Shown here: in pieces, positions 1 through 64,000 of the stretch | Layout: every line of letters starts with the position of its first letter | How positions within the stretch are numbered: the stretch's first letter is position 1 | IMG/VR virus record: IMGVR_UViG_3300036861_000610 | Location: 1 to 64,000 of that record | Length of the DNA stretch: 64,000 nt | Reading direction: 5' to 3' (one strand) | Source: a virus | Made by a program: the position numbers and the translations under genes | Notes under the pieces: model-generated | Databases searched by the model: none | Seen by the model: only the letters and a program-made list of their open reading frames with translations | What the model was told of the DNA's origin: nothing

Positions 1-115
1 CGCGTGGGGATTAGCCCCCAGGGGTTGGGAGTAGGGGGCTTGAGGGTTGGTCCTTGGGTTCTGGGGGTGGGGGCTTTGGGGCTGGGGGATGGGGGTTGAC
101 ACCCCTTTAGTTGAT

Positions 116-283
116 TTAGCGGCGAGGGTCTCCGGTTTGGCCTGACCCGCGACAGGTCGAGCAGTTCTGGCCGCCAGTACCCCCGCACCGGCTACACGGG
201 GCGCGCCCCGGGTACTTGCCGGTGCCGCCACAGGTGGTGCAACCAATCTTCCCGCGGCCATTGCAGGTCATACACGTACCCAT
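116..283 (-). CDS. DnaJ-type zinc-ribbon microprotein (ZnF-1)
   Basis: MGTCMTCNGRG..CTTCGGTG..CSRCGGTG..CSTCRGSG: four CxxCxGxG motifs; SD AGGAGG upstream of ATG 283. Confidence 0.8.
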   Translation of the reverse strand: MGTCMTCNGRGKIGCTTCGGTGKYPGRAPCSRCGGTGGQNCSTCRGSGQTGDPRR

Positions 284-374
284 CTGATGAACCCTCCTGG
301 TGATTGACGCTGGTCGCTGCACCCTATCACAGGGGTACGTGGGGGTACGAGGGGTTGCTCTGGCGCTCCGCCTC

Positions 375-403
375 TTGACACCCCTACGTAGGGGTGGAAG
401 AGT
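375..403 (+). promoter_or_regulatory. Putative promoter with palindromic operator in the spacer
   Basis: TTGACA followed by the perfect palindrome ACCCCTACGTAGGGGT (380-395). Confidence 0.6.
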
Positions 404-453
404 GGGAGGAGCATCAGCACCAGCACCACGACTTCAAGTTCCTGGAGGAGCAG

Positions 454-960
454 ATGCCCGCCAAGGGCTCCTACACCGTCGTCAAGCCCAGCGCCGCCGA
501 ACTGAGCGCCGTCAAGCCCTACCTCATTGACAAGATCGTCCGCTGGGCCCAAGACGAAGGCCACTGCGAAACCGTCGAAGACGCCCTCAACACCGTCTTC
601 GGCGCCCGGCCCGCCAACGACTGGCGCGACAGCGACGGCTTCGACTGCTACGGCTTCGACGTCAACGGCTACAACGCCGCAGGCCTCGACGAAAACGGCT
701 ACGACAAGGACGGCTTCGACAGCGGCGGCTTCGGCAAGGACGGCTACAACAAGGAGGGCTACAACTACCAAGGATTCAACGCCCAAGGCTGGGACAAGGA
801 GGGCTACAACAACCGCGGATACAACGCCGAAGGAGTCAACCGCAAAGGCGAACAGGACGGCCGATTCGAGACCTACGTCAACGGCCTGTCCCGCGCCGAG
901 CGCAGCGAACTGATCCGCGTTCTGCGCAACAGCAACAACGACAACGGCAGATTCTGGTAA
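454..960 (+). CDS. Hypothetical protein with G-[FY]-[DN]-x-x pentapeptide repeats
   Basis: SD GGAGGAG before ATG 454; about 14 tandem repeats (GFDCY GFDVN GYNAA ...). Confidence 0.8.
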   Translation: MPAKGSYTVVKPSAAELSAVKPYLIDKIVRWAQDEGHCETVEDALNTVFGARPANDWRDSDGFDCYGFDVNGYNAAGLDENGYDKDGFDSGGFGKDGYNKEGYNYQGFNAQGWDKEGYNNRGYNAEGVNRKGEQDGRFETYVNGLSRAERSELIRVLRNSNNDNGRFW

Positions 961-1016
961 AACCAGCCCGCACCTGCCGTCATCCGCAACACCAACCAGA
1001 AGGAGAAGGAAACGCA

Positions 1017-1490
1017 ATGCCCAATGAGCCCTGGTACGAGAGCAGCAACCCCAGCCGCGTCGCCCGCGGCGGGACCTGGCGCATCTTCCTGTGGATCCTG
1101 GCGTGCTTGGCCTTCATCGGCCTGATCGTTGGCATCGTCTACGGCGTCAAGGTCCTCACCGCACCCGTCCGCGGCGCCGGAGACCAGGAAATCATCGTCA
1201 ACGACGGCCGCAATCGAGTCAACGCCCAGGAATGGTTCGAGAACCAGTACAACCTCATCCTGGCCACTGACCAGAAGCTCGACCAGGCCGCCGCCGACGC
1301 CGCCGCGCACCCCAACGACAGCTTCTACCAGACCAACTACACCGGCCTGAAGAACCGCTGCATCGACATGGTCGCCGCCTACAACGCCGAGGCCCAGAAG
1401 GTCTCGCGCGGAGACTGGCGCTCAGCCGACCTGCCCGCCCACATCAACAACACCGACCCCAGGACCGACTGCAAGGAGACTGCCCGATGA
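1017..1490 (+). CDS. Membrane-anchored hypothetical protein
   Basis: SD; one N-terminal TM helix; ATGA overlap with next gene. Confidence 0.8.
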   Translation: MPNEPWYESSNPSRVARGGTWRIFLWILACLAFIGLIVGIVYGVKVLTAPVRGAGDQEIIVNDGRNRVNAQEWFENQYNLILATDQKLDQAAADAAAHPNDSFYQTNYTGLKNRCIDMVAAYNAEAQKVSRGDWRSADLPAHINNTDPRTDCKETAR

Positions 1491-2020
1491 ACCGCCCCCG
1501 ATTCAACCGCTTCAAGTACGCCGCCGTTGCCCTGCTCGGCGTCGGCCTGCTCGCCTTCACCGCCGGCTGCACCGACTCGTCGAAGCTGCCGCAGAACGAC
1601 CCGCAGGCCAGAGCCAACTACGAGGCCCAAACCAGCAACGTCAAGGTGCCAGTACTCACCGACTCACTGGAACGGCGCAACGTTTCGGAACACCTCACCC
1701 GCAACAACGCCGCTGACCGCATCCGCTACATCTACCTCCTGGCCGACACCGGCGGCATCTACGCCTACTTCGTCATCAAGGGCAAGGTGTCCTCGACTGC
1801 CAGCCAGCTCACACCCACTGACGACTGGGCCAAGCGGTGCGACTCCTGCGGCTGGGAGCTGGTTCAGGGCGCCGGTGACGACGGCACCTTCGGTGGCGAT
1901 GAAGGCGGAATCTACTTCTTCACCGACACCGGCATGGAGGTCCAGTGGAACGGCCGGTGGCTGCTCACTGACCAGCCGCTGGTCATCAAGACCCCCACCC
2001 TGACCCTCACCACCAGCTGA
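1487..2020 (+). CDS. Putative lipoprotein
   Basis: Signal peptide with lipobox-like TAGC. Confidence 0.75.
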   Translation: MNRPRFNRFKYAAVALLGVGLLAFTAGCTDSSKLPQNDPQARANYEAQTSNVKVPVLTDSLERRNVSEHLTRNNAADRIRYIYLLADTGGIYAYFVIKGKVSSTASQLTPTDDWAKRCDSCGWELVQGAGDDGTFGGDEGGIYFFTDTGMEVQWNGRWLLTDQPLVIKTPTLTLTTS

Positions 2021-2034
2021 AGGAGAACAGAACC

Positions 2035-2316
2035 ATGATCAAAACCATCCTCGCATCAGCCGCCATCGCCGCGCTCGCCGCCACTGGCCCCACCAGCTGC
2101 AGCGACAAGCCCGGCCCCCACCGCCAGAACACGAGCACCCAGGACCTGGAGACGTTCGCCAAGTGCGACGACGACAATGGCCACGGGCCCGTGCATCCGT
2201 GTACGACCCGCGACGAGGACGGTAAGTGGATCGTGCACTTGCAGGGCGACAACGACTGCCCGTTCTACACCGTCCAGCCCAAGGATCAGGTCAAGTGCGT
2301 GAACGTGGTCAGGTAG
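2035..2316 (+). CDS. Secreted or lipoprotein hypothetical
   Basis: SD AAGGAG; hydrophobic N-terminus followed by TSC. Confidence 0.7.
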   Translation: MIKTILASAAIAALAATGPTSCSDKPGPHRQNTSTQDLETFAKCDDDNGHGPVHPCTTRDEDGKWIVHLQGDNDCPFYTVQPKDQVKCVNVVR

Positions 2317-2483
2317 GTGCCTGACAAGCCGCACCCGGTGGATCCAGCTTCACCACGCAACCCGCTGGGACGACCGCGGCCGATACACAGCCCGCCACAC
2401 CCAGTAGACCCCAAGCCTCCGAAGAAGTAATCCTCCGGGGCGGTGCCATCAGCACCGCCCCGGACCGCCCCCAGGAGAAACTC

Positions 2484-2810
2484 ATGCCATCCCCCACTCG
2501 CGACGCCCCAGCGTTCATCACCCAGAACACCAGCCGCAAAGTCACCTACACCCGCACCGTTGACACCACCGGCCGGGCCGCCGAGGCCATGGCCAAGCGC
2601 GGCGACATGGACCTTGTGCAGGTCCCCCACACCTTCGAGGTGGAACGCGTCGCCGGCCCCCGCGACACCAACGCCCGCTTCCGCTTCCTGGTCCCAGGCC
2701 AGATGCTCGTCGTTGCCGAAGACGACCTGCCCATCATCGAGGCGCTCATCATCGCCATGAACGCCGAGCGGCAGGCCACCGAAGAAGGCGACGGAGGTGT
2801 GGCTTCATGA
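2484..2810 (+). CDS. Hypothetical protein
   Basis: SD AGGAG; coupled to next ORF. Confidence 0.7.
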   Translation: MPSPTRDAPAFITQNTSRKVTYTRTVDTTGRAAEAMAKRGDMDLVQVPHTFEVERVAGPRDTNARFRFLVPGQMLVVAEDDLPIIEALIIAMNAERQATEEGDGGVAS

Positions 2811-3220
2811 TCAGCCTGATCAAGGCCGCCGTAGCACGGGTCAAGAAGAATTCTGGCTTTAATCTCACGGAAGCCCTTAAGCTTCCTGTCGAGGACCTCG
2901 CCTATGTCGTACTTCTCGACGCGAAGCGCAGGCACGCCCAGCTGGTTTTCAGCTTCCTTATCATGGGCAGTGGCCTTCTGACGCTGGTGTTTGATCTTAT
3001 CGGTCCCGCAGTCCTTGCTACTGCCGGTTGCTACCTCATCGCGGGCCTTTTCCTCCTCGATGTCATCGTCGTTTGGCTGAACCTGCGCCGGGGGCGCCGC
3101 TTCGTGCGGAAAGCTATCGAACGCAATAAGAGGCGCCAGACCATCGAGTATGACAAGGAGCAGAAGGCTGAGGCGTGGACCGCAGAGTTGATGTCGAGAT
3201 GGAACAGGACGCAGCCGTGA
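2807..3220 (+). CDS. Membrane protein
   Basis: Two hydrophobic helices; SD GGAGG; ATGA overlap. Confidence 0.7.
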   Translation: MISLIKAAVARVKKNSGFNLTEALKLPVEDLAYVVLLDAKRRHAQLVFSFLIMGSGLLTLVFDLIGPAVLATAGCYLIAGLFLLDVIVVWLNLRRGRRFVRKAIERNKRRQTIEYDKEQKAEAWTAELMSRWNRTQP

Positions 3221-4032
3221 GCAACGACAAAAACCAAAGAGAGACAGCATCCCCCGTGACAACTGAAGACTTCAGATCCGTCAGCGAAACTACCGAGGTT
3301 GTCAACGCAGAACCTATCGATGCGCCCGAGGTGGCAGGGCCGCCGGTCGACGACGTCATCACCATCGACCGGAAAATCGGCGCCACCCGCGCTGCTGTCA
3401 CCCTCACCTCCGGCCTCACCGTCACTGGGGCCTGGGCAGCCGGCGACTCCCAAGCCCTGCGGCGCCTCATCGAAAGCCTCATCGAAGTAACCGACGGCGC
3501 CACCGCCCGCGTCGACCGCGGAGTCAGGCGCATCGCCGACCTGGAAGATGCGCTGCGCGCAGTCCGAACCCAGCTCCGGGTCGCCCTCGACGAGGTTCAC
3601 GACCTGCATACCGAACGGGAAGTTATTCGACACGACCTTGGTCACCAGCTGGCTGAACAGCTGGGCGAAATCACCACCCTTCGCGCCGAGATCGACGGCG
3701 CCCGCGCCATAGCCATGCTGTCCCCCGACAAGGCGGAGCTGGTACGTGAACGGGACCAGCTCCGCAGCGCCCTTGCTACCGAGAAGCGTCGCGCCGATAC
3801 AGCTGTGGCCGCCTACCGGGAGCTGGAGGAACGGACCTCGGTTGACATGGCCATCGCTGAAGCTGATCGTGCCTACAACCTGAGGCGACAGGCTCTCGCC
3901 GCCGTGGAAACAGCCGAGGAAGCATTTGAGGACAAGTTGTGGAAGAAAGGCGGACGGTACCTGAGGCTCGCGAACACGTGGATCGCCTTGCTCAACGCCG
4001 GCAGCGAGCCGCTGGAGGCACCACCGGAATGA
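3217..4032 (+). CDS. Coiled-coil hypothetical protein
   Basis: GTGA overlap; heptad-rich C-terminal half. Confidence 0.7.
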   Translation: MSNDKNQRETASPVTTEDFRSVSETTEVVNAEPIDAPEVAGPPVDDVITIDRKIGATRAAVTLTSGLTVTGAWAAGDSQALRRLIESLIEVTDGATARVDRGVRRIADLEDALRAVRTQLRVALDEVHDLHTEREVIRHDLGHQLAEQLGEITTLRAEIDGARAIAMLSPDKAELVRERDQLRSALATEKRRADTAVAAYRELEERTSVDMAIAEADRAYNLRRQALAAVETAEEAFEDKLWKKGGRYLRLANTWIALLNAGSEPLEAPPE

Positions 4033-4694
4033 ATACCCGGGTTGTTGGACGGGTAACTCAACCAGCTCCCCAGGTCTGGATATACGACAAGCAGACAAAA
4101 AGTTGGATGGAGCCGGAGGCGGTTACCACACCCCCACTGGAGCAGATTGGAGAAGCCTTGAAGGCGATAGACCGAGAGCAGGCAGGTCTGGTGCAGGCCA
4201 TGCGGCTGGCGCGCGCTCGCGGCTTTTCCTGGGCGAAGATCGGAGTCATCCTGGGCGTCAGCCGCCAGGCCGCTCAGCAGCGTTTCGGGTTCGTAGACGA
4301 TGAGCTGCGCCGCCAAGGCAAGGAGGTGGTCGATGAACCAGAACCGGCCGTTGAGGCAACTTCCACGCCGCAGCCGCAGCCGCCTAAACCGGTCCACGCA
4401 GTAGCGCCCGAACCTCAATTCGACTTCTCGGCGATGGCCGGTATGACTGATGACGAGATTATCGCCATGGCTAAGAACCTGCCGATCGAGGCGAAGCTCT
4501 ATGACCCTTACCTCAGGGCACTGCGGGAAGCTATCGTCGTGACACTGCACAAACGCGGCATGGGCCAGGCGAAGATCGCGGCGATCATCCACAAATCTGC
4601 GCAGCGCGTGTCACAGATCATTGGTGACTACTACACCCGCAAGGAGCGGGAGTGGCAGGAGGAACGCGCTCGGTGGGGACAGGAGGGGGCGTAA
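4029..4694 (+). CDS. DNA-binding protein with two HTH motifs
   Basis: SWAKIGVILGVSRQAAQQRF and GQAKIAAIIHKSAQRVSQII. Confidence 0.75.
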   Translation: MNTRVVGRVTQPAPQVWIYDKQTKSWMEPEAVTTPPLEQIGEALKAIDREQAGLVQAMRLARARGFSWAKIGVILGVSRQAAQQRFGFVDDELRRQGKEVVDEPEPAVEATSTPQPQPPKPVHAVAPEPQFDFSAMAGMTDDEIIAMAKNLPIEAKLYDPYLRALREAIVVTLHKRGMGQAKIAAIIHKSAQRVSQIIGDYYTRKEREWQEERARWGQEGA

Positions 4695-4697
4695 AAC

Positions 4698-4982
4698 ATG
4701 AGCATGAGCATGTTCAGTAGACGGGCCAGTCTTACCAACCCCCAGTACTGTCAGGCATGGCGTGATTTGACAGCTGAAGAGGTTGTCACCTTCACTGCGC
4801 CGAAGCCTCGGGCCACCTGCCATCTCAACAAGGGGCACTTCGGTGACCACGAGGACAAGATCCTGGGGGTGGCGTGGAACGTCGCCGGCCGTCGGGAGCC
4901 AGTGTACTGGGCCGCCGAGCGTGATAAGGCCATCGAAAACAACATGCAGGATACCAAGGAGAAGGACGAGGCGACGTCGTGA
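4698..4982 (+). CDS. Hypothetical protein
   Basis: SD GGAGG; CxxxxGHxGxH motif. Confidence 0.65.
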   Translation: MSMSMFSRRASLTNPQYCQAWRDLTAEEVVTFTAPKPRATCHLNKGHFGDHEDKILGVAWNVAGRREPVYWAAERDKAIENNMQDTKEKDEATS

Positions 4983-5386
4983 CGGAGGGACCAGAGGAAC
5001 AGGACCCGCGCTGGACGGTGGAGACAGAGGAGATTACTGCTCAGGCGATCTACCAGTCCACACCTCATGCCGAGGACAACGTCTGGCATCACCTTTCACC
5101 CGACGGCGAAGCCCGGTGGTACATGCGGGAACGCGCCAAGGTAGTCCTCGACGCCTTGCACGGCATCGGGCTGCTTCTCCCGCCGGGCGGCAGTTCGTAT
5201 ATCGAGTACGGCTACGTCCGCCGGGACATTGGTAGTTCGTACAGCAGTCACGATCCGGTGGATGCAGCTCAGGCCTTTGCAAGGGCCGGGGGAGTGGCGG
5301 TAGCGCGCCGCGGAACTCGGGTGGCTATCGAGGGGCCGGAGACGGGCGGCCTTTACTACGGTCCATGGCAATTCGACGACGAGTAA
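4979..5386 (+). CDS. Hypothetical protein
   Basis: GTGA overlap; in operon order. Confidence 0.65.
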   Translation: MTEGPEEQDPRWTVETEEITAQAIYQSTPHAEDNVWHHLSPDGEARWYMRERAKVVLDALHGIGLLLPPGGSSYIEYGYVRRDIGSSYSSHDPVDAAQAFARAGGVAVARRGTRVAIEGPETGGLYYGPWQFDDE

Positions 5387-5391
5387 AAGTC

Positions 5392-5712
5392 GTGGTGCCG
5401 ACGCGGGTGCCGTGCGTGGGGGGCTGCCAGGCCCCCGAAGCGATTGTGGCTCCCCGACATGGTTACGGATACGGTCTTTACGATGGTGCTGGCACCCTCA
5501 AAAGGCCCGGGTCACAGTGGTGCTGTCGTGAATGTAGCGTCCTCTGGGAAGTGCAGAAACAAGAACTCAATGGATGGGAACGCTACCGGTACGAGTGGCA
5601 CAGGGTCCCTGAATGGAGGCAGCGTCGATATGACCGGAAGCTTCTTCAGCACCGCCGTACTCCATTCGTGAAACAGATTTGGCGTCTCATTAACAGCACA
5701 GCCAGGGGGTAA
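5392..5712 (+). CDS. Hypothetical Cys-containing protein
   Basis: Fills gap in operon; start uncertain. Confidence 0.5.
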   Translation: MVPTRVPCVGGCQAPEAIVAPRHGYGYGLYDGAGTLKRPGSQWCCRECSVLWEVQKQELNGWERYRYEWHRVPEWRQRRYDRKLLQHRRTPFVKQIWRLINSTARG

Positions 5713-5715
5713 ACA

Positions 5716-5907
5716 ATGAGGCGCGAGACCGAAGCGCTGCTGGCTGTGCTCGATGGTGATGAAAGTCAGTGTCGAGCACTTTTGGCGGCCATGCCGTCCC
5801 AGGAATTGCATCAGCTTCGCGGCGTCTTAGGCCAACTTCGGGAGATGACCTCGGAGGCGTATCACACCTCCCGGCGAAAGGTCTCCGGAGATGACACCTG
5901 GTTCTGA
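5716..5907 (+). CDS. Hypothetical protein
   Basis: SD AGGGGG; in operon order. Confidence 0.6.
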   Translation: MRRETEALLAVLDGDESQCRALLAAMPSQELHQLRGVLGQLREMTSEAYHTSRRKVSGDDTWF

Positions 5908-5934
5908 GAGAGCGGAAAGAAAGTTTTCAGCCCC

Positions 5935-6258
5935 GTGACTAAATACAAAAAATTGCCGGTTGAGAAAATCGTCAACGAATATGAGGTCGGTGACAGCCTG
6001 AGAGTATTAGCCAATCGATATGAGGTCGGATACGGGACTATCCGTAGAATTCTGGCGGCTTCCCGTGTGCCGATTCGAGGAACGGGTCGACACAGTGGAG
6101 ATGTTAAGCCGAGCCTTATTCCGTCGACCTACACCTCAAACTTCTGGGAAGACCCACCGAACGGAAACCTTGCTGCTCACGAGGTTACTCGGCTCCGTCA
6201 GGCGGTGGGCTGGGACGAGAGTTGGGCTGGCCCCTATGATGCGATCAACGGTGACTAG
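5935..6258 (+). CDS. HTH DNA-binding protein
   Basis: SLRVLANRYEVGYGTIRRIL HTH. Confidence 0.7.
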   Translation: MTKYKKLPVEKIVNEYEVGDSLRVLANRYEVGYGTIRRILAASRVPIRGTGRHSGDVKPSLIPSTYTSNFWEDPPNGNLAAHEVTRLRQAVGWDESWAGPYDAINGD

Positions 6259-6279
6259 TCGAGCCCCTGGAGCTGTGCG

Positions 6280-6957
6280 TTGATCTGCGAGTTGATAGCC
6301 CACACCGCCATCGTCAACCATCGGGCCATGGCCGACGCCGGCTACGTCTTTCACACCGAGGAGCGGGTGACCGATCCGGACAACCTGTCCGAGTTCGCCG
6401 GCCGCGGATGCTACGAATCCTGGGGCCGCCCCAACCCAGAAACGGCCACCAACCGCGGGTACCTGCACCACATCCTCGACGTGGCCCACACCTCGGTTCT
6501 GGAGCACGCCTCAGCGACGTTCTATGTGGCTGAAGTGTCCCGGGCTCTACTGATGGAGCTGCGCACCCATCGACTTTTGTCGTTCTCTGCCTTGTCCCAG
6601 CGTTATGTCGACTCGGCCAGCTCCAACGCCATTATTCCGCCCGCCCTCAGCCGTTACGGTGACGCGGCCAACCTGGTTCGCGAGCACCAGCGAGACTCAG
6701 TGGTCAGGTACGAAAGCCTCGTCGCCCAGCTCTCCTCGAAAGGGCTCAGTCGCAAAGAAGTCCGTGAAGCGGCCAGGGCAGTGCTGCCCAACTCCACCGA
6801 GACCCGGTTCGTGGTTACCGGCAACATGTGGGCCTGGCACTACGTCATCGGCCGGCGCATCACCCCGGATGCCGACGCCGAAATCCGGCAGCTGGCCGAC
6901 AGCATGTTGTACCAGCTCCGGGAGATCGCCCCCAACATCTTCCAGGACCTGCACTGA
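6280..6957 (+). CDS. thyX: Flavin-dependent thymidylate synthase ThyX
   Basis: EFAGRGCYES, HTSVLEH, RTHRLLSFSALSQRY (ThyX motif variant), EAARAVLPN, ADAEIR. Confidence 0.93.
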   Translation: MICELIAHTAIVNHRAMADAGYVFHTEERVTDPDNLSEFAGRGCYESWGRPNPETATNRGYLHHILDVAHTSVLEHASATFYVAEVSRALLMELRTHRLLSFSALSQRYVDSASSNAIIPPALSRYGDAANLVREHQRDSVVRYESLVAQLSSKGLSRKEVREAARAVLPNSTETRFVVTGNMWAWHYVIGRRITPDADAEIRQLADSMLYQLREIAPNIFQDLH

Positions 6958-6979
6958 CGTACAAGGCTCCCTTAGGGCC

Positions 6980-7008
6980 TTGACCCGTACGTAGGGGTGT
7001 GCCACGCT
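6980..7008 (+). promoter_or_regulatory. Putative promoter with palindromic spacer element, leaderless start at 7015
   Basis: TTGACC-CGTACGTAGGGGTGTGC-CACGCT (17-nt spacer). Confidence 0.55.
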
Positions 7009-7014
7009 AGGTGC

Positions 7015-7401
7015 ATGACACCCACCCCCATGGACCTCGATGCCGTCCAGGAGCGGCACGATTTGGCCTTCAAGCGCGTCCTGACCTCGGAGACCGGCGA
7101 GACGCTGGCTGAGTTCCGTGAGCGCGTGGACAGCGAGTACAACAGTGCCGCGTGGGACAGCGCCGAAGATGTCCCTGCCCTGCTCGCTGAGATCCGGCGC
7201 CTGCAGGTCTTCGACGTTGATGGGCCCGTGGAAGAAGACGCTGAAGTCTTCGATCGAGTCGAGGCGCCCAGCGACATGCCGATGCTCGGCGTTCGTTGGA
7301 CCGACAGCTACCAGATGCTGTCCTGGGGCGAGCTGCTCACCTTGGCCGAGTTCTACGGCGGGCGCCTGGTCGACGTCACCGGATCGGAGGCCGGCTCGTG
7401 A
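7015..7401 (+). CDS. Hypothetical protein (DVPxLLAEIxRL module)
   Basis: Module shared with 7398 and 7881 ORFs. Confidence 0.7.
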   Translation: MTPTPMDLDAVQERHDLAFKRVLTSETGETLAEFRERVDSEYNSAAWDSAEDVPALLAEIRRLQVFDVDGPVEEDAEVFDRVEAPSDMPMLGVRWTDSYQMLSWGELLTLAEFYGGRLVDVTGSEAGS

Positions 7402-7637
7402 ACAGCCTGAACCTGGCACACATCCGCCGGCACCTGGCGGCAGCGGAAGACAGCGCCCACATGGTTCTCAACGCCGGATCCAACCAACGAGTAGCCAACG
7501 AAATACACCTGGGCACCACCGCCCTCGTCCTGAACGACGCTCACCTGCTCGTGGCCGAGGTCGAACGCCTGCGTCGTGAAATTCGACAGTTGAAGCTGGA
7601 GTACGCCAAGTTGGCCCTGGGGCGAGGTGTGTCATGA
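7398..7637 (+). CDS. Hypothetical protein (LLVAEVERL module)
   Basis: SD GGAGG; GTGA overlap. Confidence 0.7.
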   Translation: MNSLNLAHIRRHLAAAEDSAHMVLNAGSNQRVANEIHLGTTALVLNDAHLLVAEVERLRREIRQLKLEYAKLALGRGVS

Positions 7638-7888
7638 ACGTCTTCCGACGTGTAGCCCTGGTGGCTGTTGCGCTGTTTAGCGTGGCCACGCTGGCCGGCT
7701 GTAGTGACCCGGCCAATCCTGCCGAAAACAACCACGCCAAAGTGTGCCAGCTCAACGGCGGTTCGATTCATAAGTACTCCCAGTACGGCGGCAAGTACTC
7801 GCGCTCCACCTACTGGTGCGAGGATTCGCAGCGCAACATCACTGACCTGTGGTTTGAGAACACGGACAAGGGCTACCGTGATGTCTGA
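7634..7888 (+). CDS. Putative lipoprotein
   Basis: Lipobox LAGC. Confidence 0.75.
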   Translation: MNVFRRVALVAVALFSVATLAGCSDPANPAENNHAKVCQLNGGSIHKYSQYGGKYSRSTYWCEDSQRNITDLWFENTDKGYRDV

Positions 7889-8210
7889 CGACCTGGACCT
7901 GGAGGCTATTCAGGAGCGAGCCGACGTGGCATACGACTATGTCGGCAGCGGATCCTGGCTCAGCGCCCGAGATGTACCTGACCTGCTGGCCGAGGTCGAG
8001 CGCCTTCGGGCTCTGGTCACTGGTAAGGACGTCGCCTACGGCTGGAAGGCCGCCCAGAAGGCCCTTCAAGCTGAAGCTGTCTACTACCAGGGGGACAACG
8101 ACCTGCTATCCGCTGCTCTGACCGAGGCCGCTGATCGTTTGGAGCGCATCCCGTACCCACACCAGAATCCCGGTGCAACTGAGGCAGAGGCGAGGACATG
8201 GCACCCATGA
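7881..8210 (+). CDS. Hypothetical protein (DVPDLLAEVERL module)
   Basis: N-terminus paralogous to 7015 ORF. Confidence 0.7.
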   Translation: MSDDLDLEAIQERADVAYDYVGSGSWLSARDVPDLLAEVERLRALVTGKDVAYGWKAAQKALQAEAVYYQGDNDLLSAALTEAADRLERIPYPHQNPGATEAEARTWHP

Positions 8211-8590
8211 GACTCAGCCGCCACTGCTACAACAAGCCTCACCGTTGCCCCGGTTGGATCGGCGGGGGCACACGCTGGGCCAAGGTTCACCGCTGCGATA
8301 ACGGCCGCATCGTCATGGACTACGACGATCCTTGGCGCAAATGGAGATTCAATCGTTGTGACACCTGCGACGTGGTCTGTTGGCCCATTGTCGTCAGGGA
8401 ACTGGACTGGCGCTGGTGGGGATGGCGCCTCGACAGCTTTTGGAGGTTCTGGATGCCGGAGCATGTGCTCTGGCCTGTTCAGAAGGGCATCGTCATCGGT
8501 CTGTACACCCGGCCGCTGAAGTTCAGAACCCTGGCGCTGAAGTTCGACAAGCGCTGGAAGACCGACGTTTGGGAGGAGATCGAGTTATGA
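8207..8590 (+). CDS. Trp/Cys-rich hypothetical protein
   Basis: ATGA overlaps at both ends. Confidence 0.7.
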   Translation: MRLSRHCYNKPHRCPGWIGGGTRWAKVHRCDNGRIVMDYDDPWRKWRFNRCDTCDVVCWPIVVRELDWRWWGWRLDSFWRFWMPEHVLWPVQKGIVIGLYTRPLKFRTLALKFDKRWKTDVWEEIEL

Positions 8591-8991
8591 GCACTACGAA
8601 CGCCCTGGAAGCTGCTCGGCGTGGGTACGCCTTCCTTGCCGGACCGGGCAAGCAGTGGGACTTCGAGGTGTCGCGACTCGACCCCGACACCTTGGACCTG
8701 AGCAGCGGCATGGACTGTGCCCTGTGTCAGGCCGGCAACGTCAACAACTACTGGGCCGCCATCGAGCGGCTGGCCATTGAAGGTCTCCCGGTGACCGACG
8801 AGGACAGCGCGGTGGCCCTTCCCCTCGACGCCTCTGGAGAAGTGTCCGTCCTCTACCTGTGGGAGCGCCGGCACGGCTTCCGCACCTTCGACTCATACAC
8901 CGACCCCACCGGCGAGGCCATCGGGGAACGCTACGACACCCTCACCCAGGCCTGGCGCCAGGTCATCAAGGAGCATCGCGATGGTCATTGA
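8587..8991 (+). CDS. Hypothetical protein (paralog of 16727 ORF)
   Basis: SD GGAGGAG; SRLDxxTL..C.LxQA..HGF..W pattern. Confidence 0.7.
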   Translation: MSTTNALEAARRGYAFLAGPGKQWDFEVSRLDPDTLDLSSGMDCALCQAGNVNNYWAAIERLAIEGLPVTDEDSAVALPLDASGEVSVLYLWERRHGFRTFDSYTDPTGEAIGERYDTLTQAWRQVIKEHRDGH

Positions 8992-9472
8992 CCAGACCTT
9001 CGGTCGCGAACAGCGCCTCCTCAATCTGGCCATCAAGCTGGAGCTGGGTACCGCCGACCAGGACGAGGTACTGGAGGCCGCCAACGCCTTGTCCCACACG
9101 GCCGGCGACCGGCTCCGGCTGGAGCACCGTGTCAATGCCCTGGAGCTGGGGCTGGCGTTTTTCATGCGGATCATGGAGATTTTCGCCAACGCCAGAGCCG
9201 ATCTGCTGTGGAACATCACCGACGGTTTTCCACAGTTCGCGGTCGATTGCAGCAGCATGTTCGACCGAGGATCAGTGGACGCTGAACCACTCACTCCAGA
9301 AAACCTGCACATTTTGGAGCAGGCCGTTCGGGATGTGCAGCAGATCCCCGGCATGGCCGACAGTGACTGGGGATCGACGCTGTTCGTCGCTCGTATCCGC
9401 GGGCGACGCCCACGGGGCCTTTTCCCAGAGCAACTGCAGGCCCTGTTCGATGCGGTTGGACCGCCACGATGA
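8981..9472 (+). CDS. Hypothetical protein
   Basis: SD AAGGAG. Confidence 0.7.
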   Translation: MVIDQTFGREQRLLNLAIKLELGTADQDEVLEAANALSHTAGDRLRLEHRVNALELGLAFFMRIMEIFANARADLLWNITDGFPQFAVDCSSMFDRGSVDAEPLTPENLHILEQAVRDVQQIPGMADSDWGSTLFVARIRGRRPRGLFPEQLQALFDAVGPPR

Positions 9473-9556
9473 CCCAGCCGCGACCGCGGGTGGGGCCAAG
9501 AAGGTCCCTGCTGGGAGACGGTATGACCGACCTGGCGCCTGAAGGTGGTGACTGAC

Positions 9557-9820
9557 ATGCCAACGAGCGTTTTCCGTCAGGGGAGGTGGCTGGATGTTTT
9601 CGTACCTCGCGGCGATGGACTTATCCCTGTTTGGCTTCGAAGAGGTGACGAGAAGATCCTCCTCTGCCAAATCCAGAACACTGGTCGGTTCGGCTGGACC
9701 GTTGTCGTGTCGGGGGACGTTCGGGGCGTTCGATTGGTCAACGGATTCAAACAGCGATGGCAGGCGATCCGGTACGCCATTGACATCAGGCTTGACCTGG
9801 GACATGAAAGGTCTGATTAG
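9557..9820 (+). CDS. Hypothetical protein
   Basis: In operon order; TAGTG overlap with next gene. Confidence 0.6.
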   Translation: MPTSVFRQGRWLDVFVPRGDGLIPVWLRRGDEKILLCQIQNTGRFGWTVVVSGDVRGVRLVNGFKQRWQAIRYAIDIRLDLGHERSD

Positions 9821-10248
9821 TGACTGAGTACTGGATCTGGAACAACACCGAAGGCGGCTGGTGGGACAAACATGGCAGCGGCTACACCCGCAAGCTACAC
9901 GAGGCCGGCCGTTTTGCTGAGCAGGTCGCCCGGGAGCGGCTCCAGGGCACCAACATGGCCGTCGCGCCCACCGACCACCCAGACGAGGTGATGATCCCAG
10001 TCAACAACACCTTCCTGCCGGCCGAGGCGCAGCGCATCCTGGCCGAGTACGAGGCAACCGGCGACCATACGGTCATCGACAACGCCTACTTCGCCGCCCA
10101 AAATAAGGCGCTCGTCGCCAGTGACGCCTTTCAGGAGTCTTGGGGCCAGTTCCTTCGCGGCGAAGGCCAAGAAATTGACCAGGATATCGACTTCCCGGAA
10201 ATCCGGGAGGAATCCACTGGAGAAGGAGAAACGCATGGACATCGGTAA
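9820..10248 (+). CDS. Hypothetical protein
   Basis: WIW...WW....GYT..L.EAGRF motif, common in phage proteins. Confidence 0.7.
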   Translation: MTEYWIWNNTEGGWWDKHGSGYTRKLHEAGRFAEQVARERLQGTNMAVAPTDHPDEVMIPVNNTFLPAEAQRILAEYEATGDHTVIDNAYFAAQNKALVASDAFQESWGQFLRGEGQEIDQDIDFPEIREESTGEGETHGHR

Positions 10249-10372
10249 GGAGATCCGCGAGGTTGAGTTCGAGGACCCGGCCGCCGTACCCGCGCCCGTC
10301 GAGCCCTCGACTCCCGCGGAACCCGTCACCGCGCCGGCTGAGACGCCGGCCGAGGTACCGGTCGGCGTCTGA
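10235..10372 (+). CDS. Short acidic Pro/Ala-rich peptide
   Basis: SD AAGGAG; MDIGKEIREVEFEDPAAVPAPVEP... Confidence 0.7.
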   Translation: MDIGKEIREVEFEDPAAVPAPVEPSTPAEPVTAPAETPAEVPVGV

Positions 10373-10393
10373 CCGCCTGAAGGGGCCCGAGGA

Positions 10394-10951
10394 ATGAACG
10401 GTCCGTACGAGGGGGAAGTTGCAGTAGTTCCCGGCACTCTGCGGGGCTATCGGTTCTGGCGTTTCGACAATCAGAGCCTGGAACTTTTCCCTATGCACAT
10501 CAACCTCGGGCCCTGGGTGCGGGGAACCAACCTGGCATTCTGTGCCAGCGACGACAGCCTGGCTGATGACGTACCAGGTGTCGATGCGGCCGGCTCCCCG
10601 ATGCATCACCAATGGGACTGGGAGAAGTTCCCCGCCCCCCAGGCTGACTGTAGCTGCGGGATCTACGCCACCTACGACCCAAAGGTGTATCGGACGCATA
10701 GGCCTAGGTTTTGGCTCGACTACGGGCCAGACTCCCCGAGTCGCATCGTCCATGGGTCGATCAAGGCAAGTGGTCGGATGTTGCTCGGTGCGCGCGGATT
10801 CCGTGCCGCTAGGGCCGAGGTCGAAGCGCTGTGGGGATGGCGTGCGCGGGTTGCCGCCAACATCTACGACGTTCCCTGGTTTCGCACCAAGAGAAGCTTC
10901 CTGAAGGCTTACCCACCTCATAACCTGTCTGGACTTCTGGAGGAGAAATGA
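10394..10951 (+). CDS. Hypothetical enzyme-like protein (GYRxW/CxCGxYA/GFRA family)
   Basis: Motifs shared with 10948 ORF. Confidence 0.75.
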   Translation: MNGPYEGEVAVVPGTLRGYRFWRFDNQSLELFPMHINLGPWVRGTNLAFCASDDSLADDVPGVDAAGSPMHHQWDWEKFPAPQADCSCGIYATYDPKVYRTHRPRFWLDYGPDSPSRIVHGSIKASGRMLLGARGFRAARAEVEALWGWRARVAANIYDVPWFRTKRSFLKAYPPHNLSGLLEEK

Positions 10952-11880
10952 TTCCCGAGAAAACGCACTTCAGTGGAGATTCCGACAGGGAATTCGTTGC
11001 TGGATTTCTGCGCGGCTATCGGGCCTGGGTCAGTCGCGACAGTGCGAGGTTGCGGTCAACGTCGATGATCCGGTACTTCTGGAATTCTGGAGTCAATACC
11101 TCCCAGTGTTTTAGGTTGACTGAACTCGAAGAGATATTGGCCCATGACCATACGTATGGGTGCAATGACAGGTTCTGCACGTTGGGTCCAGGCTCCTTTT
11201 CCAGAGAACAAATTCTCCTCGAATACCAAAATCTGCTTGGGCACGAAACCCCATCTATAGACGGTGTATGCATTTCCTGCGGGTTCTACGCCCTACACAG
11301 CCCATACTTGTCGCCCGCAGTAAGGGCGGCGTACCTCACAGACCAACCGGACGTCTACGGCAGCATCAAGGCAACGGGGAAAGTCGTGGTAGGGGAACTC
11401 GGCTTCCGGGCGCAATACGCAGAAATCGAAGCCATCGCGGGCCCCGAGGGCGAAAAATACGCCAAGCACTATGGAGTTCCCTGGTTTCCGGATGGACTGG
11501 ATGCCCTTGCCGAAACCTTCCCGCCGACACGTTTGGAAGGGGTCAGCTATCAACCAATGACCAAACCGACCAAGTTTTCCATTCCCCTGGGGGGAGGGGC
11601 AGGGGTTATCGCGGTCTGGAATCCAGCAACGGGAACGTGGGACATTGTTGCCCAGCGAAGAAGTTCTCGACCGCGCACCAACACGCCTCCCGTGGCGCCT
11701 CCCCCTAGCCCCGCGCCCCTTCCTCTTGCGCCAGACCCCGTTGACGAACCCGTCGAGCAAGCTGAACCAATCCAGGTTCAGCCTGAATCCCAGACATCAG
11801 GCCGCCGCCGTCTATGGAAGCGATTTCGTCGACTGGACACCCGGCACTGGTTCTGGGGGATCAAGCTTGATGACGAATAA
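10948..11880 (+). CDS. Hypothetical enzyme-like protein (paralog of 10394) with Pro-rich tail
   Basis: LRGYRAW, CISCGFYA, GSIKATG, GFRAQYAEIEAI. Confidence 0.75.
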   Translation: MIPEKTHFSGDSDREFVAGFLRGYRAWVSRDSARLRSTSMIRYFWNSGVNTSQCFRLTELEEILAHDHTYGCNDRFCTLGPGSFSREQILLEYQNLLGHETPSIDGVCISCGFYALHSPYLSPAVRAAYLTDQPDVYGSIKATGKVVVGELGFRAQYAEIEAIAGPEGEKYAKHYGVPWFPDGLDALAETFPPTRLEGVSYQPMTKPTKFSIPLGGGAGVIAVWNPATGTWDIVAQRRSSRPRTNTPPVAPPPSPAPLPLAPDPVDEPVEQAEPIQVQPESQTSGRRRLWKRFRRLDTRHWFWGIKLDDE

Positions 11881-11892
11881 GGGGGCAATCAA

Positions 11893-12708
11893 ATGAAAAT
11901 ACTGCTTGCCGGCGACACCCATGGCAACATCGTCCACTGCCAGTACCTCATCAGAACCGCGCTCGCCAAAGAGTGCGACTCGGTGTTTATCCTGGGCGAC
12001 TTCGGCTACTGGGAGCACCAGAAGGCTGGGGTGAAGTTCCTCGACCGGCTCAACGAGTACGCCTCCGCCCTCGGCATGTTGGTGTACTTCCTCGACGGCA
12101 ACCACGACAAGACCTCGCTGTTGATGGAAAAGTATGGCGACCTGCGTAATGAGGAAGGCTTCGTCATTGTCCGGCCGAACGTTCTGTATGCCCCTCGCGG
12201 TCATCGGTGGACCTGGGACCATGGGGTACGGTTCATCGCGCTCGGGGGCGCCTACAGCGTTGATAAGGACTGGCGCCTCCAGGAGGAGGAGCTGCACCCC
12301 GGCAAGTACGGAGGCCCGGAGACTCTGTGGTTTCCAGAGGAAGAGATGTCCGACGAGGACATGGATCGCTTCCTGGAAGATCGCACATCAGTGGATGTCA
12401 TGCTCGCGCACGACAAGCCGCGTTCGTCAAACCCTCGATGGAACCGTAAAGACTTCTTAGAATGCCTGCCAAACCAGGACCGACTGCAGCGCGCCATGCG
12501 AGCTTTGACGCCCAAGGCGTTTTTCCATGGTCACCTGCACTTCTTCTACACCGATGAGGTCTGGTACGGCCATGACGGAATCACCCGAGACATGGCCACC
12601 ACGAAAGTCATGGGCCTGCTGTGTAACCCGGAGGCCGGCGACTCGACCTACGTGAACAAGACCTTGTCCTGGCAAGTTTTCGACACCGCAGCAGCGTGGT
12701 GGCGGTAG
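11893..12708 (+). CDS. Calcineurin-like metallophosphoesterase
   Basis: GDTHG, GDFG, GNHD, AHD, HGHLH motifs. Confidence 0.9.
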   Translation: MKILLAGDTHGNIVHCQYLIRTALAKECDSVFILGDFGYWEHQKAGVKFLDRLNEYASALGMLVYFLDGNHDKTSLLMEKYGDLRNEEGFVIVRPNVLYAPRGHRWTWDHGVRFIALGGAYSVDKDWRLQEEELHPGKYGGPETLWFPEEEMSDEDMDRFLEDRTSVDVMLAHDKPRSSNPRWNRKDFLECLPNQDRLQRAMRALTPKAFFHGHLHFFYTDEVWYGHDGITRDMATTKVMGLLCNPEAGDSTYVNKTLSWQVFDTAAAWWR

Positions 12709-12726
12709 AGGAAAAGGAACACCAAC

Positions 12727-12903
12727 ATGGCCAAGAGGGCTTGCAGCAACTGTAGTGGCCAGGGAACTATCCCTTTCACCTGCGGTAAATGCCGAGGAAC
12801 TGGAGAATTTGGTGACCATAGACAATGCACTGACTGCGGCGGTTCCGGTAAATGGCGCATCACCTGCCAGGTGTGTAGGGGAACGGGACAAGTAAATGCC
12901 TGA
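12727..12903 (+). CDS. DnaJ-type zinc-ribbon microprotein (ZnF-2)
   Basis: MAKRACSNCSGQG..CGKCRGTG..CTDCGGSG..CQVCRGTG; SD AGGA; below the ORF-track cutoff. Confidence 0.8.
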   Translation: MAKRACSNCSGQGTIPFTCGKCRGTGEFGDHRQCTDCGGSGKWRITCQVCRGTGQVNA

Positions 12904-13006
12904 CAAGGACGGTAACGAGACCGCTGACGAGGCGAAGCTCCGCGAAATGGTGCGCCGCGAAGAGGAGCGACGCGCCCGTGAGAAGCGAGAAAAGGGCCAA
13001 GAGTAA
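12896..13006 (+). CDS. Short charged helical peptide
   Basis: MPDKDGNETADEAKLREMVRREEERRAREKREKGQE; TAATG coupling to next gene. Confidence 0.55.
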   Translation: MPDKDGNETADEAKLREMVRREEERRAREKREKGQE

Positions 13007-13194
13007 TGACCCATACCCAGTGTCCAAAATGCAAGGGTGCCTGCAACTTCTCTGTTCTGTGCGGCCCGTGCGGCGGAACCGGCAACACGGCCTCGGGTAA
13101 TGGTCACGGCCAGAAGAAATGTACCCAGTGTGGTGGCTCGGGACGCTGGTGGAAGGTCTGCGACCGGTGCGGCGGCACAGGTTACCTGCAATAA
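13006..13194 (+). CDS. DnaJ-type zinc-ribbon microprotein (ZnF-3)
   Basis: CPKCKG..CGPCGGTG..CTQCGGSG..CDRCGGTG. Confidence 0.8.
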   Translation: MTHTQCPKCKGACNFSVLCGPCGGTGNTASGNGHGQKKCTQCGGSGRWWKVCDRCGGTGYLQ

Positions 13195-13206
13195 CGATGA
13201 GATCGA

Positions 13207-13350
13207 ATGGCTACCTGCAGCAGATGTAACGGGAATGGACACCTCGTCCAGCGCTGCCTCGTCTGCCTTGGCAGCGGTGTTGTGAACCGTGGCCCGAAGG
13301 AAGGTAAGGAGAAGTGCACCCAGTGCGGCGGCACCGGTAACACCAAGTAA
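13207..13350 (+). CDS. DnaJ-type zinc-ribbon microprotein (ZnF-4, three motifs)
   Basis: MATCSRCNGNG..CLVCLGSG..CTQCGGTG. Confidence 0.7.
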   Translation: MATCSRCNGNGHLVQRCLVCLGSGVVNRGPKEGKEKCTQCGGTGNTK

Positions 13351-13378
13351 ACCCAACGGAAGAAGGAGAACGATCACG

Positions 13379-13558
13379 ATGGCTGTCAACTGCAACAACT
13401 GCTCCGGCACTGGTCGGAAGTCCAAGCCCTGTACTGGCCCATGTCGAGGCAGTGGCGTGTTCTTCGAGGGCAAGACCAAGCGCACCTGCGGTACCTGCAG
13501 CGGCACTGGCATCCTCTGGGAGTCGTGCGGCACCTGCAGCGGTACCGGTAAGCGCTAA
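13379..13558 (+). CDS. DnaJ-type zinc-ribbon microprotein (ZnF-5)
   Basis: SD AAGGAG; CNNCSGTG..CTGPCRGSG..CGTCSGTG..CGTCSGTG. Confidence 0.8.
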   Translation: MAVNCNNCSGTGRKSKPCTGPCRGSGVFFEGKTKRTCGTCSGTGILWESCGTCSGTGKR

Positions 13559-13597
13559 GGTCTTGCTTTTTCTCCTACTCTTCTGAACACTGGGTAC

Positions 13598-13807
13598 ATG
13601 TTAGCTATCCCCGTGACCTTGACTGTGGCAGTTCTGCTGGTGATCTACCGTCCAGTCCTGACTTTGCTGGGCGCCGCGGTCGAGGCATGGGGGTACGCCA
13701 GGATTAACGGCTTGTCCATGAACCTGGCGTATCGGCTCCTCTACTACAGCCTCGTGTGGGCAGTTGGTGGGGCCGGCGCCATCGCCCTGACCTGGAATCT
13801 CTGGTGA
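13598..13807 (+). CDS. Small membrane protein
   Basis: Hydrophobic, 69 aa. Confidence 0.6.
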   Translation: MLAIPVTLTVAVLLVIYRPVLTLLGAAVEAWGYARINGLSMNLAYRLLYYSLVWAVGGAGAIALTWNLW

Positions 13808-14061
13808 ACGACTACCGGCCCAGATTTTCCTGGGAAGTGCACTACTACCTTGAGCGACGATGGCTCCGCTGGAGAGTCCACGCCAGCTACTCGCTCATAA
13901 ACCCGCCCGACAGGCGCGAGAGCCACAGCATCCAGATCGACCTGCCCGGCAGGTACTGGCTCAAGACGCGCGCCCACGCCGAGCTGAAGGTTGCACAGTT
14001 CGTCGCCCAGTACGGCGAGCCCCAGCCGTACGTGCCAGCAGTAAGGAGGGATCGCACATGA
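13804..14061 (+). CDS. Hypothetical protein
   Basis: GTGA/ATGA coupling. Confidence 0.6.
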   Translation: MNDYRPRFSWEVHYYLERRWLRWRVHASYSLINPPDRRESHSIQIDLPGRYWLKTRAHAELKVAQFVAQYGEPQPYVPAVRRDRT

Positions 14062-14306
14062 TGAATCACTTCCGGTGGCGCCCTCAATGGCACACGCGGC
14101 GCTATATACGCCACTGCCAGAAGCTTAACCGCTACTACGCCAAGTGCCAGAAGGTGGCCGGTGGCCACCACGCCGAGCTGCCGCACGTCAAGCGGTACTA
14201 CTGGCTCATCAACCAGGACAACCGTCGGACTAGACGTGACATGCAGCCGCAGTGGGAAGACCTGCAGCAACTCCAACAAGCCTGGACGAAGGACGTAGGG
14301 TCATGA
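14058..14306 (+). CDS. Hypothetical protein
   Basis: SD AAGGAGG. Confidence 0.65.
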   Translation: MMNHFRWRPQWHTRRYIRHCQKLNRYYAKCQKVAGGHHAELPHVKRYYWLINQDNRRTRRDMQPQWEDLQQLQQAWTKDVGS

Positions 14307-15049
14307 GCTTCCTTGACGACAGCGACCGGGAATACGTCGAGACTTCTCGTGTGGTGCAACTGAAAAGGCAGATCGCCGAAGCCTATGCGCGCAGCCGGAC
14401 AGGCACCCAGATGGACCCCTCATGGCTGCCGACCAACATCCCACGCACCACGACCAACATCTGGTACACCAGCGACCTGCACTTCGGCCACGCTCGGATT
14501 ATCGAGCTGTGCAACCGGCCATTCCGCGACGTCGACCACATGAACGAGCAGCTGGTCGAACGCTGGAACGCGAAGGTTACAGACGCCGACGTTGTGTTCA
14601 TCCTCGGCGACCTGGCCCTGGGCAAAATCGACGAAAGCTTGGAATGGGTCAAGCTCCTGCTCGGCCGCAAGATGCTCGTCCCCGGCAACCATGACCGCGT
14701 CTGGTCCGGCTACCCGAAGAAGGGCAAGCCGATCCGGCCGGTGGACATCGAACGGTACGAGGCCGCCGGCCTCTACATCATGGACGAGCAGATCCCGTAT
14801 GTCACCGAAGAAGGGGCGCCCACCTGGACGCTGTGCCACTTCCCTGACGTTGGCGACAGCCATGACGAAGACCGGTATGACGCGTGGCGACCCACGCCGC
14901 CGCACAAGCCAGACGTCATCGTGCACGGCCACGTTCACACCGCCTGGACCGAAAACGGCCCCAGAATCAACGTGGGGGTCGACGTGCGTGGCTACGAGCC
15001 GATGCACCAGGACGAAGTCCGCAAGCTGGCTGAAGCGGCGTGGGCCTGA
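14303..15049 (+). CDS. Calcineurin-like metallophosphoesterase
   Basis: SDLHFGH, LGD, GNHD, HFP, HGHVH, NVGVD. Confidence 0.9.
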   Translation: MSFLDDSDREYVETSRVVQLKRQIAEAYARSRTGTQMDPSWLPTNIPRTTTNIWYTSDLHFGHARIIELCNRPFRDVDHMNEQLVERWNAKVTDADVVFILGDLALGKIDESLEWVKLLLGRKMLVPGNHDRVWSGYPKKGKPIRPVDIERYEAAGLYIMDEQIPYVTEEGAPTWTLCHFPDVGDSHDEDRYDAWRPTPPHKPDVIVHGHVHTAWTENGPRINVGVDVRGYEPMHQDEVRKLAEAAWA

Positions 15050-15684
15050 TGACTGAGAAGGAGCGCAGGGAGCTGGCCAACCTGCATCGTGACGAGTTCG
15101 ACGAAGACTCAGGCGTTCCCGTGAAACCCAAGAGGCTTGGATCAGCGCCAGAGTTTGACGATCGGCCCTCGATGTATGAGGACCGGCTTACCGAGCTGCG
15201 CACCCGGGCCGAGGGCGCTGAGCGCCGACTGGCCGAACTGGAGGCACGGCATCGCGAAATTGTTGACGAGCTGACCGAACAGCAGGCCCTTTTCGACCTG
15301 CAGTGGCAGCGCATGGGGCAGGCCGCGGCCCGGTGGCGGGCTGAGGCCCCAGACGACCGCGCCCTGTCTTCACCGGATCTCGGCAGGCTTCTGGAATGGC
15401 TGATGGGCCAAATCGATGCCTTGGCCGCCGAGCTGGCCGAAGAACGCCGCCAGCACCGCAAGATGGCCGACTGGGCTGGTTTCAACGTCAACCAGGTTCG
15501 CGACATGCGCCCAGTTGTTGATGCAGCGAAGGAGTGGCTGGCTGCCGGAAACGCCGCCATCGGCCCAAAGGAAAAGGAAGTCTACGACGAGGCCGGACGG
15601 GTGCTTCGCCTTGCCGCCCGAGCCTTCGTCACCAAGGAGCATAAGCACGGGAGAGAGGAAGCTGATGGCGGGACTGCCACCTGA
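15049..15684 (+). CDS. Coiled-coil hypothetical protein
   Basis: TGATG overlap. Confidence 0.7.
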   Translation: MTEKERRELANLHRDEFDEDSGVPVKPKRLGSAPEFDDRPSMYEDRLTELRTRAEGAERRLAELEARHREIVDELTEQQALFDLQWQRMGQAAARWRAEAPDDRALSSPDLGRLLEWLMGQIDALAAELAEERRQHRKMADWAGFNVNQVRDMRPVVDAAKEWLAAGNAAIGPKEKEVYDEAGRVLRLAARAFVTKEHKHGREEADGGTAT

Positions 15685-15904
15685 CGGGGATTGGCTCGTT
15701 CAGCAGATTGGTGGCGAGGTCATCCTCTTCCACCGCTACACGGAGCGAGAGATTGTTCGCTTCGACCCCAGCGACGGCGACGCCGCCGCAAGGGCCCAGA
15801 AAGACATCGCCTTGTGTGCCGAGTTGGATGCCGAGCAGAAGTCTTTTGCCCACTTTTGGTCCGGATACTTCTACGCCCATGCCGGCCATCAAGGCAACGG
15901 CTGA
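15665..15904 (+). CDS. Hypothetical protein
   Basis: SD GAGG. Confidence 0.65.
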   Translation: MAGLPPDGDWLVQQIGGEVILFHRYTEREIVRFDPSDGDAAARAQKDIALCAELDAEQKSFAHFWSGYFYAHAGHQGNG

Positions 15905-15929
15905 TAGCAGAGGAGAAAGAGGAATCAGA

Positions 15930-16118
15930 ATGGCTGAAACTGTTCGCTGCAGCGCCTGCAACGGATCGGGGCGCATTACCTGCAACGGCAACGGTGGGGG
16001 CTCCGGCGTGTACTACCACGCCGGCAAAAAGGAAGCCGTTCGTTGCTCAAAATGTGCCGGCTCCGGCAAGACGAGCTGCTCCTTCTGCGGCGGCACCGGC
16101 GAGATGCCCAAGAGGTAG
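15930..16118 (+). CDS. DnaJ-type zinc-ribbon microprotein (ZnF-6)
   Basis: CSACNGSG..CNGNGGGSG (degenerate)..CSKCAGSG..CSFCGGTG; SD GAGGA. Confidence 0.8.
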   Translation: MAETVRCSACNGSGRITCNGNGGGSGVYYHAGKKEAVRCSKCAGSGKTSCSFCGGTGEMPKR

Positions 16119-16132
16119 AGATAGGTCAAGAA

Positions 16133-16333
16133 ATGGACTTTGGCCACAGTTTCCAACGGCTGACGCCGTTCGACTCCGCCTACAGGTGGAATAGGAACAA
16201 CCGCCGATGCGAGCACTGCCACGTCGGCGAGGACCAGGTAGACGTTGATCGCTGCCCAGTTCTCGTCGCACGGCAAGCAGGTCGGACGACTATCTCTGAA
16301 GCGCTGGACCATGCCCTGAAGGAGGCGTCATGA
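16133..16333 (+). CDS. Small Cys/His protein
   Basis: CEHC motif; coupled to next gene. Confidence 0.55.
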   Translation: MDFGHSFQRLTPFDSAYRWNRNNRRCEHCHVGEDQVDVDRCPVLVARQAGRTTISEALDHALKEAS

Positions 16334-16695
16334 CACATCGGGATCTCAACCAGGAATTCGGGGAAATCATCCTTGACGCCGTCAAGCGGCGCCTAGACCT
16401 GGTCGCGCTTGTCGTTGACGAACATCCGCCCAGCAACGACCCGCATATCCTGCGAGGACTCAACAACCCAATCTGCAGCGGCATGTGCCATCTCTACGTT
16501 AAGGAGACCAGCCCCGAGGCTGTGCGACGCACCGCCGAAGCCGACCTTCGTCGCTTAGAGCGGCACGACTTCTTCTATGCCAACACCAGCGATGCCGCCT
16601 GGACCCGGGCGCCGCGCTGCAGCTACGACAAAGAACTTTGGCCATGCGCCGAGGTTCGTGAACTTATGGAGGTGTACCAGATCCAGCCGATCTGA
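16330..16695 (+). CDS. Hypothetical protein
   Basis: SD AAGGAGG; H..C..C and H..C..WPC motifs. Confidence 0.7.
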   Translation: MTHRDLNQEFGEIILDAVKRRLDLVALVVDEHPPSNDPHILRGLNNPICSGMCHLYVKETSPEAVRRTAEADLRRLERHDFFYANTSDAAWTRAPRCSYDKELWPCAEVRELMEVYQIQPI

Positions 16696-16726
16696 AAATC
16701 CTGCTACGGGAAGGACACCTTGCTCC

Positions 16727-17050
16727 GTGAACGACCAGCGACTCATCAAGCACTACGTCCGGCAGGGCTTTGACTGGATCCAGGAAAACGGAACCAAGTA
16801 CGACCTCCAGCTCAGCCGCATCGATGTTGCCACATTCACCGTGAATTCTGTAGACCATTGCGTCCTGGCGCAGGCCTCTGGGCAGTCGTTCGGAGACATT
16901 ATGTTCACGATGTATCGAGACGGTGTCCATAACAACGAACCAGGCTGGGCCATGGCCCATGGATTCATGCCATTCGGCGATGAAGACACCATCGCCGTCA
17001 TTAACCAACACTGGCTCCATTTCATAGCTCAAACACCCACGGGGAACTGA
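16727..17050 (+). CDS. Hypothetical protein (paralog of 8587 ORF)
   Basis: SRIDxxTF..C.LAQA..HGF..W. Confidence 0.65.
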   Translation: MNDQRLIKHYVRQGFDWIQENGTKYDLQLSRIDVATFTVNSVDHCVLAQASGQSFGDIMFTMYRDGVHNNEPGWAMAHGFMPFGDEDTIAVINQHWLHFIAQTPTGN

Positions 17051-17097
17051 AGTTTTCGACTACAACACCGTGGTCGAATCACAGAAAGAGAACCCTC

Positions 17098-17901
17098 ATG
17101 GCAAAGGGCAAAATCCTGCTGGCAGCAATGCTCGCAGGCGCCCTGCTGGCGGCTCCGGCCTCAGCAGCGGCAAGCGAATCAAGCAGAACCCGGTTGGCCG
17201 TGGCGGACACGGTCAACGTCGGCCACGGTGTGGCCAAAAAGAAGGAACTGGCCGCCGCCACCGTCACGGTGACCGTGGCCCCCGGCGACACCCTCTCGGG
17301 GTTGGCGTCAAGGCACTGCGGCAACAGCACCTGGACCGGCATCTACCAGGACAACCAGTCGGTCGTCGGGAGCAACCCAAATCTGATCTACCCGGGCCAG
17401 GCCCTGGTAATCAACTGCGCTAGCGGTACGGCGGCCACCGCCCCCGACCCAGCGCCGGCAGCGCCCGCACCCGCGGCAGCACCCGCCTCATCCGGCTGGG
17501 TCGCCCCGGTGAACGCCTGCATCACCTCCGGATACGGCCCCCGTTGGGGCACATTCCACTACGGCGTCGACCTTGGCGCCGGCACAGGAGCACCGATCCA
17601 CGCCGTCACGAGCGGGACCGTGGTGAGCAGTGGCTGGATCTACTCCGGCTACGGCATCGACACCTTGATCCAGAACGACGCCGGTTTCTGGTCGCACTAC
17701 GCGCACCAGTCACAAACGATCGTGTCGCCCGGCCAGCACGTCGAGGTCGGACAGGTCATCGGATACGTAGGTTCGACCGGTGACGTCACCGGTCCGCACC
17801 TGCACTTCGAGATCTGGACGCGTGGGAGCTGGGGCTCCAGCAACCCGCAGATCAACCCTGTCCAGTTCATGGCCGACCGAGGCGTGACGCTGGGCTGCTA
17901 G
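17098..17901 (+). CDS. Secreted LysM + M23 peptidoglycan endopeptidase
   Basis: Signal peptide; LysM (VAPGDTLSGLA...NLIYPGQ); M23 motifs HYGVD, YAH, GPHLHFE. Confidence 0.92.
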   Translation: MAKGKILLAAMLAGALLAAPASAAASESSRTRLAVADTVNVGHGVAKKKELAAATVTVTVAPGDTLSGLASRHCGNSTWTGIYQDNQSVVGSNPNLIYPGQALVINCASGTAATAPDPAPAAPAPAAAPASSGWVAPVNACITSGYGPRWGTFHYGVDLGAGTGAPIHAVTSGTVVSSGWIYSGYGIDTLIQNDAGFWSHYAHQSQTIVSPGQHVEVGQVIGYVGSTGDVTGPHLHFEIWTRGSWGSSNPQINPVQFMADRGVTLGC

Positions 17902-17991
17902 CCCCCTCGGCCGGCGGTGCGGCACACTCAGCAGCACGCCGCACCGCCGGCCACCACCACCAAAGATCAACCCCGGAAAGGAAACACCCCC

Positions 17992-18885
17992 GTGCGCAAG
18001 CACCACCTGGCAGCAGTTTTTGCTGCCACCATCGTGGCTGGCCTGTTTGGCTTTGCTGCACCCGCCCAAGCCGAAGAGCCCACCGCGGAGTCAAGGACGG
18101 TTGTCACCGACCTCGTCGACCGCGCCGATCACGGTCACGGAACTCCGCCGCCGGCAACCTGGGCCCTGGACACCTTCACCCGAACCGTCGAAATCACCGG
18201 CGGCCCCGCGTACGTGCTCCCGCAGCCCTCGCTCACAACAACCGAGGAACCAGTCCCAGCCGATATCGACGAGCAAGTTGCTGAGGCGAAGAAGCAGCCC
18301 GACCCGGAGTTCAACGTCTGCGATCTGGTCAAGCGATTCCACCTGCGGTGGAAGTACCACGCTGTGATCACCGACAAGGGCATTTTCAAGACCCTGGCCG
18401 GCGCAGCTTTGTCGCCCAACGCGGGCGCCGCCCTGCTCGGTGATGTTCCTGGCACGTTGGTCGGTGGCTTCACGGCCGACTTCACCGCGCCGGCCCACTG
18501 GTGCACGTTCAACGACACCAAGCTGAACGGCAAGACCATCGACGGCGACGACGCCCCAGCCACCTCGAAGTGGCTGGAGTGCCTGTTTGACAAGTTCGAC
18601 GGCAGCCCGATCAACGACGACTGGGTCTGGACGTACAAGACCTGCTCCGAGCAGTGGGTCGACTCGGCCGACAACAACGATGGTCAGGATGAGGGCGCTG
18701 GTGACATTACCGGCAAGCCGTGCCCGACCACCCCGGCGCCCACCACCCAGGCACCGGTTCTCACCGCTCAGCTGCCCGTCACAGGCGCATCGGTTACCTC
18801 TCCTGCGGTTCTGGGCGCAGTCCTGGTAGTTGTCGGGGCAGCCCTTCTGGCTGGCCTCGCACTGACCCGGCGTCGTCGGGCATAG
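17992..18885 (+). CDS. LPXTG cell-wall-anchored surface protein
   Basis: Signal peptide ending AQA; C-terminal LPVTG, hydrophobic helix and RRRR tail. Confidence 0.88.
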   Translation: MRKHHLAAVFAATIVAGLFGFAAPAQAEEPTAESRTVVTDLVDRADHGHGTPPPATWALDTFTRTVEITGGPAYVLPQPSLTTTEEPVPADIDEQVAEAKKQPDPEFNVCDLVKRFHLRWKYHAVITDKGIFKTLAGAALSPNAGAALLGDVPGTLVGGFTADFTAPAHWCTFNDTKLNGKTIDGDDAPATSKWLECLFDKFDGSPINDDWVWTYKTCSEQWVDSADNNDGQDEGAGDITGKPCPTTPAPTTQAPVLTAQLPVTGASVTSPAVLGAVLVVVGAALLAGLALTRRRRA

Positions 18886-18888
18886 CAA

Positions 18889-19068
18889 GTGGCCGTGGCC
18901 GAAGTCAAACGCACGTGTCCTGCATGTGGAGGGCGTACCACCCGGGCATGTGAGACGTGCTACGGAACAGGGACCATTCCGCAAGGGGGTAGGCGAATTA
19001 CCTGCCCCAACTGTCGGGGCAGCAGACAGGTTACGTGCCTTACTTGCTACGGCAGCGGAACACAGTAG
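18889..19068 (+). CDS. DnaJ-type zinc-ribbon microprotein (ZnF-7)
   Basis: CPACGG..CETCYGTG..CPNCRGS..CLTCYGSG; below the ORF-track cutoff. Confidence 0.75.
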   Translation: MAVAEVKRTCPACGGRTTRACETCYGTGTIPQGGRRITCPNCRGSRQVTCLTCYGSGTQ

Positions 19069-19236
19069 TAGGAACTGGGGCTCGGGAAACTCCTCGGGCC
19101 CCAGTTTTTAGGACCTATATATCGACGTATTCCAACAAATCGATGTCTCCAATCGAAAAACGACTCCCAGAAATTTTGAAAACAGCCTCTCTGCGATCCG
19201 TCCTTTTTGCGGTAGATTGCCTTTGTGGCAGGACGA

Positions 19237-19533
19237 ATGAGCGTTGACCTAGCTCGGCGGCAAGGTGCACACCTCGACTGCGAGGACTGCGATGACTTCG
19301 TGTCCGTCGGCGAGGTAACCAACCCGGTTGGCACTAACCGGCTAATGGAGTACTGGACCCACGGTAAGGGTGCCCTGAAGATTCGCTGGGGGATCTCAGG
19401 CTCCTTCAAGAGATGTGTCCGACATTTGCGTAAGTACTTCCCCAAGAACCCGGAGGGACTCTGCGCCAACCTACATAAGCGAGCAACTGGAGAATGGCCT
19501 ACCGAGCACGGCAAACACGGCATCCCCAGCTAG
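19237..19533 (+). CDS. Conserved actinophage hypothetical protein
   Basis: YWTHGKGALKIRWG...F.RCV..L.KY......CANLH..ATG.WP motif. Confidence 0.75.
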   Translation: MSVDLARRQGAHLDCEDCDDFVSVGEVTNPVGTNRLMEYWTHGKGALKIRWGISGSFKRCVRHLRKYFPKNPEGLCANLHKRATGEWPTEHGKHGIPS

Positions 19534-19561
19534 TCATGTCCAGAGAAAGGAAATGTGAGTC

Positions 19562-19705
19562 ATGGACAAGCTCGATCTTGTCTTATGGATCTTTGCCTTC
19601 GTCTGCTTCCTGATCGCCGGCATCTTCGGCAACCGAATCCCTCCGCGCATCGACCTTATTGCCATCGGCCTGGCGGCTGGAGCATTTACGTTCATCACCG
19701 GCTAG
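19562..19705 (+). CDS. Small two-TM membrane protein
   Basis: MDKLDLVLWIFAFVCFLIAGIFG...IAIGLAAGAFTFITG. Confidence 0.55.
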   Translation: MDKLDLVLWIFAFVCFLIAGIFGNRIPPRIDLIAIGLAAGAFTFITG

Positions 19706-19715
19706 GTTGCTTCTT

Positions 19716-20096
19716 GTGAGTCAACTACAACTCGACGTCTTAAACCACTGGTCCAACTGGACCAACCATCCCACTACTCGATGCCTGTCCACTGAAGAAT
19801 TTCGGCACATCGCCAATGGCTTCGCGGAAGCCGACAGCCCCGACCCCGCTGTCGCCCGCGAGGCCATCCTTGAAGACCTCCAGCCAGTCGCCCCCGAAGA
19901 GCCTCGACCCCAGTCCGCTCTCGCCCGCTATGGCTCCAGCAACGGCCGCACCAAGCTCAACGAGTGGCAGGTTTGCCTCATCCGGTCGATGCACACAATC
20001 TGGGGCATGAACGTTGCCCAACTCGCCCAGCGCTGGCAGCTGCCTCGGGAGACCGTCCGCGACATCGTGAAGCGACGAACCTGGAAGCACGTCTAG
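19716..20096 (+). CDS. HTH DNA-binding protein
   Basis: NGRTKL...VAQLAQRWQLPRETVRDIVKRRTWKHV. Confidence 0.65.
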   Translation: MSQLQLDVLNHWSNWTNHPTTRCLSTEEFRHIANGFAEADSPDPAVAREAILEDLQPVAPEEPRPQSALARYGSSNGRTKLNEWQVCLIRSMHTIWGMNVAQLAQRWQLPRETVRDIVKRRTWKHV

Positions 20097-20130
20097 CCCC
20101 CAGGTACCCCTACCGCCTACGCTGTGGTTC

Positions 20131-20517
20131 ATGGAGTCGAAGTTCACTCTGGTCCCCGACGAGCGCCGACCGGAGGACTACTACTCCCAGGAGACACCCG
20201 CCTGGGTGACCGAGCGGGAGCAGGCCGTCGCTGCATGCTCCCACCAGTGGGAGCTGGTCCTGGAGGACTGCAACACGGTCGAGCTGCAGTGCACCTTGTG
20301 TCCAGCTGGGGTCGACGACCTGTACCCAGACGGCCACGAGATGATGTGCTTCGGCAGCGACGACGGCCTCATCGAGGTCGAGCTTGGGCGGCACAACCTG
20401 CCTGACGAGGCCACCCCTGTCACCATCCCAGTGACTGCGGTAGTCATCTCCAACCGGACCTGGTACGGCGACTACGACGTTGAAATGATCATCAAACCAC
20501 GAGCCGAGGTGCCATGA
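20131..20517 (+). CDS. Hypothetical protein
   Basis: Coupled to next ORF. Confidence 0.65.
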   Translation: MESKFTLVPDERRPEDYYSQETPAWVTEREQAVAACSHQWELVLEDCNTVELQCTLCPAGVDDLYPDGHEMMCFGSDDGLIEVELGRHNLPDEATPVTIPVTAVVISNRTWYGDYDVEMIIKPRAEVP

Positions 20518-20759
20518 AAGTCTCCATCTCCGTCATCGCCCGGTACGCCCGCGGCCGACAGGTCCTGATGGTCAAGGCCAGCGACACCCAGAAACCCCAT
20601 CGCGTGGGCGTCGCTCCACTCCTTGACGAAGACGACGACGAGCAGTACGAGGCCGCCGTAGCCGCGGCCGTACAGCAGCTGATGGACAAGAGGACAGCCC
20701 TTCATGGGAGACGTAAGAAGAGACGGCAAGAAGTTGGTGCTGTCAGTAACGACAGCTGA
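20514..20759 (+). CDS. Hypothetical protein
   Basis: SD GAGG; ATGA overlap. Confidence 0.6.
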   Translation: MKVSISVIARYARGRQVLMVKASDTQKPHRVGVAPLLDEDDDEQYEAAVAAAVQQLMDKRTALHGRRKKRRQEVGAVSNDS

Positions 20760-21096
20760 TTGCGAGCTGCAGACCTTTCGGTCCGGAGGATCGGGAGGAC
20801 AAAATCAAAACAAGCGCGACACTGGGGTCAGGTTCATTCATAGAGAATCTGGCGCCCGCGGTGAAGCTCGGGATGAACGATCTCAGCTACAAAACAAGAA
20901 GCTTGCGTGGCGGCGCATGTATGAGACCAAGGAGTTCCAGCTGTGGCTGCGCCGCACTCTCGGTCAAGACGCAGCACGTGAGGCCGAAGAGGCCCGACAT
21001 GTTTCCAATTTTCACGTGCCGGCCGACGAGCTGAAGATCGAAGTGAAGGTCTACGGTCGCTGGGTAGAGGTCGGTGAAGACCTCCACCAGGCATGA
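20704..21096 (+). CDS. Peptide chain release factor-like protein (stand-alone RF-1/GGQ domain)
   Basis: TFRSGGSGGQNQNKRDTGVRFIH...ERSQLQNK. Confidence 0.88.
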   Translation: MGDVRRDGKKLVLSVTTADCELQTFRSGGSGGQNQNKRDTGVRFIHRESGARGEARDERSQLQNKKLAWRRMYETKEFQLWLRRTLGQDAAREAEEARHVSNFHVPADELKIEVKVYGRWVEVGEDLHQA

Positions 21097-21264
21097 TCAG
21101 CAGCGGCCAGACCCTCCACATTTTGAACACCTCGACACCCCTGAACCACCACAGCTAGTGCAGGGCTTCCCGTTGCGCGTCTTCGACCCTCCGCAGGTAC
21201 CGCAGTTGACGAAGCAGCCTCCGTTGCACTGTGGGCATGTCGACTGAGTCTTGTCCTTGGACAC
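21097..21264 (-). CDS. DnaJ-type zinc-ribbon microprotein (ZnF-8)
   Basis: SD AGGAG; CPQCNG..CGTCGGS..CTSCGGSG..CSKCGGSG. Confidence 0.8.
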   Translation of the reverse strand: MSKDKTQSTCPQCNGGCFVNCGTCGGSKTRNGKPCTSCGGSGVSRCSKCGGSGRC

Positions 21265-21361
21265 GGCTTCTCCTAGCCCATTATCCGATAAGCAACAAAC
21301 AGGCCCGCAATTACCAAGATAATGACGGCCGCTACCCCGGTGGTTGTCGGGCGGCGTGACA

Positions 21362-21622
21362 TCATGTTCGTTGCTCCTGTCGACGCGGTCCATGAAGCTT
21401 GGCATATTCGGCCTTCGCTTCGTAGATTCGGCCCCCTGGCGTCATCTCAAATTCCTTGAGAAAACACTGTCCACATCGGACTGTCGCAAGTGGCCTCTCT
21501 GGAGTACATGCTGCAGGTGCCCCACACTGAGGACATGTTCCCCACACATTAGGACCGTGGTCGGTAATTATGTACGGCCTGCCGTCACTGTAGAAAAAGG
21601 TGTCGAATACCTCGGCCGGCAT
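21362..21622 (-). CDS. Small zinc-ribbon protein
   Basis: CPQC...CGQC. Confidence 0.55.
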   Translation of the reverse strand: MPAEVFDTFFYSDGRPYIITDHGPNVWGTCPQCGAPAACTPERPLATVRCGQCFLKEFEMTPGGRIYEAKAEYAKLHGPRRQEQRT

Positions 21623-21635
21623 CACTGCACCCCGA

Positions 21636-21887
21636 TTAGCCGTTTGGTTGTTGCTGACGTCCACGCTGCTGCGCAAACAGTGCCTCCACTGTGGCGAAGC
21701 GATCTTTGGCAACACTCTCGTCGAACTGCCAAGGCTCAGTCCCGTTGCCCTGCAACCCCCAGCCGGTGACTCCCCCGTCCTCGCCTAGAGCAAGATACAG
21801 GGCGAAGCCCCTCGGGTGAAACACCGTGGCGTTGATCAACCACAGCAGGCCACTCGTCCGGAGGGCATCGAAGGGGAGTTCAGTCAT
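21636..21887 (-). CDS. Hypothetical protein
   Basis: GLLWLINATVFHPRGFAL motif typical of phage proteins. Confidence 0.7.
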   Translation of the reverse strand: MTELPFDALRTSGLLWLINATVFHPRGFALYLALGEDGGVTGWGLQGNGTEPWQFDESVAKDRFATVEALFAQQRGRQQQPNG

Positions 21888-22068
21888 CGGTCGTCTCAGC
21901 CTTACACCACGGGCACCGATAGAAGCCCACGCCCTGCCCGTTTTCGCCGATCATGACCCACGGGTGCCGGCCGCCGTCGAGGTCGGTGGGGTCCCCGCAG
22001 CAGCTGCGTTTCTCGCCCAAATGCTGCCGCGGCCCCTGCTGTACCCCAGTCTCAATCTCGGCCGTCAC
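21880..22068 (-). CDS. Small Cys-containing protein
   Basis: GTGA overlap with primase gene. Confidence 0.55.
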   Translation of the reverse strand: MTAEIETGVQQGPRQHLGEKRSCCGDPTDLDGGRHPWVMIGENGQGVGFYRCPWCKAETTDD

Positions 22069-24611
22069 CGCATGCTCCCCAGGACCCCGAACTGCAGGTC
22101 CACCCGCAGCCCCTTCCACAGGGCATGGCCGCCGACCTTGAGAGGCTCGAACCCAAGCGTCTTCAGCTGGTTCTGGAACCTGCGCGCCCCAAGGGTTTGC
22201 ATGTGGTTCTCCTGACAGTACTGGTCGAACAACGCCCGAATCTGGGACGAGCGTGTCTCGGCGCTGGGGTCAAGAATCAGGACACCCTCCTCGATCTTGT
22301 CCCGGATGAAGCTGGCGGTGATATTGACGTCGATCCGGTACGCCTCGACGTCCGCAGTGATGGCCGCCGGCTCATCCAGGCCCCGCAGCCGATACGCCTG
22401 CAGACCCTCCAGTAGCCAGTTCAGGATGCCGTCAGCCTCCTGGGCCAGGATGTTTGCGTAGCCGCGGATCTCCTCCGGCCCTGATCCGCCGAACTCCGTG
22501 TTCATCAGGATCGTCTTGGCTCGCCGCCAGATGGCATTGTCGTCAGAGTTCACCCTGGGCAGGAAGTTGGTGGCGATCCAAATGACACAGCTTGGCCGCC
22601 ACTCGGTGAAGGCCTCGTAGTGTCCGCGCGACGTAACCATGTCACCGCCGGAGATCCGCTTCACCAGATCCTCGTCAAGCTGCTGCCCTTCCGGCATCTC
22701 AGATGTAGCAACGAATCTGGCGCCCTTGAGTTTGTGCAGGTCCAACGTCTCGGACTGTTTCTTGATCCGGAACGTGGAGGCTGGCGCCGTAGCGCCGTAC
22801 CCGCCGAACACCTTGGTCATGACGTTGGTGAAGACGGACTTGCCCGTACCGGACGGTCCGTGCAGCAGGAACAGTGTCCGCTCCGTCGGCCGGCCGAGAA
22901 GGCTGTAGCCCATGGCCCGCTGGACGTAGTCCCGTACCGCGTCGTCCGGGAACGCATCGACCATGAACTGGCGGAACAGTGGCGCCTCGGCGTCCTTGTC
23001 CAGCTGTGCGCCCATGGTGAGGGTGAGCATGTTGGCTGGGTCATGGTCGAGGAGTTGACCAGAGACGAGATCCAGGGTGCCGTTGTCCAGGTTCAGCAGG
23101 TCGGGGTCTGCGTCGAACACGTCGGTGATGATCGAGATACCGGGCTCGACGGAGAACATCTTGATCGCTGCTTCGATCTTGCCTTTGTTCTTCAGCATGG
23201 TGGCGTCGTGGTACCGCCGCTTGGCCGACTTCAGCTCGTCCGGGTCGCCCAGTGCTTCAGCCAGGCTGAGACCTTCACTGGCCTGGCGCACGGCATCTTC
23301 GGCGCAGTGCACGGCAGCACGCCAAATGGACTGGTGCTCGTCCTTGCGCCAGACCTTGCCGTCCCACTCGTACCAGAACTTGTCCCGGGTGTTGTACCGG
23401 AACCTGTCCCCGTAGAAGTGCTTCATGCGTCGCCCGCTACCCGTATCGGTGAGGTCTAAGCCCCCTTGTGGGGGTAAGACTACCGGTGCTGGCGCGTTCG
23501 GCTGAAAAGGCGTCAGAGCTGCACTCTGAGACACAGCCGGCTGCGACCCGAAACCTTGACGGCGCAAGGCTTGTGCCGCCCGAGAAAGATCACCGCCATG
23601 GTGGTAATGGGCATAGACATAGAACTTCGACAGTGGCGTCTCCGTCGGCAACCCCGCCGATGTGGACCAGACGTACAGCCGGTCCTTGTCCCCCTTGTAC
23701 CCGGTGGTGGCGGAGTGCCCGTCCCGCGCATCCTTGCCTGGACGCACCCAGAACGTCTCGCCCCCCACCCGATGACTCACCGACCAGCCTTGGCCGGTGA
23801 ACCACGGCTCGTCCCAGTCGGTCTTCAAATCCCAGTCGTCACCTGGCCGCAGTTCGCCACCGGCCGGACGCACGGCTACCTCTGCGCGCGGCGGTGCCGG
23901 CGGAGCTGGCGGCGTCTGATCCAGAGCGGCGGTGATAGCCATGTGCAGGGTGGTGCGCTGCGACCACGTCAGCTCCGGAAGAACACCTACCCGCCCGGCC
24001 AGGACCTCCCACGGCAATCCCGACTCGTGGCAGTACCCCGGGGTTGGGGCAACAACAACGTAGCCACCTTCACCGCGGGTCTCGGCCCTGGTGCGCCAGA
24101 TCTTCTGATCCGGGTTCCGTTCCCGGATCCCGCGCTCGCTCTCCGTCAACTCATCGTCAGTGGCCAGCCGCATCGCCAGCTTCGTGTTGCCGGGCACCTC
24201 GTGGTCGGGCACCCTGTACATCAGGTGGATGCCACCCGAAGGGCTCCACTCCGCGTACCCGGTAGACAGCAGCGAGTCCCACAGGTCCTCGATCCCGCGA
24301 GCTAGGCACTCCTCCCGGACCTTGTCCAGGTCGGCGCCAGAGGCAGCGTCCGCCTCCAGCTCGGTCATCTCCAGGTTGCCAGAGATCTTGCCGCAGATGG
24401 CAGCCACGCCGAGCTGCTGCCCGGGACGCCACAGCCATTCGACCTGCTCCCTGGTCAGCGGCCGGGTCTGCAGTTCCTTCCAGTCCATCGAGGGCTTCTT
24501 CTTGCTGCCCGGGAGGATGGGGACGACCGAAACCCGCGCTTGCCACCAGGGCTGGGCAATGTTGACGTGAGCACCACTATCTGTTGTGGTTGCAGGAGCG
24601 GCAGTTGTCAC
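22065..24611 (-). CDS. Primase-polymerase / SF3 (D5/P4-like) helicase
   Basis: N-terminal bifunctional primpol (SPSGGIHL, RGEGGYVV); D5_N region; Walker A GPSGTGKS; TNFLP; AIWRR. Confidence 0.92.
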   Translation of the reverse strand: MTTAAPATTTDSGAHVNIAQPWWQARVSVVPILPGSKKKPSMDWKELQTRPLTREQVEWLWRPGQQLGVAAICGKISGNLEMTELEADAASGADLDKVREECLARGIEDLWDSLLSTGYAEWSPSGGIHLMYRVPDHEVPGNTKLAMRLATDDELTESERGIRERNPDQKIWRTRAETRGEGGYVVVAPTPGYCHESGLPWEVLAGRVGVLPELTWSQRTTLHMAITAALDQTPPAPPAPPRAEVAVRPAGGELRPGDDWDLKTDWDEPWFTGQGWSVSHRVGGETFWVRPGKDARDGHSATTGYKGDKDRLYVWSTSAGLPTETPLSKFYVYAHYHHGGDLSRAAQALRRQGFGSQPAVSQSAALTPFQPNAPAPVVLPPQGGLDLTDTGSGRRMKHFYGDRFRYNTRDKFWYEWDGKVWRKDEHQSIWRAAVHCAEDAVRQASEGLSLAEALGDPDELKSAKRRYHDATMLKNKGKIEAAIKMFSVEPGISIITDVFDADPDLLNLDNGTLDLVSGQLLDHDPANMLTLTMGAQLDKDAEAPLFRQFMVDAFPDDAVRDYVQRAMGYSLLGRPTERTLFLLHGPSGTGKSVFTNVMTKVFGGYGATAPASTFRIKKQSETLDLHKLKGARFVATSEMPEGQQLDEDLVKRISGGDMVTSRGHYEAFTEWRPSCVIWIATNFLPRVNSDDNAIWRRAKTILMNTEFGGSGPEEIRGYANILAQEADGILNWLLEGLQAYRLRGLDEPAAITADVEAYRIDVNITASFIRDKIEEGVLILDPSAETRSSQIRALFDQYCQENHMQTLGARRFQNQLKTLGFEPLKVGGHALWKGLRVDLQFGVLGSMR

Positions 24612-24868
24612 TTGACCACCAATGACAGATCTGCCATCATCGCTCCCTGGGTGAGGGGTGCCCCAGGGTAGGGGTCCTCGTTGCGTGAAAACGAGGGCCC
24701 CTCGGGGGCCAGGCCGGGTTGGTTCACTGACTCTAGACCCGCCGAAGGGCCGCCCGCTAGATCCGAATTCGTGGTGTCGCCGGTACGCTCAACTGGCTCT
24801 CTCCAGGAGCTGTGGGGTCCGACCAGGCCGGGGCGGTTCAGGTCGGACCCCACATTTGGATCTTGAGA

Positions 24869-25063
24869 CTACTCGCTGACCTCGTCGCCCAGGTCCAAGA
24901 TCGACAGCACGTCCTGGGACTTAACGATGAGCACGTACTCGCGACCGTCCGAGAACTTGATCCAGCCCCCTTCGTCTAGCCGGTAGGACTTTGCGCTGAC
25001 CTTTGTGACAGCGCCGTTGCCGGCCAGAGACGTGTCTCGGTACGCGATTTCGTAGAGAGCCAT
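24869..25063 (-). CDS. Hypothetical protein
   Basis: SD GGAGG. Confidence 0.7.
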   Translation of the reverse strand: MALYEIAYRDTSLAGNGAVTKVSAKSYRLDEGGWIKFSDGREYVLIVKSQDVLSILDLGDEVSE

Positions 25064-25065
25064 GA

Positions 25066-25395
25066 TCAGGCCTCCGTGACGGCGGCCGGAGCTGGCGCCG
25101 CCTTCTTGGTCACCTTGACCGCCTTGGTCACCTTGACCTTGGGCGCGTCGTCGTCCTCAACCCTCTCAGGCCAGTGCCAGGTCCCGCCAGCCTTCGTGTC
25201 CTCGTCCTGCAGGCAGGCATTGTGGTGCGTACCCGTCGGGGTCATTACGAACAGGTCGACCTTCTTCGGCGGCCGGCCGCGGCCAGCCGTTGGCGCGCTG
25301 GTGATGATGGCCGCCCGACACTCCGACTTGTAGGTGCCGTCTGCGGATCCGTGAGAAACGTAGTGGACCATCCGGCTAACGCTTGGCTTCGTCAT
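25066..25395 (-). CDS. Conserved phage hypothetical protein
   Basis: KPSVSRMVHYV...CRAAIIT...GGTWHWPERV. Confidence 0.75.
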   Translation of the reverse strand: MTKPSVSRMVHYVSHGSADGTYKSECRAAIITSAPTAGRGRPPKKVDLFVMTPTGTHHNACLQDEDTKAGGTWHWPERVEDDDAPKVKVTKAVKVTKKAAPAPAAVTEA

Positions 25396-25418
25396 TCTTT
25401 CGCTTTCTTCTTGTGCCG

Positions 25419-26183
25419 TCAGAACGGCGGTTCAGAGTTGAATGTGGCCTGACGTGCGGCCTCTGCGGCGGCCTGTTGCTCGGCAAGCAGCCGCTGCTGA
25501 CGGTGATGCTGCAGCACCGTCAGTTCTTCCTGGGTGGGCTGGTAGGAGCCCTGAACCCCCACGTATTGAGCCGGGGGAGCTGGTGGTGGTGGCGGAGCTG
25601 CGTTGCCGCTGGAACGCATCGAATCCAGCGTGTGGCTCTGCGCCGGGCCCTGCTGGTAGCCGCCGGCCGGGGACTGCGGCGCCGACTGGTAGCCCTGCGC
25701 TGCACCGCCCTGGTAGCTGTACCCCGCCGGGGTCGTCTCCGCGGGCGTCGGGCTGCGGATGACGAACGGCGAAGGCTGGAAGTTCGGGTTGGCCTGCAGC
25801 CACGCCGACGCCCGCTCCCGAGCAGTGGGGTCACCAGACATGTCGACAACCACCCAGGGCGCGTTCATCCCGTTCCGCGCCACGCCCTGGCCGATGGTGC
25901 CCAGGACCTTGTTCCCGATCTGCGACTTCAGCGACGCGATCAGCTGCGCCTGCATGAAGTTCGAGTTGCGGTACACCTTGCCCGGCAGGCCGTTCTCGTT
26001 CTTGTCGTCCAAATCGACCACGTCAACTGCGATGCCGTCCGATGGCTTGTTGCCTTGCCCGGAGAACTTGGTCTGGATGAACGGGATGTAACCGATGGGA
26101 TAAATAATTACGAGGTGGCCGTTTAGCTGGGCCGGCTTGACGAATTCGCCGCCTTCGACGACCCGTCCCCACTCCTCTGTCAT
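25419..26183 (-). CDS. Probable ssDNA-binding protein
   Basis: Replication-module context; folded N-domain, Q/P/G-rich linker, C-terminal EPPF. Confidence 0.6.
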   Translation of the reverse strand: MTEEWGRVVEGGEFVKPAQLNGHLVIIYPIGYIPFIQTKFSGQGNKPSDGIAVDVVDLDDKNENGLPGKVYRNSNFMQAQLIASLKSQIGNKVLGTIGQGVARNGMNAPWVVVDMSGDPTARERASAWLQANPNFQPSPFVIRSPTPAETTPAGYSYQGGAAQGYQSAPQSPAGGYQQGPAQSHTLDSMRSSGNAAPPPPPAPPAQYVGVQGSYQPTQEELTVLQHHRQQRLLAEQQAAAEAARQATFNSEPPF

Positions 26184-26207
26184 TGGACTCTCTCCTGTTG
26201 CTTGAGG

Positions 26208-26477
26208 CTAGATGCTTGAGACTTGGTGCTTGTTGCTGTTGGCGGGTCGCGTTGGCCTGATCTTCTGAATCAAAATGTCGACCGCCTCGGCCCCATTGAT
26301 GCTGTGCTGTCCTCCGCGTTGGAAGTCGGCCCAGTCCATGAATTCGGCGATAAGCCACTCATGCACAGCGTCCTCCGCAGCACTGATCATTTCCTCGCGC
26401 GGCATTCCGCAGAGTTCGCCCCGAGAGGCCAGAGCGGCGGATATGTGCCGGTCGACCACTTCGCGAAACGTACCCAT
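26208..26477 (-). CDS. Hypothetical protein
   Basis: TAATG coupling. Confidence 0.65.
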   Translation of the reverse strand: MGTFREVVDRHISAALASRGELCGMPREEMISAAEDAVHEWLIAEFMDWADFQRGGQHSINGAEAVDILIQKIRPTRPANSNKHQVSSI

Positions 26478-26707
26478 TACTGAACGTCGGGCTGTGGTTC
26501 TGGCGCCTTGAAGTCAGCAGCCGGGATGGTGACGTCGTCGAACTTGTCAGGCGCGCTGACGACATCACTGACGTCACTTTCCCGCAGAGCCTGAATGTCG
26601 GCTTCGACCTCGGCCAGGACGCCGGTCCACTTTTCGATAGCGGTCAGTGCCCGGTCCCGAGCCTTCATCTTTGCGGCTACTGCCTCATACCATGCTGCGT
26701 CTGGCAT
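26477..26707 (-). CDS. Hypothetical protein
   Basis: SD GAGGAG; TAATG coupling. Confidence 0.7.
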   Translation of the reverse strand: MPDAAWYEAVAAKMKARDRALTAIEKWTGVLAEVEADIQALRESDVSDVVSAPDKFDDVTIPAADFKAPEPQPDVQ

Positions 26708-26961
26708 TACTTCTCCTCGATCGGATCCGATGATGGGGTCTTGGTCTTGTTCTGCGCCTGCCAGCCTTTCACCGTCAGGGAAGTCTCCCGGATCAGCTGT
26801 AGGTGACGTGAGGGGGAACCGGCAATCTCGCAGAGGAACGCGTAGATGTCCAGCACCTTGGGCAGCAAGGCGTCCTGCGCCCGGAAGACGACGACCGGCT
26901 CGTCCTCGCCAATGGTCCCGCGTTCGACTGTCACGCGGCCGTACTTACCATCGATACCCAT
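26707..26961 (-). CDS. Conserved hypothetical protein
   Basis: DEPVVVFRAQD motif; SD GGAGG. Confidence 0.75.
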   Translation of the reverse strand: MGIDGKYGRVTVERGTIGEDEPVVVFRAQDALLPKVLDIYAFLCEIAGSPSRHLQLIRETSLTVKGWQAQNKTKTPSSDPIEEK

Positions 26962-26963
26962 AT

Positions 26964-27167
26964 CTAGTCCTCCTTGCCCCAGCTTCCAAGCAGTGTTTCC
27001 AGCTCAACATCTTCATGATTCTCTAGCAGGGTTCGGAGCGAATCCTCGAAGAGCTTCATTCCGCCCAAGTAGGCATTAGCTTTTCGCTGATGCTTTTCCT
27101 GCTGCTTGAGGCAATAGTTGTACTGGTCGACAATTTCCTTGGCACCATTGCGCCACGGTTCTGTCAT
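26964..27167 (-). CDS. Hypothetical protein
   Basis: SD GGAGG; ATGA overlap. Confidence 0.7.
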   Translation of the reverse strand: MTEPWRNGAKEIVDQYNYCLKQQEKHQRKANAYLGGMKLFEDSLRTLLENHEDVELETLLGSWGKED

Positions 27168-27487
27168 TTCCCTACCTCCAGTTCGGGGAATCTGCTGCGG
27201 ACCTTATCCGCCTGCTTCTGCAGCACTGGCTCCGGGTCGAACCCGAGCCCAGCAATCAGCACCAGGGAACACATCACCAAATCAGCCAGCTCGTCAACCA
27301 CTCGCCACGCCTGGCCCGTCGCCGGCTTCCGCACATTGACCCCGGCGTACTTCTCGTACTCCTCAATGACCTCGCCAAATTCGCTGGCCAACAGCAGCAT
27401 CTGGCGATCCATCGTGACGCCAAGCGACGCGAAATGCCGAGCACCATCGAGAGCAAAGTGGCCATATTCGGGATCAAGAAGTGGCAT
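27164..27487 (-). CDS. MazG-like all-alpha NTP pyrophosphohydrolase
   Basis: SEFGEVIEE...DELADL acidic metal-binding pattern. Confidence 0.65.
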   Translation of the reverse strand: MPLLDPEYGHFALDGARHFASLGVTMDRQMLLLASEFGEVIEEYEKYAGVNVRKPATGQAWRVVDELADLVMCSLVLIAGLGFDPEPVLQKQADKVRSRFPELEVGK

Positions 27488-28259
27488 CCGTAGCCTCCTT
27501 GTGGCAATCACAGATACAGGGCGCTTGGCAGTACTTACAGGCGGCGGCCTTCTTCTCCGTGCCGTCCCAGCGAACCGCCGTGACCTGGCAGTCGCCATGC
27601 TCGTCGTGTAGGCAGGCGGTCGACAGGTACCTGTGGGTCGTCTTCTCGTCCCGCAGCTCAACGCACCGGGGGCAGCGGCAGTACTTCGTCCTCTTCACCG
27701 CGGCCGAGGCGCCAGCAATCTCCCCGAGTCTCACGATGAAGCGGTTGATCTCGCTCACGTCCCGCTCCGTCGGATTCTCCTCATCCTCGACGTGCAAGTT
27801 CGGGAGGTAGAAGACGTTCGGGTTGACTTCGGCTAGCTCGGCCGCCCAGGCTGGATCCGGCACTGTCACCGCATCGGCCAGAGCCAGATTGGCCAGGACC
27901 AGGTCCCGATTCTCGATCAGCTTGAACATGTCATCGGGGTTCTTCGTGAACGCCCGGTCGAGTCGCATGACCGGAAAGTGGCAGTCCATAATCACCGAGC
28001 AACAGGTTTCCTTCAATGGCGCCAGCATCGAGGCAACGTCAACGTCGACCTGGGCGAAGGTGAACAGGTAGGTCCACGGACGCACCACCTCGAACGAGCC
28101 CGAGCTGACAATTTCGTGAACCCGCATCCCGACCTGGGCCATAGCCTCGAAGGCCGACTTTCCGCGCAGGCGTGCGATGTCAAGATCTACCTCGGAGCCG
28201 ATCTGGTACACCCATTTCGGGTACAACTCGGGGTTGTCAATGAGTTGCTCGACGTTCAC
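27474..28259 (-). CDS. Hypothetical protein (glycosyltransferase-like N-part plus Cys/His C-terminal module)
   Basis: ADAVTVP...NVFYLPN; YLSTACLH..C..CKYC..CICDCH. Confidence 0.5.
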   Translation of the reverse strand: MNVEQLIDNPELYPKWVYQIGSEVDLDIARLRGKSAFEAMAQVGMRVHEIVSSGSFEVVRPWTYLFTFAQVDVDVASMLAPLKETCCSVIMDCHFPVMRLDRAFTKNPDDMFKLIENRDLVLANLALADAVTVPDPAWAAELAEVNPNVFYLPNLHVEDEENPTERDVSEINRFIVRLGEIAGASAAVKRTKYCRCPRCVELRDEKTTHRYLSTACLHDEHGDCQVTAVRWDGTEKKAAACKYCQAPCICDCHKEATDATS

Positions 28260-28894
28260 TGGCCTCCGTCCTTCTTCTCCTTCAAGGCAACCTCGATTTC
28301 GGTAAGGTAGTTTTCAAGCATCCAGGTGACCAGGTCAGTGACGCGTTGGCCTATTGCCTGAGGTTTGGTCCAAAGCTCAAGATTTTCCAGCCGGTTGTCG
28401 TCCCTTATTCCGTTCCTGTGGTGAACGTTTTCGAAGCGCTTGAGTTCACGGCCAAGGTGTTCTTCCATAATGACCCTGTGCGCCAATCGCTGGCGCCCTC
28501 CGATGCTTAATACCTTGTACCCGTAAGCATTTTGGTGTCCAGTTCCGTAGGCCACTCTGAACGACTCAGCTGGTCCAGTATTTCCATGATTCAGCAATCT
28601 TGAATAGTGCATTTGACAAAGGTCCCTGTTTCGAATCAACCTTTTACACCCAGAGATACTGCACTTTTTTGCATACTCTTTGCGTCTGGCTTCATAGTGA
28701 CGCTTACAAACTCCTTTAGACCTTCTCTGCCTCTGGCACCCAGGTTCTTCGCAAGGAAGACCAATTGCTGGCTCTGGGTGTGGAAGCGTCATATCGGTGC
28801 CATTACGCCAGCGTAAATAGTGCGCATTGCAATAGTTCCTGGCATGCACTGGTCGATGACAGGTCTCAATTTGACATTCAAGATCACGTTTCAT
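28256..28894 (-). CDS. HNH homing endonuclease
   Basis: Three Cx4C..C.xHY repeats; HRVIMEEHLGR..VHHRNG.RDDNRLENL; lower GC than flanks. Confidence 0.9.
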   Translation of the reverse strand: MKRDLECQIETCHRPVHARNYCNAHYLRWRNGTDMTLPHPEPAIGLPCEEPGCQRQRRSKGVCKRHYEARRKEYAKKCSISGCKRLIRNRDLCQMHYSRLLNHGNTGPAESFRVAYGTGHQNAYGYKVLSIGGRQRLAHRVIMEEHLGRELKRFENVHHRNGIRDDNRLENLELWTKPQAIGQRVTDLVTWMLENYLTEIEVALKEKKDGGQ

Positions 28895-29661
28895 CGCCCC
28901 GAGCATCCCTCCAGGTCGGCGGACGCATCAATAGACTTGTCGGCCCGATAGAACGGGCACCACACACAGGAGTCACCCGGAGCCGCCTCGATCTGCTGGT
29001 ACCTATGCGGATTTTCCTCAATCTGGAGGTCCATCAGCCGGTCAGCCAGGGTGTACATCCGGGCTAGGGCATCCAGGGCCATCTGCCGGTCGTAGGGTTC
29101 GACCCACACGTAACAGTCGTCGAGCCAGCCGCTGCGGGCGTAGAAAACCAGGGCAACGTCGTTCACCTTGCGGCCGGCGCGCTCGTGGCCGAGGCCGTAC
29201 ACCTGGATCTGCACCCGGTAGCCGTGGGGGATGGTGCCCTTTTTGACCTTGCGCATTCCATCGACGCCCGTGGTTTTATGGTCAATCACTGTACCCGTAC
29301 GGGTGTTGAAAAGGTCTGAGCGACCTTTCACCAAGGGGTCAGGGTAGACGCGTGTCTCGGTGAGGTAGCCCAGGTCGCCGACCACGTTCTGGTAGCGGTT
29401 GATCGCCTTGTCGAGCCAGTCATGGATGCTCGTGCCAACGATCGCTGGCCATGGATCCGAGCCCAGGTTGACTGGAGTAGCCCCGGCGATGCGGTAGGCC
29501 AAGCGCCGGTCGCACTCGGTACCAAGCTCAGAAGGGCCAACAGAGACTTGCCGAGACCGCGGAGCTTCGCGTTCGTTCCACAGGATGATCTGGGACAGCT
29601 CGTGCTTGAGCGCAAGAGCGGCCGGGCTAGGCCCGGACAGCTTGGCAAACTCGTCAGCCAC
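28891..29661 (-). CDS. Cas4/RecB-like PD-(D/E)xK exonuclease
   Basis: GPSE..C.RR, GTSIH, D...DHKT, QIQVYG, C-terminal CVWCPF...C. Confidence 0.85.
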   Translation of the reverse strand: MADEFAKLSGPSPAALALKHELSQIILWNEREAPRSRQVSVGPSELGTECDRRLAYRIAGATPVNLGSDPWPAIVGTSIHDWLDKAINRYQNVVGDLGYLTETRVYPDPLVKGRSDLFNTRTGTVIDHKTTGVDGMRKVKKGTIPHGYRVQIQVYGLGHERAGRKVNDVALVFYARSGWLDDCYVWVEPYDRQMALDALARMYTLADRLMDLQIEENPHRYQQIEAAPGDSCVWCPFYRADKSIDASADLEGCSGR

Positions 29662-29780
29662 CAGCACACTCCTTGATCGGTGCTGGAACCTTAGCGTCGA
29701 CCTGTGACAAAAAGAGGCGGCCCACCGGAGTGGACCGCCAAATTCTTGCAAAAATCCTTAGCTGGAGGACTCACCCCTCC

Positions 29781-29921
29781 TCAGTCGCCGCTGCCGTTGC
29801 CCCTCCTCCTCAGCTTCTCCAGCTCCGCCTTCCGGCGCTCAGCCTCGATCGCAGCGTCACGCTTCTGGTTGGCGGCCTCGTTGATGGCTCGCTTCTCTTC
29901 TTCGGTAGCCACTGCTTCCAT
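29781..29921 (-). CDS. Short charged helical peptide
   Basis: MEAVATEEEKRAINEAANQKRDAAIEAERRKAELEKLRRR; SD AAAGG. Confidence 0.55.
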   Translation of the reverse strand: MEAVATEEEKRAINEAANQKRDAAIEAERRKAELEKLRRRGNGSGD

Positions 29922-29938
29922 GTTCCTTTCGTCCTGGT

Positions 29939-30112
29939 TCAGCGTTGGAGCCCTGAACCACCGCAGTCGTAGCACTGTCCGCCACCCCTGCCGTTGCAGG
30001 TTCGACATGTCTGCATGACGCCGTCGATCTTCTCCTGGCCAGTCGTATTGCAAGTCCCACACGGAATTTTGCCGTAACCCTTGCATCGTCGACAGAGTTC
30101 GCCCTTGGCCAT
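29939..30112 (-). CDS. DnaJ-type zinc-ribbon microprotein (ZnF-9)
   Basis: CRRCKGYG..CGTCNTTG..CRTCNGRG..CYDCGGSG. Confidence 0.8.
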   Translation of the reverse strand: MAKGELCRRCKGYGKIPCGTCNTTGQEKIDGVMQTCRTCNGRGGGQCYDCGGSGLQR

Positions 30113-30133
30113 CTTGTCCCTTCCTTCAAGACC

Positions 30134-30183
30134 GAACGCCCCCGCCTCGGTGCCAGGACACATCATGGGAGGCGGGGACGTTC
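30134..30183. terminator. GC-rich hairpin, probable terminator
   Basis: GAACGCCCCGCCTC...GAGGCGGGGACGTTC inverted repeat. Confidence 0.5.
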
Positions 30184-30222
30184 AGTGGCCGCTTGGAGCG
30201 CTGGATGTGACCCAGCTACGGC

Positions 30223-31317
30223 CTAGTCGCTGTCGATCTCCTCGACGGCCGCCGCGGCGGTCGCGTCCAGTGTCCAGTCCGGCAGGCGGGTCCGGGTCGA
30301 GCGGAGCTGGGTGTTGTACCGGGCGATGATGGCCCGGATCAGGTTGACCCCGATCCGGCCGCCGCGCACCGACTTGATCGTCTTGGCGTGCCCGACCAGA
30401 TCGGCAGTGCCGCCGCCGTTCTTCGCCAGCTTGACGTACAGGTTGTCGACGTCGATGCGGGTGCCGTGGTGGTCGTAGAGCCAGTAGAAGGCCTCCACGA
30501 CCTTGGCGTCGTAGGCGCTGCCGCTGGTGTCGTTGCCGTAGATCCGCTTGGTCTGCTCCAACGCCCAGCGCAGGATGAAGGCCCCGTTGTTGCGGGCCAC
30601 CAGCCGCCGGGACGACGTTGCACCCGAGTACCCCCGGCTGGTTCCGAACTGGATGTCCAGATCGTCGAGGATCTTCTGCACCGCCAGGGCGCCGGGGTCC
30701 TCCTCGATGAGGGCGATCCGGAACAGGTCGATCGGCTGGACCGACTTGCGGTAGTTCAGCAGCCGGAACAGCTTGGCCTCGTCGCGGCGGGTCAGGTTGT
30801 GGTGCACGTCCGCGCGAACCTTGCCGTTGAAGCCGGCCTTCAGTGCGCCGGCCCGTCGCTGCTGCCCGTCAATGATCACGTAGACCGTGTTCCCGTCGGG
30901 GCCGATGCGGGCGGACAGGGTCACAGTACCCAGTGCCACAGGATCGAATTGCCTGGCGATGGCGTTGACCTCGGCGACGTTCTGTGGGCGCTGCATCCGC
31001 GGATCGATGATCATGTCGTCCAGGTTCACCCAGCCAAACTCGCGCCGGTGACCCTCGCCTTCGGCGATGAAGGCCGTGCTGCTTTCCTCACGCTCCTTCT
31101 CCGCCACCGAGACGGAGCCGTCATCGGCGGCCAGAGCATCGGACTCCTGAGTCAGGATGGCAGGGGCAGGGGCAGTGGTGTGGCGGGTGGCCTCGGCAGC
31201 CTGTCGAACTTTGTAGGCGGTGGAGGCGGCGGCGCGGCGATGAGTACCGGCCCCCTCGGTGCCGTCCTTGGTCGGTCCCGCGGGGGACTTGAACTCAGGT
31301 GCTGCGGGTGGTGTCAT
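30223..31317 (-). CDS. ParB/Srx-fold (DGQxR) protein
   Basis: IDPRMQR...YVIIDGQQR...EAKLFRLLN. Confidence 0.8.
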   Translation of the reverse strand: MTPPAAPEFKSPAGPTKDGTEGAGTHRRAAASTAYKVRQAAEATRHTTAPAPAILTQESDALAADDGSVSVAEKEREESSTAFIAEGEGHRREFGWVNLDDMIIDPRMQRPQNVAEVNAIARQFDPVALGTVTLSARIGPDGNTVYVIIDGQQRRAGALKAGFNGKVRADVHHNLTRRDEAKLFRLLNYRKSVQPIDLFRIALIEEDPGALAVQKILDDLDIQFGTSRGYSGATSSRRLVARNNGAFILRWALEQTKRIYGNDTSGSAYDAKVVEAFYWLYDHHGTRIDVDNLYVKLAKNGGGTADLVGHAKTIKSVRGGRIGVNLIRAIIARYNTQLRSTRTRLPDWTLDATAAAAVEEIDSD

Positions 31318-32381
31318 GAACTCTCCTCCAGGTTGTCTGCGAACGCTCTTATCGTTCTGACCAGACGATTGATTTGGTTCACAGCCAGCCTGATGTCTCG
31401 GGCAGCTGTTCTTGCGTCACCGGTGCGCACACTGGGGCGAAGGTGTGTGTACGCGTCGGCTTCGACGCCCAGGCCAACGAGCACTTGGGTCAGTCGAGTC
31501 AATGTTTGTGCATCCAACTCGCGGCCAACCGCCTGAGCGTTGGCCGCTGCTGCTGCCTTGCGCTCTTTGAGCGTGGGGTCGCCGACCCTACGCTTGGCGC
31601 GACCCGTCTTGAGTACCTCCAGGTCCTTGCCGGCCTTGATCCAGTTCAGCTTCCTGAGCAGGGTATGGAGGCCTCCCTCCAGTCCGTCACCCTCCAACCG
31701 CAGGGCCTCTTCTCGCAACTGTTCGGCGCGGCGTGGCACTGCCTTTTCAGCCGCTGCCCCGCCCTCCCGCCGAGCTGACTTCCGGTCAGCTTCCTCCTGG
31801 GCTTGGATACGGTCCAAAGCCCAGTACAGTTCTCGAACGCTCTTGAGGTCAGAGCGGCGCCAACCCAGCGCATCGGCCGCCTCAGCGGTGTAGTCGGTCT
31901 CTGCCGTCTTCCGACCAGTGCTGTGCTCACCTCTGGCCCGTCGCTCGGCAGCGGCGGCACGGGTCGCCCGTCCCCGCTCCAGCCGCCGTCGGCGATACAG
32001 CAGATCCAGGGGGCCGGCAACCAGATCCACGATCTCGGCCCACGTCATGGGGTCGTGGATGGCGCCGTTGGCCTCCAGCTTTCGAGCGTTTTCCAGGTAC
32101 TGCGTCACCACGTTCCAGTCGGTGGTAACTACGACGGGAACTTCGCGCCAGCCGAGCCGTTCGGCTCGCAGGAAGCGTCGGGCGCCGTCAGCAACGACCA
32201 GTTCGGTTGTCAACAGGATCGGCAGCTGCATTCCGTTGTCTCGTAACGACTGCAGCAGTTCGTCGTCGTCGCTCGTAGGTTCGGCGTCACGCCGCACCCA
32301 CGACAGGTTCGTGTCACGGATCTGCTTGACGGGCAGCCGGACATCGGTTGATTGGAAGTCCAAAACGGTGCTCCACTTCAT
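31314..32381 (-). CDS. ParB N-terminal domain protein
   Basis: LLQSLRDNGMQLPILL...VADGARRF.AA..LGW..VPV. Confidence 0.8.
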   Translation of the reverse strand: MKWSTVLDFQSTDVRLPVKQIRDTNLSWVRRDAEPTSDDDELLQSLRDNGMQLPILLTTELVVADGARRFLRAERLGWREVPVVVTTDWNVVTQYLENARKLEANGAIHDPMTWAEIVDLVAGPLDLLYRRRRLERGRATRAAAAERRARGEHSTGRKTAETDYTAEAADALGWRRSDLKSVRELYWALDRIQAQEEADRKSARREGGAAAEKAVPRRAEQLREEALRLEGDGLEGGLHTLLRKLNWIKAGKDLEVLKTGRAKRRVGDPTLKERKAAAAANAQAVGRELDAQTLTRLTQVLVGLGVEADAYTHLRPSVRTGDARTAARDIRLAVNQINRLVRTIRAFADNLEESS

Positions 32382-32398
32382 CGTTCTGATAGGACCCG

Positions 32399-32428
32399 AA
32401 GCTACAGGGGTAGGTAGGGGTATGTCAA
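32399..32428 (-). promoter_or_regulatory. Putative promoter of the ParB/replication operon
   Basis: TTGACA-TACCCCTACCTACCCCTG-TAGCTT. Confidence 0.65.
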
Positions 32429-32556
32429 GCAGAAAGTAGAGGGGGTCTGGGGAAACCTCTATTTACGATAAAAAATCGGCGAGATACCAGGGCCAAGGAA
32501 GCGGGGGCGGAGACCTGGCCCCCCAGGCCTCCGCCCCCGGGGTGGAGAGTAAAGCT

Positions 32557-32958
32557 TCAATCCCACCAGTCCAGCTGGCAGATTCGACGACCGTCGGGCT
32601 CCACAGCCTCAACATCACCGGTGCCACGGAACTCCTGCAGCGCCTTCGCGCAGAAGTCCCTGATCTCCCGCCGGTTGGGGCCGTGGAAGTAGACGCGACG
32701 GTCGTAGGACCCCGGAGGTCTGGTGTAGTACTTCCGATCCCACCCGTCCGGCTCCCAAGTGCACAGATGCAGCCGCCAGCTCCGGGACACCGGAGCCAGC
32801 CGCCGGACCTCGTCCGGCAGAGTGCAGTGATAATCGGGACCGTTACGACGCCGCCAAAGGCCACCCTCGTGAGGGGGAATGTTGGGGCAGTTCATGTGTG
32901 AAGGAACGTAGAACTCTGCTCTCACCCAGTGAGGGCAGTCTTTGTCTGTACGAGACAT
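32557..32958 (-). CDS. Hypothetical protein (MSRTD family)
   Basis: SD AAGGAG; N-terminus like 51570 ORF. Confidence 0.7.
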   Translation of the reverse strand: MSRTDKDCPHWVRAEFYVPSHMNCPNIPPHEGGLWRRRNGPDYHCTLPDEVRRLAPVSRSWRLHLCTWEPDGWDRKYYTRPPGSYDRRVYFHGPNRREIRDFCAKALQEFRGTGDVEAVEPDGRRICQLDWWD

Positions 32959-33142
32959 GCGCACGGCTCCTTGGCCGTGCCGGACCATCCGGCACCTATA
33001 AGCGCATGGCTGCCTCCTCTGGTTACAAGATTTTTGAGGGGGACGCAGGTCCGTCTCCCCTAGCCCCAGGGCGGACCCAGGCTGGGATCATGAACGGCCT
33101 TCACCTCAGGTGAAACGAGCAAAGGTGTTGACGTCCCCGCAG

Positions 33143-33215
33143 TACCCCCACCCGGATTCGAACCGGGAACCTACGCGTTAGGACCGCGCCGCTCTATCCC
33201 TTGAGCTATGGGGGC
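33143..33215 (-). tRNA. tRNA-Arg(CCT)
   Basis: Cloverleaf; anticodon loop GT-CCT-AA. Confidence 0.85.
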
Positions 33216-33564
33216 ACGTGCAAAAACCCCGTGGCAGGTTCGTCGGCTTCACTGGTGGTTAACCTCTGCCTCCCCTACCACGGGGCCCTTGCGCCCAACC
33301 CCTCCCGCCTGCTGCTGCACTTGGGAAAGCTAACGGGCCCTGATGCCCTCCGGCGGAACCCATACCGGTCGGTAAGCGCTGACTGGGGAGAGGAGGCCCT
33401 GCGGGGACCAGACCCATTGCCAGAACTTTGGGACTTTTTTGGAGCGGGAGGCGCCGGCACCGCAGGCCGGGGGACCACGCGGAGGGCAGCACCCCCACTC
33501 CACAGACAAGATACAGCCAAAGACTGCCTCCTGTCTGCCCTTCTTCACTTGTCACTCTGGTGCG

Positions 33565-33702
33565 TGGGGAAGGGAGGGTTCGAACCTCCAGGCTCACGGC
33601 TGGCTTTCGCCCGCTTGCCAACGCCCTGTATTGCAGGTGCCGCCCGGTCGTCACCGGTCCTGCAAGAGGGGCGCCCCCAGTTCCATCTCCGGGACCTTCC
33701 TC
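33565..33702 (-). ncRNA. tRNA-like RNA with expanded anticodon and variable arms
   Basis: Acceptor GAGGAAG/CTTCCCC-A; D arm CCCGG/CTGGG; T arm GGAGG-TTCGAAC-CCTCC; ~40-nt structured insert in the anticodon stem. Confidence 0.55.
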
Positions 33703-33778
33703 TCGTGGTGTGGCCCCGTCCCGTCCAGAACGAGGCCACCTTTGCGTGCGAATCAGCTGTGGAGCCAGATCGCCTGCG

Positions 33779-33860
33779 TGCCCCAGTGGGTGGAATCGGA
33801 CCACCACAGCGACAGAGGAGTTGATCCCTCTGCCCTACCGCCTTGAACCTGACGCGGGGC
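33779..33860 (-). ncRNA. Aberrant tRNA-like RNA
   Basis: GCCCC/GGGGC-A acceptor; T arm GGTGG-TCCGATT-CCACC; 8-9 bp central hairpin. Confidence 0.4.
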
Positions 33861-33935
33861 CTCATTGTCGCGGTCCGGCCGAGGGGGTTGCCCCCGGCCC
33901 TTCCGCTGCAATGCTCTTGCTTGGTGCTGAGAACA

Positions 33936-33964
33936 ACCATACACACCCCCACGTGGGGGCGCAA
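33936..33964 (-). promoter_or_regulatory. Putative promoter with palindromic spacer
   Basis: TTGCGC-CCCCACGTGGGGGTGTG-TATGGT (17-nt spacer). Confidence 0.6.
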
Positions 33965-34017
33965 GTCTTCTTCTCAAGATTCTTTTCGGAATCGGACATT
34001 TGATCTAAGATCATGAA

Positions 34018-35454
34018 ATGGGGTTATCTCTCCAGGACCGCGTCGCCATGCTGCCGGCCGAGGACCGCAACGCATGGCTTGCTGAGCTGCCCGACTACCT
34101 CATCGAAGAGATGGAGCGCGGCGAATGGTGGTGGGTCTCACGCCCAGAACAGGTACCTCCGCCAGGCAACTGGTTCGTGTGCCTCGCACTCGCCGGCCGC
34201 GGCTGGGGGAAGTCTCGAAGCGGCAGTGAATGGATCGTCAACCAGGTCCTAAGGCATCCATTCGACAGCAGTGGAACCCCCACCGAGTGGCTCGTTATCG
34301 CTGAGACTCTGTCTGACGCCCGGACGATCTGCATGGAAGGTCCCGCCGGCATTCTGCGAGTACTGGAACGACGTAAAATCAAGCACCGTTACAAGATGAG
34401 TCCACGCCCTATGATCCTGTTCCCGGACGGGGCGAAGATCTACACCGAAGGGGCTGACGACCCTGACGTAGGGCGCGGATACAACTCGTCCGGCGCCTGG
34501 TTGGACGAATGCGTGAAATGGAAATACCCAAAGAAGTCTTGGTTCGAGGGCATTATGCCTTCGTTGCGGGCAGACCTTGTTGGGGATCATCCAAGGGCAT
34601 TCGTTACCACTACGCCTAAGCCAATCGATCTTCTTCAGGAGTGGCTCAAACGAGACGACGGAACCGTTCACTTAATGCGTGGTTCCACCTTTGAAAATGC
34701 GTCCAACCTGTCTCAGCTTGTTATCGACGAACTGCGTAAACGCTATGAAGGCACCGACATTGGCCGCCAAGAACTTCATGGTGAAATGATCGAAGGCTAC
34801 GAAGGTGCACTCTTCAAGCGCATTGACATCATTAACAACAGGCTGGCCGAGGCCCCAGAATTAGTCAACATCGTCGTTGGCGTTGACCCGTCACTCACTG
34901 GCGAGGACGATGAGATGGGTATTGTTGTTGTCGGTCGCGACCGCGACAACCACATGTATGTCCTTGAAGATGCTTCTCTCATGGGTGTTGGTCGTTCGGC
35001 CGCCCTGGAAGCGTGGCGTGTGGTGGCACGCTGGGGTGCCGACAAGCTTATTTGTGAGGTAAACCTCGGCAAGCGGTGGATGCAACAGGTCTTCAACGAC
35101 GCGTATTACGAACTTGTTGGTCAACAGATATTTGAGAAAAACACCAAGCCACCGCTACTCGGCATCGACACGAAGATCGGCAAAAAGACCCGCGGTGAAC
35201 CCGTGGCTATGCGCAACGAGCAGGGCAGATTGCACCACATCGGCATCTTCCCGGAGCTGGAGGACCAGATGGCTACCTTCACCAGCTGGGGAACTTCAGA
35301 TTCACCCGACCGTCTCGACGCCCTGGTCCACGCCTGCCGCTTTCTGATCGACGGAGAAAAGAAGCAAGCAAGAATCTCCTCCCCCCAGGATGTTCTTTCC
35401 ACCACACTGCAGTCGTTGCTGGCCGAGGCAGGAAGCTATCGCGCCGACTTCTAG
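34018..35454 (+). CDS. terL: Terminase large subunit
   Basis: Walker A AGRGWGKS; Walker B WLDE; TTTP; nuclease VGVDP...DRLDA. Confidence 0.93.
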   Translation: MGLSLQDRVAMLPAEDRNAWLAELPDYLIEEMERGEWWWVSRPEQVPPPGNWFVCLALAGRGWGKSRSGSEWIVNQVLRHPFDSSGTPTEWLVIAETLSDARTICMEGPAGILRVLERRKIKHRYKMSPRPMILFPDGAKIYTEGADDPDVGRGYNSSGAWLDECVKWKYPKKSWFEGIMPSLRADLVGDHPRAFVTTTPKPIDLLQEWLKRDDGTVHLMRGSTFENASNLSQLVIDELRKRYEGTDIGRQELHGEMIEGYEGALFKRIDIINNRLAEAPELVNIVVGVDPSLTGEDDEMGIVVVGRDRDNHMYVLEDASLMGVGRSAALEAWRVVARWGADKLICEVNLGKRWMQQVFNDAYYELVGQQIFEKNTKPPLLGIDTKIGKKTRGEPVAMRNEQGRLHHIGIFPELEDQMATFTSWGTSDSPDRLDALVHACRFLIDGEKKQARISSPQDVLSTTLQSLLAEAGSYRADF

Positions 35455-35617
35455 TTGTTTGTTCAAAATCCGCAACGGGTATGCAAAGATCAGACAAAGC
35501 CCAGCCCAAGGAGCGCCCAGCATGTGTCAGTGCCACTGCGCACCACCACCGGGGCCCGACGGCACCCTCAACGCCTTCACTCTCATCCTGATCACCCTCA
35601 ACCGCATGGAGGAAACA

Positions 35618-35923
35618 ATGGCCACCGTTCTTGAGAACCTTGCCGCCGTCCAGGCCAAGGCCGACGCCCAGGGCACCGCCCTGCAGGCCCTTGCCGCCGC
35701 GTTTGCGGACCTGGCCGCAGACGTCCGTGCAGCCCTTGCCGCCGCCGCTGACCCCAGCGTCGACGAGCAGGCCGCGCTCGACACCTTCAACACCACCCTG
35801 GACGCAACCGCCGCCGCTGCCGCTGAGGCGCTGGCCGCTGTGGCCGCCCTGGACACCGAGGTCGGCGACGCTGACGGCTCCGACGCTCCCGCGGCGCCGG
35901 GCCCCGAGGGTCCCGTCGTCTAA
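35618..35923 (+). CDS. Ala/Asp-rich helical hypothetical protein
   Basis: SD GGAGG. Confidence 0.7.
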   Translation: MATVLENLAAVQAKADAQGTALQALAAAFADLAADVRAALAAAADPSVDEQAALDTFNTTLDATAAAAAEALAAVAALDTEVGDADGSDAPAAPGPEGPVV

Positions 35924-35931
35924 AGCTCAAC

Positions 35932-35970
35932 GCGAAGACCCCCAAGCCTTCATGGCTTGGGGGTCTTCGC
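35932..35970. terminator. Terminator between converging operons
   Basis: GCGAAGACCCCCAAGC / GCTTGGGGGTCTTCGC followed by TTT. Confidence 0.75.
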
Positions 35971-35971
35971 T

Positions 35972-36547
35972 TTACGATGCGCTGACCCCACGCAGCAGGT
36001 GAGGAAGCAGCCGTACGTACATCACGTGCACCTGGGCGTCGGTAACGTCGACCAGCTGGTTGATCGTCAACCAGACCGTGTCACCTTCAGCCTCGATCCT
36101 GTTGGTGCCACGCCCTGGGCCGGCTGGCTCGATGCCGGTCAGGTCTACCGCGAACAGCGAATACACCGTGTCCGCGGCCTTGATGCCCCGACATGTCCCC
36201 AACGCCAGCATCCGAGTGGGGGCTACGAAACCTGACTCTTCGTACAGCTCCCGAAGAGCATCAACCTCAGGGTCCTCGCTCTCGGTAAGGCCGGTGATGG
36301 CGCACAGCGCGGGGGCGTCGATGTCCCAGCTGGGCACGATTTCTCGACGGACCAGGAACTGATAGCCGTACACCGACTGCCGAAATGGCAACACAGCCAC
36401 GATCTTGCCGTTGGAGTACGTTTCGTGAAGGTAGATGAACTCCTGTCGACCAAATCGCGGCGCCGACACACTGTGCAGGCTCCGCCATCGAGTTCGGTGC
36501 AGGACCTTCACTCGATTACGAGGCTTCCTCCGAAAGATAAATTTCAT
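35972..36547 (-). CDS. Nudix hydrolase
   Basis: Nudix-box-like GLTESEDPEVDALRELYEESG. Confidence 0.8.
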   Translation of the reverse strand: MKFIFRRKPRNRVKVLHRTRWRSLHSVSAPRFGRQEFIYLHETYSNGKIVAVLPFRQSVYGYQFLVRREIVPSWDIDAPALCAITGLTESEDPEVDALRELYEESGFVAPTRMLALGTCRGIKAADTVYSLFAVDLTGIEPAGPGRGTNRIEAEGDTVWLTINQLVDVTDAQVHVMYVRLLPHLLRGVSAS

Positions 36548-36663
36548 ATGGATCTATTCCCTTCTAGTAGTCAAACGGTCCCTTTGGCCAGTACACCAGG
36601 ACGAACGCGAGGGCGAACAGGTCGACGGTCAAGCACCCGGCCAGGATCAGCCAGCCGGCGGTT

Positions 36664-36870
36664 TCACCTATCACTGGACGTTTCTCCCTGGGGCTCGTCG
36701 GGCAGTGTGTCAACGTACTTAGCCTTGGTTCGCCAGCAGCTGCCACACTCGCTGCATCGAATCGCCGAATACGCCGATGGGGTGCGGTGGCCGCCGTTGA
36801 ACGCCGAGTAGTTGGCTCTTCGGACCTGGACGTACCACCGTGGACGATGTTCCGGAACGCGACAGACCAT
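36664..36870 (-). CDS. Small zinc-binding hypothetical protein
   Basis: SD AAGGAG; SAFNG..TPS.YS..RCSECG..WRT. Confidence 0.7.
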   Translation of the reverse strand: MVCRVPEHRPRWYVQVRRANYSAFNGGHRTPSAYSAIRCSECGSCWRTKAKYVDTLPDEPQGETSSDR

Positions 36871-36897
36871 AACTGCTCCTTCAGGTCTTGTAGATGA

Positions 36898-37476
36898 TCA
36901 CCTCTTGTCCAGGTACTTCCCGATAACCTGGGCCAGACCGTCAAGCGCCGACTCATCGGACGTAGCCCACGGGCCAGTGCGAACGGCCGTGTGGTCACGC
37001 ACCAACGATGCGCTCACGATCCCGAACTGGCGCTTGTACCTAATGTGCCAGGTCGGTGCAGGAGACGTAGATTCTGAATACATCTTCTGGGCCACCAAAG
37101 CGGTTCCCATTTTCGAGGCCAGCTCAAAGGTGGCCTCATCGGTGTTGTGACACCACTCGCCGCGAACGCGGACAACGTGACTGTCGTCAACGAAGACGGC
37201 GCGAACCTTCTGGCGCTGGCCGGCAACATAGGTGTCCCACTCGTAGTTGACGCCCGGCACCCAGCCCCGATCGGCGCCAGGGTACGGAGGCTCCCGATCC
37301 GCGATCAGAAGCTCCGTGTCGAGCGAGTGCCGCCAAAGTGGGATGTTCTTGATCCCCAGGATCCGTACAGCCACATTGACGGTTCCCACGGCGACCTCTT
37401 CGATGCGGTACGGGCCGCCACTGTTTACATAGATGCGGTCGCCGACCCGGAGGTCCTTGGCCTTGACGTAGATCAT
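36898..37476 (-). CDS. Hypothetical protein
   Basis: SD GGAG; ATGA overlap. Confidence 0.7.
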   Translation of the reverse strand: MIYVKAKDLRVGDRIYVNSGGPYRIEEVAVGTVNVAVRILGIKNIPLWRHSLDTELLIADREPPYPGADRGWVPGVNYEWDTYVAGQRQKVRAVFVDDSHVVRVRGEWCHNTDEATFELASKMGTALVAQKMYSESTSPAPTWHIRYKRQFGIVSASLVRDHTAVRTGPWATSDESALDGLAQVIGKYLDKR

Positions 37477-37871
37477 GACGATTCTCCCTTGTTTGTTGGG
37501 GACAGGTGCCAGGAGTCGTGGGTGCAGTTGTGCTCATCGCATTCGGTGCCACTGTTGTCGATGCCAAGAAGCTTTGTGCCGACCCAGATCGTTTTGCAGT
37601 CGCAGCCGAGGCAGTGAATGACCTCGGTGCCCTGCGGCGCGGCTTCGAGAGCCTTCAAGAAGCTGCGCAGCACGGGAACGTCCTGCTCGTCGAAGGTCAC
37701 ACGCCCTACGACGTAGCGCATCCCCCGGCTCGGCGGCCGTGGCGGCTCGAAGCCGGCCAGCAGTCGGTCGATGTGCGCCGGGCGCCGCGGTGGCGCGTAG
37801 CCGGTCGCGTAGGCCAGCTCCGGGTCACTGTCGTCTTCGATGGGAAAAATCCACCTGGCTGCCGTTGTCAT
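37473..37871 (-). CDS. Hypothetical Cys/His protein (paralog of 38393)
   Basis: WIFPIEDDSDPELAYA...CLGCDC...CDEHNCTH. Confidence 0.75.
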   Translation of the reverse strand: MTTAARWIFPIEDDSDPELAYATGYAPPRRPAHIDRLLAGFEPPRPPSRGMRYVVGRVTFDEQDVPVLRSFLKALEAAPQGTEVIHCLGCDCKTIWVGTKLLGIDNSGTECDEHNCTHDSWHLSPTNKGESS

Positions 37872-38083
37872 GACGTTTCTCCCTTGCCTGTAACCCGAGC
37901 TGGAGTCGGACAGTTGTGGTCCCATGTTGAATCGCCACACTGTGGGTCATGGCAGGTGTTCAACCGTTGCTCGTCGCGCAGCTCCTTCAAGTTCAGGAGC
38001 AAGGTCTCCAGATAACCGATGGGGTCAGTCACCTCGTCGGCCAGGTAGAGGTCCAGGTTCTGGATGATCGAGTCGAGGGTCAT
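37868..38083 (-). CDS. Hypothetical protein
   Basis: SD AGGAG; ATGA overlaps. Confidence 0.7.
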   Translation of the reverse strand: MTLDSIIQNLDLYLADEVTDPIGYLETLLLNLKELRDEQRLNTCHDPQCGDSTWDHNCPTPARVTGKGETS

Positions 38084-38379
38084 GGCTTTACTCCTGGGGG
38101 GATTCGGGGGTAAGCGTCTTCTTCGTCGATCGCGGCCAGTAACTGCCGCACTGCGTCCAGGTCCGATGGCAACAGGACCAGAGTGCGGACGCCCGAGTCG
38201 ATTTGGTAGGTCATGAGGTTGCGGGAGCGGTCCACGACTCGGTACGCCATGACTGGCTCCTGGTTAGCGGTGATCGTGTACACCTTGCCTTTGAAGCCTG
38301 CCGGCGGGGAGTCGAGGCAACCGGTGCAGCCGGCGGCGTACTGGCAGTCCCGGCGGCGGTGCTCGTTGTGCATACCCAT
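38080..38379 (-). CDS. Hypothetical protein
   Basis: SD AAGGAG. Confidence 0.7.
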   Translation of the reverse strand: MGMHNEHRRRDCQYAAGCTGCLDSPPAGFKGKVYTITANQEPVMAYRVVDRSRNLMTYQIDSGVRTLVLLPSDLDAVRQLLAAIDEEDAYPRIPPGVKP

Positions 38380-38392
38380 GGTTTTCTCCTTC

Positions 38393-38896
38393 TTACGAAA
38401 TCGGCTTGTGGGTTGCAGGCGTCTCGGGGCTGTGAGGACAACGTGAGACACTGTCGTCGTAGGAGCGGATCCAGTCGATGACACCGGGCCTGTCTTCGAT
38501 AGCCCTGAGGCCTTCCCCGCAGAACCGGCACCGGGCATCACGCCTGGTGTTCCAGGACGTGTGCCGGCAGTCGTGCTCATCGCACTGGGCGCCAGTGTTT
38601 TCAGTGCCCCGCAGCTCGGCCCCGACCCACACCGCCCGGCAGCCACAGCGGACACAGGTGATGAACTCAGTGCCCTCCGGCGCCGCGTCGAGGGCCTTCA
38701 AGAAGGCCCGCAGTAACGGCAGGTGGCCTTCCATGATGACCAGGAAGCCGTCGTCGCCAATCACGTATCGCATCGGCCCTCTAGGGACTTCCTTGTGACG
38801 CTGATTGAAGTCCCGGGTCCGGTGCCCCATGGCATACGCCAGCTCGGGGTCGTCGTCGTCGTCTACCGGGAACACCCACTCAACTGGCTGGCCCAT
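38393..38896 (-). CDS. Hypothetical Cys/His protein (paralog of 37473)
   Basis: WVFPVDDDDDPELAYA...CVRCGC...CDEHDCRH. Confidence 0.75.
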   Translation of the reverse strand: MGQPVEWVFPVDDDDDPELAYAMGHRTRDFNQRHKEVPRGPMRYVIGDDGFLVIMEGHLPLLRAFLKALDAAPEGTEFITCVRCGCRAVWVGAELRGTENTGAQCDEHDCRHTSWNTRRDARCRFCGEGLRAIEDRPGVIDWIRSYDDSVSRCPHSPETPATHKPIS

Positions 38897-39102
38897 TACT
38901 CCTCGATCCAAATGCGATCAACGGTTGACGTCAGAAGCGTGGTCACGAACCCGTCATGACCCTTGGGGTCATCCTTGAAGCAGCCGACATTGTGCTGCTC
39001 CCGTTTCTGGCCGCGAAGGAATGTGGTTGCATCGCCATCCCACTCCGCGCCTGATCGTTGGATGAAGTGGCCGCAGGACAGCAGGGCTATCAACCTGGTC
39101 AT
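38896..39102 (-). CDS. Small hypothetical protein
   Basis: SD AGGAG; LSCGH motif. Confidence 0.65.
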   Translation of the reverse strand: MTRLIALLSCGHFIQRSGAEWDGDATTFLRGQKREQHNVGCFKDDPKGHDGFVTTLLTSTVDRIWIEE

Positions 39103-39161
39103 TGATGTACTCCTGGGAGAGAAGGTGGGGCGCGGCCGGGTGACCGCGCCCCAAGGGCGAA

Positions 39162-40223
39162 CTACTGGGCGGCGACTTCCAGCGCCAGCTTCATCGCCTT
39201 GCGCTTGAGCGGCTCCGGCTTCATCAGGTTCCGGTTGAGCCGCGTCTCCCAGGTCCGTGCCGTGCGGACGTGGTCGAGGTACTCGCCGGCCGCCTGCACC
39301 AGGCCGTACGCGGTGTGGATGACGGGCTCGTTGGTGGGCGACAGGAACAGCTGGCGGAGCTTGTCCTGCGCGGCGTGCACGTTGCCCAGCACCCGCTCGG
39401 TGGCCAGACCCTGCGGCGGCTCCGGGATGAATGCCGTCACAAACAACTCCCGCTGGCCGGCGGTGACGGGCACACCCAGCAGGCTGGTGGCCATCTCCTT
39501 CCAGGCCTGCATCTCGCGGCGGGCGCCGGTGACAGCCTCGCGGGCCTCCGGGACCCGGTCGCGCCACTTGGTGCTGTGCCGGAACGCGTAGGTGGCGCCG
39601 TGACGCTGGCCTTCCATCTCGGCCATGTTGAATGTGTTCTGGCAGACGATACGAACCGCGGTGGTACGCAGCGCGCAGGCGCCGGTGCCGTCGTGCCGGT
39701 TCGTGATGGCCAGGTACGGGTAGGTGGCGCTGCCGTCGCCGGGCAGCTCGATCGGCTCGTCCAGCTTGACCAAAACCCAGACGGCCTTGCCGTTGTTGAG
39801 CGAGCCCGCGGTCTCCCACTTGACGTTGGTCTGGCCGAGGACCGCCTCGATGATCTCGCCCATGGAGGCGTGGTCAATGAGGGTGTAGCCGTCGGACACG
39901 ACCGACAGGATGTTGCCGTTGTCGGAACGGACGATGTGCTTGTCGCTGGGGTTGGTCTCGATCTCGGGGACCTCGACGGTGCTGTAGCTCTTGACCTTGT
40001 ACAAGGGCTGCTGCAGCTCGTCCATGCCGTACAGCTCCAGCTCGGGAACCTCGATCTGCTTGGTGCCGAGCTGACGGAAGACGGGCTCCTCGACGGGCTC
40101 CCAGTCGAGGCCGGCGAGCTTACGGGCCTCATCCCAGCTGCCGGGGTAGTCCGGCAGGATGATGCCCTCGTTGTGCCAGGGGGCAATCCGGACCGAGAAC
40201 ATCGAATCGACGAGAGCTGACAT
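39162..40223 (-). CDS. DUF932-family phage/plasmid protein
   Basis: PWH..G, AGLDW, ETAGSL..G..VW, N.HDG, VRIVC.NT, RH motifs. Confidence 0.85.
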   Translation of the reverse strand: MSALVDSMFSVRIAPWHNEGIILPDYPGSWDEARKLAGLDWEPVEEPVFRQLGTKQIEVPELELYGMDELQQPLYKVKSYSTVEVPEIETNPSDKHIVRSDNGNILSVVSDGYTLIDHASMGEIIEAVLGQTNVKWETAGSLNNGKAVWVLVKLDEPIELPGDGSATYPYLAITNRHDGTGACALRTTAVRIVCQNTFNMAEMEGQRHGATYAFRHSTKWRDRVPEAREAVTGARREMQAWKEMATSLLGVPVTAGQRELFVTAFIPEPPQGLATERVLGNVHAAQDKLRQLFLSPTNEPVIHTAYGLVQAAGEYLDHVRTARTWETRLNRNLMKPEPLKRKAMKLALEVAAQ

Positions 40224-40277
40224 GGCTTCCTCCTGGGGGTAGGGGTGAAGTTCTTCGTTTTTTTTCTTACAGGAACG

Positions 40278-40307
40278 AAGTTACCGCACCCCTACCCCGG
40301 GGTGCAA
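40278..40307 (-). promoter_or_regulatory. Putative promoter with CCCC..GGGG spacer element
   Basis: TTGCAC-CCCGGGGTAGGGGTGCGG-TAACTT. Confidence 0.55.
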
Positions 40308-40325
40308 CCCCTGGAGGAAGATTTT

Positions 40326-41012
40326 TTACAAGAAAAAGTGGCGACGCACTTTGAGCAGCCACTCCTCAACCGGCTCCGTGTCCGGCCGCTCCGGCAGCGC
40401 CGGCTCAACCTCCTTGAAGCGGGCCTCATAGCTCAACAGCTGCTCCTCGGCCACCGTTGGATCCTGGGCCACAGCCTCTCCGAACCTGTGATACCAGGCC
40501 GGATTCTCCAGCCTGATCTGCAGCTGCGCCGTCGAGTACAGCTGAAAACCCTGATGCAGCAACCGCAGCAGATGCCGGGCATGCTTCGCAGTCCGCTTCT
40601 TCAAGTCGGACGAGAAGTTCCCCTCCCGCTTGACCAATCGATCAAACTGCTGCCGGGCATAACCCAGGTACGCGGCCTGCACCCGCGGCGCTGACAGGAA
40701 CGACCCCCGGATCTCGATGAGGTCAAGCCCCAGTGGATGCCGGAACTCGTACAGATCCTCAGGCAGCCACAACAACTCGTTGACCGTGGGGTTGCCGCTA
40801 AGCACCAGCCGACAGAACTTGGCCGCCTCGTGGAAGGTGTAATCCGACGGCTTAGTGAAGACCACCGACTCCTGCGGCTCACGCAAACCGTGCAGCATTA
40901 CCGTAGGCATCGCGTACATACCCAGCCGGTCCGTATCGGATTGCGGCGTGGACAAGCCATACGCCTGCGAGCCGACAACGCCCAACAGGAGCACAGCGCC
41001 AGGGGGATTCAT
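40326..41012 (-). CDS. Pol-beta-superfamily nucleotidyltransferase (YcgL/RlaP-like)
   Basis: VGSQAYGLSTPQSDTD; GNPTVNELL; KHARHLLRLL. Confidence 0.85.
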   Translation of the reverse strand: MNPPGAVLLLGVVGSQAYGLSTPQSDTDRLGMYAMPTVMLHGLREPQESVVFTKPSDYTFHEAAKFCRLVLSGNPTVNELLWLPEDLYEFRHPLGLDLIEIRGSFLSAPRVQAAYLGYARQQFDRLVKREGNFSSDLKKRTAKHARHLLRLLHQGFQLYSTAQLQIRLENPAWYHRFGEAVAQDPTVAEEQLLSYEARFKEVEPALPERPDTEPVEEWLLKVRRHFFL

Positions 41013-41023
41013 AGGCCCTCCTC

Positions 41024-41542
41024 TCAGGGACTGGGTGCGCACCAACCGTTGCCACGATTTGGTTGCTCGGTCAAGAAATTCTCGCCAGCCTCAAATGCGG
41101 CCAGCACGTCCTCGACCGGTTCGTCTTCTACGAAGAAGTCGTCATCGTCCATGACTTCGCGAAGCGGCCGGCGCCGCCCGTTGACAGCATTCTCCAGCGC
41201 CTTTTTCAGGGCGGCAACCTGCTTTGGATCCGCGTTGATTTCGTCTGTAATCCGTTGACCTTCTCCTCGGCGTAGCTCCTCCAGCTCTTCCTCGCTGTAG
41301 GTCACAGCTTCCGCAGGATTGGCCACGGAAGCCAGCTCCTTCGCCCGCGCCAACAGCGCCTCATCATCCTCGATCAGCGCCAAGCGCTGCAAAATCTCCT
41401 GGCTGTCGGCGATGACGCGTTCGGCCACCTCCCGGAACTTCTCGGCCCGCAGTTCCTCGGCATACGCCGACAGCTTCTCGATACGCGCCTGCGCCGCCTC
41501 AGTGCCGACGAAGGTGGGTTCGACTACAGGTTCTTCAGCCAT
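41024..41542 (-). CDS. Acidic helical hypothetical protein
   Basis: ORF in operon; Glu-rich. Confidence 0.65.
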   Translation of the reverse strand: MAEEPVVEPTFVGTEAAQARIEKLSAYAEELRAEKFREVAERVIADSQEILQRLALIEDDEALLARAKELASVANPAEAVTYSEEELEELRRGEGQRITDEINADPKQVAALKKALENAVNGRRRPLREVMDDDDFFVEDEPVEDVLAAFEAGENFLTEQPNRGNGWCAPSP

Positions 41543-42600
41543 GAGCTGATGATGCCGTACGACGCCCCAGCCGTTGGGTGCAATGCCAGATCGTGACCCG
41601 AGGTCGCCACCGTATACACCTTGAAGCTCTTAGCGTGAGCGTAGAACGGAGCCTCGTTTGCCGTCACAGCAGCACCGTCGGCACAGTTGAACACAGCCGG
41701 CTGGTAGCAGAAGATCGCGTCCTCCTGGCCGTTCACTACAAGCACCGGCACAGTGATCTGGTTCGAGATGTTGTCCCCGACCGCCACGTTACGGTCAGCC
41801 AGGAAGCTCAGCAGGCCCGTCAACGACACCAGGTCCTTGTTCTTCTCGTCGAGTGCGATCAGGGCAGGATCCGAGCTAGGGGAGTGGAAACCAGAAGCCC
41901 GCGCCCCAACCCGAGTGGTCAACCACCCGTTGTCCAGTGGCGGGTTCAGGTCCTTGAACTTGTCGTCCTGGTTTGCTGGGTAGTTGCCGGCAGTGACGGC
42001 CGGGTTCGAGGGCCGGTGCAGGTAGCCGGTGAGGATTACCGTGCTGACGTCGGCATACTTCTTCGCCTCGGCCAGGACCACGCCTGAGCCGTAAGAGTGT
42101 CCAACAGAGTTGACCTTCTGGTAGCCCAACGCCCGCACGCCAGACACCAGCTGGTGCAGCACAGCTGCGTCGGAGGCCATGGTGATCTCGGCGCTGGCCA
42201 ACGTGTCGTCAATCGGGTTGGTGCTGGTGCCGTTGCCGACCCGGTCGTAGGCTACCGTGGCACGGCCGTCGGCCAGTGCCCGACCTACGTAGGAGTACAG
42301 GGCCCCGCCGTCAGGCCAGTCCCAGTACGAACGGGTGTAGGTCGAGCCGGCGGTCAGAACATCCACCTCACGGGTCCACCGGAACGGGACGCAGAGGGTG
42401 ACACCCACCTCCCAGGACCGCGGTGCACCATCCGCGGGTGCTACAGGCGCGCCCAGCTTGATGCAGGCGCCCTTGCGTGAGGGATGGGTGTAGAAGGCGA
42501 AGTCGCGGCCCATCGGATGATGGGCCTGGGCAGCAGTAGGTACCAGAACGGCGGCGGCCACGGCCGCCAGCGCTGCCAGTACTGCGAACGTTTTTCTCAC
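41524..42600 (-). CDS. Secreted alpha/beta hydrolase
   Basis: Signal peptide ending AQA; nucleophile GHSYG; VNGQED; GHDL. Confidence 0.85.
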   Translation of the reverse strand: MRKTFAVLAALAAVAAAVLVPTAAQAHHPMGRDFAFYTHPSRKGACIKLGAPVAPADGAPRSWEVGVTLCVPFRWTREVDVLTAGSTYTRSYWDWPDGGALYSYVGRALADGRATVAYDRVGNGTSTNPIDDTLASAEITMASDAAVLHQLVSGVRALGYQKVNSVGHSYGSGVVLAEAKKYADVSTVILTGYLHRPSNPAVTAGNYPANQDDKFKDLNPPLDNGWLTTRVGARASGFHSPSSDPALIALDEKNKDLVSLTGLLSFLADRNVAVGDNISNQITVPVLVVNGQEDAIFCYQPAVFNCADGAAVTANEAPFYAHAKSFKVYTVATSGHDLALHPTAGASYGIISSWLKNL

Positions 42601-42663
42601 TCCAGGAACCTTCTCTCCAAGAAAAAACGGCCCGGCCAAGTGGCCAGGCCGCGGGGCGGTGCG

Positions 42664-42733
42664 TAGCGAGCCCCGGATTTGAACCGGGCAAGCCGCCCGT
42701 ATGAAAGGCAGCTGGTACCCAAGACCGCTCGCC
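42664..42733 (-). tRNA. Compact non-canonical tRNA (CAT; Met or Ile2)
   Basis: No acceptor-D linker; 7-bp anticodon stem; loop TT-CAT-AC; 3-nt variable loop. Confidence 0.65.
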
Positions 42734-42760
42734 AAAGGCGAGAATCCACAGTGGACAGCA

Positions 42761-42907
42761 TTAATGCTCTGGCCGGTAGCGCTCATTGCGACGAGCGCGT
42801 TCCTCTTCCTCGGCGATCTTGTCGTTGCGAGCCTTTTCGTCGTCAAGAACTCGCTGGCGTTCCCGGGCCGCCTCCGCGGCGGCCTCATCGCGTTCCCTAT
42901 CACTCAC
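42761..42907 (-). CDS. Short charged helical peptide, leaderless after tRNA-Cys
   Basis: MSDRERDEAAAEAARERQRVLDDEKARNDKIAEEEERARRNERYRPEH. Confidence 0.5.
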   Translation of the reverse strand: MSDRERDEAAAEAARERQRVLDDEKARNDKIAEEEERARRNERYRPEH

Positions 42908-42908
42908 G

Positions 42909-42984
42909 AGCCGCAGGGGGGAGTCGAACCCCAAGTTTTACAGGTTTTGCAGACCTGCCGCTGCGCCGGCAACGACCCCACGGC
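42909..42984 (-). tRNA. tRNA-Cys(GCA), atypical Sec-like fold
   Basis: Loop CT-GCA-AA; U73; 6-bp D stem with 4-nt loop; 6-bp anticodon stem; possible 8/4 acceptor/T. Confidence 0.75.
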
Positions 42985-43004
42985 CTAATCTGACCCAACT
43001 GGGT

Positions 43005-43175
43005 TCAGATCGCTGACTGGAAGCCAGCAACAATGCCTGACGAATCATCATCGTTTTTAGCTACTCGCTTCATGATCGAAGCAAGCACCGGATTGATGTC
43101 CCCCAGAAACTCGATCAGGTTCAGGTCGGTCAAATCTGGTAGGGCGTCTGCGTCAACGCCACCATCGGTGCTCAC
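43005..43175 (-). CDS. FxSxx-COOH RiPP precursor-like peptide (FxsA type), orphan
   Basis: LPDLTDLNL..L....PVLA..MKRV...VAGFQSAI-stop; SD AAAGGA. Confidence 0.75.
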   Translation of the reverse strand: MSTDGGVDADALPDLTDLNLIEFLGDINPVLASIMKRVAKNDDDSSGIVAGFQSAI

Positions 43176-43228
43176 CGTCGCTGCCTTTCCTTTATTCAAT
43201 GTGTACCCATTCGCTTAATAATGGAGTG

Positions 43229-43300
43229 TACCCCTGGGGAGAATCGAACTCCCGCCCCGGCCTCCGGAGGACCATGCTCTATCCACTGAGCTACAGGGGT
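43229..43300 (-). tRNA. tRNA-Arg(CCG)
   Basis: Loop CT-CCG-GA. Confidence 0.9.
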
Positions 43301-43340
43301 GAACCTGCGAAGACAAGTCCCCTAGGACTAAGCTCGCAGT

Positions 43341-43937
43341 ATGCCAAATCATCGTTCCTACACCGATGAACAACTTGAGATGGCCATTGCCTCCGCGGTC
43401 TGTTGGTCAGACGTTATGGAGTATCTGGGAAAATCCCGATCGGCAAACCCAAGGTTCGTAAAAGAGGTCGCGGCTCGACTGAAGCTCGACACGGCCCATT
43501 TCCGGAATCCGGCCCAAGTCTTCAGAACCTCGGCCTTTCCGCCTTCGTCGGAGGTGGCCAAGGGTCATGCCGGTTTAGGTGTGGCGATTGCCTGGTTCAT
43601 GAGCCGGGGGTACATGGTTCTTTTACCGATAGAGCAATCACCCTACGACCTGGTAATCGATACTGTCGATGGGTTCAAAAAGATTCAGGTGAAATCGAGC
43701 CAGAGGTCGGTTGAACCCCGACAGCGACGTGCAGTTAGATTGACCCGAAGGCTGTATGACTCTTCGGTGCCCGCAAACGCAAATGGAACTTATCGAATGG
43801 TTCAATACAAGGCCCATGAGGTTGACTACTTCTTCATCATCGTGGGCGATGGCCGCACCTATCTCATACCCTTTGAAGCTGTTCGCGACAAGTCTTCGAT
43901 CGTGCCCGAAGACAAGTATCAAGACTTTATGGTTTAG
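43341..43937 (+). CDS. PD-(D/E)xK endonuclease (probable homing endonuclease)
   Basis: YTDEQL..AI N-domain; PYDLVI...KIQVKS...EVDYF; antisense within the tRNA array. Confidence 0.8.
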   Translation: MPNHRSYTDEQLEMAIASAVCWSDVMEYLGKSRSANPRFVKEVAARLKLDTAHFRNPAQVFRTSAFPPSSEVAKGHAGLGVAIAWFMSRGYMVLLPIEQSPYDLVIDTVDGFKKIQVKSSQRSVEPRQRRAVRLTRRLYDSSVPANANGTYRMVQYKAHEVDYFFIIVGDGRTYLIPFEAVRDKSSIVPEDKYQDFMV

Positions 43938-44463
43938 GCCTTAGACCTATGTCAAGGTCCAAGACTATCGACTTCACCTGCTCGCACAACCGGCGACGGG
44001 ACATCCGACCTGGGTCCAGCACAATCCCTGTCCGCTGAGCCCGCACCGATTTCCGGAGCAAGTCCCGCAGGCGCAGGTTGTACTGCGTAAGCCACTGAAC
44101 GTCGTCCGGTCGGTAGTGCCCGATCCTGGCCTCCAGACGCTTCTTCACGTTGGCAACCGACACATCGATCAAGACGAAGTGCACCGGCACATCCTCTGGA
44201 AACGCTCCAGATTCGATCGCCTCATGCGGCTTGGTAATCCCGCAGACGACCGTTGACTTCCCCTCCCGGGCGCGGACTGCAGCCTCATGCAGCAGCAGCT
44301 CCACTCGGAAGATTCGCCAGGGGCCTGTGCCGGCCGCCGGGATGCCGTCCTCGTCAATGTCGTGGAACTCGACGTCGGCAAGGTCCGGATCCTTGCGCAG
44401 TGCCTCAAACACCGTGGTCTTGCCGGCAGTGCTCACGCCCGTAATGAAGATGATGCTGGCCAT
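43927..44463 (-). CDS. P-loop kinase (nucleotide/polynucleotide kinase-like)
   Basis: FITGVSTAGKTT; lid RxxxR; ATG 2 nt after tRNA-Arg discriminator. Confidence 0.75.
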   Translation of the reverse strand: MASIIFITGVSTAGKTTVFEALRKDPDLADVEFHDIDEDGIPAAGTGPWRIFRVELLLHEAAVRAREGKSTVVCGITKPHEAIESGAFPEDVPVHFVLIDVSVANVKKRLEARIGHYRPDDVQWLTQYNLRLRDLLRKSVRAQRTGIVLDPGRMSRRRLCEQVKSIVLDLDIGLRPKP

Positions 44464-44464
44464 G

Positions 44465-44537
44465 CGTCCTCGACTGGATTCGAACCAGCAACCTGCGGCT
44501 TCGGAAACCGCCACTCTCTCCGTTGAGCTACGAGGAC
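44465..44537 (-). tRNA. tRNA-Arg(CCG), second copy
   Basis: Loop TT-CCG-AA. Confidence 0.88.
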
Positions 44538-44538
44538 T

Positions 44539-44614
44539 TGGGGTGACTGGCCGGAGTCAAACCGGCGTATCCGGGTTCACAGCCCAGCGCTCTAATTCGT
44601 TGAGCTACAGCCAC
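44539..44614 (-). tRNA. tRNA-His(GTG)
   Basis: Loop CT-GTG-AA; C73 plus encoded CCA; no encoded G-1. Confidence 0.85.
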
Positions 44615-44616
44615 AG

Positions 44617-44700
44617 TGGGAGCGGAGGGACTCGAACCCCCTAAGCAATTACGCAACCGGGTTACAGCCGGCCCCACCTCACCATCGGTGGCGCGCTCCC
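44617..44700 (-). tRNA. tRNA-Tyr(GTA)
   Basis: Loop CT-GTA-AC; long variable arm. Confidence 0.9.
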
Positions 44701-44708
44701 ATAGGCAG

Positions 44709-45209
44709 CTAATGCTGCCGCAACTCCTTGCGCCAATCAGTCTGGCGCAACACTTCCCAGCCGTCCGCATCGAGCAGAGGCTCATCCCAGCACAAGTCCA
44801 GACACTGGGTGAAGGCGCTGTCCAACTCCTCCTGCGAATCGAAGGCGCTGTCGTCCTCCTCCGAGAACTGAACTCCGAACCCGCGGCCAAGCCACAGGTT
44901 GGGCAGCTCCTCGTCCCGGGCGCCGGCCTCGTAGGCCTCGTGCCATTCGTCCATCGTGGTCCGAGGGTCGTTGGCGGGCAGCAGCTCAGCCTCAAACCAG
45001 TCCGGCCCCAACGCCACAGACGCCCAGCCGTGCCGGTAACGGAAGTAGAACACCCGGCCGTCGGTCAATACGCCCCAGTGCTGCACTGGGCACCAGCCCC
45101 CGCCGTGGGAGGTGGCTACCCGCGGGTCGTTGAGACTGTTCTCCTGGCCAGGTTCGCGGCGCAGAAGCTCCTCCCAGGTGGAGGGAAACCACTTCGGGAT
45201 CTCCGCCAT
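44709..45209 (-). CDS. Hypothetical protein
   Basis: SD GAGGG; CPVQHWG...FYFRYRHG motif. Confidence 0.7.
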   Translation of the reverse strand: MAEIPKWFPSTWEELLRREPGQENSLNDPRVATSHGGGWCPVQHWGVLTDGRVFYFRYRHGWASVALGPDWFEAELLPANDPRTTMDEWHEAYEAGARDEELPNLWLGRGFGVQFSEEDDSAFDSQEELDSAFTQCLDLCWDEPLLDADGWEVLRQTDWRKELRQH

Positions 45210-45232
45210 GCTGTTGCCCTCCTCCAGGAAGA

Positions 45233-45406
45233 TCAGACCGTGCCTTTACCACCACAGTTGCCGCAAGCCTTGTGGGCTCGACCACTGCCGCCACAGCCGC
45301 CGCAGGTTGTGCGACTACTTCCACTCCCAACCTGGCCCTGACCTCTGCAGGCGGGACAGGTGTCCATCTTGCCGCCAGAACCGCCGCATGCACTACACGT
45401 AGCCAT
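45233..45406 (-). CDS. DnaJ-type zinc-ribbon microprotein (ZnF-10)
   Basis: CSACGGSG..CPACRGQG..CGGCGGSG..CGNCGGKG. Confidence 0.8.
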   Translation of the reverse strand: MATCSACGGSGGKMDTCPACRGQGQVGSGSSRTTCGGCGGSGRAHKACGNCGGKGTV

Positions 45407-45431
45407 GTTGGCCTTTCCTGAGGGGGAAAAG

Positions 45432-45519
45432 TTGACTGACGACAGGAATCGAACCTGCATAGATGTCATCTCGCACGAGGCATCGTTACCGGGCTCAGGG
45501 ATCCTGCGTGCGCAGTCAA
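45432..45519 (-). ncRNA. Aberrant tRNA-like RNA
   Basis: Closing stem TTGACTG/CAGTCAA; T arm GCAGG-TTCGATT-CCTGT; no canonical anticodon loop. Confidence 0.4.
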
Positions 45520-45567
45520 ACCCCTTCCTCCGGCTCCAGGCCATCTGGGACCATCAGCCAACAATCG

Positions 45568-45642
45568 GGTGACCGAGGGGCCACGATCCCCCCGCCTCCG
45601 GATCCACAGTCCGGCGCTCTACCAAGATGAGCTACGGCCACC
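45568..45642 (-). tRNA. tRNA-His(GTG), second copy
   Basis: G-1/C73; loop CT-GTG-GA; atypical T loop ATCGTGG. Confidence 0.85.
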
Positions 45643-45742
45643 AGGACGGGAAGCGCTTCCCGTACGGCCTGTCACAGCTTCTCGTCCCCCGCCCCCGGCC
45701 GCCCGGAGAGAGGCTTACCCCGGGATTTCACCGGGAGCCGAG

Positions 45743-45815
45743 TAGGTACGGAAGGACTCGAACCTTCGGTCACCGTGGTGTGAACACGGGGCTTTTGCCG
45801 CTAAGCTACGCACCC
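45743..45815 (-). tRNA. tRNA-Val(CAC)
   Basis: Loop TT-CAC-AC. Confidence 0.9.
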
Positions 45816-45826
45816 ATTGAATTACG

Positions 45827-45895
45827 TACCCCATGTGGGAATCGAACCCACTCAGCCGATTTATAAGGACGGCGCCCTCAACCAAAGAATGGGGC
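45827..45895 (-). tRNA. Compact tRNA-Ile(TAT)
   Basis: Loop CT-TAT-AA; short D arm, no acceptor-D linker. Confidence 0.65.
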
Positions 45896-45905
45896 ATAGG
45901 GAAAG

Positions 45906-45978
45906 CTGAGACGTCCAGATTCGAACTGGAATTTTCCGGTTAACGGCCGGATGTCGTGCCGAGTTGGACCACGCCTCA
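45906..45978 (-). tRNA. tRNA-Asn(GTT), C33 variant
   Basis: Loop CC-GTT-AA; G73. Confidence 0.8.
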
Positions 45979-45997
45979 AAGACATTGATACATGTCG

Positions 45998-46070
45998 CTC
46001 CCTGACTTGGATTCGAACCAAGGACAAGCCGATTAACAATCGGCGACTCTGCCAACTGAGCTACCAGGGA
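45998..46070 (-). tRNA. tRNA-Asn(GTT)
   Basis: Loop TT-GTT-AA. Confidence 0.9.
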
Positions 46071-46154
46071 ATGATGGCGGCCATTTGCGCCAAACAAATG
46101 GCCGCCGTGCGTTTTCGCCTACCAGAGCGACCTTCCCGAAGGAGGGTCAACGCG

Positions 46155-46227
46155 TAGTCCCAACGGGATTCGAACCCGCGCCGCCGGCTTGAAAGGCCAG
46201 TATCCTGGACCGCTAGATGATGGGACC
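46155..46227 (-). tRNA. tRNA-Glu(TTC)
   Basis: Loop CT-TTC-AA. Confidence 0.9.
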
Positions 46228-46348
46228 TAAAGTGGCGCGCCTAGTCTTCGCAGAGTTGGACCCAGTGGCTCGGGCTTTACCTGTGACCCTGGCGCGCCAA
46301 CGCCCCCAGACCTCAGGACTTTTCCCTATCCCCCTTTGAAGACTTGCG

Positions 46349-46423
46349 TACCCGCAGAGGGAGTTGAACCCCCGAACCTTCTCCGTGTCATAGAGATGCT
46401 CTACCAAGCTGAGCTATACGGGC
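46349..46423 (-). tRNA. tRNA-Val(GAC)
   Basis: Loop AT-GAC-AC. Confidence 0.9.
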
Positions 46424-46517
46424 ATGGTGAAGTCGCAAAACCTGACCCTTTTGCGCGGTGCGCTGCCGTCCAGCAAAGGTGACAACCTTGCGGCCATCTG
46501 TGGTTGCTGGAACCCCG

Positions 46518-46593
46518 TGGCGGGAGCCGGATTTGAACCGACGATCTCAGGATTATGAGCCCTGTGGGGACGACCTAACTCCCCTACCCCGCT
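46518..46593 (-). tRNA. tRNA-fMet(CAT)
   Basis: A1:C72 mismatch; CAGGG-CTCATAA-TCCTG. Confidence 0.85.
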
Positions 46594-46595
46594 AG

Positions 46596-46669
<74 letters not shown>

Positions 46670-46689
46670 TCGCGTTTGTTGCTGCTGCC

Positions 46690-46719
46690 ACCCTACCCCG
46701 GGAGGGGGTGTGGTGGCAA
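46690..46719 (-). promoter_or_regulatory. Putative internal promoter in the tRNA array
   Basis: TTGCCA-CCACACCCCCTCCCGGGG-TAGGGT. Confidence 0.45.
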
Positions 46720-46722
46720 CCG

Positions 46723-46798
46723 TACTCCGGGAGGGATTCGAACCCCCGATTTTTGCTGATTAAAAGTCAGGCCCAATTGACCGCTCTGGCACCGGAGT
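46723..46798 (-). tRNA. tRNA-Lys(TTT)
   Basis: Loop CT-TTT-AA. Confidence 0.88.
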
Positions 46799-46813
46799 GT
46801 GTAGTAGGTGAAG

Positions 46814-46888
46814 TAGGTCGGGTGGGATTCGAACCCACGTAACTCTGCTTAAGAGGCAGGCCTATAACCAGGCTTTAGGTACCGACCT
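46814..46888 (-). tRNA. tRNA-Lys(CTT)
   Basis: Loop CT-CTT-AA. Confidence 0.85.
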
Positions 46889-46926
46889 ATATGGACCTGC
46901 GCCGTAGTGCGACCCGTCGCAAGTCC

Positions 46927-46999
46927 TGGCGCCCCACCCGGGATTCGAACCCGGAACGCCAAGCTTAGAAGGCCCGGCTGTGTATCCGACACGAGAGGC
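46927..46999 (-). tRNA. Compact tRNA-Arg(TCT)
   Basis: No linker; D arm GTGT-CGGAT-ACAC; 7-bp anticodon stem; loop CT-TCT-AA; encoded CCA. Confidence 0.7.
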
Positions 47000-47006
47000 T
47001 TTAAGC

Positions 47007-47116
47007 CCTTCAAGAACCCCTACCCCCGGCTCTCTGCTCGGACTTTCACCGAAGAGTACATCCCCTCTGACCTTGCGGCCGTGGGACTGTTCCGGGAGTG
47101 CGAGGGTCCTTGAAGG
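47007..47116 (-). ncRNA. Unidentified structured RNA between tRNAs
   Basis: Long closing helix CCTTCAAGGACCC/GGGTTCTTGAAGG enclosing two hairpins. Confidence 0.45.
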
Positions 47117-47119
47117 TTG

Positions 47120-47193
47120 TGCCCCGTACGGAATTCGAACCCGCGCTCACAGGGCTTTAGAGGCCCCGGCTCTGACCGCTGAGCTAACGAGAC
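47120..47193 (-). tRNA. Amber suppressor tRNA (CTA)
   Basis: Canonical cloverleaf; GGGGC-CT-CTA-AA-GCCCT. Confidence 0.85.
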
Positions 47194-47375
47194 TCACTGG
47201 GTCCATGAACGGTGATTGTAGACGAATCTCCATCTCTTTGGCTGGAGTAGGCAGTAACGGTGACCTTGGCGCTATCGGGTATACCTGCCCGCTCCGCTTG
47301 CTCAATGAGCCAACGCAGGTCCCCCAAGGCAATGGGGTTCGAGACGGTGAAGGTATTGGTTCGATTTCTGGGCAC
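47184..47375 (-). CDS. Small hypothetical protein, leaderless after tRNA-Lys
   Basis: GTG 2 nt after discriminator; stop codon lies inside the next tRNA. Confidence 0.55.
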   Translation of the reverse strand: MPRNRTNTFTVSNPIALGDLRWLIEQAERAGIPDSAKVTVTAYSSQRDGDSSTITVHGPSESR

Positions 47376-47376
47376 G

Positions 47377-47451
47377 TACTTCGGGTGGGATTCGAACCCA
47401 CGATTTTCCTGATTAAGAGTCAGGTCCAATTGGCCGCTCTGGCACCGAAGC
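47377..47451 (-). tRNA. tRNA-Lys(CTT), second copy
   Basis: Loop CT-CTT-AA; near-paralog of 46723 tRNA. Confidence 0.9.
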
Positions 47452-47467
47452 ATTTCTCTCACTTGCG

Positions 47468-47556
47468 CGGAGACGGGGAGAGTCGAACTCCCACGGGATT
47501 TTCAGGCCCCACACTGTTTTCAAGACAGCTGCCGGCGCCCATCGGCTGGCGTCTCC
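47468..47556 (-). tRNA. tRNA-Ser(TGA)
   Basis: Loop CT-TGA-AA; long variable arm; G73. Confidence 0.88.
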
Positions 47557-47688
47557 ATAGTCTTGCTGCAGCGGCAATTTTCGTCGCCGCACGGTTCCAG
47601 GTTCGCCCCGCCCCATGGATTGTCTCCCGGGTCGAGGAGGTCCTTGTCGAGTGACTCCAAAATTGCGTCCACGTCGATTGGTTTCACG

Positions 47689-47775
47689 CGGAAGGCGCGA
47701 GATTCGAACTCGCGGCGGCTTTTACCCCGCACCCGCTTTCCAGACGGGCTCCCATAACCAACTGGGGCGCCTTCC
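47689..47775 (-). tRNA. tRNA-Ser(GGA)
   Basis: Loop CT-GGA-AA; long variable arm. Confidence 0.9.
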
Positions 47776-47852
47776 AGGCTTGGCTTCTCATTTTTACCGA
47801 GCTGAGAAACCTCCGTGCAGCACACTCCTTTGGGGAGCCACGGGAAACCCGC

Positions 47853-48011
47853 TCATCGGAAATGCCAGCCGAACCCCTCGGGGCACTCGAACACTTCCTT
47901 GTTCTTCGGGTACTGCTTCACCTTGTCCTGCACCTGGGCGAGGATTCGGTAGCCAACCAGCCGGCAGGTGTGACACCAGTACCGGTCCCTGTCACGTTTC
48001 TGCCTGGTCAC
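47853..48011 (-). CDS. Small Cys/His peptide, leaderless after tRNA-Ser
   Basis: MTRQKRDRDRYWCHTC...FECPEGFGWHFR. Confidence 0.5.
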   Translation of the reverse strand: MTRQKRDRDRYWCHTCRLVGYRILAQVQDKVKQYPKNKEVFECPEGFGWHFR

Positions 48012-48012
48012 G

Positions 48013-48098
48013 CGGAAGACCGGGGACTCGAACCCCGAACGGTTTTTAGGCCGTTACACGCTTTCGAAGCGTGCTCCTCATCCAGCCGGATGCCTTCC
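48013..48098 (-). tRNA. tRNA-Ser(CGA)
   Basis: Loop TT-CGA-AA; long variable arm. Confidence 0.88.
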
Positions 48099-48190
48099 AA
48101 CGTGGTCCCCCCGCCCCCAAAGCAGAGGGACCACCTTCCCTGGATGCCCGCTCGGACAAACGGTTCCACAGGGGGCTTGAGGGGGAGTAT

Positions 48191-48352
48191 CTACCCCGTT
48201 TTTCCTGAGCCGCGGCAGGTGCCACAAGTCTTACGACCGCCACCACCGCAGGTACCACAGCGAAGAGCATCCGTTCGGCCCGAACGGCCGGTACCACTAC
48301 AGGTGCCGCACGTAACCGTCCCAACACCGCCACAGGTGCCACAGTTTGCCAC
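48191..48352 (-). CDS. DnaJ-type zinc-ribbon microprotein (ZnF-11)
   Basis: MANCGTCGGVG..CGTCSGTG..CGTCGGGG..CGTCRGSG; SD GAGGAG. Confidence 0.8.
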   Translation of the reverse strand: MANCGTCGGVGTVTCGTCSGTGRSGRTDALRCGTCGGGGRKTCGTCRGSGKTG

Positions 48353-48381
48353 TGATCATTCTCCTCTTTGAGTCCGATACG

Positions 48382-48456
48382 TCTGGGTAACAGGATTTGA
48401 ACCTGCGGGCCTCCGCGTCCCGAACGCGGCGCTCTACCAAACTGAGCTATACCCAG
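48382..48456 (-). tRNA. tRNA-Pro(CGG)
   Basis: Loop TT-CGG-GA. Confidence 0.9.
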
Positions 48457-48512
48457 AATTCCCCCGCCAGGAGGCCCCGGAAGCGGAGGATCTGCTACCA
48501 GTTGCAGCAGAG

Positions 48513-48587
48513 TCGGGATGACAGGATTTGAACCTGCGAACCTCCTGACCCCCAGTCAGGCGCGCTACCAAACTGCGCTACACCCCG
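48513..48587 (-). tRNA. tRNA-Pro(GGG)
   Basis: Loop CT-GGG-GG. Confidence 0.9.
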
Positions 48588-48594
48588 ATAAGCC

Positions 48595-48735
48595 TCAAGA
48601 ATAAGGCTCCTTGCCGCGGATCTCGTAATACAGGGCCCGGAGTACTGCCCGCACCGGATCCAGGCCGACGTGCCGGCGGTAGTGCCGGAACGAGTCCTGC
48701 AGTGCCCACCAACGGCTAACGTTACGACCCCTCAT
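48595..48735 (-). CDS. Small hypothetical protein
   Basis: SD GGAG; MRGRNVSRWWALQDSF... Confidence 0.5.
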   Translation of the reverse strand: MRGRNVSRWWALQDSFRHYRRHVGLDPVRAVLRALYYEIRGKEPYS

Positions 48736-48737
48736 GG

Positions 48738-48974
48738 CTAGAACTCCACGTAGAAGGTATCTCCTCGTTTGACACCGTACGGCGCCCAGACTACGTCGTG
48801 GAAGTCCCGCGCCCTGACGACGTTGCCGACGAGCTTGTTGTCGAACAGGAGCAGGTTGCCGCAGATCTGACAGTCCGTGCTCGCGCCGGCCAGCTGGTCG
48901 GCGCTGTAGGTGCTGTTGTACTGGTGGCCGCAGTCGGTAACGATGACCGTGCCGCCGTTGCCGTTGACCTTCAT
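48738..48974 (-). CDS. Small zinc-ribbon protein
   Basis: SD GGAGG; CGH...CQIC. Confidence 0.65.
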   Translation of the reverse strand: MKVNGNGGTVIVTDCGHQYNSTYSADQLAGASTDCQICGNLLLFDNKLVGNVVRARDFHDVVWAPYGVKRGDTFYVEF

Positions 48975-48993
48975 CGCGCTCCTCCAGGAAACG

Positions 48994-49066
48994 ACCCTAC
49001 GACTGGATTCGAACCAGCAAACCTCTTCGTTCATAGCGAAGTGCTCTTCCGTTGAGCTACGTAGGG
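48994..49066 (-). tRNA. tRNA with ATG anticodon (identity uncertain)
   Basis: Perfect cloverleaf; CTTCG-CT-ATG-AA-CGAAG; U73, no His G-1/C73. Confidence 0.75.
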
Positions 49067-49069
49067 AAG

Positions 49070-49143
49070 CGCCCACAGAGGGATTCGAACCCCCGACCTT
49101 TGGTTCCGTAGACCAACGCTGCTATCCGCTGAGCTATGTGGGC
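49070..49143 (-). tRNA. tRNA-Arg(ACG)
   Basis: Loop CT-ACG-GA. Confidence 0.9.
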
Positions 49144-49243
49144 ATATCTGTGAACCTGGACCCCGTGGTCCAGGTTCACCTTTCCGATGAGGAATTCGGT
49201 GGCAGCCGCTTTATCGATGGAGTTGGCCTCGTCGGCCTGGCGG

Positions 49244-49318
49244 TAGGAACGGGAAGAATCGAACTTCCGACCTCCGAGTTATCAGCTCGGCGCTAACTAA
49301 CCACTGAGCTACGCTCCC
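49244..49318 (-). tRNA. tRNA-Ile(GAT)
   Basis: Loop CT-GAT-AA. Confidence 0.9.
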
Positions 49319-49454
49319 ATTGGTGGTGGGCGCAGAGGCGACCTACGCCGAATAGTCGCTGCAGCCCAGCCAGAATCATCTGCTCGCGCGAACTGCAGCG
49401 AGGGTCTGGCAGCCTATGACACTGCAGCTATCCCCTTTTACGCCAGGGACACCG

Positions 49455-49543
49455 CGGAAGATCAGGGATTCGAACCCTGGGGGCACCTTACGGCACCCAC
49501 CGGCTTAGCAGGCCGGCCCATTCGACCACTCTGGCAACCTTCC
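49455..49543 (-). tRNA. tRNA-Ser(GCT)
   Basis: Loop CT-GCT-AA; long variable arm. Confidence 0.9.
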
Positions 49544-49675
49544 AGGGCTGAGGCATGAACAAGCACCTGACGCAGTCGGTACCCTCCGGAAGGTGATGAC
49601 TGTCGCTGCCTTTTATCAGAGACCTCAGCTTGTCCGGCACAAGGAGGGGGCTACCTCAATGTGGGCTCCGAACCG

Positions 49676-49750
49676 CGGTCCGTACGGGATTTGAACCCGC
49701 GATCTCCGCCTTGACAGGGCGGCGCTTTGACCAGGCTAAGCTAACGGACC
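49676..49750 (-). tRNA. tRNA-Asp(GTC)
   Basis: Loop CT-GTC-AA. Confidence 0.92.
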
Positions 49751-49803
49751 AGTGTGTAGGCCTTGCACCTACTCGGAGATCATAAGGACTACCTCTACGG
49801 GCG

Positions 49804-49876
49804 CGCTAACGACGGGACTCGAACCCGCGACATCCGACCTGACAAGCCGGTGCACTAGCCGCTGTGCTACGTCAGC
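49804..49876 (-). tRNA. tRNA-Asp(GTC), second copy
   Basis: Loop TT-GTC-AG. Confidence 0.88.
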
Positions 49877-49933
49877 AAATGGGGGTAGCAGTAGGCGCCA
49901 TTGCCCCCGCCTTCAAGGTGGAGCGGTGAAGCG

Positions 49934-50015
49934 TGCCCAGGGTGGGGTTCGAACCCACATCCCCGAAGGGACCTTCTTTTAAGGAAGGCATGTCGACCAA
50001 TTGCATCACCTGGGC
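49934..50015 (-). tRNA. tRNA-Leu(TAA), bldA-type
   Basis: Loop CT-TAA-AA; long variable arm; A73. Confidence 0.9.
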
Positions 50016-50407
50016 AGGCGAGTTGTTGACCAAACCCCTGCGCATGACTTGCCGCAGAACGGTCCAGCTTTACCGAGTACCCCTTGATTCCGACGAACCT
50101 CGCGCTGAGGTTTTGAAGATTTATTGCCACAAACGGGGCAGACAAAATTGAACATTGGTGCAGACGAGGTGCTTCGTTTCCTGTTCTCCTCTGGAGAGAG
50201 GACCTGAAGGTTGGAGACGTCATCATTGAGGCAATCTTTATCGATATGATCGGCCTCTTCGTCGGAGCTTAACTCGCGACCTAGGTGTTCTTCTAAAAGG
50301 TATCGAGCATATGACTGAGTGCGCCGAGTCCCATCGTCTGCGATCTTGATGACCAGACGACGAACCTGATTCCCAGTCTTGTAAAAATAGGGTCCGTAAA
50401 CTTTCAC
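50006..50407 (-). CDS. HNH homing endonuclease
   Basis: YARYLLEEHLGR..EADHID....NDDVSNLQVL; CPVC...FCGKSC. Confidence 0.85.
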   Translation of the reverse strand: MKVYGPYFYKTGNQVRRLVIKIADDGTRRTQSYARYLLEEHLGRELSSDEEADHIDKDCLNDDVSNLQVLSPEENRKRSTSSAPMFNFVCPVCGNKSSKPQREVRRNQGVLGKAGPFCGKSCAGVWSTTRLPR

Positions 50408-50433
50408 GGGTCGCAGTTTACTACAAGTGCGTT

Positions 50434-50511
50434 TGGTACCTACGGGGAGACTCGAACTCCCAACCTCCGGGACCTGAACCCGGCGCCTCTGCCAAATTGG
50501 GCTACGCAGGC
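50434..50511 (-). tRNA. tRNA-Leu(CAG), short variable arm
   Basis: Loop TT-CAG-GT; encoded CCA. Confidence 0.88.
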
Positions 50512-50630
50512 AAGGCACCCCAGTTTTTTCAGTCCACGATCATTGCCTCGCGAGCCTGATCGCTTTCCTTTGCGTCAATGTCGTGCGTCCCCCTGGGGTT
50601 AGGGCTTGACGCTGTCCGTGGAACCGGGCG

Positions 50631-50822
50631 TGGACCTGGCGGGATTCGAACCCGCGACCAATGTAGGCGGTGAGGTAACGCGCTTCCCTGCCGAGGGTTG
50701 AAGTTCCTTGTCCTGTGGTCTTCTACACCACGGGCTCGGTCCCGGTGCATCCGATAAACCCTTTTCCGTCGTGACCCGGCTCCGTTTTTCCGGCGCTCTG
50801 ACCCTTCCTGAGCTACAGGCCC
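50631..50822 (-). ncRNA. Ala-acceptor tRNA-like RNA with ~120-nt insertion
   Basis: GGGCCTG/CAGGTCC-A (G3:U70); intact D and T arms; anticodon/variable region replaced by a long insert. Confidence 0.65.
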
Positions 50823-50835
50823 ATTGCTCCTTGCG

Positions 50836-50911
50836 TGGATCCGACGGGATTCGAACCCGTACCTCTGCAAACCGTTAGCTGCTTATGCTCTCGCCATTAA
50901 GCTACGGACCC
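50836..50911 (-). ncRNA. Ala-acceptor tRNA-like RNA with aberrant anticodon arm
   Basis: GGGTCCG/CGGATCC-A (G3:U70); normal D and T arms; 8-nt loop. Confidence 0.65.
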
Positions 50912-50922
50912 ATTATTGACGA

Positions 50923-51087
50923 CTACCTTGAACCGCACCCACAGGAAATCTGCCCTGAGCCACCGCAGGTTCCGCAGGTTCTCTGCAGACCGCCGCTGGC
51001 GCGTATGAAGCCTTTACCATCACATGCGGCGCACTTGGTGTACCCATTGCCGCGACAGTTTGGGCACACCGGCTTCTTGTCTGCCAC
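50923..51087 (-). CDS. DnaJ-type zinc-ribbon microprotein (ZnF-12)
   Basis: CPNCRGNG..CAACDGKG..CGTCGGSG..CGC; SD AAGGA. Confidence 0.8.
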   Translation of the reverse strand: MADKKPVCPNCRGNGYTKCAACDGKGFIRASGGLQRTCGTCGGSGQISCGCGSR

Positions 51088-51150
51088 GTGTTGGTTCCTT
51101 CTGGTGAGTTGCTTTGACCGCGGGAAGCGTAATGCCCGGGGCCATCTTTT

Positions 51151-51242
51151 TGGGGTGCGTGGGAGGACTTGGTTGACCCCCATCTTCCGCCACATGTTCG
51201 CGACGTCGGAAATGCGGTGCTCTACCTTGAGCTACACGCACC
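51151..51242 (-). ncRNA. His-acceptor tRNA-like RNA with insertion in anticodon arm
   Basis: G-1/C73 plus CCA; normal D arm; extra ~17 nt in anticodon arm; abnormal T loop. Confidence 0.55.
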
Positions 51243-51243
51243 G

Positions 51244-51316
51244 TGGAGCTTGCCGGACTCGAACCGGCCACCTCCGCCTTGCAAAAGCGGCGTTCTACCA
51301 GATGAACTAAAGCCCC
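51244..51316 (-). tRNA. tRNA-Ala(TGC)
   Basis: G3:U70; loop TT-TGC-AA. Confidence 0.92.
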
Positions 51317-51487
51317 GCAGAAGCCAGAGCTGATGAGTAACCCTGGCTTCCTAGTCGTTTGCCGTTCTGCCCGCTCAACCGAACTACTAGGCACTCTCGA
51401 CGACTGGCGAGATTCTGGATCAGGGAAGCGCACCTTTAGACCAGTTCGTTCCTCGGGAGCTACCCGAGGCCGAGCTTCTCTGACACG

Positions 51488-51560
51488 AGCCAACGACGTG
51501 GATCGAACACGCTACCTCCCCCGTACGAAGGGGGCGCCCTACCTTCAGGGCCTCGCTGGC
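51488..51560 (-). tRNA. tRNA-Thr(CGT)
   Basis: Loop TT-CGT-AC. Confidence 0.88.
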
Positions 51561-51569
51561 ACTCTCTTG

Positions 51570-51854
51570 CTACCAGGACACTGAGACCGGCGCGTACCAG
51601 TCCATATCCTCACGGTCGGCGGCCTGCGTTTTGAGCAGGCCCTGGCGGACCGTCCGCCAGGCGGCACGCTCCTGGCCGCGCAGGTGCTTACGGAACAGCT
51701 GACCTACGCACAGGTTGCAGCCGCAGGTGTTGTACAACGGCCACGGCTCTAAGCCCTGGCCGCCGTGCCAGTCGGGGCGCCATAGCATCCGATGCCGGTT
51801 GTACGGGTCTGCCGTCTGCACCTGGAAGGGGCGATGAACGTCGGTTCGGGACAT
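51570..51854 (-). CDS. Hypothetical protein (MSRTD family)
   Basis: SD AAGGA; CGCNLC. Confidence 0.7.
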   Translation of the reverse strand: MSRTDVHRPFQVQTADPYNRHRMLWRPDWHGGQGLEPWPLYNTCGCNLCVGQLFRKHLRGQERAAWRTVRQGLLKTQAADREDMDWYAPVSVSW

Positions 51855-51951
51855 GTGACGACCTGTCCTTCGGCCGCCTGGAGACTTTCCCCAGGGCTAA
51901 CACCGGTTGACGTGCATCGTGATCACTCCTTTTTAGGTCGATACTGAGCAC

Positions 51952-52158
51952 ATGAGCGAAACTGTCCAGATCATTTCCGCGGTGACCACCGGCGTGGTGG
52001 CCATCATCGCCGCCTACGGCGCCATCCAGGCCAAGAAGGTCCATACGATTGTGAATTCTCGAACCGACGCCATGGTGGCTCGGATCGACCAGTTGGTCAA
52101 GGAGCTGCATGTCCGGGGCGATGGCTCCGTTCCAGAAACCCCAGAGAAGAAGGATTGA
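51952..52158 (+). CDS. Small membrane protein, antisense in the tRNA array
   Basis: N-terminal TM followed by VHTIVNSR coiled coil. Confidence 0.7.
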   Translation: MSETVQIISAVTTGVVAIIAAYGAIQAKKVHTIVNSRTDAMVARIDQLVKELHVRGDGSVPETPEKKD

Positions 52159-52230
52159 GCCGGCGGTAGGGCTCGAACCCACTGCCTCGGAGGTACAAGC
52201 TCCGCGCTCTACCCGTTGAGCTACGCCGGC
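52158..52230 (-). tRNA. tRNA-Thr(TGT)
   Basis: Loop CT-TGT-AC. Confidence 0.9.
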
Positions 52231-52234
52231 ACTG

Positions 52235-52309
52235 TGCTCACCACGGGATTCGAACCCGTACTGTCGGCCCCCTCAAGACCGTGCCTCCTGCCAGTTGGGC
52301 TAGGTGAGC
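52235..52309 (-). tRNA. tRNA-Leu(GAG), short variable arm
   Basis: Loop TT-GAG-GG. Confidence 0.88.
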
Positions 52310-52315
52310 ATGCGT

Positions 52316-52519
52316 TTATGGTTTCTTTTCGACGAGAAGGTCGGCAACTCGCTGCACCTGTGTCGCCAGATGCAATAGTGCCCAGACCTGAGCATCCTGA
52401 ATTGCTGCCGCGACACAATTTGGATCTTCATGGTGCCAAGATCGTTTGAGTGAACGTCGTGCTTCTCTTTCGAAGTCTTGAACCGTCTCTACGCGTGCTG
52501 CTTCTTCTTTATGATTCAC
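52316..52519 (-). CDS. Hypothetical protein, leaderless after TLD RNA
   Basis: GTG 2 nt after discriminator. Confidence 0.6.
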   Translation of the reverse strand: MNHKEEAARVETVQDFEREARRSLKRSWHHEDPNCVAAAIQDAQVWALLHLATQVQRVADLLVEKKP

Positions 52520-52520
52520 G

Positions 52521-52599
52521 TGAAGCTGCCGGGATTCGAACCCGGGTCCTCGACTATTCCGCTGTACGGTTTTGCAGCCAAGTCGTACCCACCAGCCCC
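52521..52599 (-). ncRNA. Minimal tmRNA-like tRNA-like domain (no mRNA-like domain)
   Basis: GGGGCTG/CAGCTTC-A (G3:U70); stemless D loop; CGACT/AGTCG helix; GAC then T arm CCGGG-TTCGAAT-CCCGG. Confidence 0.65.
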
Positions 52600-52708
52600 A
52601 TTTTGCTTGGCCTTGTCGCTCAGAGCTTCACAGGCCCTTTGCGCCCACATCCGGCGGTGTTACTTAGTACCGCGCCCACCAGATAGCCAAGCTGGTGGGT
52701 TCCTAGCG

Positions 52709-52780
52709 CACCCGGCCAAGGATTCGAACCTCAACTAACAGAGTCAGAGTCTGTTGTCCTGCCATTTAGACCAGCCGGGT
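52709..52780 (-). tRNA. tRNA-Gln(CTG)
   Basis: Loop CT-CTG-AC. Confidence 0.9.
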
Positions 52781-52784
52781 AGGG

Positions 52785-52819
52785 GGAGGATCCGCAAATT
52801 CGCGGTCGGCGGATCCTCC
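52785..52819. terminator. Hairpin downstream of HNH gene
   Basis: GGAGGATCCGC...GCGGATCCTCC. Confidence 0.45.
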
Positions 52820-52824
52820 CGGAA

Positions 52825-53274
52825 TCAGCGCTGAAGGGTGGCCCACGTGGGAGCGTAGGGCTTCACCTTCAGGGTCATACCGGCCTCGTTGGGCAGCCGG
52901 TCACCCTTGAGCTGATTGCACGGGTCGCAACACGCGACGGTGTTGACCCAGGTGTTCTTCCCGTCCCGAGAGACGGGGCGGATGTGGTCCACCGTGGTTC
53001 CCTTGGTGCTGCCGCAGTAGCCGCAGCACCGGTTGTCCCGACGGAGGACGCCAGCCCGAGACCAGGTCGGACCGGCCGTGTATCGCCACTTGGTGACGAT
53101 GAAGCGAAGCAATCTGACAGCGGTTGGCCGAGGCCATGCACCGAACTGTATGTCAGGCTCCGCTTCGTGGATCTCTGCTATACCGCGGCAGAGCATCCGG
53201 ATTGCGTGTCTGAGGCTAACCCGGTGCAGTGGACCGAGGTCAGCGTTCAGAACCATAACTGCTGCCCCTTGCAT
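52825..53274 (-). CDS. HNH endonuclease (McrA-like)
   Basis: VLNAD..PL; RRD..CCGYCG...TTVDHIRPVSR.G..W.N.V.CC..CN..K. Confidence 0.9.
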   Translation of the reverse strand: MQGAAVMVLNADLGPLHRVSLRHAIRMLCRGIAEIHEAEPDIQFGAWPRPTAVRLLRFIVTKWRYTAGPTWSRAGVLRRDNRCCGYCGSTKGTTVDHIRPVSRDGKNTWVNTVACCDPCNQLKGDRLPNEAGMTLKVKPYAPTWATLQR

Positions 53275-53320
53275 CGAGTCACCTCCTTTGCGTGCAGAGG
53301 GGTTATCAATCTAGGTCACG

Positions 53321-53393
53321 AGCTGACGACGAGATTCGAACTCGCGACCCTCACCTTGGCAAGGTGATGCGCTACCAACTGCGCCACGTCAGC
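53321..53393 (-). tRNA. tRNA-Gly(GCC)
   Basis: Loop TT-GCC-AA. Confidence 0.92.
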
Positions 53394-53474
53394 ATGTGGA
53401 AGGAGAGGAACCGTAAACCGGTCTTCCTGCCGGCATCCCGGCGCGGACCTTGTACCAGGTCTCCGTCTCCAACG

Positions 53475-53547
53475 AGCCTGCACCGGGATTCGAACCCGGA
53501 ACCTCCCCCTTACCATGGGGGCGCTCCACCTGGTGAGCTTTGCAGGC
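53475..53547 (-). tRNA. tRNA-Thr(GGT)
   Basis: Loop AT-GGT-AA. Confidence 0.9.
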
Positions 53548-53584
53548 GAAAACCCAGGCCACGAGGAGCTGGGTCAGTATTGCG

Positions 53585-53657
53585 TGCCCCCGCCCGGATT
53601 CGAACCGGGAACATCCGACTTTTGAGATCGGCGCCTCTGCCATTGGGCTACGGGGGC
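53585..53657 (-). tRNA. tRNA-Leu(CAA), short variable arm
   Basis: Loop CT-CAA-AA. Confidence 0.9.
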
Positions 53658-53660
53658 GTG

Positions 53661-53945
53661 CTACCAGTAGGCCTTTTCGGGGTCGAAGTCCGCCCATAGG
53701 ATCTCAGTCTTGACGTGGGCGTAGTTGCGCAGCTGCACCAGCTCCTTGTGGGCGACGATGCAGTCGTCGCAGATCCAGACCACCAGATCGGGGGCACTCA
53801 TCGTCGGGTCCCAGATCCGGCTGCCGTAGTTGCCGTGGGCCGCGAAGAGCAGCCCGCGGTTGGGGGCTTTGGAGTCATCCTCGTAGTCTTCGGCGAAGTT
53901 TCCGAATGCCGACTCCAGGGTCTTGAGGCATTTGAAGCAGTTCAC
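53661..53945 (-). CDS. Small zinc-binding protein, leaderless after tRNA-Gln
   Basis: CFKC...GNYGSRIWD...ICDDC; GTG 2 nt after discriminator. Confidence 0.7.
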   Translation of the reverse strand: MNCFKCLKTLESAFGNFAEDYEDDSKAPNRGLLFAAHGNYGSRIWDPTMSAPDLVVWICDDCIVAHKELVQLRNYAHVKTEILWADFDPEKAYW

Positions 53946-53946
53946 G

Positions 53947-54017
53947 CTCGGGCACCTAGGTTCGAACTAGGACTCCTGCATCCAAAGTACAGTGGGCTCC
54001 CATTACCCCATGCCCGA
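53947..54017 (-). tRNA. tRNA-Gln(TTG)
   Basis: Loop CT-TTG-GA. Confidence 0.88.
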
Positions 54018-54021
54018 AAGG

Positions 54022-54092
54022 AACCGAGTACGGGAATCGAACCCGTTCGATCAGTTTGGAAGACTGAGATGCAGCCATCACATTCACTCGGC
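54022..54092 (-). tRNA. tRNA-Gly(TCC)
   Basis: Loop CT-TCC-AA. Confidence 0.88.
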
Positions 54093-54247
54093 TTGGCCTG
54101 GGCGGCGAGGAACAAGTTCCCGACGCCTTGCATGTCCCCACCCTATGGGCGCGGCCCAGGCTACGAAACTGACGTTGGGCTCCCTAGGTCAGTCAACCAG
54201 GATGAGCAGCCTGGTCCCGGGGAAGAACCGGGGGGCGGCATTGCCCG

Positions 54248-54321
54248 TAGAGCGTACGGGGTTCGAACCCGTATTCTCCGCCGTGAGAGGGCGGCGAGAT
54301 GACCAATTACTCCAACGCTCC
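54248..54321 (-). tRNA. tRNA-Glu(CTC)
   Basis: Loop CT-CTC-AC. Confidence 0.9.
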
Positions 54322-54465
54322 ATTGTTGCCCCCGCCGCAGGGTTTTTGTGTCGGCCTTGAGCCTTTGATCGCGGCCGATCTCCCTGCGCGGGGGCGTTCA
54401 CTGGTCAGGAATGTCTAGGGACGTCACTCTAGGCATTAAGGCGCCTGCCAGCTGTTCGTGAGTAC

Positions 54466-55488
54466 CTAGATCAGGTACAGGTACCGGGTGCCGGCGATCA
54501 GCTTCCGGTTGATCGACGTCGACTGGACGTAGATGTCGAAGTCGGGGTTGTGGTTCGGGCTCACCCGCACGTTCATGTCGGGCAGACCCACCATCTGACG
54601 CGCGTCCCGGCCGCTGTACACCTTGTGGTCCTTCTTGCCGACCACCATGATGTCCTTCGTCGCCTGGATTTCTTCACGCTTCATCAGCTGGTAGAACCCG
54701 CGGCCGGCCTGGTAGTTGTGGCCGCACGCCTTGGTGAACTCGTCGATGCGCGAGTCAGTTGGCACTGGCACCAGGACATAGGTGCCTTTTGCCATCGGCG
54801 TGAGGCCGGCCTGGGCGATGGTCTGGACGTTTACTGCGTCGGCGCCGGTGGAGAACAGGTTCCGGGTGGACCGGACGCCGGCTCGACGGGCCTGCATGTA
54901 GTTCTCGGTGGCGTCTCGGACGCGGTCTCCAGCTTCCCCGACGCCAGCTGCCGAGTTGGGGTTCCAGATCTCGATGTTGCCGGCGGAGAAGCCGAACTGT
55001 TTGGCCTCACGCATGCCCATGGCGTTGGGCACCAGTGCCGCAACGGTCCAATGGTCTTTGAGGCCGGCGAGACGCGCCTTGAGGGTGGCCGGTCGGTTAA
55101 CGCTGCGGTTTTCTTCGCCGTCGGTCAGGACGAAGACCAGGAACGAGTGGTCGCCGTAGCGTTCTGGGGTCTCCCCCAGGTGGTCCAGGGCCTGCAGTGT
55201 GGCGTCGATGAACGCGGTGTTGCCAAACGGTGTGTAGAAGCTGCTGATGCTCGGCAGCCGCAGCACATCCTTGTCCCAGACGACGCATTCGATGCGGTTG
55301 GGGTCGGCGAATGTCCACACCGAGATCCGGGTCTCCTGGTCCAATTCCTTGGACCGTCGGGCCAGGTGTTCAATCTGGCCGTCGGCGACTTTGATCAGGT
55401 CCTTTTTGTGCGGCGTCATCGAGGTCGATGCGTCTAGCACGAAGGCGATGTGGTTGATGATGTTGGCAATTGGTGCTGTCGCTGGCAT
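54466..55488 (-). CDS. von Willebrand factor A domain protein
   Basis: MIDAS DASTSM; T; LTDGEEN. Confidence 0.85.
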   Translation of the reverse strand: MPATAPIANIINHIAFVLDASTSMTPHKKDLIKVADGQIEHLARRSKELDQETRISVWTFADPNRIECVVWDKDVLRLPSISSFYTPFGNTAFIDATLQALDHLGETPERYGDHSFLVFVLTDGEENRSVNRPATLKARLAGLKDHWTVAALVPNAMGMREAKQFGFSAGNIEIWNPNSAAGVGEAGDRVRDATENYMQARRAGVRSTRNLFSTGADAVNVQTIAQAGLTPMAKGTYVLVPVPTDSRIDEFTKACGHNYQAGRGFYQLMKREEIQATKDIMVVGKKDHKVYSGRDARQMVGLPDMNVRVSPNHNPDFDIYVQSTSINRKLIAGTRYLYLI

Positions 55489-55674
55489 CTATCACTCCAG
55501 GAGCTGTTGTGGATGTTGGTCCACATCCTGCTCTTGGGGTACGACAAGTTTTGTGCGCCGTGCGGCAAGGGAATGGCCGCAGTCCTTGTTAACCGCCAGC
55601 GTGGCTCGCCGCCTGGTCCTGCGGGACTTCGGCGCGGCTTCAATCGCGAGCTTCTGCTGCTTTACGGCACAACG

Positions 55675-55747
55675 TGTCCCCGGGCGGATTCGAACCGCCG
55701 TACTCCGACTTTTCAGGCCGGCGCTAAACCATCTCAGCTACAGGAAC
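55675..55747 (-). tRNA. tRNA-Phe(GAA)
   Basis: Loop CT-GAA-AA. Confidence 0.9.
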
Positions 55748-55787
55748 GTGTGCTGGATGGGTCTAGCCACCCAGACTTTTGAGGGAT

Positions 55788-55964
55788 TCAATTTGAAACG
55801 GTGCCTCGGCCGCCGCATCGGTTGCAAGGAACCGTTCCGGGTCCACCGCATCCTGTGCATTTGGTGATGTTGTCTTTTCCGCTTCCGGTGACGCCTCTTC
55901 CGCTACACGCAGAACATGTGATGGAGCCGGAGCCGGAACAGGTGGGACAAGACCGAGTAGGCAT
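55788..55964 (-). CDS. DnaJ-type zinc-ribbon microprotein (ZnF-13)
   Basis: CPTCSGSG..CSACSGRG..CTGCGGPG..CNRCGGRG. Confidence 0.8.
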   Translation of the reverse strand: MPTRSCPTCSGSGSITCSACSGRGVTGSGKDNITKCTGCGGPGTVPCNRCGGRGTVSN

Positions 55965-55993
55965 GATCTTCTTTCGTTTCGGGGCGGTGAATA

Positions 55994-56066
55994 AGCCTCC
56001 CCGAGGAATCAAACCTCGAATCTCCAGCCATATAAAGACTGGCGCTCTGTCGATGAGCTAGGAGGC
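55994..56066 (-). tRNA. Atypical tRNA (loop TT-TAT-AT; identity uncertain)
   Basis: Cloverleaf with 1-nt linker, 6-bp anticodon stem, T loop TTTGATT, U73. Confidence 0.55.
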
Positions 56067-56171
56067 ATGGGCCACAGTAGATGGGTCAGATCCAGGCCGT
56101 CGCCCGCTACTACCCGCGCAACGCTGCGGTTCCATTGCGAACCATGTACATTGGCTTTCCCTTTTGGTGCG

Positions 56172-56244
56172 TGGAGCTACGGGGATTCGAACCCCGGACC
56201 TTCCGCATGCGAAACGGATGCTCTACCAGCTGAGCTATAACCCC
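56172..56244 (-). tRNA. tRNA-Ala(CGC)
   Basis: G3:U70; loop TT-CGC-AT. Confidence 0.9.
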
Positions 56245-56466
56245 ATGGAACCGGCGGGGGCAGGGTTACCCGCCCTGAGGCTTCCCCACGCCGGGCTTTT
56301 GTGATCCGTCTTTCTGGCCCCTCAGGACGGATCAACCGAGAGCATCTCCAGCCGCACGAAGGGCTGCTGCCAGTGAGGAAAGACTGTGCTGGGATCCCGG
56401 GAGACCACGGAGAGGCAACCGGATGAGCAGCCCTTTGCGGCCCAGGGAAGGACCGGGATCCCAGAG

Positions 56467-56539
56467 TGGAGATGAACGGATTCGAACCGATGACCTTCCG
56501 CCTGCCAGACGGATGCTCTACCAGCTGAGCTACATCCCC
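56467..56539 (-). tRNA. tRNA-Ala(GGC)
   Basis: G3:U70; loop CT-GGC-AG. Confidence 0.9.
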
Positions 56540-56731
56540 AAAGGTGCCCGAGGTGGGGTGGGCTAATCCCGGTCCTACTCCCAGCTGCTGGACCTGACCC
56601 ATTGGGCAATGGGTCAACCTCTGCCGGACCCGTCTGTTGCTCCGGCCTTTCAGAAAGGGGCTTTCACCCTTACCGCAGGAGGCTTTTCTTGAAGCTTGCT
56701 TCGCTCGCGCTCAGCGTGCCTGCTATGCCTG

Positions 56732-56804
56732 TCGGGCACCCCGGGGTCGAACCGGGTGTCTTCAGTTCCCAAAACTGACGGGTTAACCGTCTCCCTCGTG
56801 CCCG
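56732..56804 (-). tRNA. tRNA-Pro(TGG)
   Basis: Loop TT-TGG-GA. Confidence 0.88.
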
Positions 56805-57081
56805 AGAGTTAGAGACTGCCCTGGCCGGCAACCGATGGCCCGTCGCTCCAACGACTATGCGGAGGAATTAGCGGTCCTCACCACGACGCGCGTTGGCCAC
56901 AACGGATCGACCGGCCAGGGCATGTATCTATGAATGTGCTCCTGGCCCGACGATGCCGCCGGGGGCCGTCACCCGAAGGTGCCGACATTCATTGGCCTTG
57001 CCAGGCCAGGAACATCTACACACATGCTGTCCACTGTGAAGTTCTCAAGAAACACTTCCCCGGTTTCCCGGTTATTTCGCG

Positions 57082-57153
57082 CGCCGCCGCAAGGATTCGA
57101 ACCCTGACTAACCGGGTTGGAGCCGGTTATGCTTGCCGTTACATCACAGCGAC
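57082..57153 (-). tRNA. tRNA-Trp(CCA)
   Basis: Loop CT-CCA-AC; G73. Confidence 0.88.
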
Positions 57154-57539
57154 TCAATGTTCTTTTGTGTCTTCCATGCACGCATGTACTCAGCCTTTTT
57201 AGCTCGACATGGAGCACACTTGCAGTTTCTTTTGCCGGAGATCCCACCTCCATGTTCAACGGATCGCATCATGGTGGTTTTTGCTCGATGATGCTCTCCG
57301 CACAGCAGCTGACACTTGGTCAACTCGGGAAGCAGAACTTTGTCTCCTCGGTTCCACATCTTAGCTATTGAGAATTTTTTAGTTGTGGGATTAATGTGAT
57401 CAAACTCTAGGTCTTCTGTCGCATCACACTCGGCACACTTGTTACCCAGGATTTGCTTTAGTCGGCCGATAACCTGCTCATACCGAATTTGATCATATTT
57501 AGTTCTATTCCACTCCTTGGCCCACCACTCGCGGTCCAA
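57144..57539 (-). CDS. HNH endonuclease
   Basis: KCAEC....LEFDHINP..K...ELTKCQLLC..HH..KT; start uncertain. Confidence 0.8.
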   Translation of the reverse strand: MDREWWAKEWNRTKYDQIRYEQVIGRLKQILGNKCAECDATEDLEFDHINPTTKKFSIAKMWNRGDKVLLPELTKCQLLCGEHHRAKTTMMRSVEHGGGISGKRNCKCAPCRAKKAEYMRAWKTQKNIESL

Positions 57540-57563
57540 GGAACAATTCCCCCCCTCTACGAA

Positions 57564-57599
57564 AGAAGCCGCCCTGTCCGGGTTCCGGGGGGCGGCTTC
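57564..57599 (-). terminator. Intrinsic terminator
   Basis: GAAGCCGCCC...GGGCGGCTTC followed by TTT on the minus strand. Confidence 0.6.
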
Positions 57600-57965
57600 A
57601 AGATCCTTTGACCTTGAGCTACCCGTTGCCCGGGTTGCGCTGCTCATCGGCGTAACCGCCAAGCCGAACGAATCGGGGCATGGTGACAGCACCGGACAGC
57701 GACACTGTGTGCCACTGCTTCGAGGTGCTGCGCGTCATGTCCGTCTCCTGGTTGGTTGGTCTGGCGTTGAGCTTAGGGGCTTCTCCTTCAGCTCGGCAAC
57801 CCCCGGTGGTTCTGGGCGTTTCTCGCTGACATGGAGAACCGTACCCGGACCCCGGGGTACGGCGCAAGAGGTTTCCCCAAGATCTTTTACTGGCGGCCTC
57901 CGGAGCCAACTGACCAGGAGTTTCGTCAGGTAGCGCCGGCCGCCAACCAGGACAACGGGACAGGA

Positions 57966-58202
57966 TCACAGCTTCTTCGCTGGCTCGTTGGAGGTCGCCC
58001 AGACCGCGGCCCCAGTTCCCAGAGCGGTGAGGACCCCGAGCACGATCTCCCACACAGTGACCTTGCCGTCGGCTAGTGCGGCAACGATGGCCACCCCCAG
58101 GGAGCCGGTCACCGCAACCACAGCCTTGGCGATCGTCTGCTCCCGGGCCGGAGGTACCTGAAGGAAAAGGGTCCCCTCGACCGGGGGCTGGGAGCCTGTC
58201 AT
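57966..58202 (-). CDS. Holin-like two-TM membrane protein
   Basis: KAVVAV.GSLGVAIVAAL.DG.VT..E..LGVLTALG.GAAVWA..N. Confidence 0.6.
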   Translation of the reverse strand: MTGSQPPVEGTLFLQVPPAREQTIAKAVVAVTGSLGVAIVAALADGKVTVWEIVLGVLTALGTGAAVWATSNEPAKKL

Positions 58203-58266
58203 TCATTCATTGTGCCCCCGATGATGTCCATAGAGAAGAGCCCCGGTTTCCCGGAGCCCTTGCCTA

Positions 58267-58440
58267 TCAGACCTGACCAGAGCCGCCGCAGCGGGTGCAG
58301 GTCGGTGTGCCTTGACCATTGCAGGTGCCGCATTTCCTCTTTCCACCATCGAGCCAGCCGCTTCCCCCACAGCCTCGACAGGAGAGAAAACCCAGTCCGC
58401 CGCAGGTGCCACAGGTGCCCTTCTCGTCCTTTTTTGCCAC
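58267..58440 (-). CDS. DnaJ-type zinc-ribbon microprotein (ZnF-14)
   Basis: CGTCGGLG..CRGCGGSG..CGTCNGQG..CTRCGGSG; SD GGAGG. Confidence 0.8.
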   Translation of the reverse strand: MAKKDEKGTCGTCGGLGFLSCRGCGGSGWLDGGKRKCGTCNGQGTPTCTRCGGSGQV

Positions 58441-58601
58441 TAGCTGAGCCTCCCGCTTCCCCCACAGCTACTGCACGACGTCAGGGTGGAACCGTTGCAG
58501 CCAGAGCACGGCTTACCTCCGACGCGCCCGGCGCCCTTGCATTTGTCGCAGGTCGTCCGGCCGCTGCCAACACACACCGGACACGGTTTCTTGTTTGCCA
58601 T
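58440..58601 (-). CDS. DnaJ-type zinc-ribbon microprotein (ZnF-15)
   Basis: CPVCVGSG..CDKCKGAG..CSGCNGS..CSSCGGSG; SD GGAGG. Confidence 0.8.
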   Translation of the reverse strand: MANKKPCPVCVGSGRTTCDKCKGAGRVGGKPCSGCNGSTLTSCSSCGGSGRLS

Positions 58602-58635
58602 CCCTCGCTTCCCTCCAGGTCAATTGTTTTCTACT

Positions 58636-58678
58636 CAGGCAAGGGGCCCCGGGAGCACGCCCCCAGGGCCCCTTGCCT
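58636..58678. terminator. Hairpin downstream of Ro60 gene
   Basis: AGGCAAGGGGCCC...GGGCCCCTTGCCT. Confidence 0.55.
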
Positions 58679-58705
58679 CGTCCGCCGCAACCGGAGACCT
58701 TCGAC

Positions 58706-60316
58706 CTAGCTCGCGGTCTCCCACGGCCAGGACGCCTTCTGCCCCGCCTCGATCAACGGAACCATGCTGAACGTGTGGTCTGTTAGGCCACCCAGCTGGT
58801 GCCGAGTTGACGTGGTGTCCAACATGGCCGGCGCGTAGCCTGCCAGGTTGAAGCTGTAGACCGACGTCTCAGCCGGAACCTGAGCCCCGACATCTCCCTG
58901 CCAGTACCCACGACCCGGCCCGAAGGTCTGCTCGTCGGTCATGATGAAGACGCGGTTGTGGCCCTGGAATGTCGCCTTCAAGGCCGCCGCGGTGTGAGTG
59001 CCACCGCCGCGCACCTTGCGCTTGAACGCCTCGATGTCGCGCAGGATGCTGCCACCCTTGCTGATCTCGAACTTCCAGGGGGTGTTGTCGAAGCCGTAGA
59101 CGTCGACCTTCTCACCCTTGTGCGCCAGTGCCAGTCCAAACAAGGCGGCCTGGTCCACCACCTCGACCTGCGACTTGCCCGACATCCGACCCTTCATCGA
59201 CCCTGACGTGTCGATCAGGATCAGAGTCCGACCTGGTAGCGGCGGGATGTTCGCCGTCGAATACTGCAACGCCAGCTCCAGCGCCGACACCCACTGGGCA
59301 CCGGTTGCGGTGGCGTACGCCGACAGGAACCGGAACGGCAGCTGCCTTGACCGGGCAACCTCGTCAGGGTCGGCCAGACGCTCGTTCACCTGCTTGACAG
59401 CCGCGGCGGAGATCCCCGCCTCCTGGAAGTTGCGCAGGTTGCGCAGCAAAGCCATGTAGCCCATAACTGGGATCAAGGACTCCCACACTTCAGCTGTCAT
59501 CGCACCCCAGGACGAGGCCTGCTCCCAGGTGATGCCGGCATCCCGCAGGATTTCCTCGGAGTCGTCGCCGAGCATCAGGTCACGCTTCGCCTTGTCTGGC
59601 AGGGCCAGGATGGTGGCGCGCTTGTCCAGCACCGCCAGCTGCTGCGAGATCGGCGTCTTCGGGTCCCGACGTACGTCCAGGATGTACTTGAACAGCGCTG
59701 ACTGGGTCAAGCTGGCCGGCTCCGGGTGGGTCAGCTCGATGACATCGGCCATCCGAACCGCCTTGTCCCCGCCGTTCCACTTGATGTACGCGAACTGGTT
59801 GTACTTCGCAGTCGCACCGTCGCCGATTCCACGACGAATACCGGCCGGCAGCTGGCGCCCGTAGGTCGCCAGCCAGTAAGCCAACGCCTCAGCTGGCTCA
59901 TCGGGACGGCCGACCCAGAAGAAACTGCGGAGCAGCTGCCGCGAGTCACCAACCCGAGAACCGGGCTGGTCAGCCTTGAGCATTATCTTGGCAGCTTCGA
60001 CGGCCGCGACGACGGCCGCGGTGCGGATGTTGGCCTTGTCGCGGAGCCAGACGATGAACTCCTTGATCCATGCAGGGTCCTCGGCGGCGACGGTGCGGAC
60101 TAGAGCGGCGAAGCGCTGGTTCCGGTCGCTGGCCTTCTCGTAGAAGGTGTCCTCGCCGTAGAAGTTGGAGACAGCCAGGAGGAAGAGTTCCGACTTGGTC
60201 TCGCGGGTGTAGGCCGGCGCGCCCTCGAACGTCTTGGTGTCCTTGGCCGCAGCACGCAGTGGCGAGCCCGCATTCGGGGTGGCCGTCCTGGTGCCTCGCT
60301 TGTTGGTGGTGGCCAT
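58706..60316 (-). CDS. rsr: Ro60/Rsr (TROVE + vWA) Y-RNA-binding protein
   Basis: ELFLLAV..F..EDTFYE; RPDEP; YMALLRNLRNF; SRQLPFRFLSAY; vWA DTSGSM, GGT, TDEQ. Confidence 0.93.
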   Translation of the reverse strand: MATTNKRGTRTATPNAGSPLRAAAKDTKTFEGAPAYTRETKSELFLLAVSNFYGEDTFYEKASDRNQRFAALVRTVAAEDPAWIKEFIVWLRDKANIRTAAVVAAVEAAKIMLKADQPGSRVGDSRQLLRSFFWVGRPDEPAEALAYWLATYGRQLPAGIRRGIGDGATAKYNQFAYIKWNGGDKAVRMADVIELTHPEPASLTQSALFKYILDVRRDPKTPISQQLAVLDKRATILALPDKAKRDLMLGDDSEEILRDAGITWEQASSWGAMTAEVWESLIPVMGYMALLRNLRNFQEAGISAAAVKQVNERLADPDEVARSRQLPFRFLSAYATATGAQWVSALELALQYSTANIPPLPGRTLILIDTSGSMKGRMSGKSQVEVVDQAALFGLALAHKGEKVDVYGFDNTPWKFEISKGGSILRDIEAFKRKVRGGGTHTAAALKATFQGHNRVFIMTDEQTFGPGRGYWQGDVGAQVPAETSVYSFNLAGYAPAMLDTTSTRHQLGGLTDHTFSMVPLIEAGQKASWPWETAS

Positions 60317-60344
60317 GTCTTTACTCCTCTCCAGGCGAACAGAA

Positions 60345-60379
60345 ACAGGGGCGGACCTCGTCAGAGAATCCGCCCCTGT
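60345..60379 (-). terminator. Terminator or attenuator between Y RNA array and Ro60 gene
   Basis: ACAGGGGCGGA...TCCGCCCCTGT followed by TTCTGTT. Confidence 0.6.
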
Positions 60380-60391
60380 CAGGAAGCTGAT

Positions 60392-60520
60392 GCTGTCAGG
60401 CGACGAGGTGACCTAAGTTCCAGGGTTATGAGCCCTGGGCCGCGCCATGCGGCTCCGCCATGGGTGGCGGAGGGAGGAATTGAACCTTCGAAGTAACTCA
60501 GGTCGAACAGATCTGACAGC
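60392..60520 (-). ncRNA. Y RNA-like unit A with permuted initiator-tRNA mimic (CAT loop)
   Basis: Closing stem GCTGTCAG/CTGACAGC; T arm, closed acceptor, D arm, CAGGG-CTCATAA-CCCTG. Confidence 0.8.
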
Positions 60521-60530
60521 GGAACTTATG

Positions 60531-60609
60531 GTGGCACAGGCAACGGGACGGTCCAAGGTATTTTTTCAGTTAGCAGTGAAGTAACCCTGAACCTTCGGAT
60601 CTGTGCCAT
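60531..60609 (-). ncRNA. Y RNA-like unit B (short)
   Basis: TGGCACAGATCCGAAGG...GGTTACTTC...GTTGCCTGTGCCA. Confidence 0.8.
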
Positions 60610-60649
60610 GCCTTGGGGCGGGCCCGAAATCCCGCAGTGAAAGGATGAA

Positions 60650-60728
60650 GCCGCCAGGCAACAAGGTGACCCAGGTGTCTTTTTAATCCCAAATGATTGA
60701 AGTAACCCAGGTCTTCGGATCTGGCGAC
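60650..60728 (-). ncRNA. Y RNA-like unit C (short)
   Basis: GTCGCCAGATCCGAAG...GGTTACTTC...TTGTTGCCTGGCGGC. Confidence 0.8.
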
Positions 60729-60759
60729 TCATTGTCCCCAAGCGACGGAGAGCTATGAA

Positions 60760-60894
60760 CTACCAGGCAACAATTCAGCGTGAGGTGTTTAATGTGCTGC
60801 CGTTACACCACGTCGTCACTGGTGACGACGCCAGGACTCGAACCTGGACCCCTTCTTAATCAGAGAAGTAACCCCGTACCTTCGGATCTGGTAG
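60760..60894 (-). ncRNA. Y RNA-like unit D, YrlA-type permuted tRNA mimic (GAT loop)
   Basis: Y stem; CTTCT-CTGATTA-AGAAG; T arm CCAGG-TTCGAGT-CCTGG; closed acceptor; D arm. Confidence 0.85.
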
Positions 60895-60902
60895 AAGTTT
60901 GA

Positions 60903-61045
60903 TGCCGCCAGGCAACAAGTCGACGTGAGGTGTTTTACGCGCTCTATCCACTGAGCTATACGGACACGGTGCCCGCACCTGGGATCGAACCAGGGACCTC
61001 GTCCTTGACATGGAAGTAACCCCGGTGTCTTCGGATCTGGCGACA
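60903..61045 (-). ncRNA. Y RNA-like unit E, YrlA-type permuted tRNA mimic (GTC loop)
   Basis: Y stem; TCC-ATGTCAA-GGA; T arm CCTGG-TTCGATC-CCAGG; closed acceptor; D arm GCTC-AGTGGATA-GAGC. Confidence 0.85.
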
Positions 61046-61318
61046 TACGTTTTTAGTTGTCAAAGGTGGTACTGGGTGCGATGCCTCCGGGCTATGGCAG
61101 CAGTCGCAAGCTCTTGTATGACCTCCAGAACAGTACCCGGGGGTCCGGGTGTCGTCAAGGCCCTTTTTGAGGGAACCCTCCTCGCCCTGACTGGAGGGCG
61201 GTGAGGGACCTGACGTGGGCGGTGATTCATGTACCTCACCCCAACTCTTGGCAGGCCGGCACATCTCCGGACACCACGCCCGCCCACGCCAGTCCGTTCC
61301 CCCAGGAACGATGAGGCT

Positions 61319-61347
61319 AACGTACCCCCACCCAGGGGTATCGTCAA
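61319..61347 (-). promoter_or_regulatory. Putative promoter for the Y RNA/Ro60/tRNA transcript
   Basis: TTGACG-ATACCCCTGGGTGGGGG-TACGTT (17-nt spacer). Confidence 0.55.
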
Positions 61348-61377
61348 GCTTGACCGTGGCGAGATGTGGCGGCGTTG

Positions 61378-61607
61378 GGCATGGCACGGTGTGGCAGGTG
61401 AGGTCCGGAAGGTTCCGGCTAGGTGTGGCTTGGCGGGGCAGGCAGGGCAAGGCAACGCTGGGGTGTCGTGGAGCGGCTGGGAACGGCATGGCGTGGCAGG
61501 CGGGGTGACGCTGGTAAGGCATGGCAAGGTCCGGCAGGTGTGGCTCGGCTCGGTGGTGCATGATCTGGCCAGGCTCGGCAGGCTGGGTCCGGCATGGCGC
61601 GGTGCGT
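61378..61607 (+). repeat. Degenerate 5-bp periodic GG(C/T)NN repeat tract
   Basis: GG recurs about every 5 nt over ~230 bp, with occasional GGCA phase shifts. Confidence 0.7.
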
Positions 61608-61644
61608 CGTGACCTTGGAAGGTGCGGTACGGCAGGCGAACGAT

Positions 61645-61691
61645 AAAAAGCCCCTGGTTTCAGTGAAATTTGGCTGAATCCAGGGGCTTTT
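61645..61691. terminator. Bidirectional intrinsic terminator
   Basis: AAAAAGCCCCTGG...CCAGGGGCTTTTT. Confidence 0.8.
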
Positions 61692-61737
61692 TGTGTTCCC
61701 GGAACGCCACCCCCACATAGGGGTTCAAGAATGCGTA

Positions 61738-61767
61738 TTCACATCCCCACGTAGGGGCACGCATTTT
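61738..61767 (+). promoter_or_regulatory. Putative promoter/operator for the structural operon
   Basis: TTCACA-TCCCCACGTAGGGGCACG-CATTTT; a second copy of the element at 61709-61724. Confidence 0.5.
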
Positions 61768-61808
61768 CGCCGCGAGCAGTTCTATCCTTATTCCCACCCC
61801 TTGCCATT

Positions 61809-62120
61809 ATGATTCTGGGCATGATAGTGGGTACCTTTTTACTGGTAGCGCTCGCTGTAGCCCGCGCCACGCTGCTGGTGACAAGCGACCGAATCATGCT
61901 GTCTTTCCGCCGCTGGGTTGTCAACAAGTCCGGTGACGAGTCCATCTGGAGCTATCTCGTCCACTGCAAACGATGCGCTAGCTTTTGGCTTGCAGTGCCA
62001 GGGGCCATATTTTGGGTGGCTCTGACCCTTCCTCTGCACCTATGGTGGCTGGTTGCCCCTGGTGCCTTCGCGCTGTCGTATATTGCCATCCTCCTTGGAC
62101 GTCTTGAGGAGGATTCATGA
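61809..62120 (+). CDS. Membrane protein (DUF1360-like) preceding portal
   Basis: LAVAR.T.LVT.D.I...R; L..C..CASFW. Confidence 0.75.
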   Translation: MILGMIVGTFLLVALAVARATLLVTSDRIMLSFRRWVVNKSGDESIWSYLVHCKRCASFWLAVPGAIFWVALTLPLHLWWLVAPGAFALSYIAILLGRLEEDS

Positions 62121-62145
62121 CACGCAACGCGACTATGATCCAGTT

Positions 62146-62685
62146 ATGGTCTGTCGATCCTGTGAATCACCGACGGTTTATGCAACCAGCCTCTGCAAGT
62201 CTTGCTATCTCCGAAAGCTTGTTTACGGACGCCTTGAGCGCGAAACTGGAGGATCCCTCTGGGAGCGACTTTGGCGGCATGTGGAAGTTGAGCCATCTAC
62301 CGAGTGCTGGGTCTGGTATGGCTCTCGGACCGGCAGCGGTTATGCATCCACATATTTTGAGGGTAAGAATCAAAAAATTCATCGGCTCACCTTTGAACGC
62401 ATTGGTCAAAGGTTCCTGGCAGCTGATGACATCGTTGATCACCTGTGCAGAAACCGTGCATGCGTTAATCCACAACACCTTGAAGCCGTCACTGCTCTGG
62501 AAAATTTTCGCCGAGGAGTCGGTGCCGGCCTCAAGTGCGCCCACGACTCGGTCAATTTTTTCCAGCAGTCCATTAAGGGGACGTCGTACAAGCGCTGGGT
62601 TTGCCGGACGTGCTCTCGTGAGCGTTGCGCAAAGTCGAGAGCTAAGCGAAAGGCGCAATTAAGTGGCATTTCTGGGTCGCAGTAA
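62146..62685 (+). CDS. HNH homing endonuclease
   Basis: ECWVW.G....GY...HR...VDHLCRNRACVNP.HLEAVT..EN; lower GC than flanks. Confidence 0.88.
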   Translation: MVCRSCESPTVYATSLCKSCYLRKLVYGRLERETGGSLWERLWRHVEVEPSTECWVWYGSRTGSGYASTYFEGKNQKIHRLTFERIGQRFLAADDIVDHLCRNRACVNPQHLEAVTALENFRRGVGAGLKCAHDSVNFFQQSIKGTSYKRWVCRTCSRERCAKSRAKRKAQLSGISGSQ

Positions 62686-64000
62686 AAGTAGCGACGTAGC
62701 GGTTCCGGAACCGGAACCGCCACGCAAGACACTGCTTGCCTCCGCCCTGCGCTTCCGGTTCGACGACGCTAGTTACAACAGCTGGAGATTCCGCGACGAG
62801 GCATGGCAGCGTGAACTTTGGCGACTTTATCGAATCACTCCGGAGCTACGTGCCGCTGCCAGCTGGGTTGGACAATGCTGTTCGCGGGTGCGGATCTATG
62901 TAGCCAACGTCGATGAACTTGGCCGCGTGCAAGGCGAAACGAAAAACAAAAAGGTACAGGCGCTGTCCGACACGCTCCTTGGCGGCCCCACCCAAAAAGC
63001 CGAACACCTGCGGATGATCGGCATTGACCTCACCGTCTCCGGTGAGTGCTACATCATTGGCCGACCAGACGACATCAGCGGCCGGGACAAGTGGTACGTC
63101 GTCACGCCAACTGAGTTCAGGCGCGTCCGCGGGTCCAACGGTGAATGGGACTGGGCCTGGGGTATCAAAGGCGCCCCGATGAAACTTGACCTCGCGAACA
63201 ACGTCATCACCCGGGTCTGGACACCTGACCCGGAACGTGTCTGGTGTGCCGACTCACCAGCCAGGTCCTGTTCGCTGATCCTGCGAGAACTGGAACAACT
63301 CACCAAGCTCGTCGCCGCCGAAATCGACTCTCGTCTTGTCGGCAACGGTCTGCTCATCATCCCCAACGACCTCGACCTGCCGCAAGAAGAAGGCACCACC
63401 AACAACGCCGACTCCCTGATGATCCGTATGGCCACGGCCGGCGCCCAAGGACTCAAGGGCGAAGGGTCTGCCCTCGGCGTACTGCCACAGATCATTGAGG
63501 CACCCGACCCCGACCGGTTCCGGCACCTGACTCTGTCAACGGAGCTGTCGAAAAACGCTCACGAACTACGCGCCGAATGCATCGAGCGTCTTGGTGTTGG
63601 CATGGACATGCCGCCCGAGGTGCTGAGCGGAATGGGCGACACAAACCACTGGTCAGGGTTCCTCATCGACGGCTATGGCATCAAGGTTCACATCGAACCA
63701 CTGATGAACCGGATCTGTGCCGCCCTCACCGAGGCCTATCTTGACCCGGCTCTGCGGTTCATGGGCCTGGACCCACTGAGGTACACCTACGCCTTTGACG
63801 TGTCGCCGCTGGCGCTGCGGCCGCAGCGGCTGCAGGACGCGCTGAACTTGTACGAGAAGGGCATCATCAGCGCCCAGGCCGTGCGTGAGGCTGGGTTCTT
63901 CAAGGACTCTGATCGACCCGAAACCGAAGAGTCGGCGGCCCGGCTCGTCACCGAAGTGTTGTTGCGCGACCCGCAACTGTTCCAAAACCAGGCCGTGCGT
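62663..64000 (+). CDS. Portal protein (truncated at window end)
   Basis: Open frame from GTG 62663; WQRELW..Y...PELR....W.....SRVR.Y; LTVSGECY; SRLVGNGLL; DMPPEVL.G....NHW, typical of actinophage portals. Confidence 0.8.
   Translation, partial: MAFLGRSKSSDVAVPEPEPPRKTLLASALRFRFDDASYNSWRFRDEAWQRELWRLYRITPELRAAASWVGQCCSRVRIYVANVDELGRVQGETKNKKVQALSDTLLGGPTQKAEHLRMIGIDLTVSGECYIIGRPDDISGRDKWYVVTPTEFRRVRGSNGEWDWAWGIKGAPMKLDLANNVITRVWTPDPERVWCADSPARSCSLILRELEQLTKLVAAEIDSRLVGNGLLIIPNDLDLPQEEGTTNNADSLMIRMATAGAQGLKGEGSALGVLPQIIEAPDPDRFRHLTLSTELSKNAHELRAECIERLGVGMDMPPEVLSGMGDTNHWSGFLIDGYGIKVHIEPLMNRICAALTEAYLDPALRFMGLDPLRYTYAFDVSPLALRPQRLQDALNLYEKGIISAQAVREAGFFKDSDRPETEESAARLVTEVLLRDPQLFQNQAVR

Follow-up and report, generated by a model that had tools for sequence, protein, structure and literature searches.

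An expanded family of stand-alone DnaJ-type cysteine-rich mini-proteins in the genome of an uncultured phage

The genome of an uncultured phage (IMG/VR, 147,889 bp) raises the question of what use a single virus may have for a multitude of very short open frames built around CxxCxGxG knuckles. A six-frame scan of the analysed stretch (hereafter the window, 64,000 nt) recovered 49 exact CxxCxGxG motifs, every one of them within 15 short frames, and at DNA level a degenerate form of the motif occurred 56 times in the whole genome (versus 7 for the reversed control pattern). A profile HMM derived from the peptides matched the genome exactly 17 times (E 2e-16 to 1e-9, no internal stops), i.e. 15 copies in the window and two outside it. 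The 15 frames described in an earlier note on this DNA are thus all present, and its account of them (47-62 aa, three to four knuckles, both strands) agrees with the coordinates, lengths and strand counts (6 plus, 9 minus) of the copies:

c01, 116-283, minus strand: 55 aa, four exact CxxCxGxG knuckles, ATG start, GGAGG Shine-Dalgarno, HMM E 1.4e-12; adjoins the left genome end.
c02, 12727-12903, plus strand: 58 aa, four knuckles, HMM E 2.3e-16; leads a row of four tandem copies and lies 18 nt beyond a Metallophos gene.
c03, 13006-13194, plus strand: 62 aa, three exact knuckles and one CxxCxGxC variant, HMM E 3.2e-13.
c04, 13207-13350, plus strand: 47 aa, three knuckles without the fourth, HMM E 4.1e-10; possibly degenerate.
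c05, 13379-13558, plus strand: 59 aa, AAGGAG Shine-Dalgarno, HMM E 3.7e-12; present in public collections as a called gene.
c06, 15930-16118, plus strand: 62 aa, knuckle 2 degenerate (7 Cys), HMM E 4.9e-15; within a stretch of 878 nt inserted by comparison with the syntenic contig L307.
c07, 18889-19068, plus strand: 59 aa, GTG start, separated by 3 nt from the stop of a conserved 322-aa gene upstream, HMM E 2.2e-15; slot filled by other genes in syntenic contig L306.
c08, 21097-21264, minus strand: 55 aa, GTG start, AGGAG Shine-Dalgarno, HMM E 1.7e-10; variable slot between an RF-1-domain gene and a primase-polymerase.
c09, 29939-30112, minus strand: 57 aa, HMM E 1.8e-15; strong terminator-like hairpin about 200 nt downstream.
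c10, 45233-45406, minus strand: 57 aa, four knuckles, HMM E 1.2e-10; within the tRNA array.
c11, 48191-48352, minus strand: 53 aa, GTG start, GAGGAG Shine-Dalgarno, HMM E 3.3e-10; its immediate neighbours are tRNA-Ser and tRNA-Pro, both on this strand.
c12, 50923-51087, minus strand: 54 aa, final knuckle degenerate (CxC), HMM E 3.1e-12; 11 nt separate its stop from the adjacent tRNA gene.
c13, 55788-55964, minus strand: 58 aa, four knuckles, HMM E 5.8e-15; between tRNA-Ile and tRNA-Phe on the same strand.
c14, 58267-58440, minus strand: 57 aa, GTG start overlapping the c15 stop by one base (TAGTG), HMM E 5.7e-13.
c15, 58440-58601, minus strand: 53 aa, GGAGGG Shine-Dalgarno, HMM E 7.4e-15; Ro60/TROVE gene 104 nt upstream on the same strand.
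Outside the window, genome positions 119534-119686, minus strand: copy found by the family HMM.
Outside the window, genome positions 143737-143910, minus strand: copy found by the family HMM.

The copies usually begin with Met-Ala (Ala at position 2 in 13 of 17), and at least 14 of the 17 carry a GGAG-like Shine-Dalgarno sequence 5-12 nt before the start, as had been proposed for most of them. Each occupies a gap between other gene calls, with mostly co-directional neighbours, and the start context, the four-knuckle order and a stop straight after the last knuckle are common to 17 independent frames, while the flanking DNA yielded no common motif except the Shine-Dalgarno sequence. Automatic annotation frequently passes over these frames (two of ten exact peptides are called as genes in a collection of 15 billion proteins, and c02, c03, c04 and c07 were missed when genes were called on a Logan contig that is nearly identical), which fits the earlier remark that several were missing from the list of open reading frames. 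Within the Cys/Gly columns, eight are invariant and a further five are conserved at 90% or more, and outside them the mean identity among copies falls to 17%, so that the residues around the scaffold do differ between copies. As synonymous sites have diverged to saturation among the paralogs (pS 0.67-0.83) and third-codon positions are randomised with Cys and Gly kept, selection must act on the protein. The diversifying selection that the earlier note had suggested looking for found no support in whole-gene dN/dS, which is below 1 (0.24-0.45; 0.45 for the sole young pair, which belongs to another phage). By all these sequence features the 17 frames are real genes, predicted to be translated, that form one paralogous family of 47-62-residue proteins. 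Since similarity among the paralogs does not exceed their similarity to unrelated metagenomic mini-proteins of the same domain, in-genome duplication and repeated acquisition are inseparable.

A typical copy consists of four CxxCxGxG knuckles, some copies having three or a degenerate one (one each in c06, c12 and c16), joined by linkers of 3-5 (knuckles 1-2), 6-12 (2-3) and 3-5 (3-4) residues; the Cys/Gly scaffold is near-invariant, but the spacing, fixed according to the earlier note, is not strictly so in the first and last linkers. The profile of all 17 copies matched the solved cysteine-rich domains 1exk (E 1.9e-10) and 2ctt (human DNAJA3, a class A J-domain protein; E 6e-9), as well as Anti-TRAP (3lcz, E 7e-5) and BSD2 (6ekb, E 7e-4), while none of the 17 reached a Pfam gathering threshold. 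The AlphaFold model of c02 (pLDDT 90) contains four strands paired as a hairpin and no predicted helix, and with it Foldseek retrieved BSD2 (E 3e-4) and 1exk (probability 0.98, TM 0.51); a structural search in BFVD also returned viral DnaJ/CR-type proteins. In line with the family assignment made earlier, each copy is predicted from these matches and this model to be a complete, compact, stand-alone DnaJ-type cysteine-rich domain (CRD) with a beta-hairpin fold, which by homology would be held together by two Zn(Cys)4 centres (knuckles 1+4 and 2+3).

The knuckles follow the same order as the four CxxCxGxG motifs of the DnaJ CRD (E. coli residues 121-209, 1exk, PF00684), from which the phage copies differ by the absence of the J domain, the G/F region and the C-terminal client-binding domains, by much shorter linkers (roughly 6-14 residues in aligned DnaJ proteins), by their best PF00684 score (25.8 versus a gathering threshold of 32.7 bits) and by their 17 copies per genome. 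The notion that this fold is normally embedded in larger proteins needs widening, as stand-alone mini-proteins are well known (Anti-TRAP, BSD2) and mini-proteins of this kind are also abundant as single genes. BSD2 (Bundle Sheath Defective 2; 6ekb/6ekc, PF25436) is likewise J-domain-less, stand-alone and four-knuckled, aligns over its full length in both structure and profile, and acts by direct binding of its client (RbcL8). In contrast, the BSD2 group is eukaryotic and plastid-located, its members having transit peptides and longer loops, whereas the phage copies are smaller, uniformly basic, score at best 22.5 against the PF25436 cut-off of 27 bits, and share their genome with no Rubisco or comparable known client. 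Anti-TRAP (RtpA of Bacillus; 2bx9, 3lcz, 2zp9; PF15777, phage scores at most 19.5 versus 32 bits) is a 53-aa stand-alone zinc protein derived from the DnaJ CRD that works purely as a protein inhibitor through TRAP binding. It superposes on one knuckle pair (rmsd 0.7 Å over 31 residues), but has one zinc site and two knuckles, where the phage copies have four knuckles and no predicted helix. The C-terminal helix of Anti-TRAP is used in trimer and dodecamer formation. The nearest described expanded zinc-finger microproteome is that of Haloferax volcanii (43-49 genes for C(P)XCG zinc-finger micro-proteins; PMC10716476, PMC11241148, PMC6562870), which, compared by description, is likewise made of mostly uncharacterised proteins of <70 aa with CxxCG-type knuckles that annotation often misses, but belongs to an archaeal 4-Mb genome and is heterogeneous (mostly two motifs and one zinc) rather than a four-knuckle CRD family. 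In phages, the same knuckle type occurs in single-copy proteins (the RB49 52-aa protein, Felix O1 gp131/PHROG 3931, the 62-aa 'heat shock protein' of Bacillus phage Goe2, and Gordonia phage proteins), all among the structural matches in BFVD and PHROG 3931 weakly matching c02 and c05, as opposed to the 17 copies found here, each a predicted soluble two-zinc unit.

The protein type is already known, and what had not been described is so many copies in one phage. Counting copies across genomes, as the earlier note had advised, gave 17 copies here and none in five large relatives, among 79 terminase-related loci, or in the syntenic contigs L306 and L307 (70-80% identity); i.e. the expansion is absent from the closest sampled relatives. 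The 17 copies are exceptional in comparison to every other viral record examined, which bears out the claim of a massive expansion. We found no paper on such an expansion in a phage, as the earlier note had surmised, but one other expansion turned up, made of nine tandem, back-to-back genes in the head module of an unrelated viral contig (41 kb), immediately upstream of a Mu-F-like gene. The copies open to comparison (c02-c08) sit in indel or replacement slots, and an M23 peptidase, the 322-aa protein, RF-1 and the primase-polymerase are kept in the syntenic relatives without any mini-protein. The mini-protein genes are thus lineage-specific accessory genes, occupying the tRNA array and variable positions along the non-structural arm.

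Our best guess is that the family consists of fast-turnover accessory binders of host macromolecules. Each copy would serve as a rigid mini-scaffold without enzymatic activity, binding a macromolecule of the host (or phage) in stoichiometric fashion through a variable surface to which the knuckle x positions, the tip loop joining knuckle 2 to knuckle 3 and the short tails contribute. The paralogs together might provide a repertoire whose small members inhibit or modulate their targets, encoded by variable accessory genes and employed in host take-over or counter-defence; we hold this reading tentatively, as the leading one of several. The binding mode could be modelled on Anti-TRAP blocking TRAP and BSD2 capping Rubisco large subunits, for which PDB titles document complexes (Anti-TRAP:TRAP, 2zp9; BSD2:RbcL8, 6ekc). 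Location in variable accessory slots weakly favours the binder or anti-defence idea, and in L306 the c08 slot holds Tad3, a Thoeris inhibitor (PF25185, 2.5e-30), a circumstantial argument that covers one copy only. A role as DnaK co-chaperones was ruled out, because the J domain is missing.

The charge of the family fits a repertoire less well. Every copy has a net charge of +5 to +7 (pI 10.3-12, Asp+Glu 3.6% of residues), the nine copies of the second expanded phage are likewise basic (+3 to +8), and other viral CxxCxGxG proteins are mostly acidic. This uniformity, which the earlier note did not mention, points to a shared constraint rather than to 17 unrelated targets, and at least equally to some property common to all copies, for instance nucleic-acid binding. 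The proteins could accordingly be basic zinc knuckles, likened to those of retroviral nucleocapsids or to zinc-ribbon ribosomal proteins, that serve as RNA/DNA chaperones or as tRNA-, Y-RNA- or mRNA-binding factors directed at the phage tRNA array, the Ro60/Y-RNA system or DNA. Six of the 17 copies lie inside or directly beside the array of 51 tRNA genes, c11, c12 and c13 are sandwiched by tRNA genes with which they must be co-transcribed, and the Ro60/TROVE gene, c15 and c14 succeed one another in a single direction of transcription. The earlier placement of copies between tRNAs is accurate for c11, c12 and c13 and applies loosely to c10; placement at operon ends was not borne out, terminator-like sites near the copies not being enriched. 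The remaining 11 copies are far from any RNA genes, and the cluster C1 mycobacteriophage McGee possesses Ro60, RF-1 and a tRNA array without such mini-proteins. Moreover, the formal charge of every Zn(Cys)4 centre is -2, so the holo-protein would retain only about +1 to +3. To our knowledge DnaJ-type CRDs are protein-binding, and the matched solved relatives include no nucleic-acid complex of this domain. We consider nucleic-acid binding rather unlikely.

Somewhat more doubtful is that the copies are J-domain-less assembly chaperones or holdases (BSD2-like), or resemble the disulfide-isomerase-type DnaJ-like zinc-finger proteins of plants, each aiding the folding or assembly of one particular phage protein or complex. 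BSD2 is the best structural and full-length profile match, the plant family is diversified and client-specific (PMC4806229), c07 is translationally coupled to the conserved 322-aa gene, and the nine-gene array lies in a head module. Against this, syntenic relatives retain the neighbouring 'client' genes in spite of lacking the mini-proteins, which therefore are not obligate helpers of those neighbours; gene contexts vary between copies and between phages, and 17 dedicated chaperones here versus none in relatives are hard to explain. A collective metal or redox buffer, suggested by the earlier note, in which abundant Cys-rich peptides store or deliver zinc (34 Zn sites) or absorb oxidants, would suit the composition (Cys 14%, Gly 23%) and the large number of copies without any conserved surface, but is very unlikely: it needs dosage, for which one strongly expressed gene is enough, rather than 17 diverged sequences, the strict CxxCxGxG geometry and hairpin indicate structural zinc sites and not metallothionein-type clusters, and the relatives do without the copies. 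That the frames are untranslated (chance frames, a DNA-level repeat signature or an antisense feature) is exceedingly improbable, for although most copies escape automatic gene calls and codon-usage log-odds do not favour their frames (a consequence of the scarcity of Cys in the training genes), the shared frame architecture, the Cys/Gly retained over randomised third positions, the flanks alike in nothing but the Shine-Dalgarno sequence and the significant matches to solved CRDs all oppose it. The antisense candidate, a frame of 358 aa spanning 12457-13533 on the other strand, was rejected as non-coding-like by its GC content per codon position (0.65/0.55/0.57 versus about 0.62/0.47/0.75 in real genes).

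Beyond these two expansions, single-copy stand-alone mini-CRDs are common, as uncharacterised genes, in bacteria, archaea, conjugative elements and phages/viruses. One such homologue was found in a mobile island with integrase, PIN, ATPase and RmuC genes, another adjoining the relaxase of a conjugative element, and a third in another actinophage-like contig.

A six-frame regular-expression scan of the window detected 49 exact CxxCxGxG motifs, all of them grouped in 15 short frames, and the degenerate DNA form of the motif was encountered 56 times in the genome (as compared to 7 times for a reversed control). The 15 ORFs that an earlier note had reported were confirmed at their positions, though their number proved to be understated: a profile HMM built from the alignment of the copies (c01-c17) had exactly 17 matches across the whole genome, with the two additional ones (recovered by motif scan and HMM) being situated outside the window:

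Genome 119534-119686, minus strand: mini-ORF copy outside the window
Genome 143737-143910, minus strand: mini-ORF copy outside the window

The consensus of the alignment reads M-A-x(0-6)-[CxxCxGxG]-x(3-5)-[CxxCxGxG]-x(6-12)-[CxxCxGxG]-x(3-5)-[CxxCxGxG]-x(0-7), in which 8 columns are invariant and 5 more are at least 90% conserved, all of them being occupied by cysteine or glycine with the exception of the start methionine. Four exact repeats are present in 9 of the 17 copies; the others combine two or three exact ones with CxxC or near-motif variants, and c04 (a member of the tandem four-gene cluster on the plus strand at 12727-13558) has three knuckles only.

As regards the status of these frames as genes, a GGAG-type ribosome-binding site precedes at least 14 of the 17 copies, alanine immediately follows the start methionine in 13, c15 and c14 have one base in common, and 3 nt separate the start of c07 from the stop codon of the upstream gene. 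All 17 are located in gaps of a crude codon-based gene call, nearly always co-directionally with their neighbours, and most of them are (as the earlier note had remarked) missing from the automatic gene calls, as micro-proteins routinely are: about one gene in ten of the accessory repertoire goes unseen. Codon-usage log-odds did not discriminate the mini-ORF frames, this type of scoring being uninformative for them since cysteine is rare in the ordinary genes used for training. The synonymous differences between paralogs are saturated (proportion 0.67-0.83) and the 17 copies share a mean identity of 17% once the Cys/Gly columns are set aside; the scaffold columns, in contrast, retain a conservation of 94-100%, with whole-gene dN/dS amounting to 0.24-0.45. 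Taken together, these values call for selection on a translated product, the purifying selection on the Cys/Gly positions that the earlier note had raised is evident in them, and it is very unlikely that the mini-ORFs are not translated. A reading of the copies as DNA repeats was excluded, as synonymous sites are saturated with the scaffold kept and as the flanks have no DNA motif in common (the sign of a mobile cassette) beyond the Shine-Dalgarno sequence. A motif common to the genome end and the flank of c11 (a minus-strand copy among the tRNA genes) had 2 occurrences only and was not significant, and scans for promoters and terminators revealed no enrichment. Antisense to the four-gene cluster runs an open frame of 358 codons (12457-13533, minus strand), which is probably spurious given that its GC content by codon position (0.65/0.55/0.57) is unlike that of the genome's real genes.

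The fold that had been proposed for these ORFs, that of the DnaJ-type cysteine-rich domain (CRD), is right at the superfamily level, as judged from profile searches of the PDB and from structural modelling, but none of the 17 copies reaches any curated Pfam threshold (gathering thresholds of 32.7 bits for PF00684, 32 bits for PF15777 and 27 bits for PF25436). DnaJ_CXXCXGXG (PF00684) was the commonest top match in Pfam (best score 25.8 bits), followed by BSD2_CRD, Anti-TRAP, DUF5351 and GRXCR1-2_C, and two copies had no match at all. A profile of the 17 copies, when compared with all PDB sequences, retrieved the E. coli DnaJ CRD (1exk, E 1.9e-10), DNAJA3 (2ctt, 6.3e-9), Ydj1 and DNAJA2 (with the entries 1nlt at 1.6e-6 and 7zhs at 2.7e-6), as well as Anti-TRAP (3lcz, 7e-5) and BSD2 (6ekb, 6.6e-4, full length). 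The AlphaFold2 model of c02 (based on the 17-sequence alignment; mean pLDDT 90) depicts a long hairpin made up of four short strands (strands 3-5/55-57 and 14-18/42-46), for which Foldseek ranked BSD2 first (6ekb, E 3e-4), followed by DNAJA3 and DnaJ (1exk, probability 0.98). Matches in a viral structure library were DnaJ/CR-type proteins of giant viruses and phages, including stand-alone ones of 50-90 residues. We conclude that each ORF is a complete, compact, stand-alone CRD, which by homology would hold two Zn(Cys)4 centres, and that an enzymatic role is implausible in some 55 residues of knuckles.

In class A J-domain proteins the CRD is surrounded by a J domain with its HPD motif, a G/F region and C-terminal client-binding domains, whereas the phage copies (47-62 aa) consist of knuckles only; as none of them has a J-domain match in Pfam, they are not DnaK co-chaperones. 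The DnaJ CRD itself is a V-shaped beta-hairpin, the Zn(Cys)4 centres of which are formed by repeats 1+4 and 2+3. In Anti-TRAP, two knuckles make up a single zinc site, and a C-terminal helix behind them is responsible for trimerisation; the phage copies differ from it by their four knuckles and the lack of a predicted helix (best PF15777 score 19.5 bits), and it matches half of the c02 model only, both in Foldseek and by superposition (2bx9). BSD2, a stand-alone four-knuckle CRD, is the best structural match, although the copies attain PF25436 scores of only 14-22.5 bits.

The protein type as such is known and widespread (as indicated by database matches and by the contexts of single-copy homologues), yet almost entirely uncharacterised. 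When 1.84 billion cluster representatives were searched exhaustively with the profile, 13,402 proteins were returned at E <= 1e-3 (topped by long multi-repeat proteins), and a search of 5.8 billion proteins produced 54 small (52-109 aa) stand-alone relatives, none of them close. Look-alikes in the ESM Atlas are clustered bacterial and archaeal proteins of 55-114 aa, either hypothetical or CR-type. Single-copy homologues were found in a mobile island (with integrase, PIN, ATPase, pentapeptide protein and RmuC genes), next to the relaxase of a conjugative element, in a bacterial chromosome and in a 71%-GC phage contig. More than 120 IMG/VR contigs contain adjacent knuckle pairs, mostly in acidic proteins of 100-300 aa with 5-10 knuckles. 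Searches of GenBank phages by tblastn with single mini-proteins gave three weak Brevibacillus phage matches or nothing, this scant yield being probably an effect of the low-complexity filter.

The expansion, by contrast with the protein type, is rare. Five large relatives (terminase identity 41-79%) showed background motif counts and no HMM match, and a four-knuckle mini-ORF was found in 0 of 79 terminase-related loci. The cluster C1 mycobacteriophage McGee, which has Ro60, RF-1 and a tRNA array in common with this phage, likewise has knuckle motifs at background counts only. A start-anchored two-knuckle pattern, scanned for in the complete IMG/VR, matched once in each of 98 stretches and 5 times in this genome, and the 25 other viral records with at least one such protein have a maximum of about 7 loci (in a 483-kb virus). 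The sole comparable case is an unrelated viral contig (L225, IMGVR_UViG_3300048927_000355; 41 kb, 67.6% GC), in which the genes lie back to back:

L225:2437-3895, plus strand: nine mini-genes of 47-65 aa with overlapping stop/start codons

These mini-genes encode a variant of the same scaffold, with a third knuckle that is CxxC without GxG, and their array is flanked by a 714-aa ORF on one side and by a Mu-F-like head gene (which carries an intein-like segment) on the other. Our literature searches brought up no account of an expansion of this kind in a phage, in accordance with what the earlier note had supposed, and as far as we found the 17-fold, highly diverged, lineage-specific expansion is new, L225 being the one smaller parallel in public data. 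Among published cases, the 43-49 C(P)XCG zinc-finger micro-proteins of Haloferax volcanii (PMC10716476, PMC11241148, PMC6562870) come closest.

By way of homologues of the gene that precedes c07, two syntenic contigs were identified, L306 (28 kb) and L307, which share 70-80% nucleotide identity with the window and contain no mini-ORFs. Mapping of the conserved blocks placed c02-c05, c06, c07 and c08 in slots of insertion/deletion or replacement that are flanked by conserved genes, so that the mini-genes behave as fast-turnover accessory genes; the neighbouring genes are kept in these relatives. The slot of c08, between the RF-1-domain gene and the primase-polymerase, contains c08 and an 83-aa ORF (and no Tad3) in the window, and four small genes in L306, among them:

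L306:14617-14940, minus strand: Tad3-type Thoeris inhibitor gene (PF25185, E 2.5e-30), just downstream of the primase-polymerase gene

The RF-1-domain protein (20704-21096, plus strand; peptidyl-tRNA-hydrolase-like, E 2.1e-15) is conserved in the syntenic relatives and is annotated in cluster C1 mycobacteriophages too. The gene upstream of c07 (17917-18885, plus strand) encodes a 322-aa protein with many metagenomic homologues (up to 80% identical), some of which are named 'LPXTG-motif cell wall-anchored protein' by their source, and comes after an M23 peptidase/LysM gene in this phage and its relatives. The Ro60/TROVE and vWA protein gene (58706-60316, minus strand; TROVE E 1.9e-22) is directly followed on the same strand by c15 and c14, and its nearest IMG/VR relative (43% identity) has no adjacent mini-gene.

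There are no young duplicates among the 17 copies (maximum pairwise identity 56%), and a nearest-neighbour analysis revealed that they resemble unrelated metagenomic mini-CRDs as much as their own paralogs, a pattern in which duplication within the genome followed by rapid divergence is indistinguishable from repeated acquisition. On the other hand, the four-gene cluster of this phage and the nine-gene array of L225 (which includes a 77%-identical pair) make tandem duplication the likelier engine.

As to function, we tentatively propose that the mini-proteins may act as small binders or inhibitors of host macromolecules, by analogy with Anti-TRAP and BSD2 (the two characterised stand-alone relatives, both engaged in direct stoichiometric protein binding according to their PDB titles) and in view of the hypervariable surface and the accessory-slot positions of the copies. 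If they are specific binders, they would show a phage diversifying a minimal zinc-stapled scaffold against many host targets, and would offer a compact 50-60-residue frame for inhibitor design. An extended version of this proposal, which we regard as unlikely, is that the 17 hyper-diverged zinc-stapled mini-scaffolds constitute a 'binder library', in which one 55-residue frame would be used to neutralise a different host protein in each case (such as the sensor or effector of a defence system), and the library would grow by tandem duplication (as in the four genes at 12.7-13.6 kb and the L225 array) and subsequent dispersal of the new members into accessory slots; were it true, the copies would represent a previously unrecognised class of modular proteins by which phages counter defences or take over the host. 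None of the copies has a match to a known anti-defence inhibitor family in Pfam or PHROGs, and the pointer to a possible counter-defence role is purely positional, namely the Tad3 gene in the equivalent slot of L306.

The proposal of small binders is tempered by the net charge of the copies, which is +5 to +7 in all 17 (acidic residues being almost absent) and basic in the nine L225 copies too, since such uniformity amounts to a shared constraint. This charge may do no more than offset the negative charge of the two Zn(Cys)4 centres. That it reflects nucleic-acid binding instead seems rather doubtful to us, although six copies do lie inside or next to the tRNA array and the Ro60 operon, which speaks in its favour; RNA or DNA binders would add a protein component to the phage's unusually rich RNA biology (51 tRNAs and a Ro60 gene). 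On either reading, 17 copies here versus none in close relatives denote a very fast-evolving gene family. A BSD2-like role as assembly chaperones is a little less probable again, being weakened by the fact that relatives keep the neighbouring genes without the mini-proteins, and a zinc or redox sink, as also suggested in the earlier note, is unlikely.

The record (147,889 bp, 61.6% GC) is rated 100% complete by CheckV, and its window encodes, besides 51 predicted tRNA genes, a T4-type large terminase, a primase-polymerase/D5 helicase, the Ro60/TROVE-vWA protein, a DUF932 protein and an alpha/beta hydrolase. Among GenBank phages, megablast with 8 kb of the sequence retrieved no relative at the DNA level. 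The closest cultured-phage homologues of the primase-polymerase (approximately 32% identity) belong to Arthrobacter, Mycobacterium, Microbacterium and Gordonia phages, which suggests a distant, uncultured and probably actinobacterial phage; a host within the Actinomycetota is suggested only by these homologues, by the GC content and by the LPXTG-type names that homologues of a neighbouring gene bear. An exact 106-bp inverted repeat links the record ends (window 1-106 and the last ~120 bases of the genome, where the right-hand copy begins 13 bases in from the end), and may be either a genuine terminal inverted repeat or a product of misassembly. Outside the window, the structural arm contains a single open frame of 6,684 codons (genome 67831-87882, plus strand) with a coding-like GC profile. 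The tRNA genes span 33142-57153, nearly all on the minus strand, and include one with anticodon CTA (reading UAG) and a call at 50835-50911 with a four-base anticodon, as well as a doubtful plus-strand 'SeC' call; the stop codons of confident genes look ordinary (TGA 56, TAG 32, TAA 24).

Follow-up and report, generated by a model that had tools for sequence, protein, structure and literature searches.

Why should a phage carry, within a tRNA array, a gene for a 56 aa peptide that ends like a bacterial FxsA (FxSxx-COOH) precursor, when no gene for the FxsB maturase was found in its genome? The question is raised by a locus in the window, the stretch of 64,000 nt analysed here, which forms the first 64 kb of a 147,889 bp IMG/VR virus record rated 100 % complete by CheckV. 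The fxs loci of bacteria have been recognised since 2011 and the chemistry of FxsB is known, the enzyme being a maker of cyclophanes (PMC10114670; for FxsA and FxsB, PMC7159879 and PMC10114670 cite Haft and Basu, 2011, and Nguyen et al., 2020). According to two studies from the Aravind group, which are computational and made without experiments, Fxs loci are predicted conflict or apoptosis (immune) systems, comprising peptide-processing systems with AP-ATPase/TPR proteins and TIR-ParA FxsC/FxsT systems, and for the FxsA peptide the role of a toxin, of an antiviral molecule or of an alarm signal is proposed (PMC7159879; bioRxiv 10.64898/2026.10.19.760177). An earlier note on this DNA had presented a role of Fxs loci in immunity as an implication of the phage gene; that role is a computational prediction already in print and so not a new implication. 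Phage-borne FxsA is a different matter, as we found no description of it in the literature, and a term search of both studies returned none.

The peptide gene and its family

The 56 aa ORF ending in F-x-S-x-x, its Shine–Dalgarno sequence and the flanking tRNA-Arg and tRNA-Cys genes are all present as the earlier note had claimed (Table 1). The GTG start codon occupies positions 43175–43173 and the TGA stop codon positions 43007–43005 of the minus strand, and an alternative TTG start at 43199 would extend the product to 64 aa. The leader of the peptide is LPDLTD...INPVLASIMKRV, after which come an acidic patch, DDD-S, and then the core; the peptide terminates in GIVAGFQSAI, with F-Q-S-A-I, an instance of F-x-S-x-x, directly before the stop codon.

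Table 1. Position and orientation of the fxsA-like gene, its signals and its neighbours in the window
Feature	Position	Strand	Remarks
Orphan FxsA-like (FxSxx-COOH) precursor CDS	43005..43175	-	56 aa from GTG
Shine–Dalgarno-like GGAAAGG	43184..43190	-	8 nt 5' of the GTG start
tRNA-Arg(ccg)	43228..43300	-	Neighbour on the upstream side with respect to transcription; its orthologue in L013 is tRNA-Arg(ccg)
tRNA-Cys(gca)	42908..42984	-	Downstream neighbour, 20 nt past the stop codon
PD-(D/E)XK endonuclease (PF11645) gene	43341..43937	+	Adjoins the fxsA-like gene

Around 50 tRNA genes make up the array in which the gene lies, and the gene is co-oriented with them. The array is syntenic with that of a related phage, L013 (158 kb, 97 % complete), which has a peptide gene of its own, and at the equivalent place L013 shows AAGGGGAG followed by GTG, the same layout as in the window. 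The slots occupied by the two genes differ: in L013 the gene is found between tRNA(cta) and tRNA-Arg(tct), in the window between tRNA-Arg(ccg) and tRNA-Cys. An origin by simple duplication and insertion was considered and dropped, as the two tRNA-Arg(ccg) genes, at 43228 and 44464, did not arise by recent duplication. The adjoining PD-(D/E)XK endonuclease has a homologue (44 % identity, E-value 5e-61) at positions 3–605 of L009, an unrelated contig, where 0.5 kb separates it from the fxsA-like gene; none was found in the records of L013, L012 and L015. This endonuclease may be a homing or mobility partner of the fxsA-like gene, which would account for the differing tRNA slots. Among the tRNAs themselves, ARAGORN reports one, labelled Pyl, whose anticodon is CUA (amber-suppressor-like) and which the two related phages have in common. 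Four-base anticodons are reported as well, ctaa for a tRNA of the window and tcag for one of L013; these unusual genes lie at 47119–47193 and 50835–50911 of the window and at 9805–9877 and 668–742 of L013. Just downstream of the array, at 41524–42600 of the minus strand, is a gene for an alpha/beta hydrolase with a signal-like hydrophobic stretch at its N-terminus.

The peptide falls short of the curated FxSxx-COOH model TIGR04268, a profile of 44 positions with a cut-off of 28 bits, scoring 18.4 bits (E-value 0.002) over profile positions 16–44. Six sister copies from phage or mobile-element contexts exceed the cut-off and match over the full profile (P0005, 48.5 bits; P0070, 48.0; P0034, 47.5; P0025, 41.2; the L013 copy, 41.2; P0026, 38.6). 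From a search of 5.8 billion proteins came five metagenomic relatives, P0002–P0006, all carrying Pfam PF27839 (FxSxx-COOH), which share 56–60 % identity with the window peptide over 81 % of its length at E-values of 1.3e-9 to 2.5e-5; a profile built from ten relatives recovered 79 family members, almost all of which end in AGFQSA[IL], and matches the window copy with an E-value of 9e-21. The leader is likewise homologous, with D22, L28, P37 and V46 invariant in alignment A1, and the phage copies have in common a DNPVL leader and a DD-x-S-x-G-IV motif ahead of the core. Two top matches from phmmer, P0007 (a 4,728 aa repeat protein, with 34 stretches) and P0008 (also a repeat protein), aligned to the low-complexity N-terminus only and were discarded as spurious. 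The FxsA-type precursor proposed by the earlier note is thus upheld by homology, though not by the TIGR04268 score, and on its sequence the window peptide, though divergent, is a true member of the FxsA family, of the AGFQSAI subtype.

Short genes in high-GC regions rich in spurious ORFs call for caution, and the peptide could in principle come from an ORF that arose by chance in a spacer between tRNA genes, or the record could be bacterial DNA instead of that of a phage. The E-values against the five relatives and the ten-member profile, which span 1e-9 to 9e-21, show that the ORF is not a product of chance, and its Shine–Dalgarno and GTG layout is kept in L013. As for bacterial DNA, the completeness estimate speaks against it, as do the genes for a large terminase, a Prim-Pol/D5 primase and a Ro60/TROVE protein. 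We attach a negligible probability to this explanation, which is already refuted by the homology results. The record further encodes a DUF932 protein, and its terminase and primase have only distant relatives among cultured actinophages, at 31–41 % identity (Microbacterium, Gordonia and Arthrobacter phages). The sequencing runs that contain its DNA are soil metagenomes, with no RNA run among them. The fxsA-like gene is a stand-alone module of a 148 kb soil actinophage. Of separate note in this genome are the vWA domain of the phage-encoded Ro60/TROVE protein (window 58706–60316, minus strand), a second vWA protein at window 54466–55488 and, beyond the window in the structural region, a single 20 kb ORF of 6,683 aa (genome positions 67831–87882, plus strand).

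Orphan copies in phages and mobile elements

That the window holds no radical SAM gene, as the earlier note had stated, was confirmed by a search for PF04055, and the orphan status of the gene extends to the rest of the phage: neither FxsB (TIGR04269), nor a radical SAM domain (PF04055), nor the HExxH hydroxylase (TIGR04267) was found in the complete 147,889 bp genome. The phage thus has neither FxsB next to the peptide gene nor a complete fxs system. Searches by tblastn with the FxsB, FxsBH, FxsT, SIR2 and nSTAND proteins of a bacterial locus, L016, gave no match in this genome or in any phage locus, and PF04055 was not found in five other IMG/VR records (97, 80, 62, 42 and 23 % complete).

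Orphan copies in other phages, for which the earlier note had proposed a survey, do exist. Besides L013, fxsA-like genes without any Fxs partner were found on 57 kb records with a tape measure protein (L011/L012), on 27 kb records with a terminase, an Rnl1 ligase and PNKP (L002/L014), on a 45 kb record with RecT and a methylase (L015), on a 38 kb contig with an integrase, a holin and an amidase, on a record with Prim-Pol/D5 (L046), on one with the Thoeris inhibitor Tad3 (L006) and in four further contexts (L007, L009, L047 and L017). The phage marks of L017 are weak, amounting to one HerA-like match to an uncultured Caudoviricetes, and it was called phage-like because its neighbour genes are common to L002 and L006. 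Grouped by shared neighbour genes, the carriers represent six or more unrelated backbones of phages or mobile elements; one or more carriers are temperate, as an integrase indicates. When 13 loci were compared over 4 kb on either side, the peptide was the only gene family common to more than three of them. The 2.9 million contigs of IMG/VR include seven carriers in all; the cultured phages of INPHARED gave no tblastn match to the window peptide or to P0005 at the sensitivity of that search, nor did viral contigs scanned with alignment A6. As a separate observation, the T4-type Rnl1 RNA ligase and PNKP of L002, a tRNA repair pair, are encoded at 2246–4305, 2.4–4.5 kb upstream of its fxsA-like gene; the same phage has a Terminase_6 gene too.

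In a tree of the peptides, which is built on 48 columns with most forks unresolved and in which P0022 stands in for L013, all phage-context rows fall into one 67-row group (support 93/89), together with a bacterial clade of the type found on metagenome contig L036 that also has the DNPVL leader. Judged from these sequences, the window gene belongs to a clade of orphan fxsA genes whose members sit on several backbones, of phages or mobile elements, that are unrelated to one another. The core has been maintained throughout: over the last nine codons of 11 phage genes, pairwise codon differences number 205 synonymous versus 36 non-synonymous, and AGFQSAI is invariant despite the many synonymous changes. 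The core codons of the phage fxsA-like genes are therefore under purifying selection. This bears on the proposal that likeness to FxsA is a matter of ancestry only, the unmodified peptide acting on an unrelated target or being carried along as a neutral hitch-hiker with the endonuclease. The low TIGR04268 score of the window copy would suit such a history, as would a PD-(D/E)XK endonuclease that adjoins the gene in two different backbones and the different tRNA slot in L013. A neutral passenger would decay, however, whereas selection here has preserved exactly the core and leader residues that are relevant to FxsB, and has done so in many phage lineages; we consider this proposal quite improbable.

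Bacterial loci of the same core subtype and a model of the FxsB interface

Bacterial copies with the same core were identified at 18 loci in species genomes, from Nonomuraea, Streptosporangium, Dactylosporangium, Actinoplanes and one Micromonosporaceae MAG, as well as in Acrocarpospora (L016) and on the 444 kb metagenome contig L036. FxsB is encoded within ~5.5 kb of the peptide gene, in most cases within ~3 kb, in 15 of the 18 genome loci and in both L016 and L036. The make-up of these loci is FxsA-FxsB-FxsBH-FxsT-SIR2-nSTAND. Their FxsB proteins score 461–501 bits against TIGR04269 (cut-off 370) and their FxsT proteins, which are NB-ARC-TPR proteins, 923–1045 bits against the FxSxx_TPR model NF040586 (cut-off 300); FxsBH is a hydroxylase of the aKG-HExxH type (mod_HExxH), named a beta-hydroxylase and not a peptidase in NCBIfam; the SIR2 domain of the SIR2-like protein resembles that of ThsA; and an nSTAND1-TPR NTPase brings the number of STAND/TPR NTPases, with FxsT, to two. 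In standing beside FxsT, STAND NTPases and an NAD-directed effector domain, the bacterial relatives match the predicted Fxs immune loci. The TIR-like FxsC that the earlier note had expected in such loci does not apply to the AGFQSA[IL] core: no TIR (FxsC) gene is listed within 10 kb of these loci, and unlike in the described systems the effector-like gene is SIR2-like, accompanied by FxsT/nSTAND1 and the aKG-HExxH hydroxylase.

Other FxsB loci have other cores (FNSFI, FNSAL, FSSHL and FDSAL), so that it is one particular subtype that the phage copies mimic. FxsB homologues occur in eight of 401 sampled Actinomycetota genomes, all eight of 6–13 Mb. A second copy in a Nonomuraea genome, L020, which is not phage-like, lacks FxsT upstream, and the contig ends 0.6 kb away from it. 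An initial reading of the core as phage-specific, based on a scan of 185,579 species genomes for [IV]VAGFQSAI that returned 16 stretches, none of them confirmed, was withdrawn once bacterial copies with P/A-VAGFQSA[IL] had been found. Elsewhere, in genome G391, an FxsA variant with two tandem cores (GNFNSFI twice) adjoins an FxsB homologue (L038), and from its sequence looks like a multi-core precursor.

The window peptide thus resembles the FxsA/FxsB family (TIGR04268, TIGR04269, PF27839) in its homologous leader and F-x-S-x-x-COOH end, in a core, AGFQSAI, found unchanged in the copies of Acrocarpospora and other bacteria, and in its predicted docking to FxsB; it differs from bacterial FxsA in being phage-borne, within a tRNA array and in a genome without FxsB, FxsBH or FxsT. 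The docking prediction comes from a complex model of the window peptide with the FxsB of L036, which scored 0.74, the best of three controls reaching 0.01, against a mark that was attained by 58 of 80 solved complexes and by two of 110 mismatched pairs. At least 42 % of contacts are common to the runs, and the partner pLDDT is 50 or more. Confident contacts are predicted between leader residues 35–39, 41–43 and 46, which are conserved, and FxsB residues 260–283 and 399–409; in the core, A58 and S62 would contact the conserved FxsB residues 37, 133 and 201. The model supports binding of the phage leader by bacterial FxsB as an enzyme–substrate pair, with the FxsB taken from a stand-in organism. 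Structures of related radical SAM/SPASM–peptide complexes, SuiB and CteB, have been solved, and so passing the docking mark may reflect likeness only.

The modelled interface also bears on a sub-variant of counter-defence in which the phage peptide is purely a decoy, an unmodified precursor that jams FxsB/FxsBH or binds the TPR region of FxsT without ever yielding a functional product. The predicted interface is dominated by contacts of the leader, as such a decoy would have it, yet a leader-only decoy would not need an AGFQSAI core that is invariant in 11 phage genes. We therefore hold it to be unlikely.

What the phage may gain

Counter-defence by mimicry of FxsA is, in our view, the best reading of the locus, and we give it an even chance of being correct. 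The bacterial peptide is tied to FxsT, a SIR2-like NADase-type effector and an nSTAND1-TPR NTPase, which makes counter-defence the most likely pay-off. By this account the fxsA-like gene would be transcribed together with the tRNA genes of the array, and its translation would start from a Shine–Dalgarno sequence and GTG of its own; the conserved leader (D-N-P-V-L ... L-x-R-V motif) would then be recognised by host FxsB, the radical SAM/SPASM maturase responsible for the Phe-to-Ser cyclophane cross-link of the family, and probably by the host FxsBH hydroxylase too. The phage would thus supply, or compete with, the host's own FxsA, and its copy would stop the predicted abortive-infection module from firing, either by replacing, like an antitoxin, a host peptide that falls in supply during infection or by saturating the maturation or sensing step. 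The phage core being the same as that of the host, its product would be the authentic peptide, and a gain for the phage would be simplest if that peptide holds the effector in check, or if maturation or sensing becomes saturated with surplus precursor. If, on the other hand, bacterial FxsA is a toxin or an alarm signal, as in the published guesses, an identical phage peptide would harm the phage unless it acted as an antagonist or decoy. The scarcity of FxsB homologues among the sampled Actinomycetota (8 of 401 genomes) and the sub-threshold TIGR04268 score of the window copy tell against counter-defence.

More tentatively, and with considerable doubt on our part, FxsA may be a short-lived, negative-regulatory RiPP ligand of the FxsT, SIR2 and STAND proteins, which would be depleted by phage shut-off and so lead to NAD-directed suicide, phages responding by supplying a precursor of their own. 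FxsA would then be an antitoxin or 'all is well' signal, and the phage precursor would be made from a highly transcribed tRNA array and matured by host FxsB to the authentic ligand. If true, the Fxs module would be the first abortive-infection system guarded by a RiPP, and the fxsA-like gene the first of any phage to depend on a host RiPP maturase.

Host FxsB might also mature the peptide for a use other than the blocking of defence, such as a signal between infected cells, the timing of lysis and lysogeny, superinfection exclusion or the triggering of the Fxs effector in neighbouring competitors. Conservation of both leader and core is what an authentic product would lead one to expect, and the core is identical to bacterial AGFQSAI; moreover, one or more carriers are temperate, with an integrase, and a diffusible signal role has been proposed (bioRxiv 10.64898/2026.10.19.760177). 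Nevertheless, no conserved phage receptor or partner gene is found beside the peptide gene in the 13 loci, and the N-terminus, as read from the sequence, is acidic and has no hydrophobic export signal. No tyrosine integrase was found in the complete 147,889 bp genome of the window phage, which makes a lysogeny signal unlikely here. On balance such another use appears rather unlikely.

Phage genomes that repeatedly carry the peptide alone, with a selected leader and core and no enzyme, provide independent evolutionary evidence for the peptide as the control point of a conflict between phage and host. The 56 aa phage gene is also a simple reagent for asking if FxsB accepts it and if an fxs locus is turned on or off by it, and, if the preferred reading, counter-defence by mimicry, is confirmed, host-matured RiPP mimics would be an added class of phage counter-defence factor. 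Pseudo-ToxI of phage PhiTE and Dmd of T4 are phage mimics of host regulators of toxin–antitoxin or abortive-infection systems. By analogy, the proposed logic would be the same, with the phage providing its own version, or a mimic, of the host component by which a suicide effector is kept silent; the mimic here would differ in being a RiPP precursor in need of a host maturation enzyme, and there is no sequence relation. In Arbitrium (AimP/AimR), phage peptide signalling operates with a phage-encoded receptor. The window peptide is likewise short and phage-encoded, and TPR proteins could serve as peptide receptors, but these TPR proteins are the host's, and the phage gene is paired with no phage-encoded receptor, export signal or conserved neighbour. 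Tad1, Tad2 and Tad3 are small phage proteins directed against an NAD-based (SIR2/TIR) immune pathway, in which they act as signalling-nucleotide sponges or inhibitors. These Thoeris inhibitors belong to families unrelated to the window peptide and are not peptide precursors; a likeness of setting exists in the ThsA-like SIR2 domain of the bacterial fxs loci and in L006. In that single case, a 3.2 kb phage fragment, a Tad3 type I Thoeris inhibitor (PF25185, 108.5 bits) is encoded at positions 17–376, 2.7 kb upstream of the fxsA-like gene.

Follow-up and report, generated by a model that had tools for sequence, protein, structure and literature searches.

A predicted tag-less mini-tmRNA within a phage tRNA array, and the conserved viral RNA family to which it belongs

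The tmRNA-SmpB system is the main ribosome-rescue system of bacteria and is a drug target. A short stretch in the tRNA array of a large phage resembles the two ends of a tmRNA joined together, which raises the question of whether it is a gene in its own right and what such an RNA would do for the phage. The DNA analysed here (the window) is the first 64 kb of a phage record of 147,889 bp that CheckV rates as complete. The phage DNA has weak similarity to the Mycobacterium phages Myrna and Phabba and to large Streptomyces phages, and its minus strand carries about 50-51 tRNA genes between roughly 33 and 57 kb. An earlier note on this DNA had described a 79-nt element at 52521-52599 that is like the tRNA-like domain (TLD) of tmRNA; the sequence is found exactly there, on the minus strand.

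The RNA gene (52521..52599, minus strand) is the TLD of tmRNA alone, 79 nt from G1 to A73. All of its parts lie on the minus strand. The 5' strand of the acceptor stem, GGGGCUG (52593..52599), pairs with 52522-52528, and the 3' strand CAGCUUC, which holds U70 and U71, is followed by the discriminator A73 (together 52521..52528). The stem has seven base pairs and includes both G3:U70 and G2:U71. The earlier note had pointed to G3:U70 and A73 as alanine determinants, and both are present in the sequence and near-invariant in the family described below. Next comes a D-loop analogue of 11 nt without a D stem, GUGGGUACGAC (52582..52592), which aligns to the unpaired GG..UCGAC segment of our family model; the missing D stem had likewise been recognised, and the segment ending in CGAC is indeed unpaired in that model. 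In the relative L063, a 93-kb phage contig, the analogue is UAGGUACGAC, and it ends in UACGAC in both copies.

The D-loop analogue is followed by the helix P2, whose 5' strand UUGGCUG (52575..52581) pairs with the 3' strand UAGUCGA (52550..52556) in seven base pairs, three of them G-U. Folding the middle segment of the window copy gives the same P2 register as in the family. The earlier note had instead let a helix start at CGAC (CGACU/AGUCG), and this part of its description did not hold. That pairing is possible in the window copy only; across 99 homologues the covarying helix starts just after CGAC, which is conserved and is left unpaired by the family model, as it is in tmRNA. P2 encloses an A-rich internal loop CAAAA, an apical hairpin CCGU-ACA-GCGG and a 3' loop AA (52557..52574), homologous to the (U/G)AAAR, CCG-NNNN-CGG hairpin and A(C/A) of other members. 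Read from the sequence, this segment contains no stop codon and no reading frame. The linker GGAC (52546..52549), a tmRNA hallmark noted earlier as GAC, matches both the Rfam tmRNA consensus and the family model, and it leads into a T arm of CCGGG, loop UUCGAAU and CCCGG (52529..52545) that is evident in the sequence, the Rfam tmRNA model and the family model. CCA is not encoded, and CGU follows A73.

The window copy thus contains a tmRNA-type core, made up of a D-loop analogue ending in CGAC, the GGAC linker and a T arm with a UUCRANU loop. A hairpin module of 32 nt separates the two halves of the TLD, and the resume codon, the tag frame with its stop codon and the pseudoknots are all absent. 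A short closed helix, made up of P2 and the small hairpin, stands in for the mRNA-like domain.

Standard gene finders overlook this gene. ARAGORN called neither a tRNA nor a tmRNA at 52521-52599, and the Rfam tRNA model (RF00005) has no match there at its gathering score. The earlier note had proposed aligning the ends to the tmRNA covariance model. When the Rfam tmRNA model (RF00023) was aligned end to end with its middle deleted, both ends aligned, with a score of 46 bits (E 2.5e-18), one bit below the curated gathering cut-off of 47 bits; the 3' part of the window copy scores 18.3 bits alone. We built a family model of 78 positions (R1) from six unrelated metagenomic phage copies, using neither the window copy nor that of mycobacteriophage DS6A. 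This model matches the window copy over positions 1-78 of 78 with 58.8 bits (E about 7e-13 to 1e-12), and both scores lie far beyond what chance would give. Folding an 81-nt stretch as a single sequence was uninformative (z = -1.0, with an implausible structure).

Other reduced or rearranged tmRNA models fit less well. The mitochondrial tmRNA model (RF02544) matches nothing in the phage genome, which was searched in full at E up to 1. With the permuted two-piece tmRNA model (RF04321) only the T arm and the 3' end align (19.8 bits against a cut-off of 47), and the gene order of the window copy is the standard one, 5' to 3', and not permuted. The best local Rfam match is mascRNA/menRNA (52522-52599, minus strand; 32.1 bits against a cut-off of 42.5), a tRNA-like RNA of eukaryotes whose Rfam model has no normal anticodon arm; we read this match as likeness of shape rather than homology. 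A search of the whole genome with RF00023 found no full tmRNA and no other tmRNA-like match above the level of tRNAs, and the mini-tmRNA is single-copy in this phage. A blastn search of the element against cultured phages returned no homologue, only partial matches to tmRNA 3' ends, namely Wildcat-type tmRNAs and the end of Rhodococcus phage REQ3.

ARAGORN did report 'tmRNAs' at two other loci (L027:2976-3318 and L034:1436-1922), in which an upstream GGGG is joined to the 3' end of a mini-tmRNA. These long calls carry implausible tag peptides. Automatic annotation can therefore mislabel mini-tmRNAs as full tmRNAs.

The element belongs to a large family. A strict pattern, which allows no more than 40 nt between the halves of the TLD, was found in 8 viral contigs, and a looser one gave at least 120 matches in viral contigs. 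With GCAC in place of GGAC, the DS6A copy escaped the regular expressions but was recovered by the covariance model. R1 has 198 matches in the retrieved loci, all spanning the full model except one at a contig end. Altogether the family has at least 159 distinct sequences in viral contigs, mostly of 74-82 nt, with an additional class of about 61-65 nt. No other member of this set exceeds 78% identity to the window copy. The nucleotide after A73 is C in 96 of 102 family sequences, and CCA is encoded in 35 of the 102. In bacterial assemblies from several phyla there were about 19 true mini forms among the 120 matches listed, the matches being mostly ordinary tmRNA 3' ends with only 4-6 of the 7 acceptor pairs.

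Half of the members (53 of 102, against about 27 expected from shuffling) have UAA or UAG where P2 meets its loop. A stop codon serving as the resume codon was considered and rejected as a family trait, since the U is part of the closing P2 pair, many members have G or C there, and the triplet is absent from both the window copy (CAAAA) and DS6A. The enrichment is probably that of a structural motif, (U/G)AAAR, and not of a stop codon in use.

Covariation supports the structure. MAFFT alignments mis-registered the 5' end and P2, and a model-based alignment was used instead. In 99 sequences the four helices have standard pairs in 96.9% of the alignment cells, compared with 65.9% in shuffled controls and 42-58% when the partners are slid, and double-sided changes number 669 against 209 in the shuffles; in reading these figures it should be borne in mind that the alignment was fitted to the model and that the search pattern had prescribed the acceptor ends. 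P2 was in no search pattern, yet it covaries at 7 of its 7 pairs in the same set, and the T arm at 4 of 5.

The acceptor stem was examined separately with a scan whose pattern left it free. Among the matches listed there were 70 distinct sequences. G1:C72 and A73 occur in 70 of 70, and G2:C71 and G3:U70 each occur in 69 of 70; pairs 4 to 6 are variable, with compensation. As a pattern free in the acceptor stem still returns a near-invariant alanine set, the alanine identity itself is conserved.

These results bear on the possibility that the element has no function of its own and is what decay has left of a tRNA-Ala or a full phage tmRNA, or else an attP core left by integration into ssrA. The partial blastn matches to phage-borne tmRNA 3' ends (Wildcat-type and REQ3) and the atypical G2:U71 pair, found in the window copy alone and in none of the other 168 sequences compared, could both be read in this way. 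Against it, the four helices covary, the identity elements are conserved, and the position of the gene is kept in the diverged relative L063. The phage has three normal tRNA-Ala genes besides. As to attP, no tyrosine integrase is present in this phage, and one occurs in 7 of the 49 other records among the about 50 carriers; DS6A itself integrates at a tRNA-Lys site and not at ssrA (PMC10865867). Covariation, conserved alanine identity and synteny together exclude a decaying tRNA-Ala or a dead remnant, and the homologues thereby contradict the outcome that the earlier note had named as fatal to its proposal. The mini-tmRNA is conserved under selection. The remnant reading is already largely refuted, and we give it hardly any weight.

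The closest known counterpart is the RNA of mycobacteriophage DS6A. R1 has one site in the DS6A genome (JN698994 28478-28557, 57.2 bits). This site is unannotated in GenBank, and we take it to be the literature's 'Mycobacterium phage DS6A (TLD only)', which is also entered in the tmRNA Website as tmID 11587 (a CDS-less tmRNA). The two RNAs are 79-80 nt long and built alike. In both, the acceptor stem carries G3:U70 and A73, CGAC ends the D-loop analogue, P2 is short, and there are an A-rich loop, a CCG...CGG hairpin and a T arm; they score 57-59 bits on one model built from neither. Both come from actinophages without SmpB, and the RNA is unannotated in both records. DS6A differs in being a 60-kb temperate siphovirus with a lone copy between gp33 and gp34, whereas here the gene lies in a 51-tRNA array of a 148-kb phage. 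The DS6A copy has G2:C71 and GCAC where the window copy has G2:U71 and GGAC.

The comparison extends to other tmRNAs. Bacterial tmRNA (ssrA, RF00023) has the same acceptor stem with alanine identity, D-loop analogue, GGAC and T arm; the window copy lacks about 300 nt of it, comprising the pseudoknots, resume codon, tag frame and stop codon. Tag-less mitochondrial tmRNAs and two plastid CDS-less forms of roughly 65 bp have been reported (PMC11915505). These organellar RNAs (mitochondrial RF02544 and plastid) are also reduced to little more than the TLD, but their reduction is independent, and they are carried by the organelle that uses them while the RNA of the window is virus-borne. An ordinary tRNA-Ala shares G3:U70, A73, the T arm and a 7-bp acceptor stem; it has a D arm and an anticodon arm, which the window copy does not. 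The likeness of the sequences supports reading the element as a tmRNA TLD that lacks the mRNA-like domain and is homologous to that of DS6A. With this homology, no tag frame and no full tmRNA in the phage, the interpretation of the earlier note as a tag-less mini-tmRNA stands. The idea is not new: descriptions of the class, based on the single phage DS6A, date from 2009 and 2014. The window copy is a new, unannotated member, with an unusual G2:U71 pair and an unusual home inside a tRNA array.

In the array, the upstream neighbour of the mini-tmRNA is tRNA-Gln(CUG) (52708..52780, minus strand) and the downstream neighbour is tRNA-Leu(GAG) (52234..52309, minus strand). L063 has the same order of Gln-CUG, mini-tmRNA, Leu-GAG and Thr-UGU, and its copy differs from that of the window by compensatory changes in the acceptor, T and P2 stems. 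The surroundings of the gene show no promoter-like site, and the next tRNA gene holds the one terminator-like site, so the mini-tmRNA is probably co-transcribed with the array. An open reading frame of 67 aa (52316-52519, minus strand) begins with a GTG start 2 nt after A73.

This arrangement might suggest that the RNA is a processing signal, at which cuts by RNase P and a 3' nuclease punctuate the transcript and free the leaderless frame at 52316-52519. Its place among tRNAs, the lack of a promoter or terminator belonging to it, and the frame that starts right after it agree with such a role, as do the copies found elsewhere between terminase and portal genes or at the ends of portal ORFs; the best local Rfam match, mascRNA, is itself a tRNA-like processing product. 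However, any tRNA would do for this purpose, which leaves the conserved tmRNA-type D-loop analogue, GGAC and alanine identity of at least 159 sequences unexplained. The downstream frame has no Pfam match, and things are placed differently in L063, where no stretch is similar to it and a spacer of about 370 nt lies upstream of the RNA instead. We consider a mere processing signal very improbable.

The array is not the usual setting of the family. About three quarters of 60 family loci have no tRNA nearby, and there is no universal neighbour protein or constant neighbour gene across the family. In 11-14 phage lineages the mini-tmRNA is found between the large terminase and portal genes (for example L037:388-3154). 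These copies lie on the same strand as the two genes and about 60-100 nt from each, a placement inside the late structural operon and not among tRNAs. The members of the short class (L016:4018-4078, and also L020, L039, L067, L133, L071 and L054) are found on the coding strand in the last 150 nt or so of a portal ORF of 510-565 aa with a lambda-type portal domain (PF05136). The RNA gene of this class seems to be nested in, or to overlap, the 3' end of the portal gene.

The tRNA array is flanked by a nucleotidyltransferase of the RlaP family (RNA-repair Pol-beta; 40326-41045, minus strand) and by a Ro60 protein with TROVE and vWA domains (58706-60316, minus strand). An HNH endonuclease gene (52825-53274, minus strand) lies just upstream of tRNA-Gln. 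On the plus strand, a 130-aa frame (20704-21096) encodes an RF-1 domain with a GGQ motif (56.5 bits); its product is about as large as ArfB, a rescue factor that acts as a stand-alone protein.

Ro60 could have the mini-tmRNA as its partner RNA, or the RNA could serve some other non-ribosomal user of Ala-tRNA-like molecules. The phage encodes both Ro60 and the RlaP-family protein, and a TROVE domain occurs in 7 of 50 large carrier records among the matches listed, including this phage; the other six are mostly phages of about 93-115 kb. The remaining 43 of the 50 carriers have no TROVE domain. Only four Rfam families matched the stretch at E up to 10, none of them a Y RNA family, and the mini-tmRNA has no Ro-binding stem. 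A non-ribosomal partner of this kind is in our judgement scarcely credible.

Partner proteins were counted in the same 50 large records. SmpB is found neither in this phage nor in any of the 50, and the mini-tmRNA must therefore work with host proteins. No peptidyl-tRNA hydrolase (Pth) is encoded by this phage. The RF-1/GGQ domain is present in just two of 50 other records, the relative G014 and the tRNA-rich phage G012, so its pairing with the mini-tmRNA is not a family trait. An attP role, a link to Ro60 and a fixed pairing with a GGQ factor do not explain the family.

The TLD of tmRNA is charged by alanyl-tRNA synthetase (AlaRS), has about the affinity of a tRNA for EF-Tu, and is bound by SmpB, which takes the place of the missing anticodon arm (PMC8012679). 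To judge by its sequence, the mini-tmRNA keeps all of the TLD parts used by AlaRS, EF-Tu and SmpB. DS6A is listed as having a 'TLD only' tmRNA in PMC4131195, where the passage on this phage, citing Mao et al. 2009, describes a similar molecule as a strong inhibitor of tmRNA that may act by titrating SmpB; as summarised there, inhibition by the DS6A-like molecule did not need chargeability. A passage in PMC11915505, also citing Mao et al. 2009, states that the DS6A form inhibits endogenous tmRNA in E. coli.

We therefore favour, as the probable explanation, a tag-less mini-tmRNA of the DS6A type that competes with host tmRNA for SmpB and stalled ribosomes and so shuts off ssrA tagging. The RNA would be transcribed with the minus-strand tRNA array and excised like a tRNA, and since CCA is not encoded it would be added by the host. 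Host AlaRS would then charge it with alanine by way of G3:U70 and A73, and host SmpB would bind the elbow, which the D-loop analogue, GGAC and the T arm build as in tmRNA. With no resume codon, tag frame or stop codon, the mini-tmRNA could not complete trans-translation. On this view host tmRNA would face a competitor for SmpB, and probably also for EF-Tu and stalled ribosomes, and ssrA tagging would be off during infection. Processing, charging, SmpB binding and benefit to the phage are all inferred. Most likely the RNA uses host SmpB and thereby blocks or bypasses host tagging, an assessment that leans on the published statements about DS6A.

One feature fits this competition imperfectly. 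Inhibition by the DS6A-like molecule without any need of chargeability contrasts with the near-perfect alanine identity of the family, which suggests that charging, and hence action on the ribosome, matters. The apparent selection on alanine identity is not predicted by the idea of an 'SmpB sponge', and simple titration of SmpB may not be the whole story. Action on the ribosome, either as a dead-end acceptor or in a tag-free rescue finished by a GGQ hydrolase, is a serious alternative. The G2:U71 pair of the window copy could weaken charging, where the 168 other sequences have G2:C71.

In tag-free rescue, the alanyl mini-tmRNA would accept the nascent chain on stalled ribosomes together with host SmpB, and a GGQ hydrolase or Pth would release it. 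The releasing factor could be the ArfB-like protein of the phage, host ArfB or Pth; ribosomes would be recycled and the proteins left unmarked for degradation. The near-absolute conservation of G3:U70, A73 and G2:C71, which implies that charging matters, speaks for it, and so does the GGQ/RF-1-domain protein of this phage. Where mitochondria have a tag-less tmRNA together with SmpB, the RNA has been suggested to assist in dealing with incomplete mRNAs (PMC11915505). The rarity of the RF-1-domain gene among other carriers and the lack of a phage Pth weigh against this reading, as does the report, in the passages cited above, of the DS6A-type RNA as an inhibitor. To our knowledge there is no mechanism for release without a stop codon, and this also counts against it. 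On balance we regard tag-free rescue as unlikely, though worth keeping in view. Its fullest form, in which the alanyl mini-tmRNA, host SmpB and the phage GGQ hydrolase together replace the rescue-and-destroy pathway of the host with a phage-run rescue without a tag, seems to us somewhat less likely still. Such a pathway would be of use, for example, when host defences cut mRNAs or tRNAs, and conservation of the alanine set would be its trace.

A natural RNA of this kind, made by a virus and comprising only the SmpB- and AlaRS-binding end of tmRNA, is a ready-made probe, and possibly an inhibitor, of tmRNA-SmpB. The literature found names one phage case, DS6A, and does not describe the breadth of the family reported here. 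For annotation, a real RNA gene had been overlooked by tRNA and tmRNA finders in a phage that also has Ro60, RlaP and a GGQ factor.

Family members are also present in cultured phages, which offer laboratory systems for probing function. They are the Streptomyces phages LuckySocke (OR725497 17977-18054), GiJojo, pSt2308, BRock and Alone3 and the Stenotrophomonas virus Jojan60; the copies of the five phages other than LuckySocke lie in the records PP725410 (17025-17102), PV588686 (33356-33433), KX925554 (97143-97211), OR725492 (18169-18231) and ON045087 (37725-37804). The LuckySocke copy is unannotated and that of GiJojo lies under a 'hypothetical protein' call; the cultured copies are in general either unannotated or covered in this way. 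A complete phage genome of 135,953 bp contains two diverged mini-tmRNAs (L081:6175-6254 and L119:8192-8271), which are about 67 kb apart.
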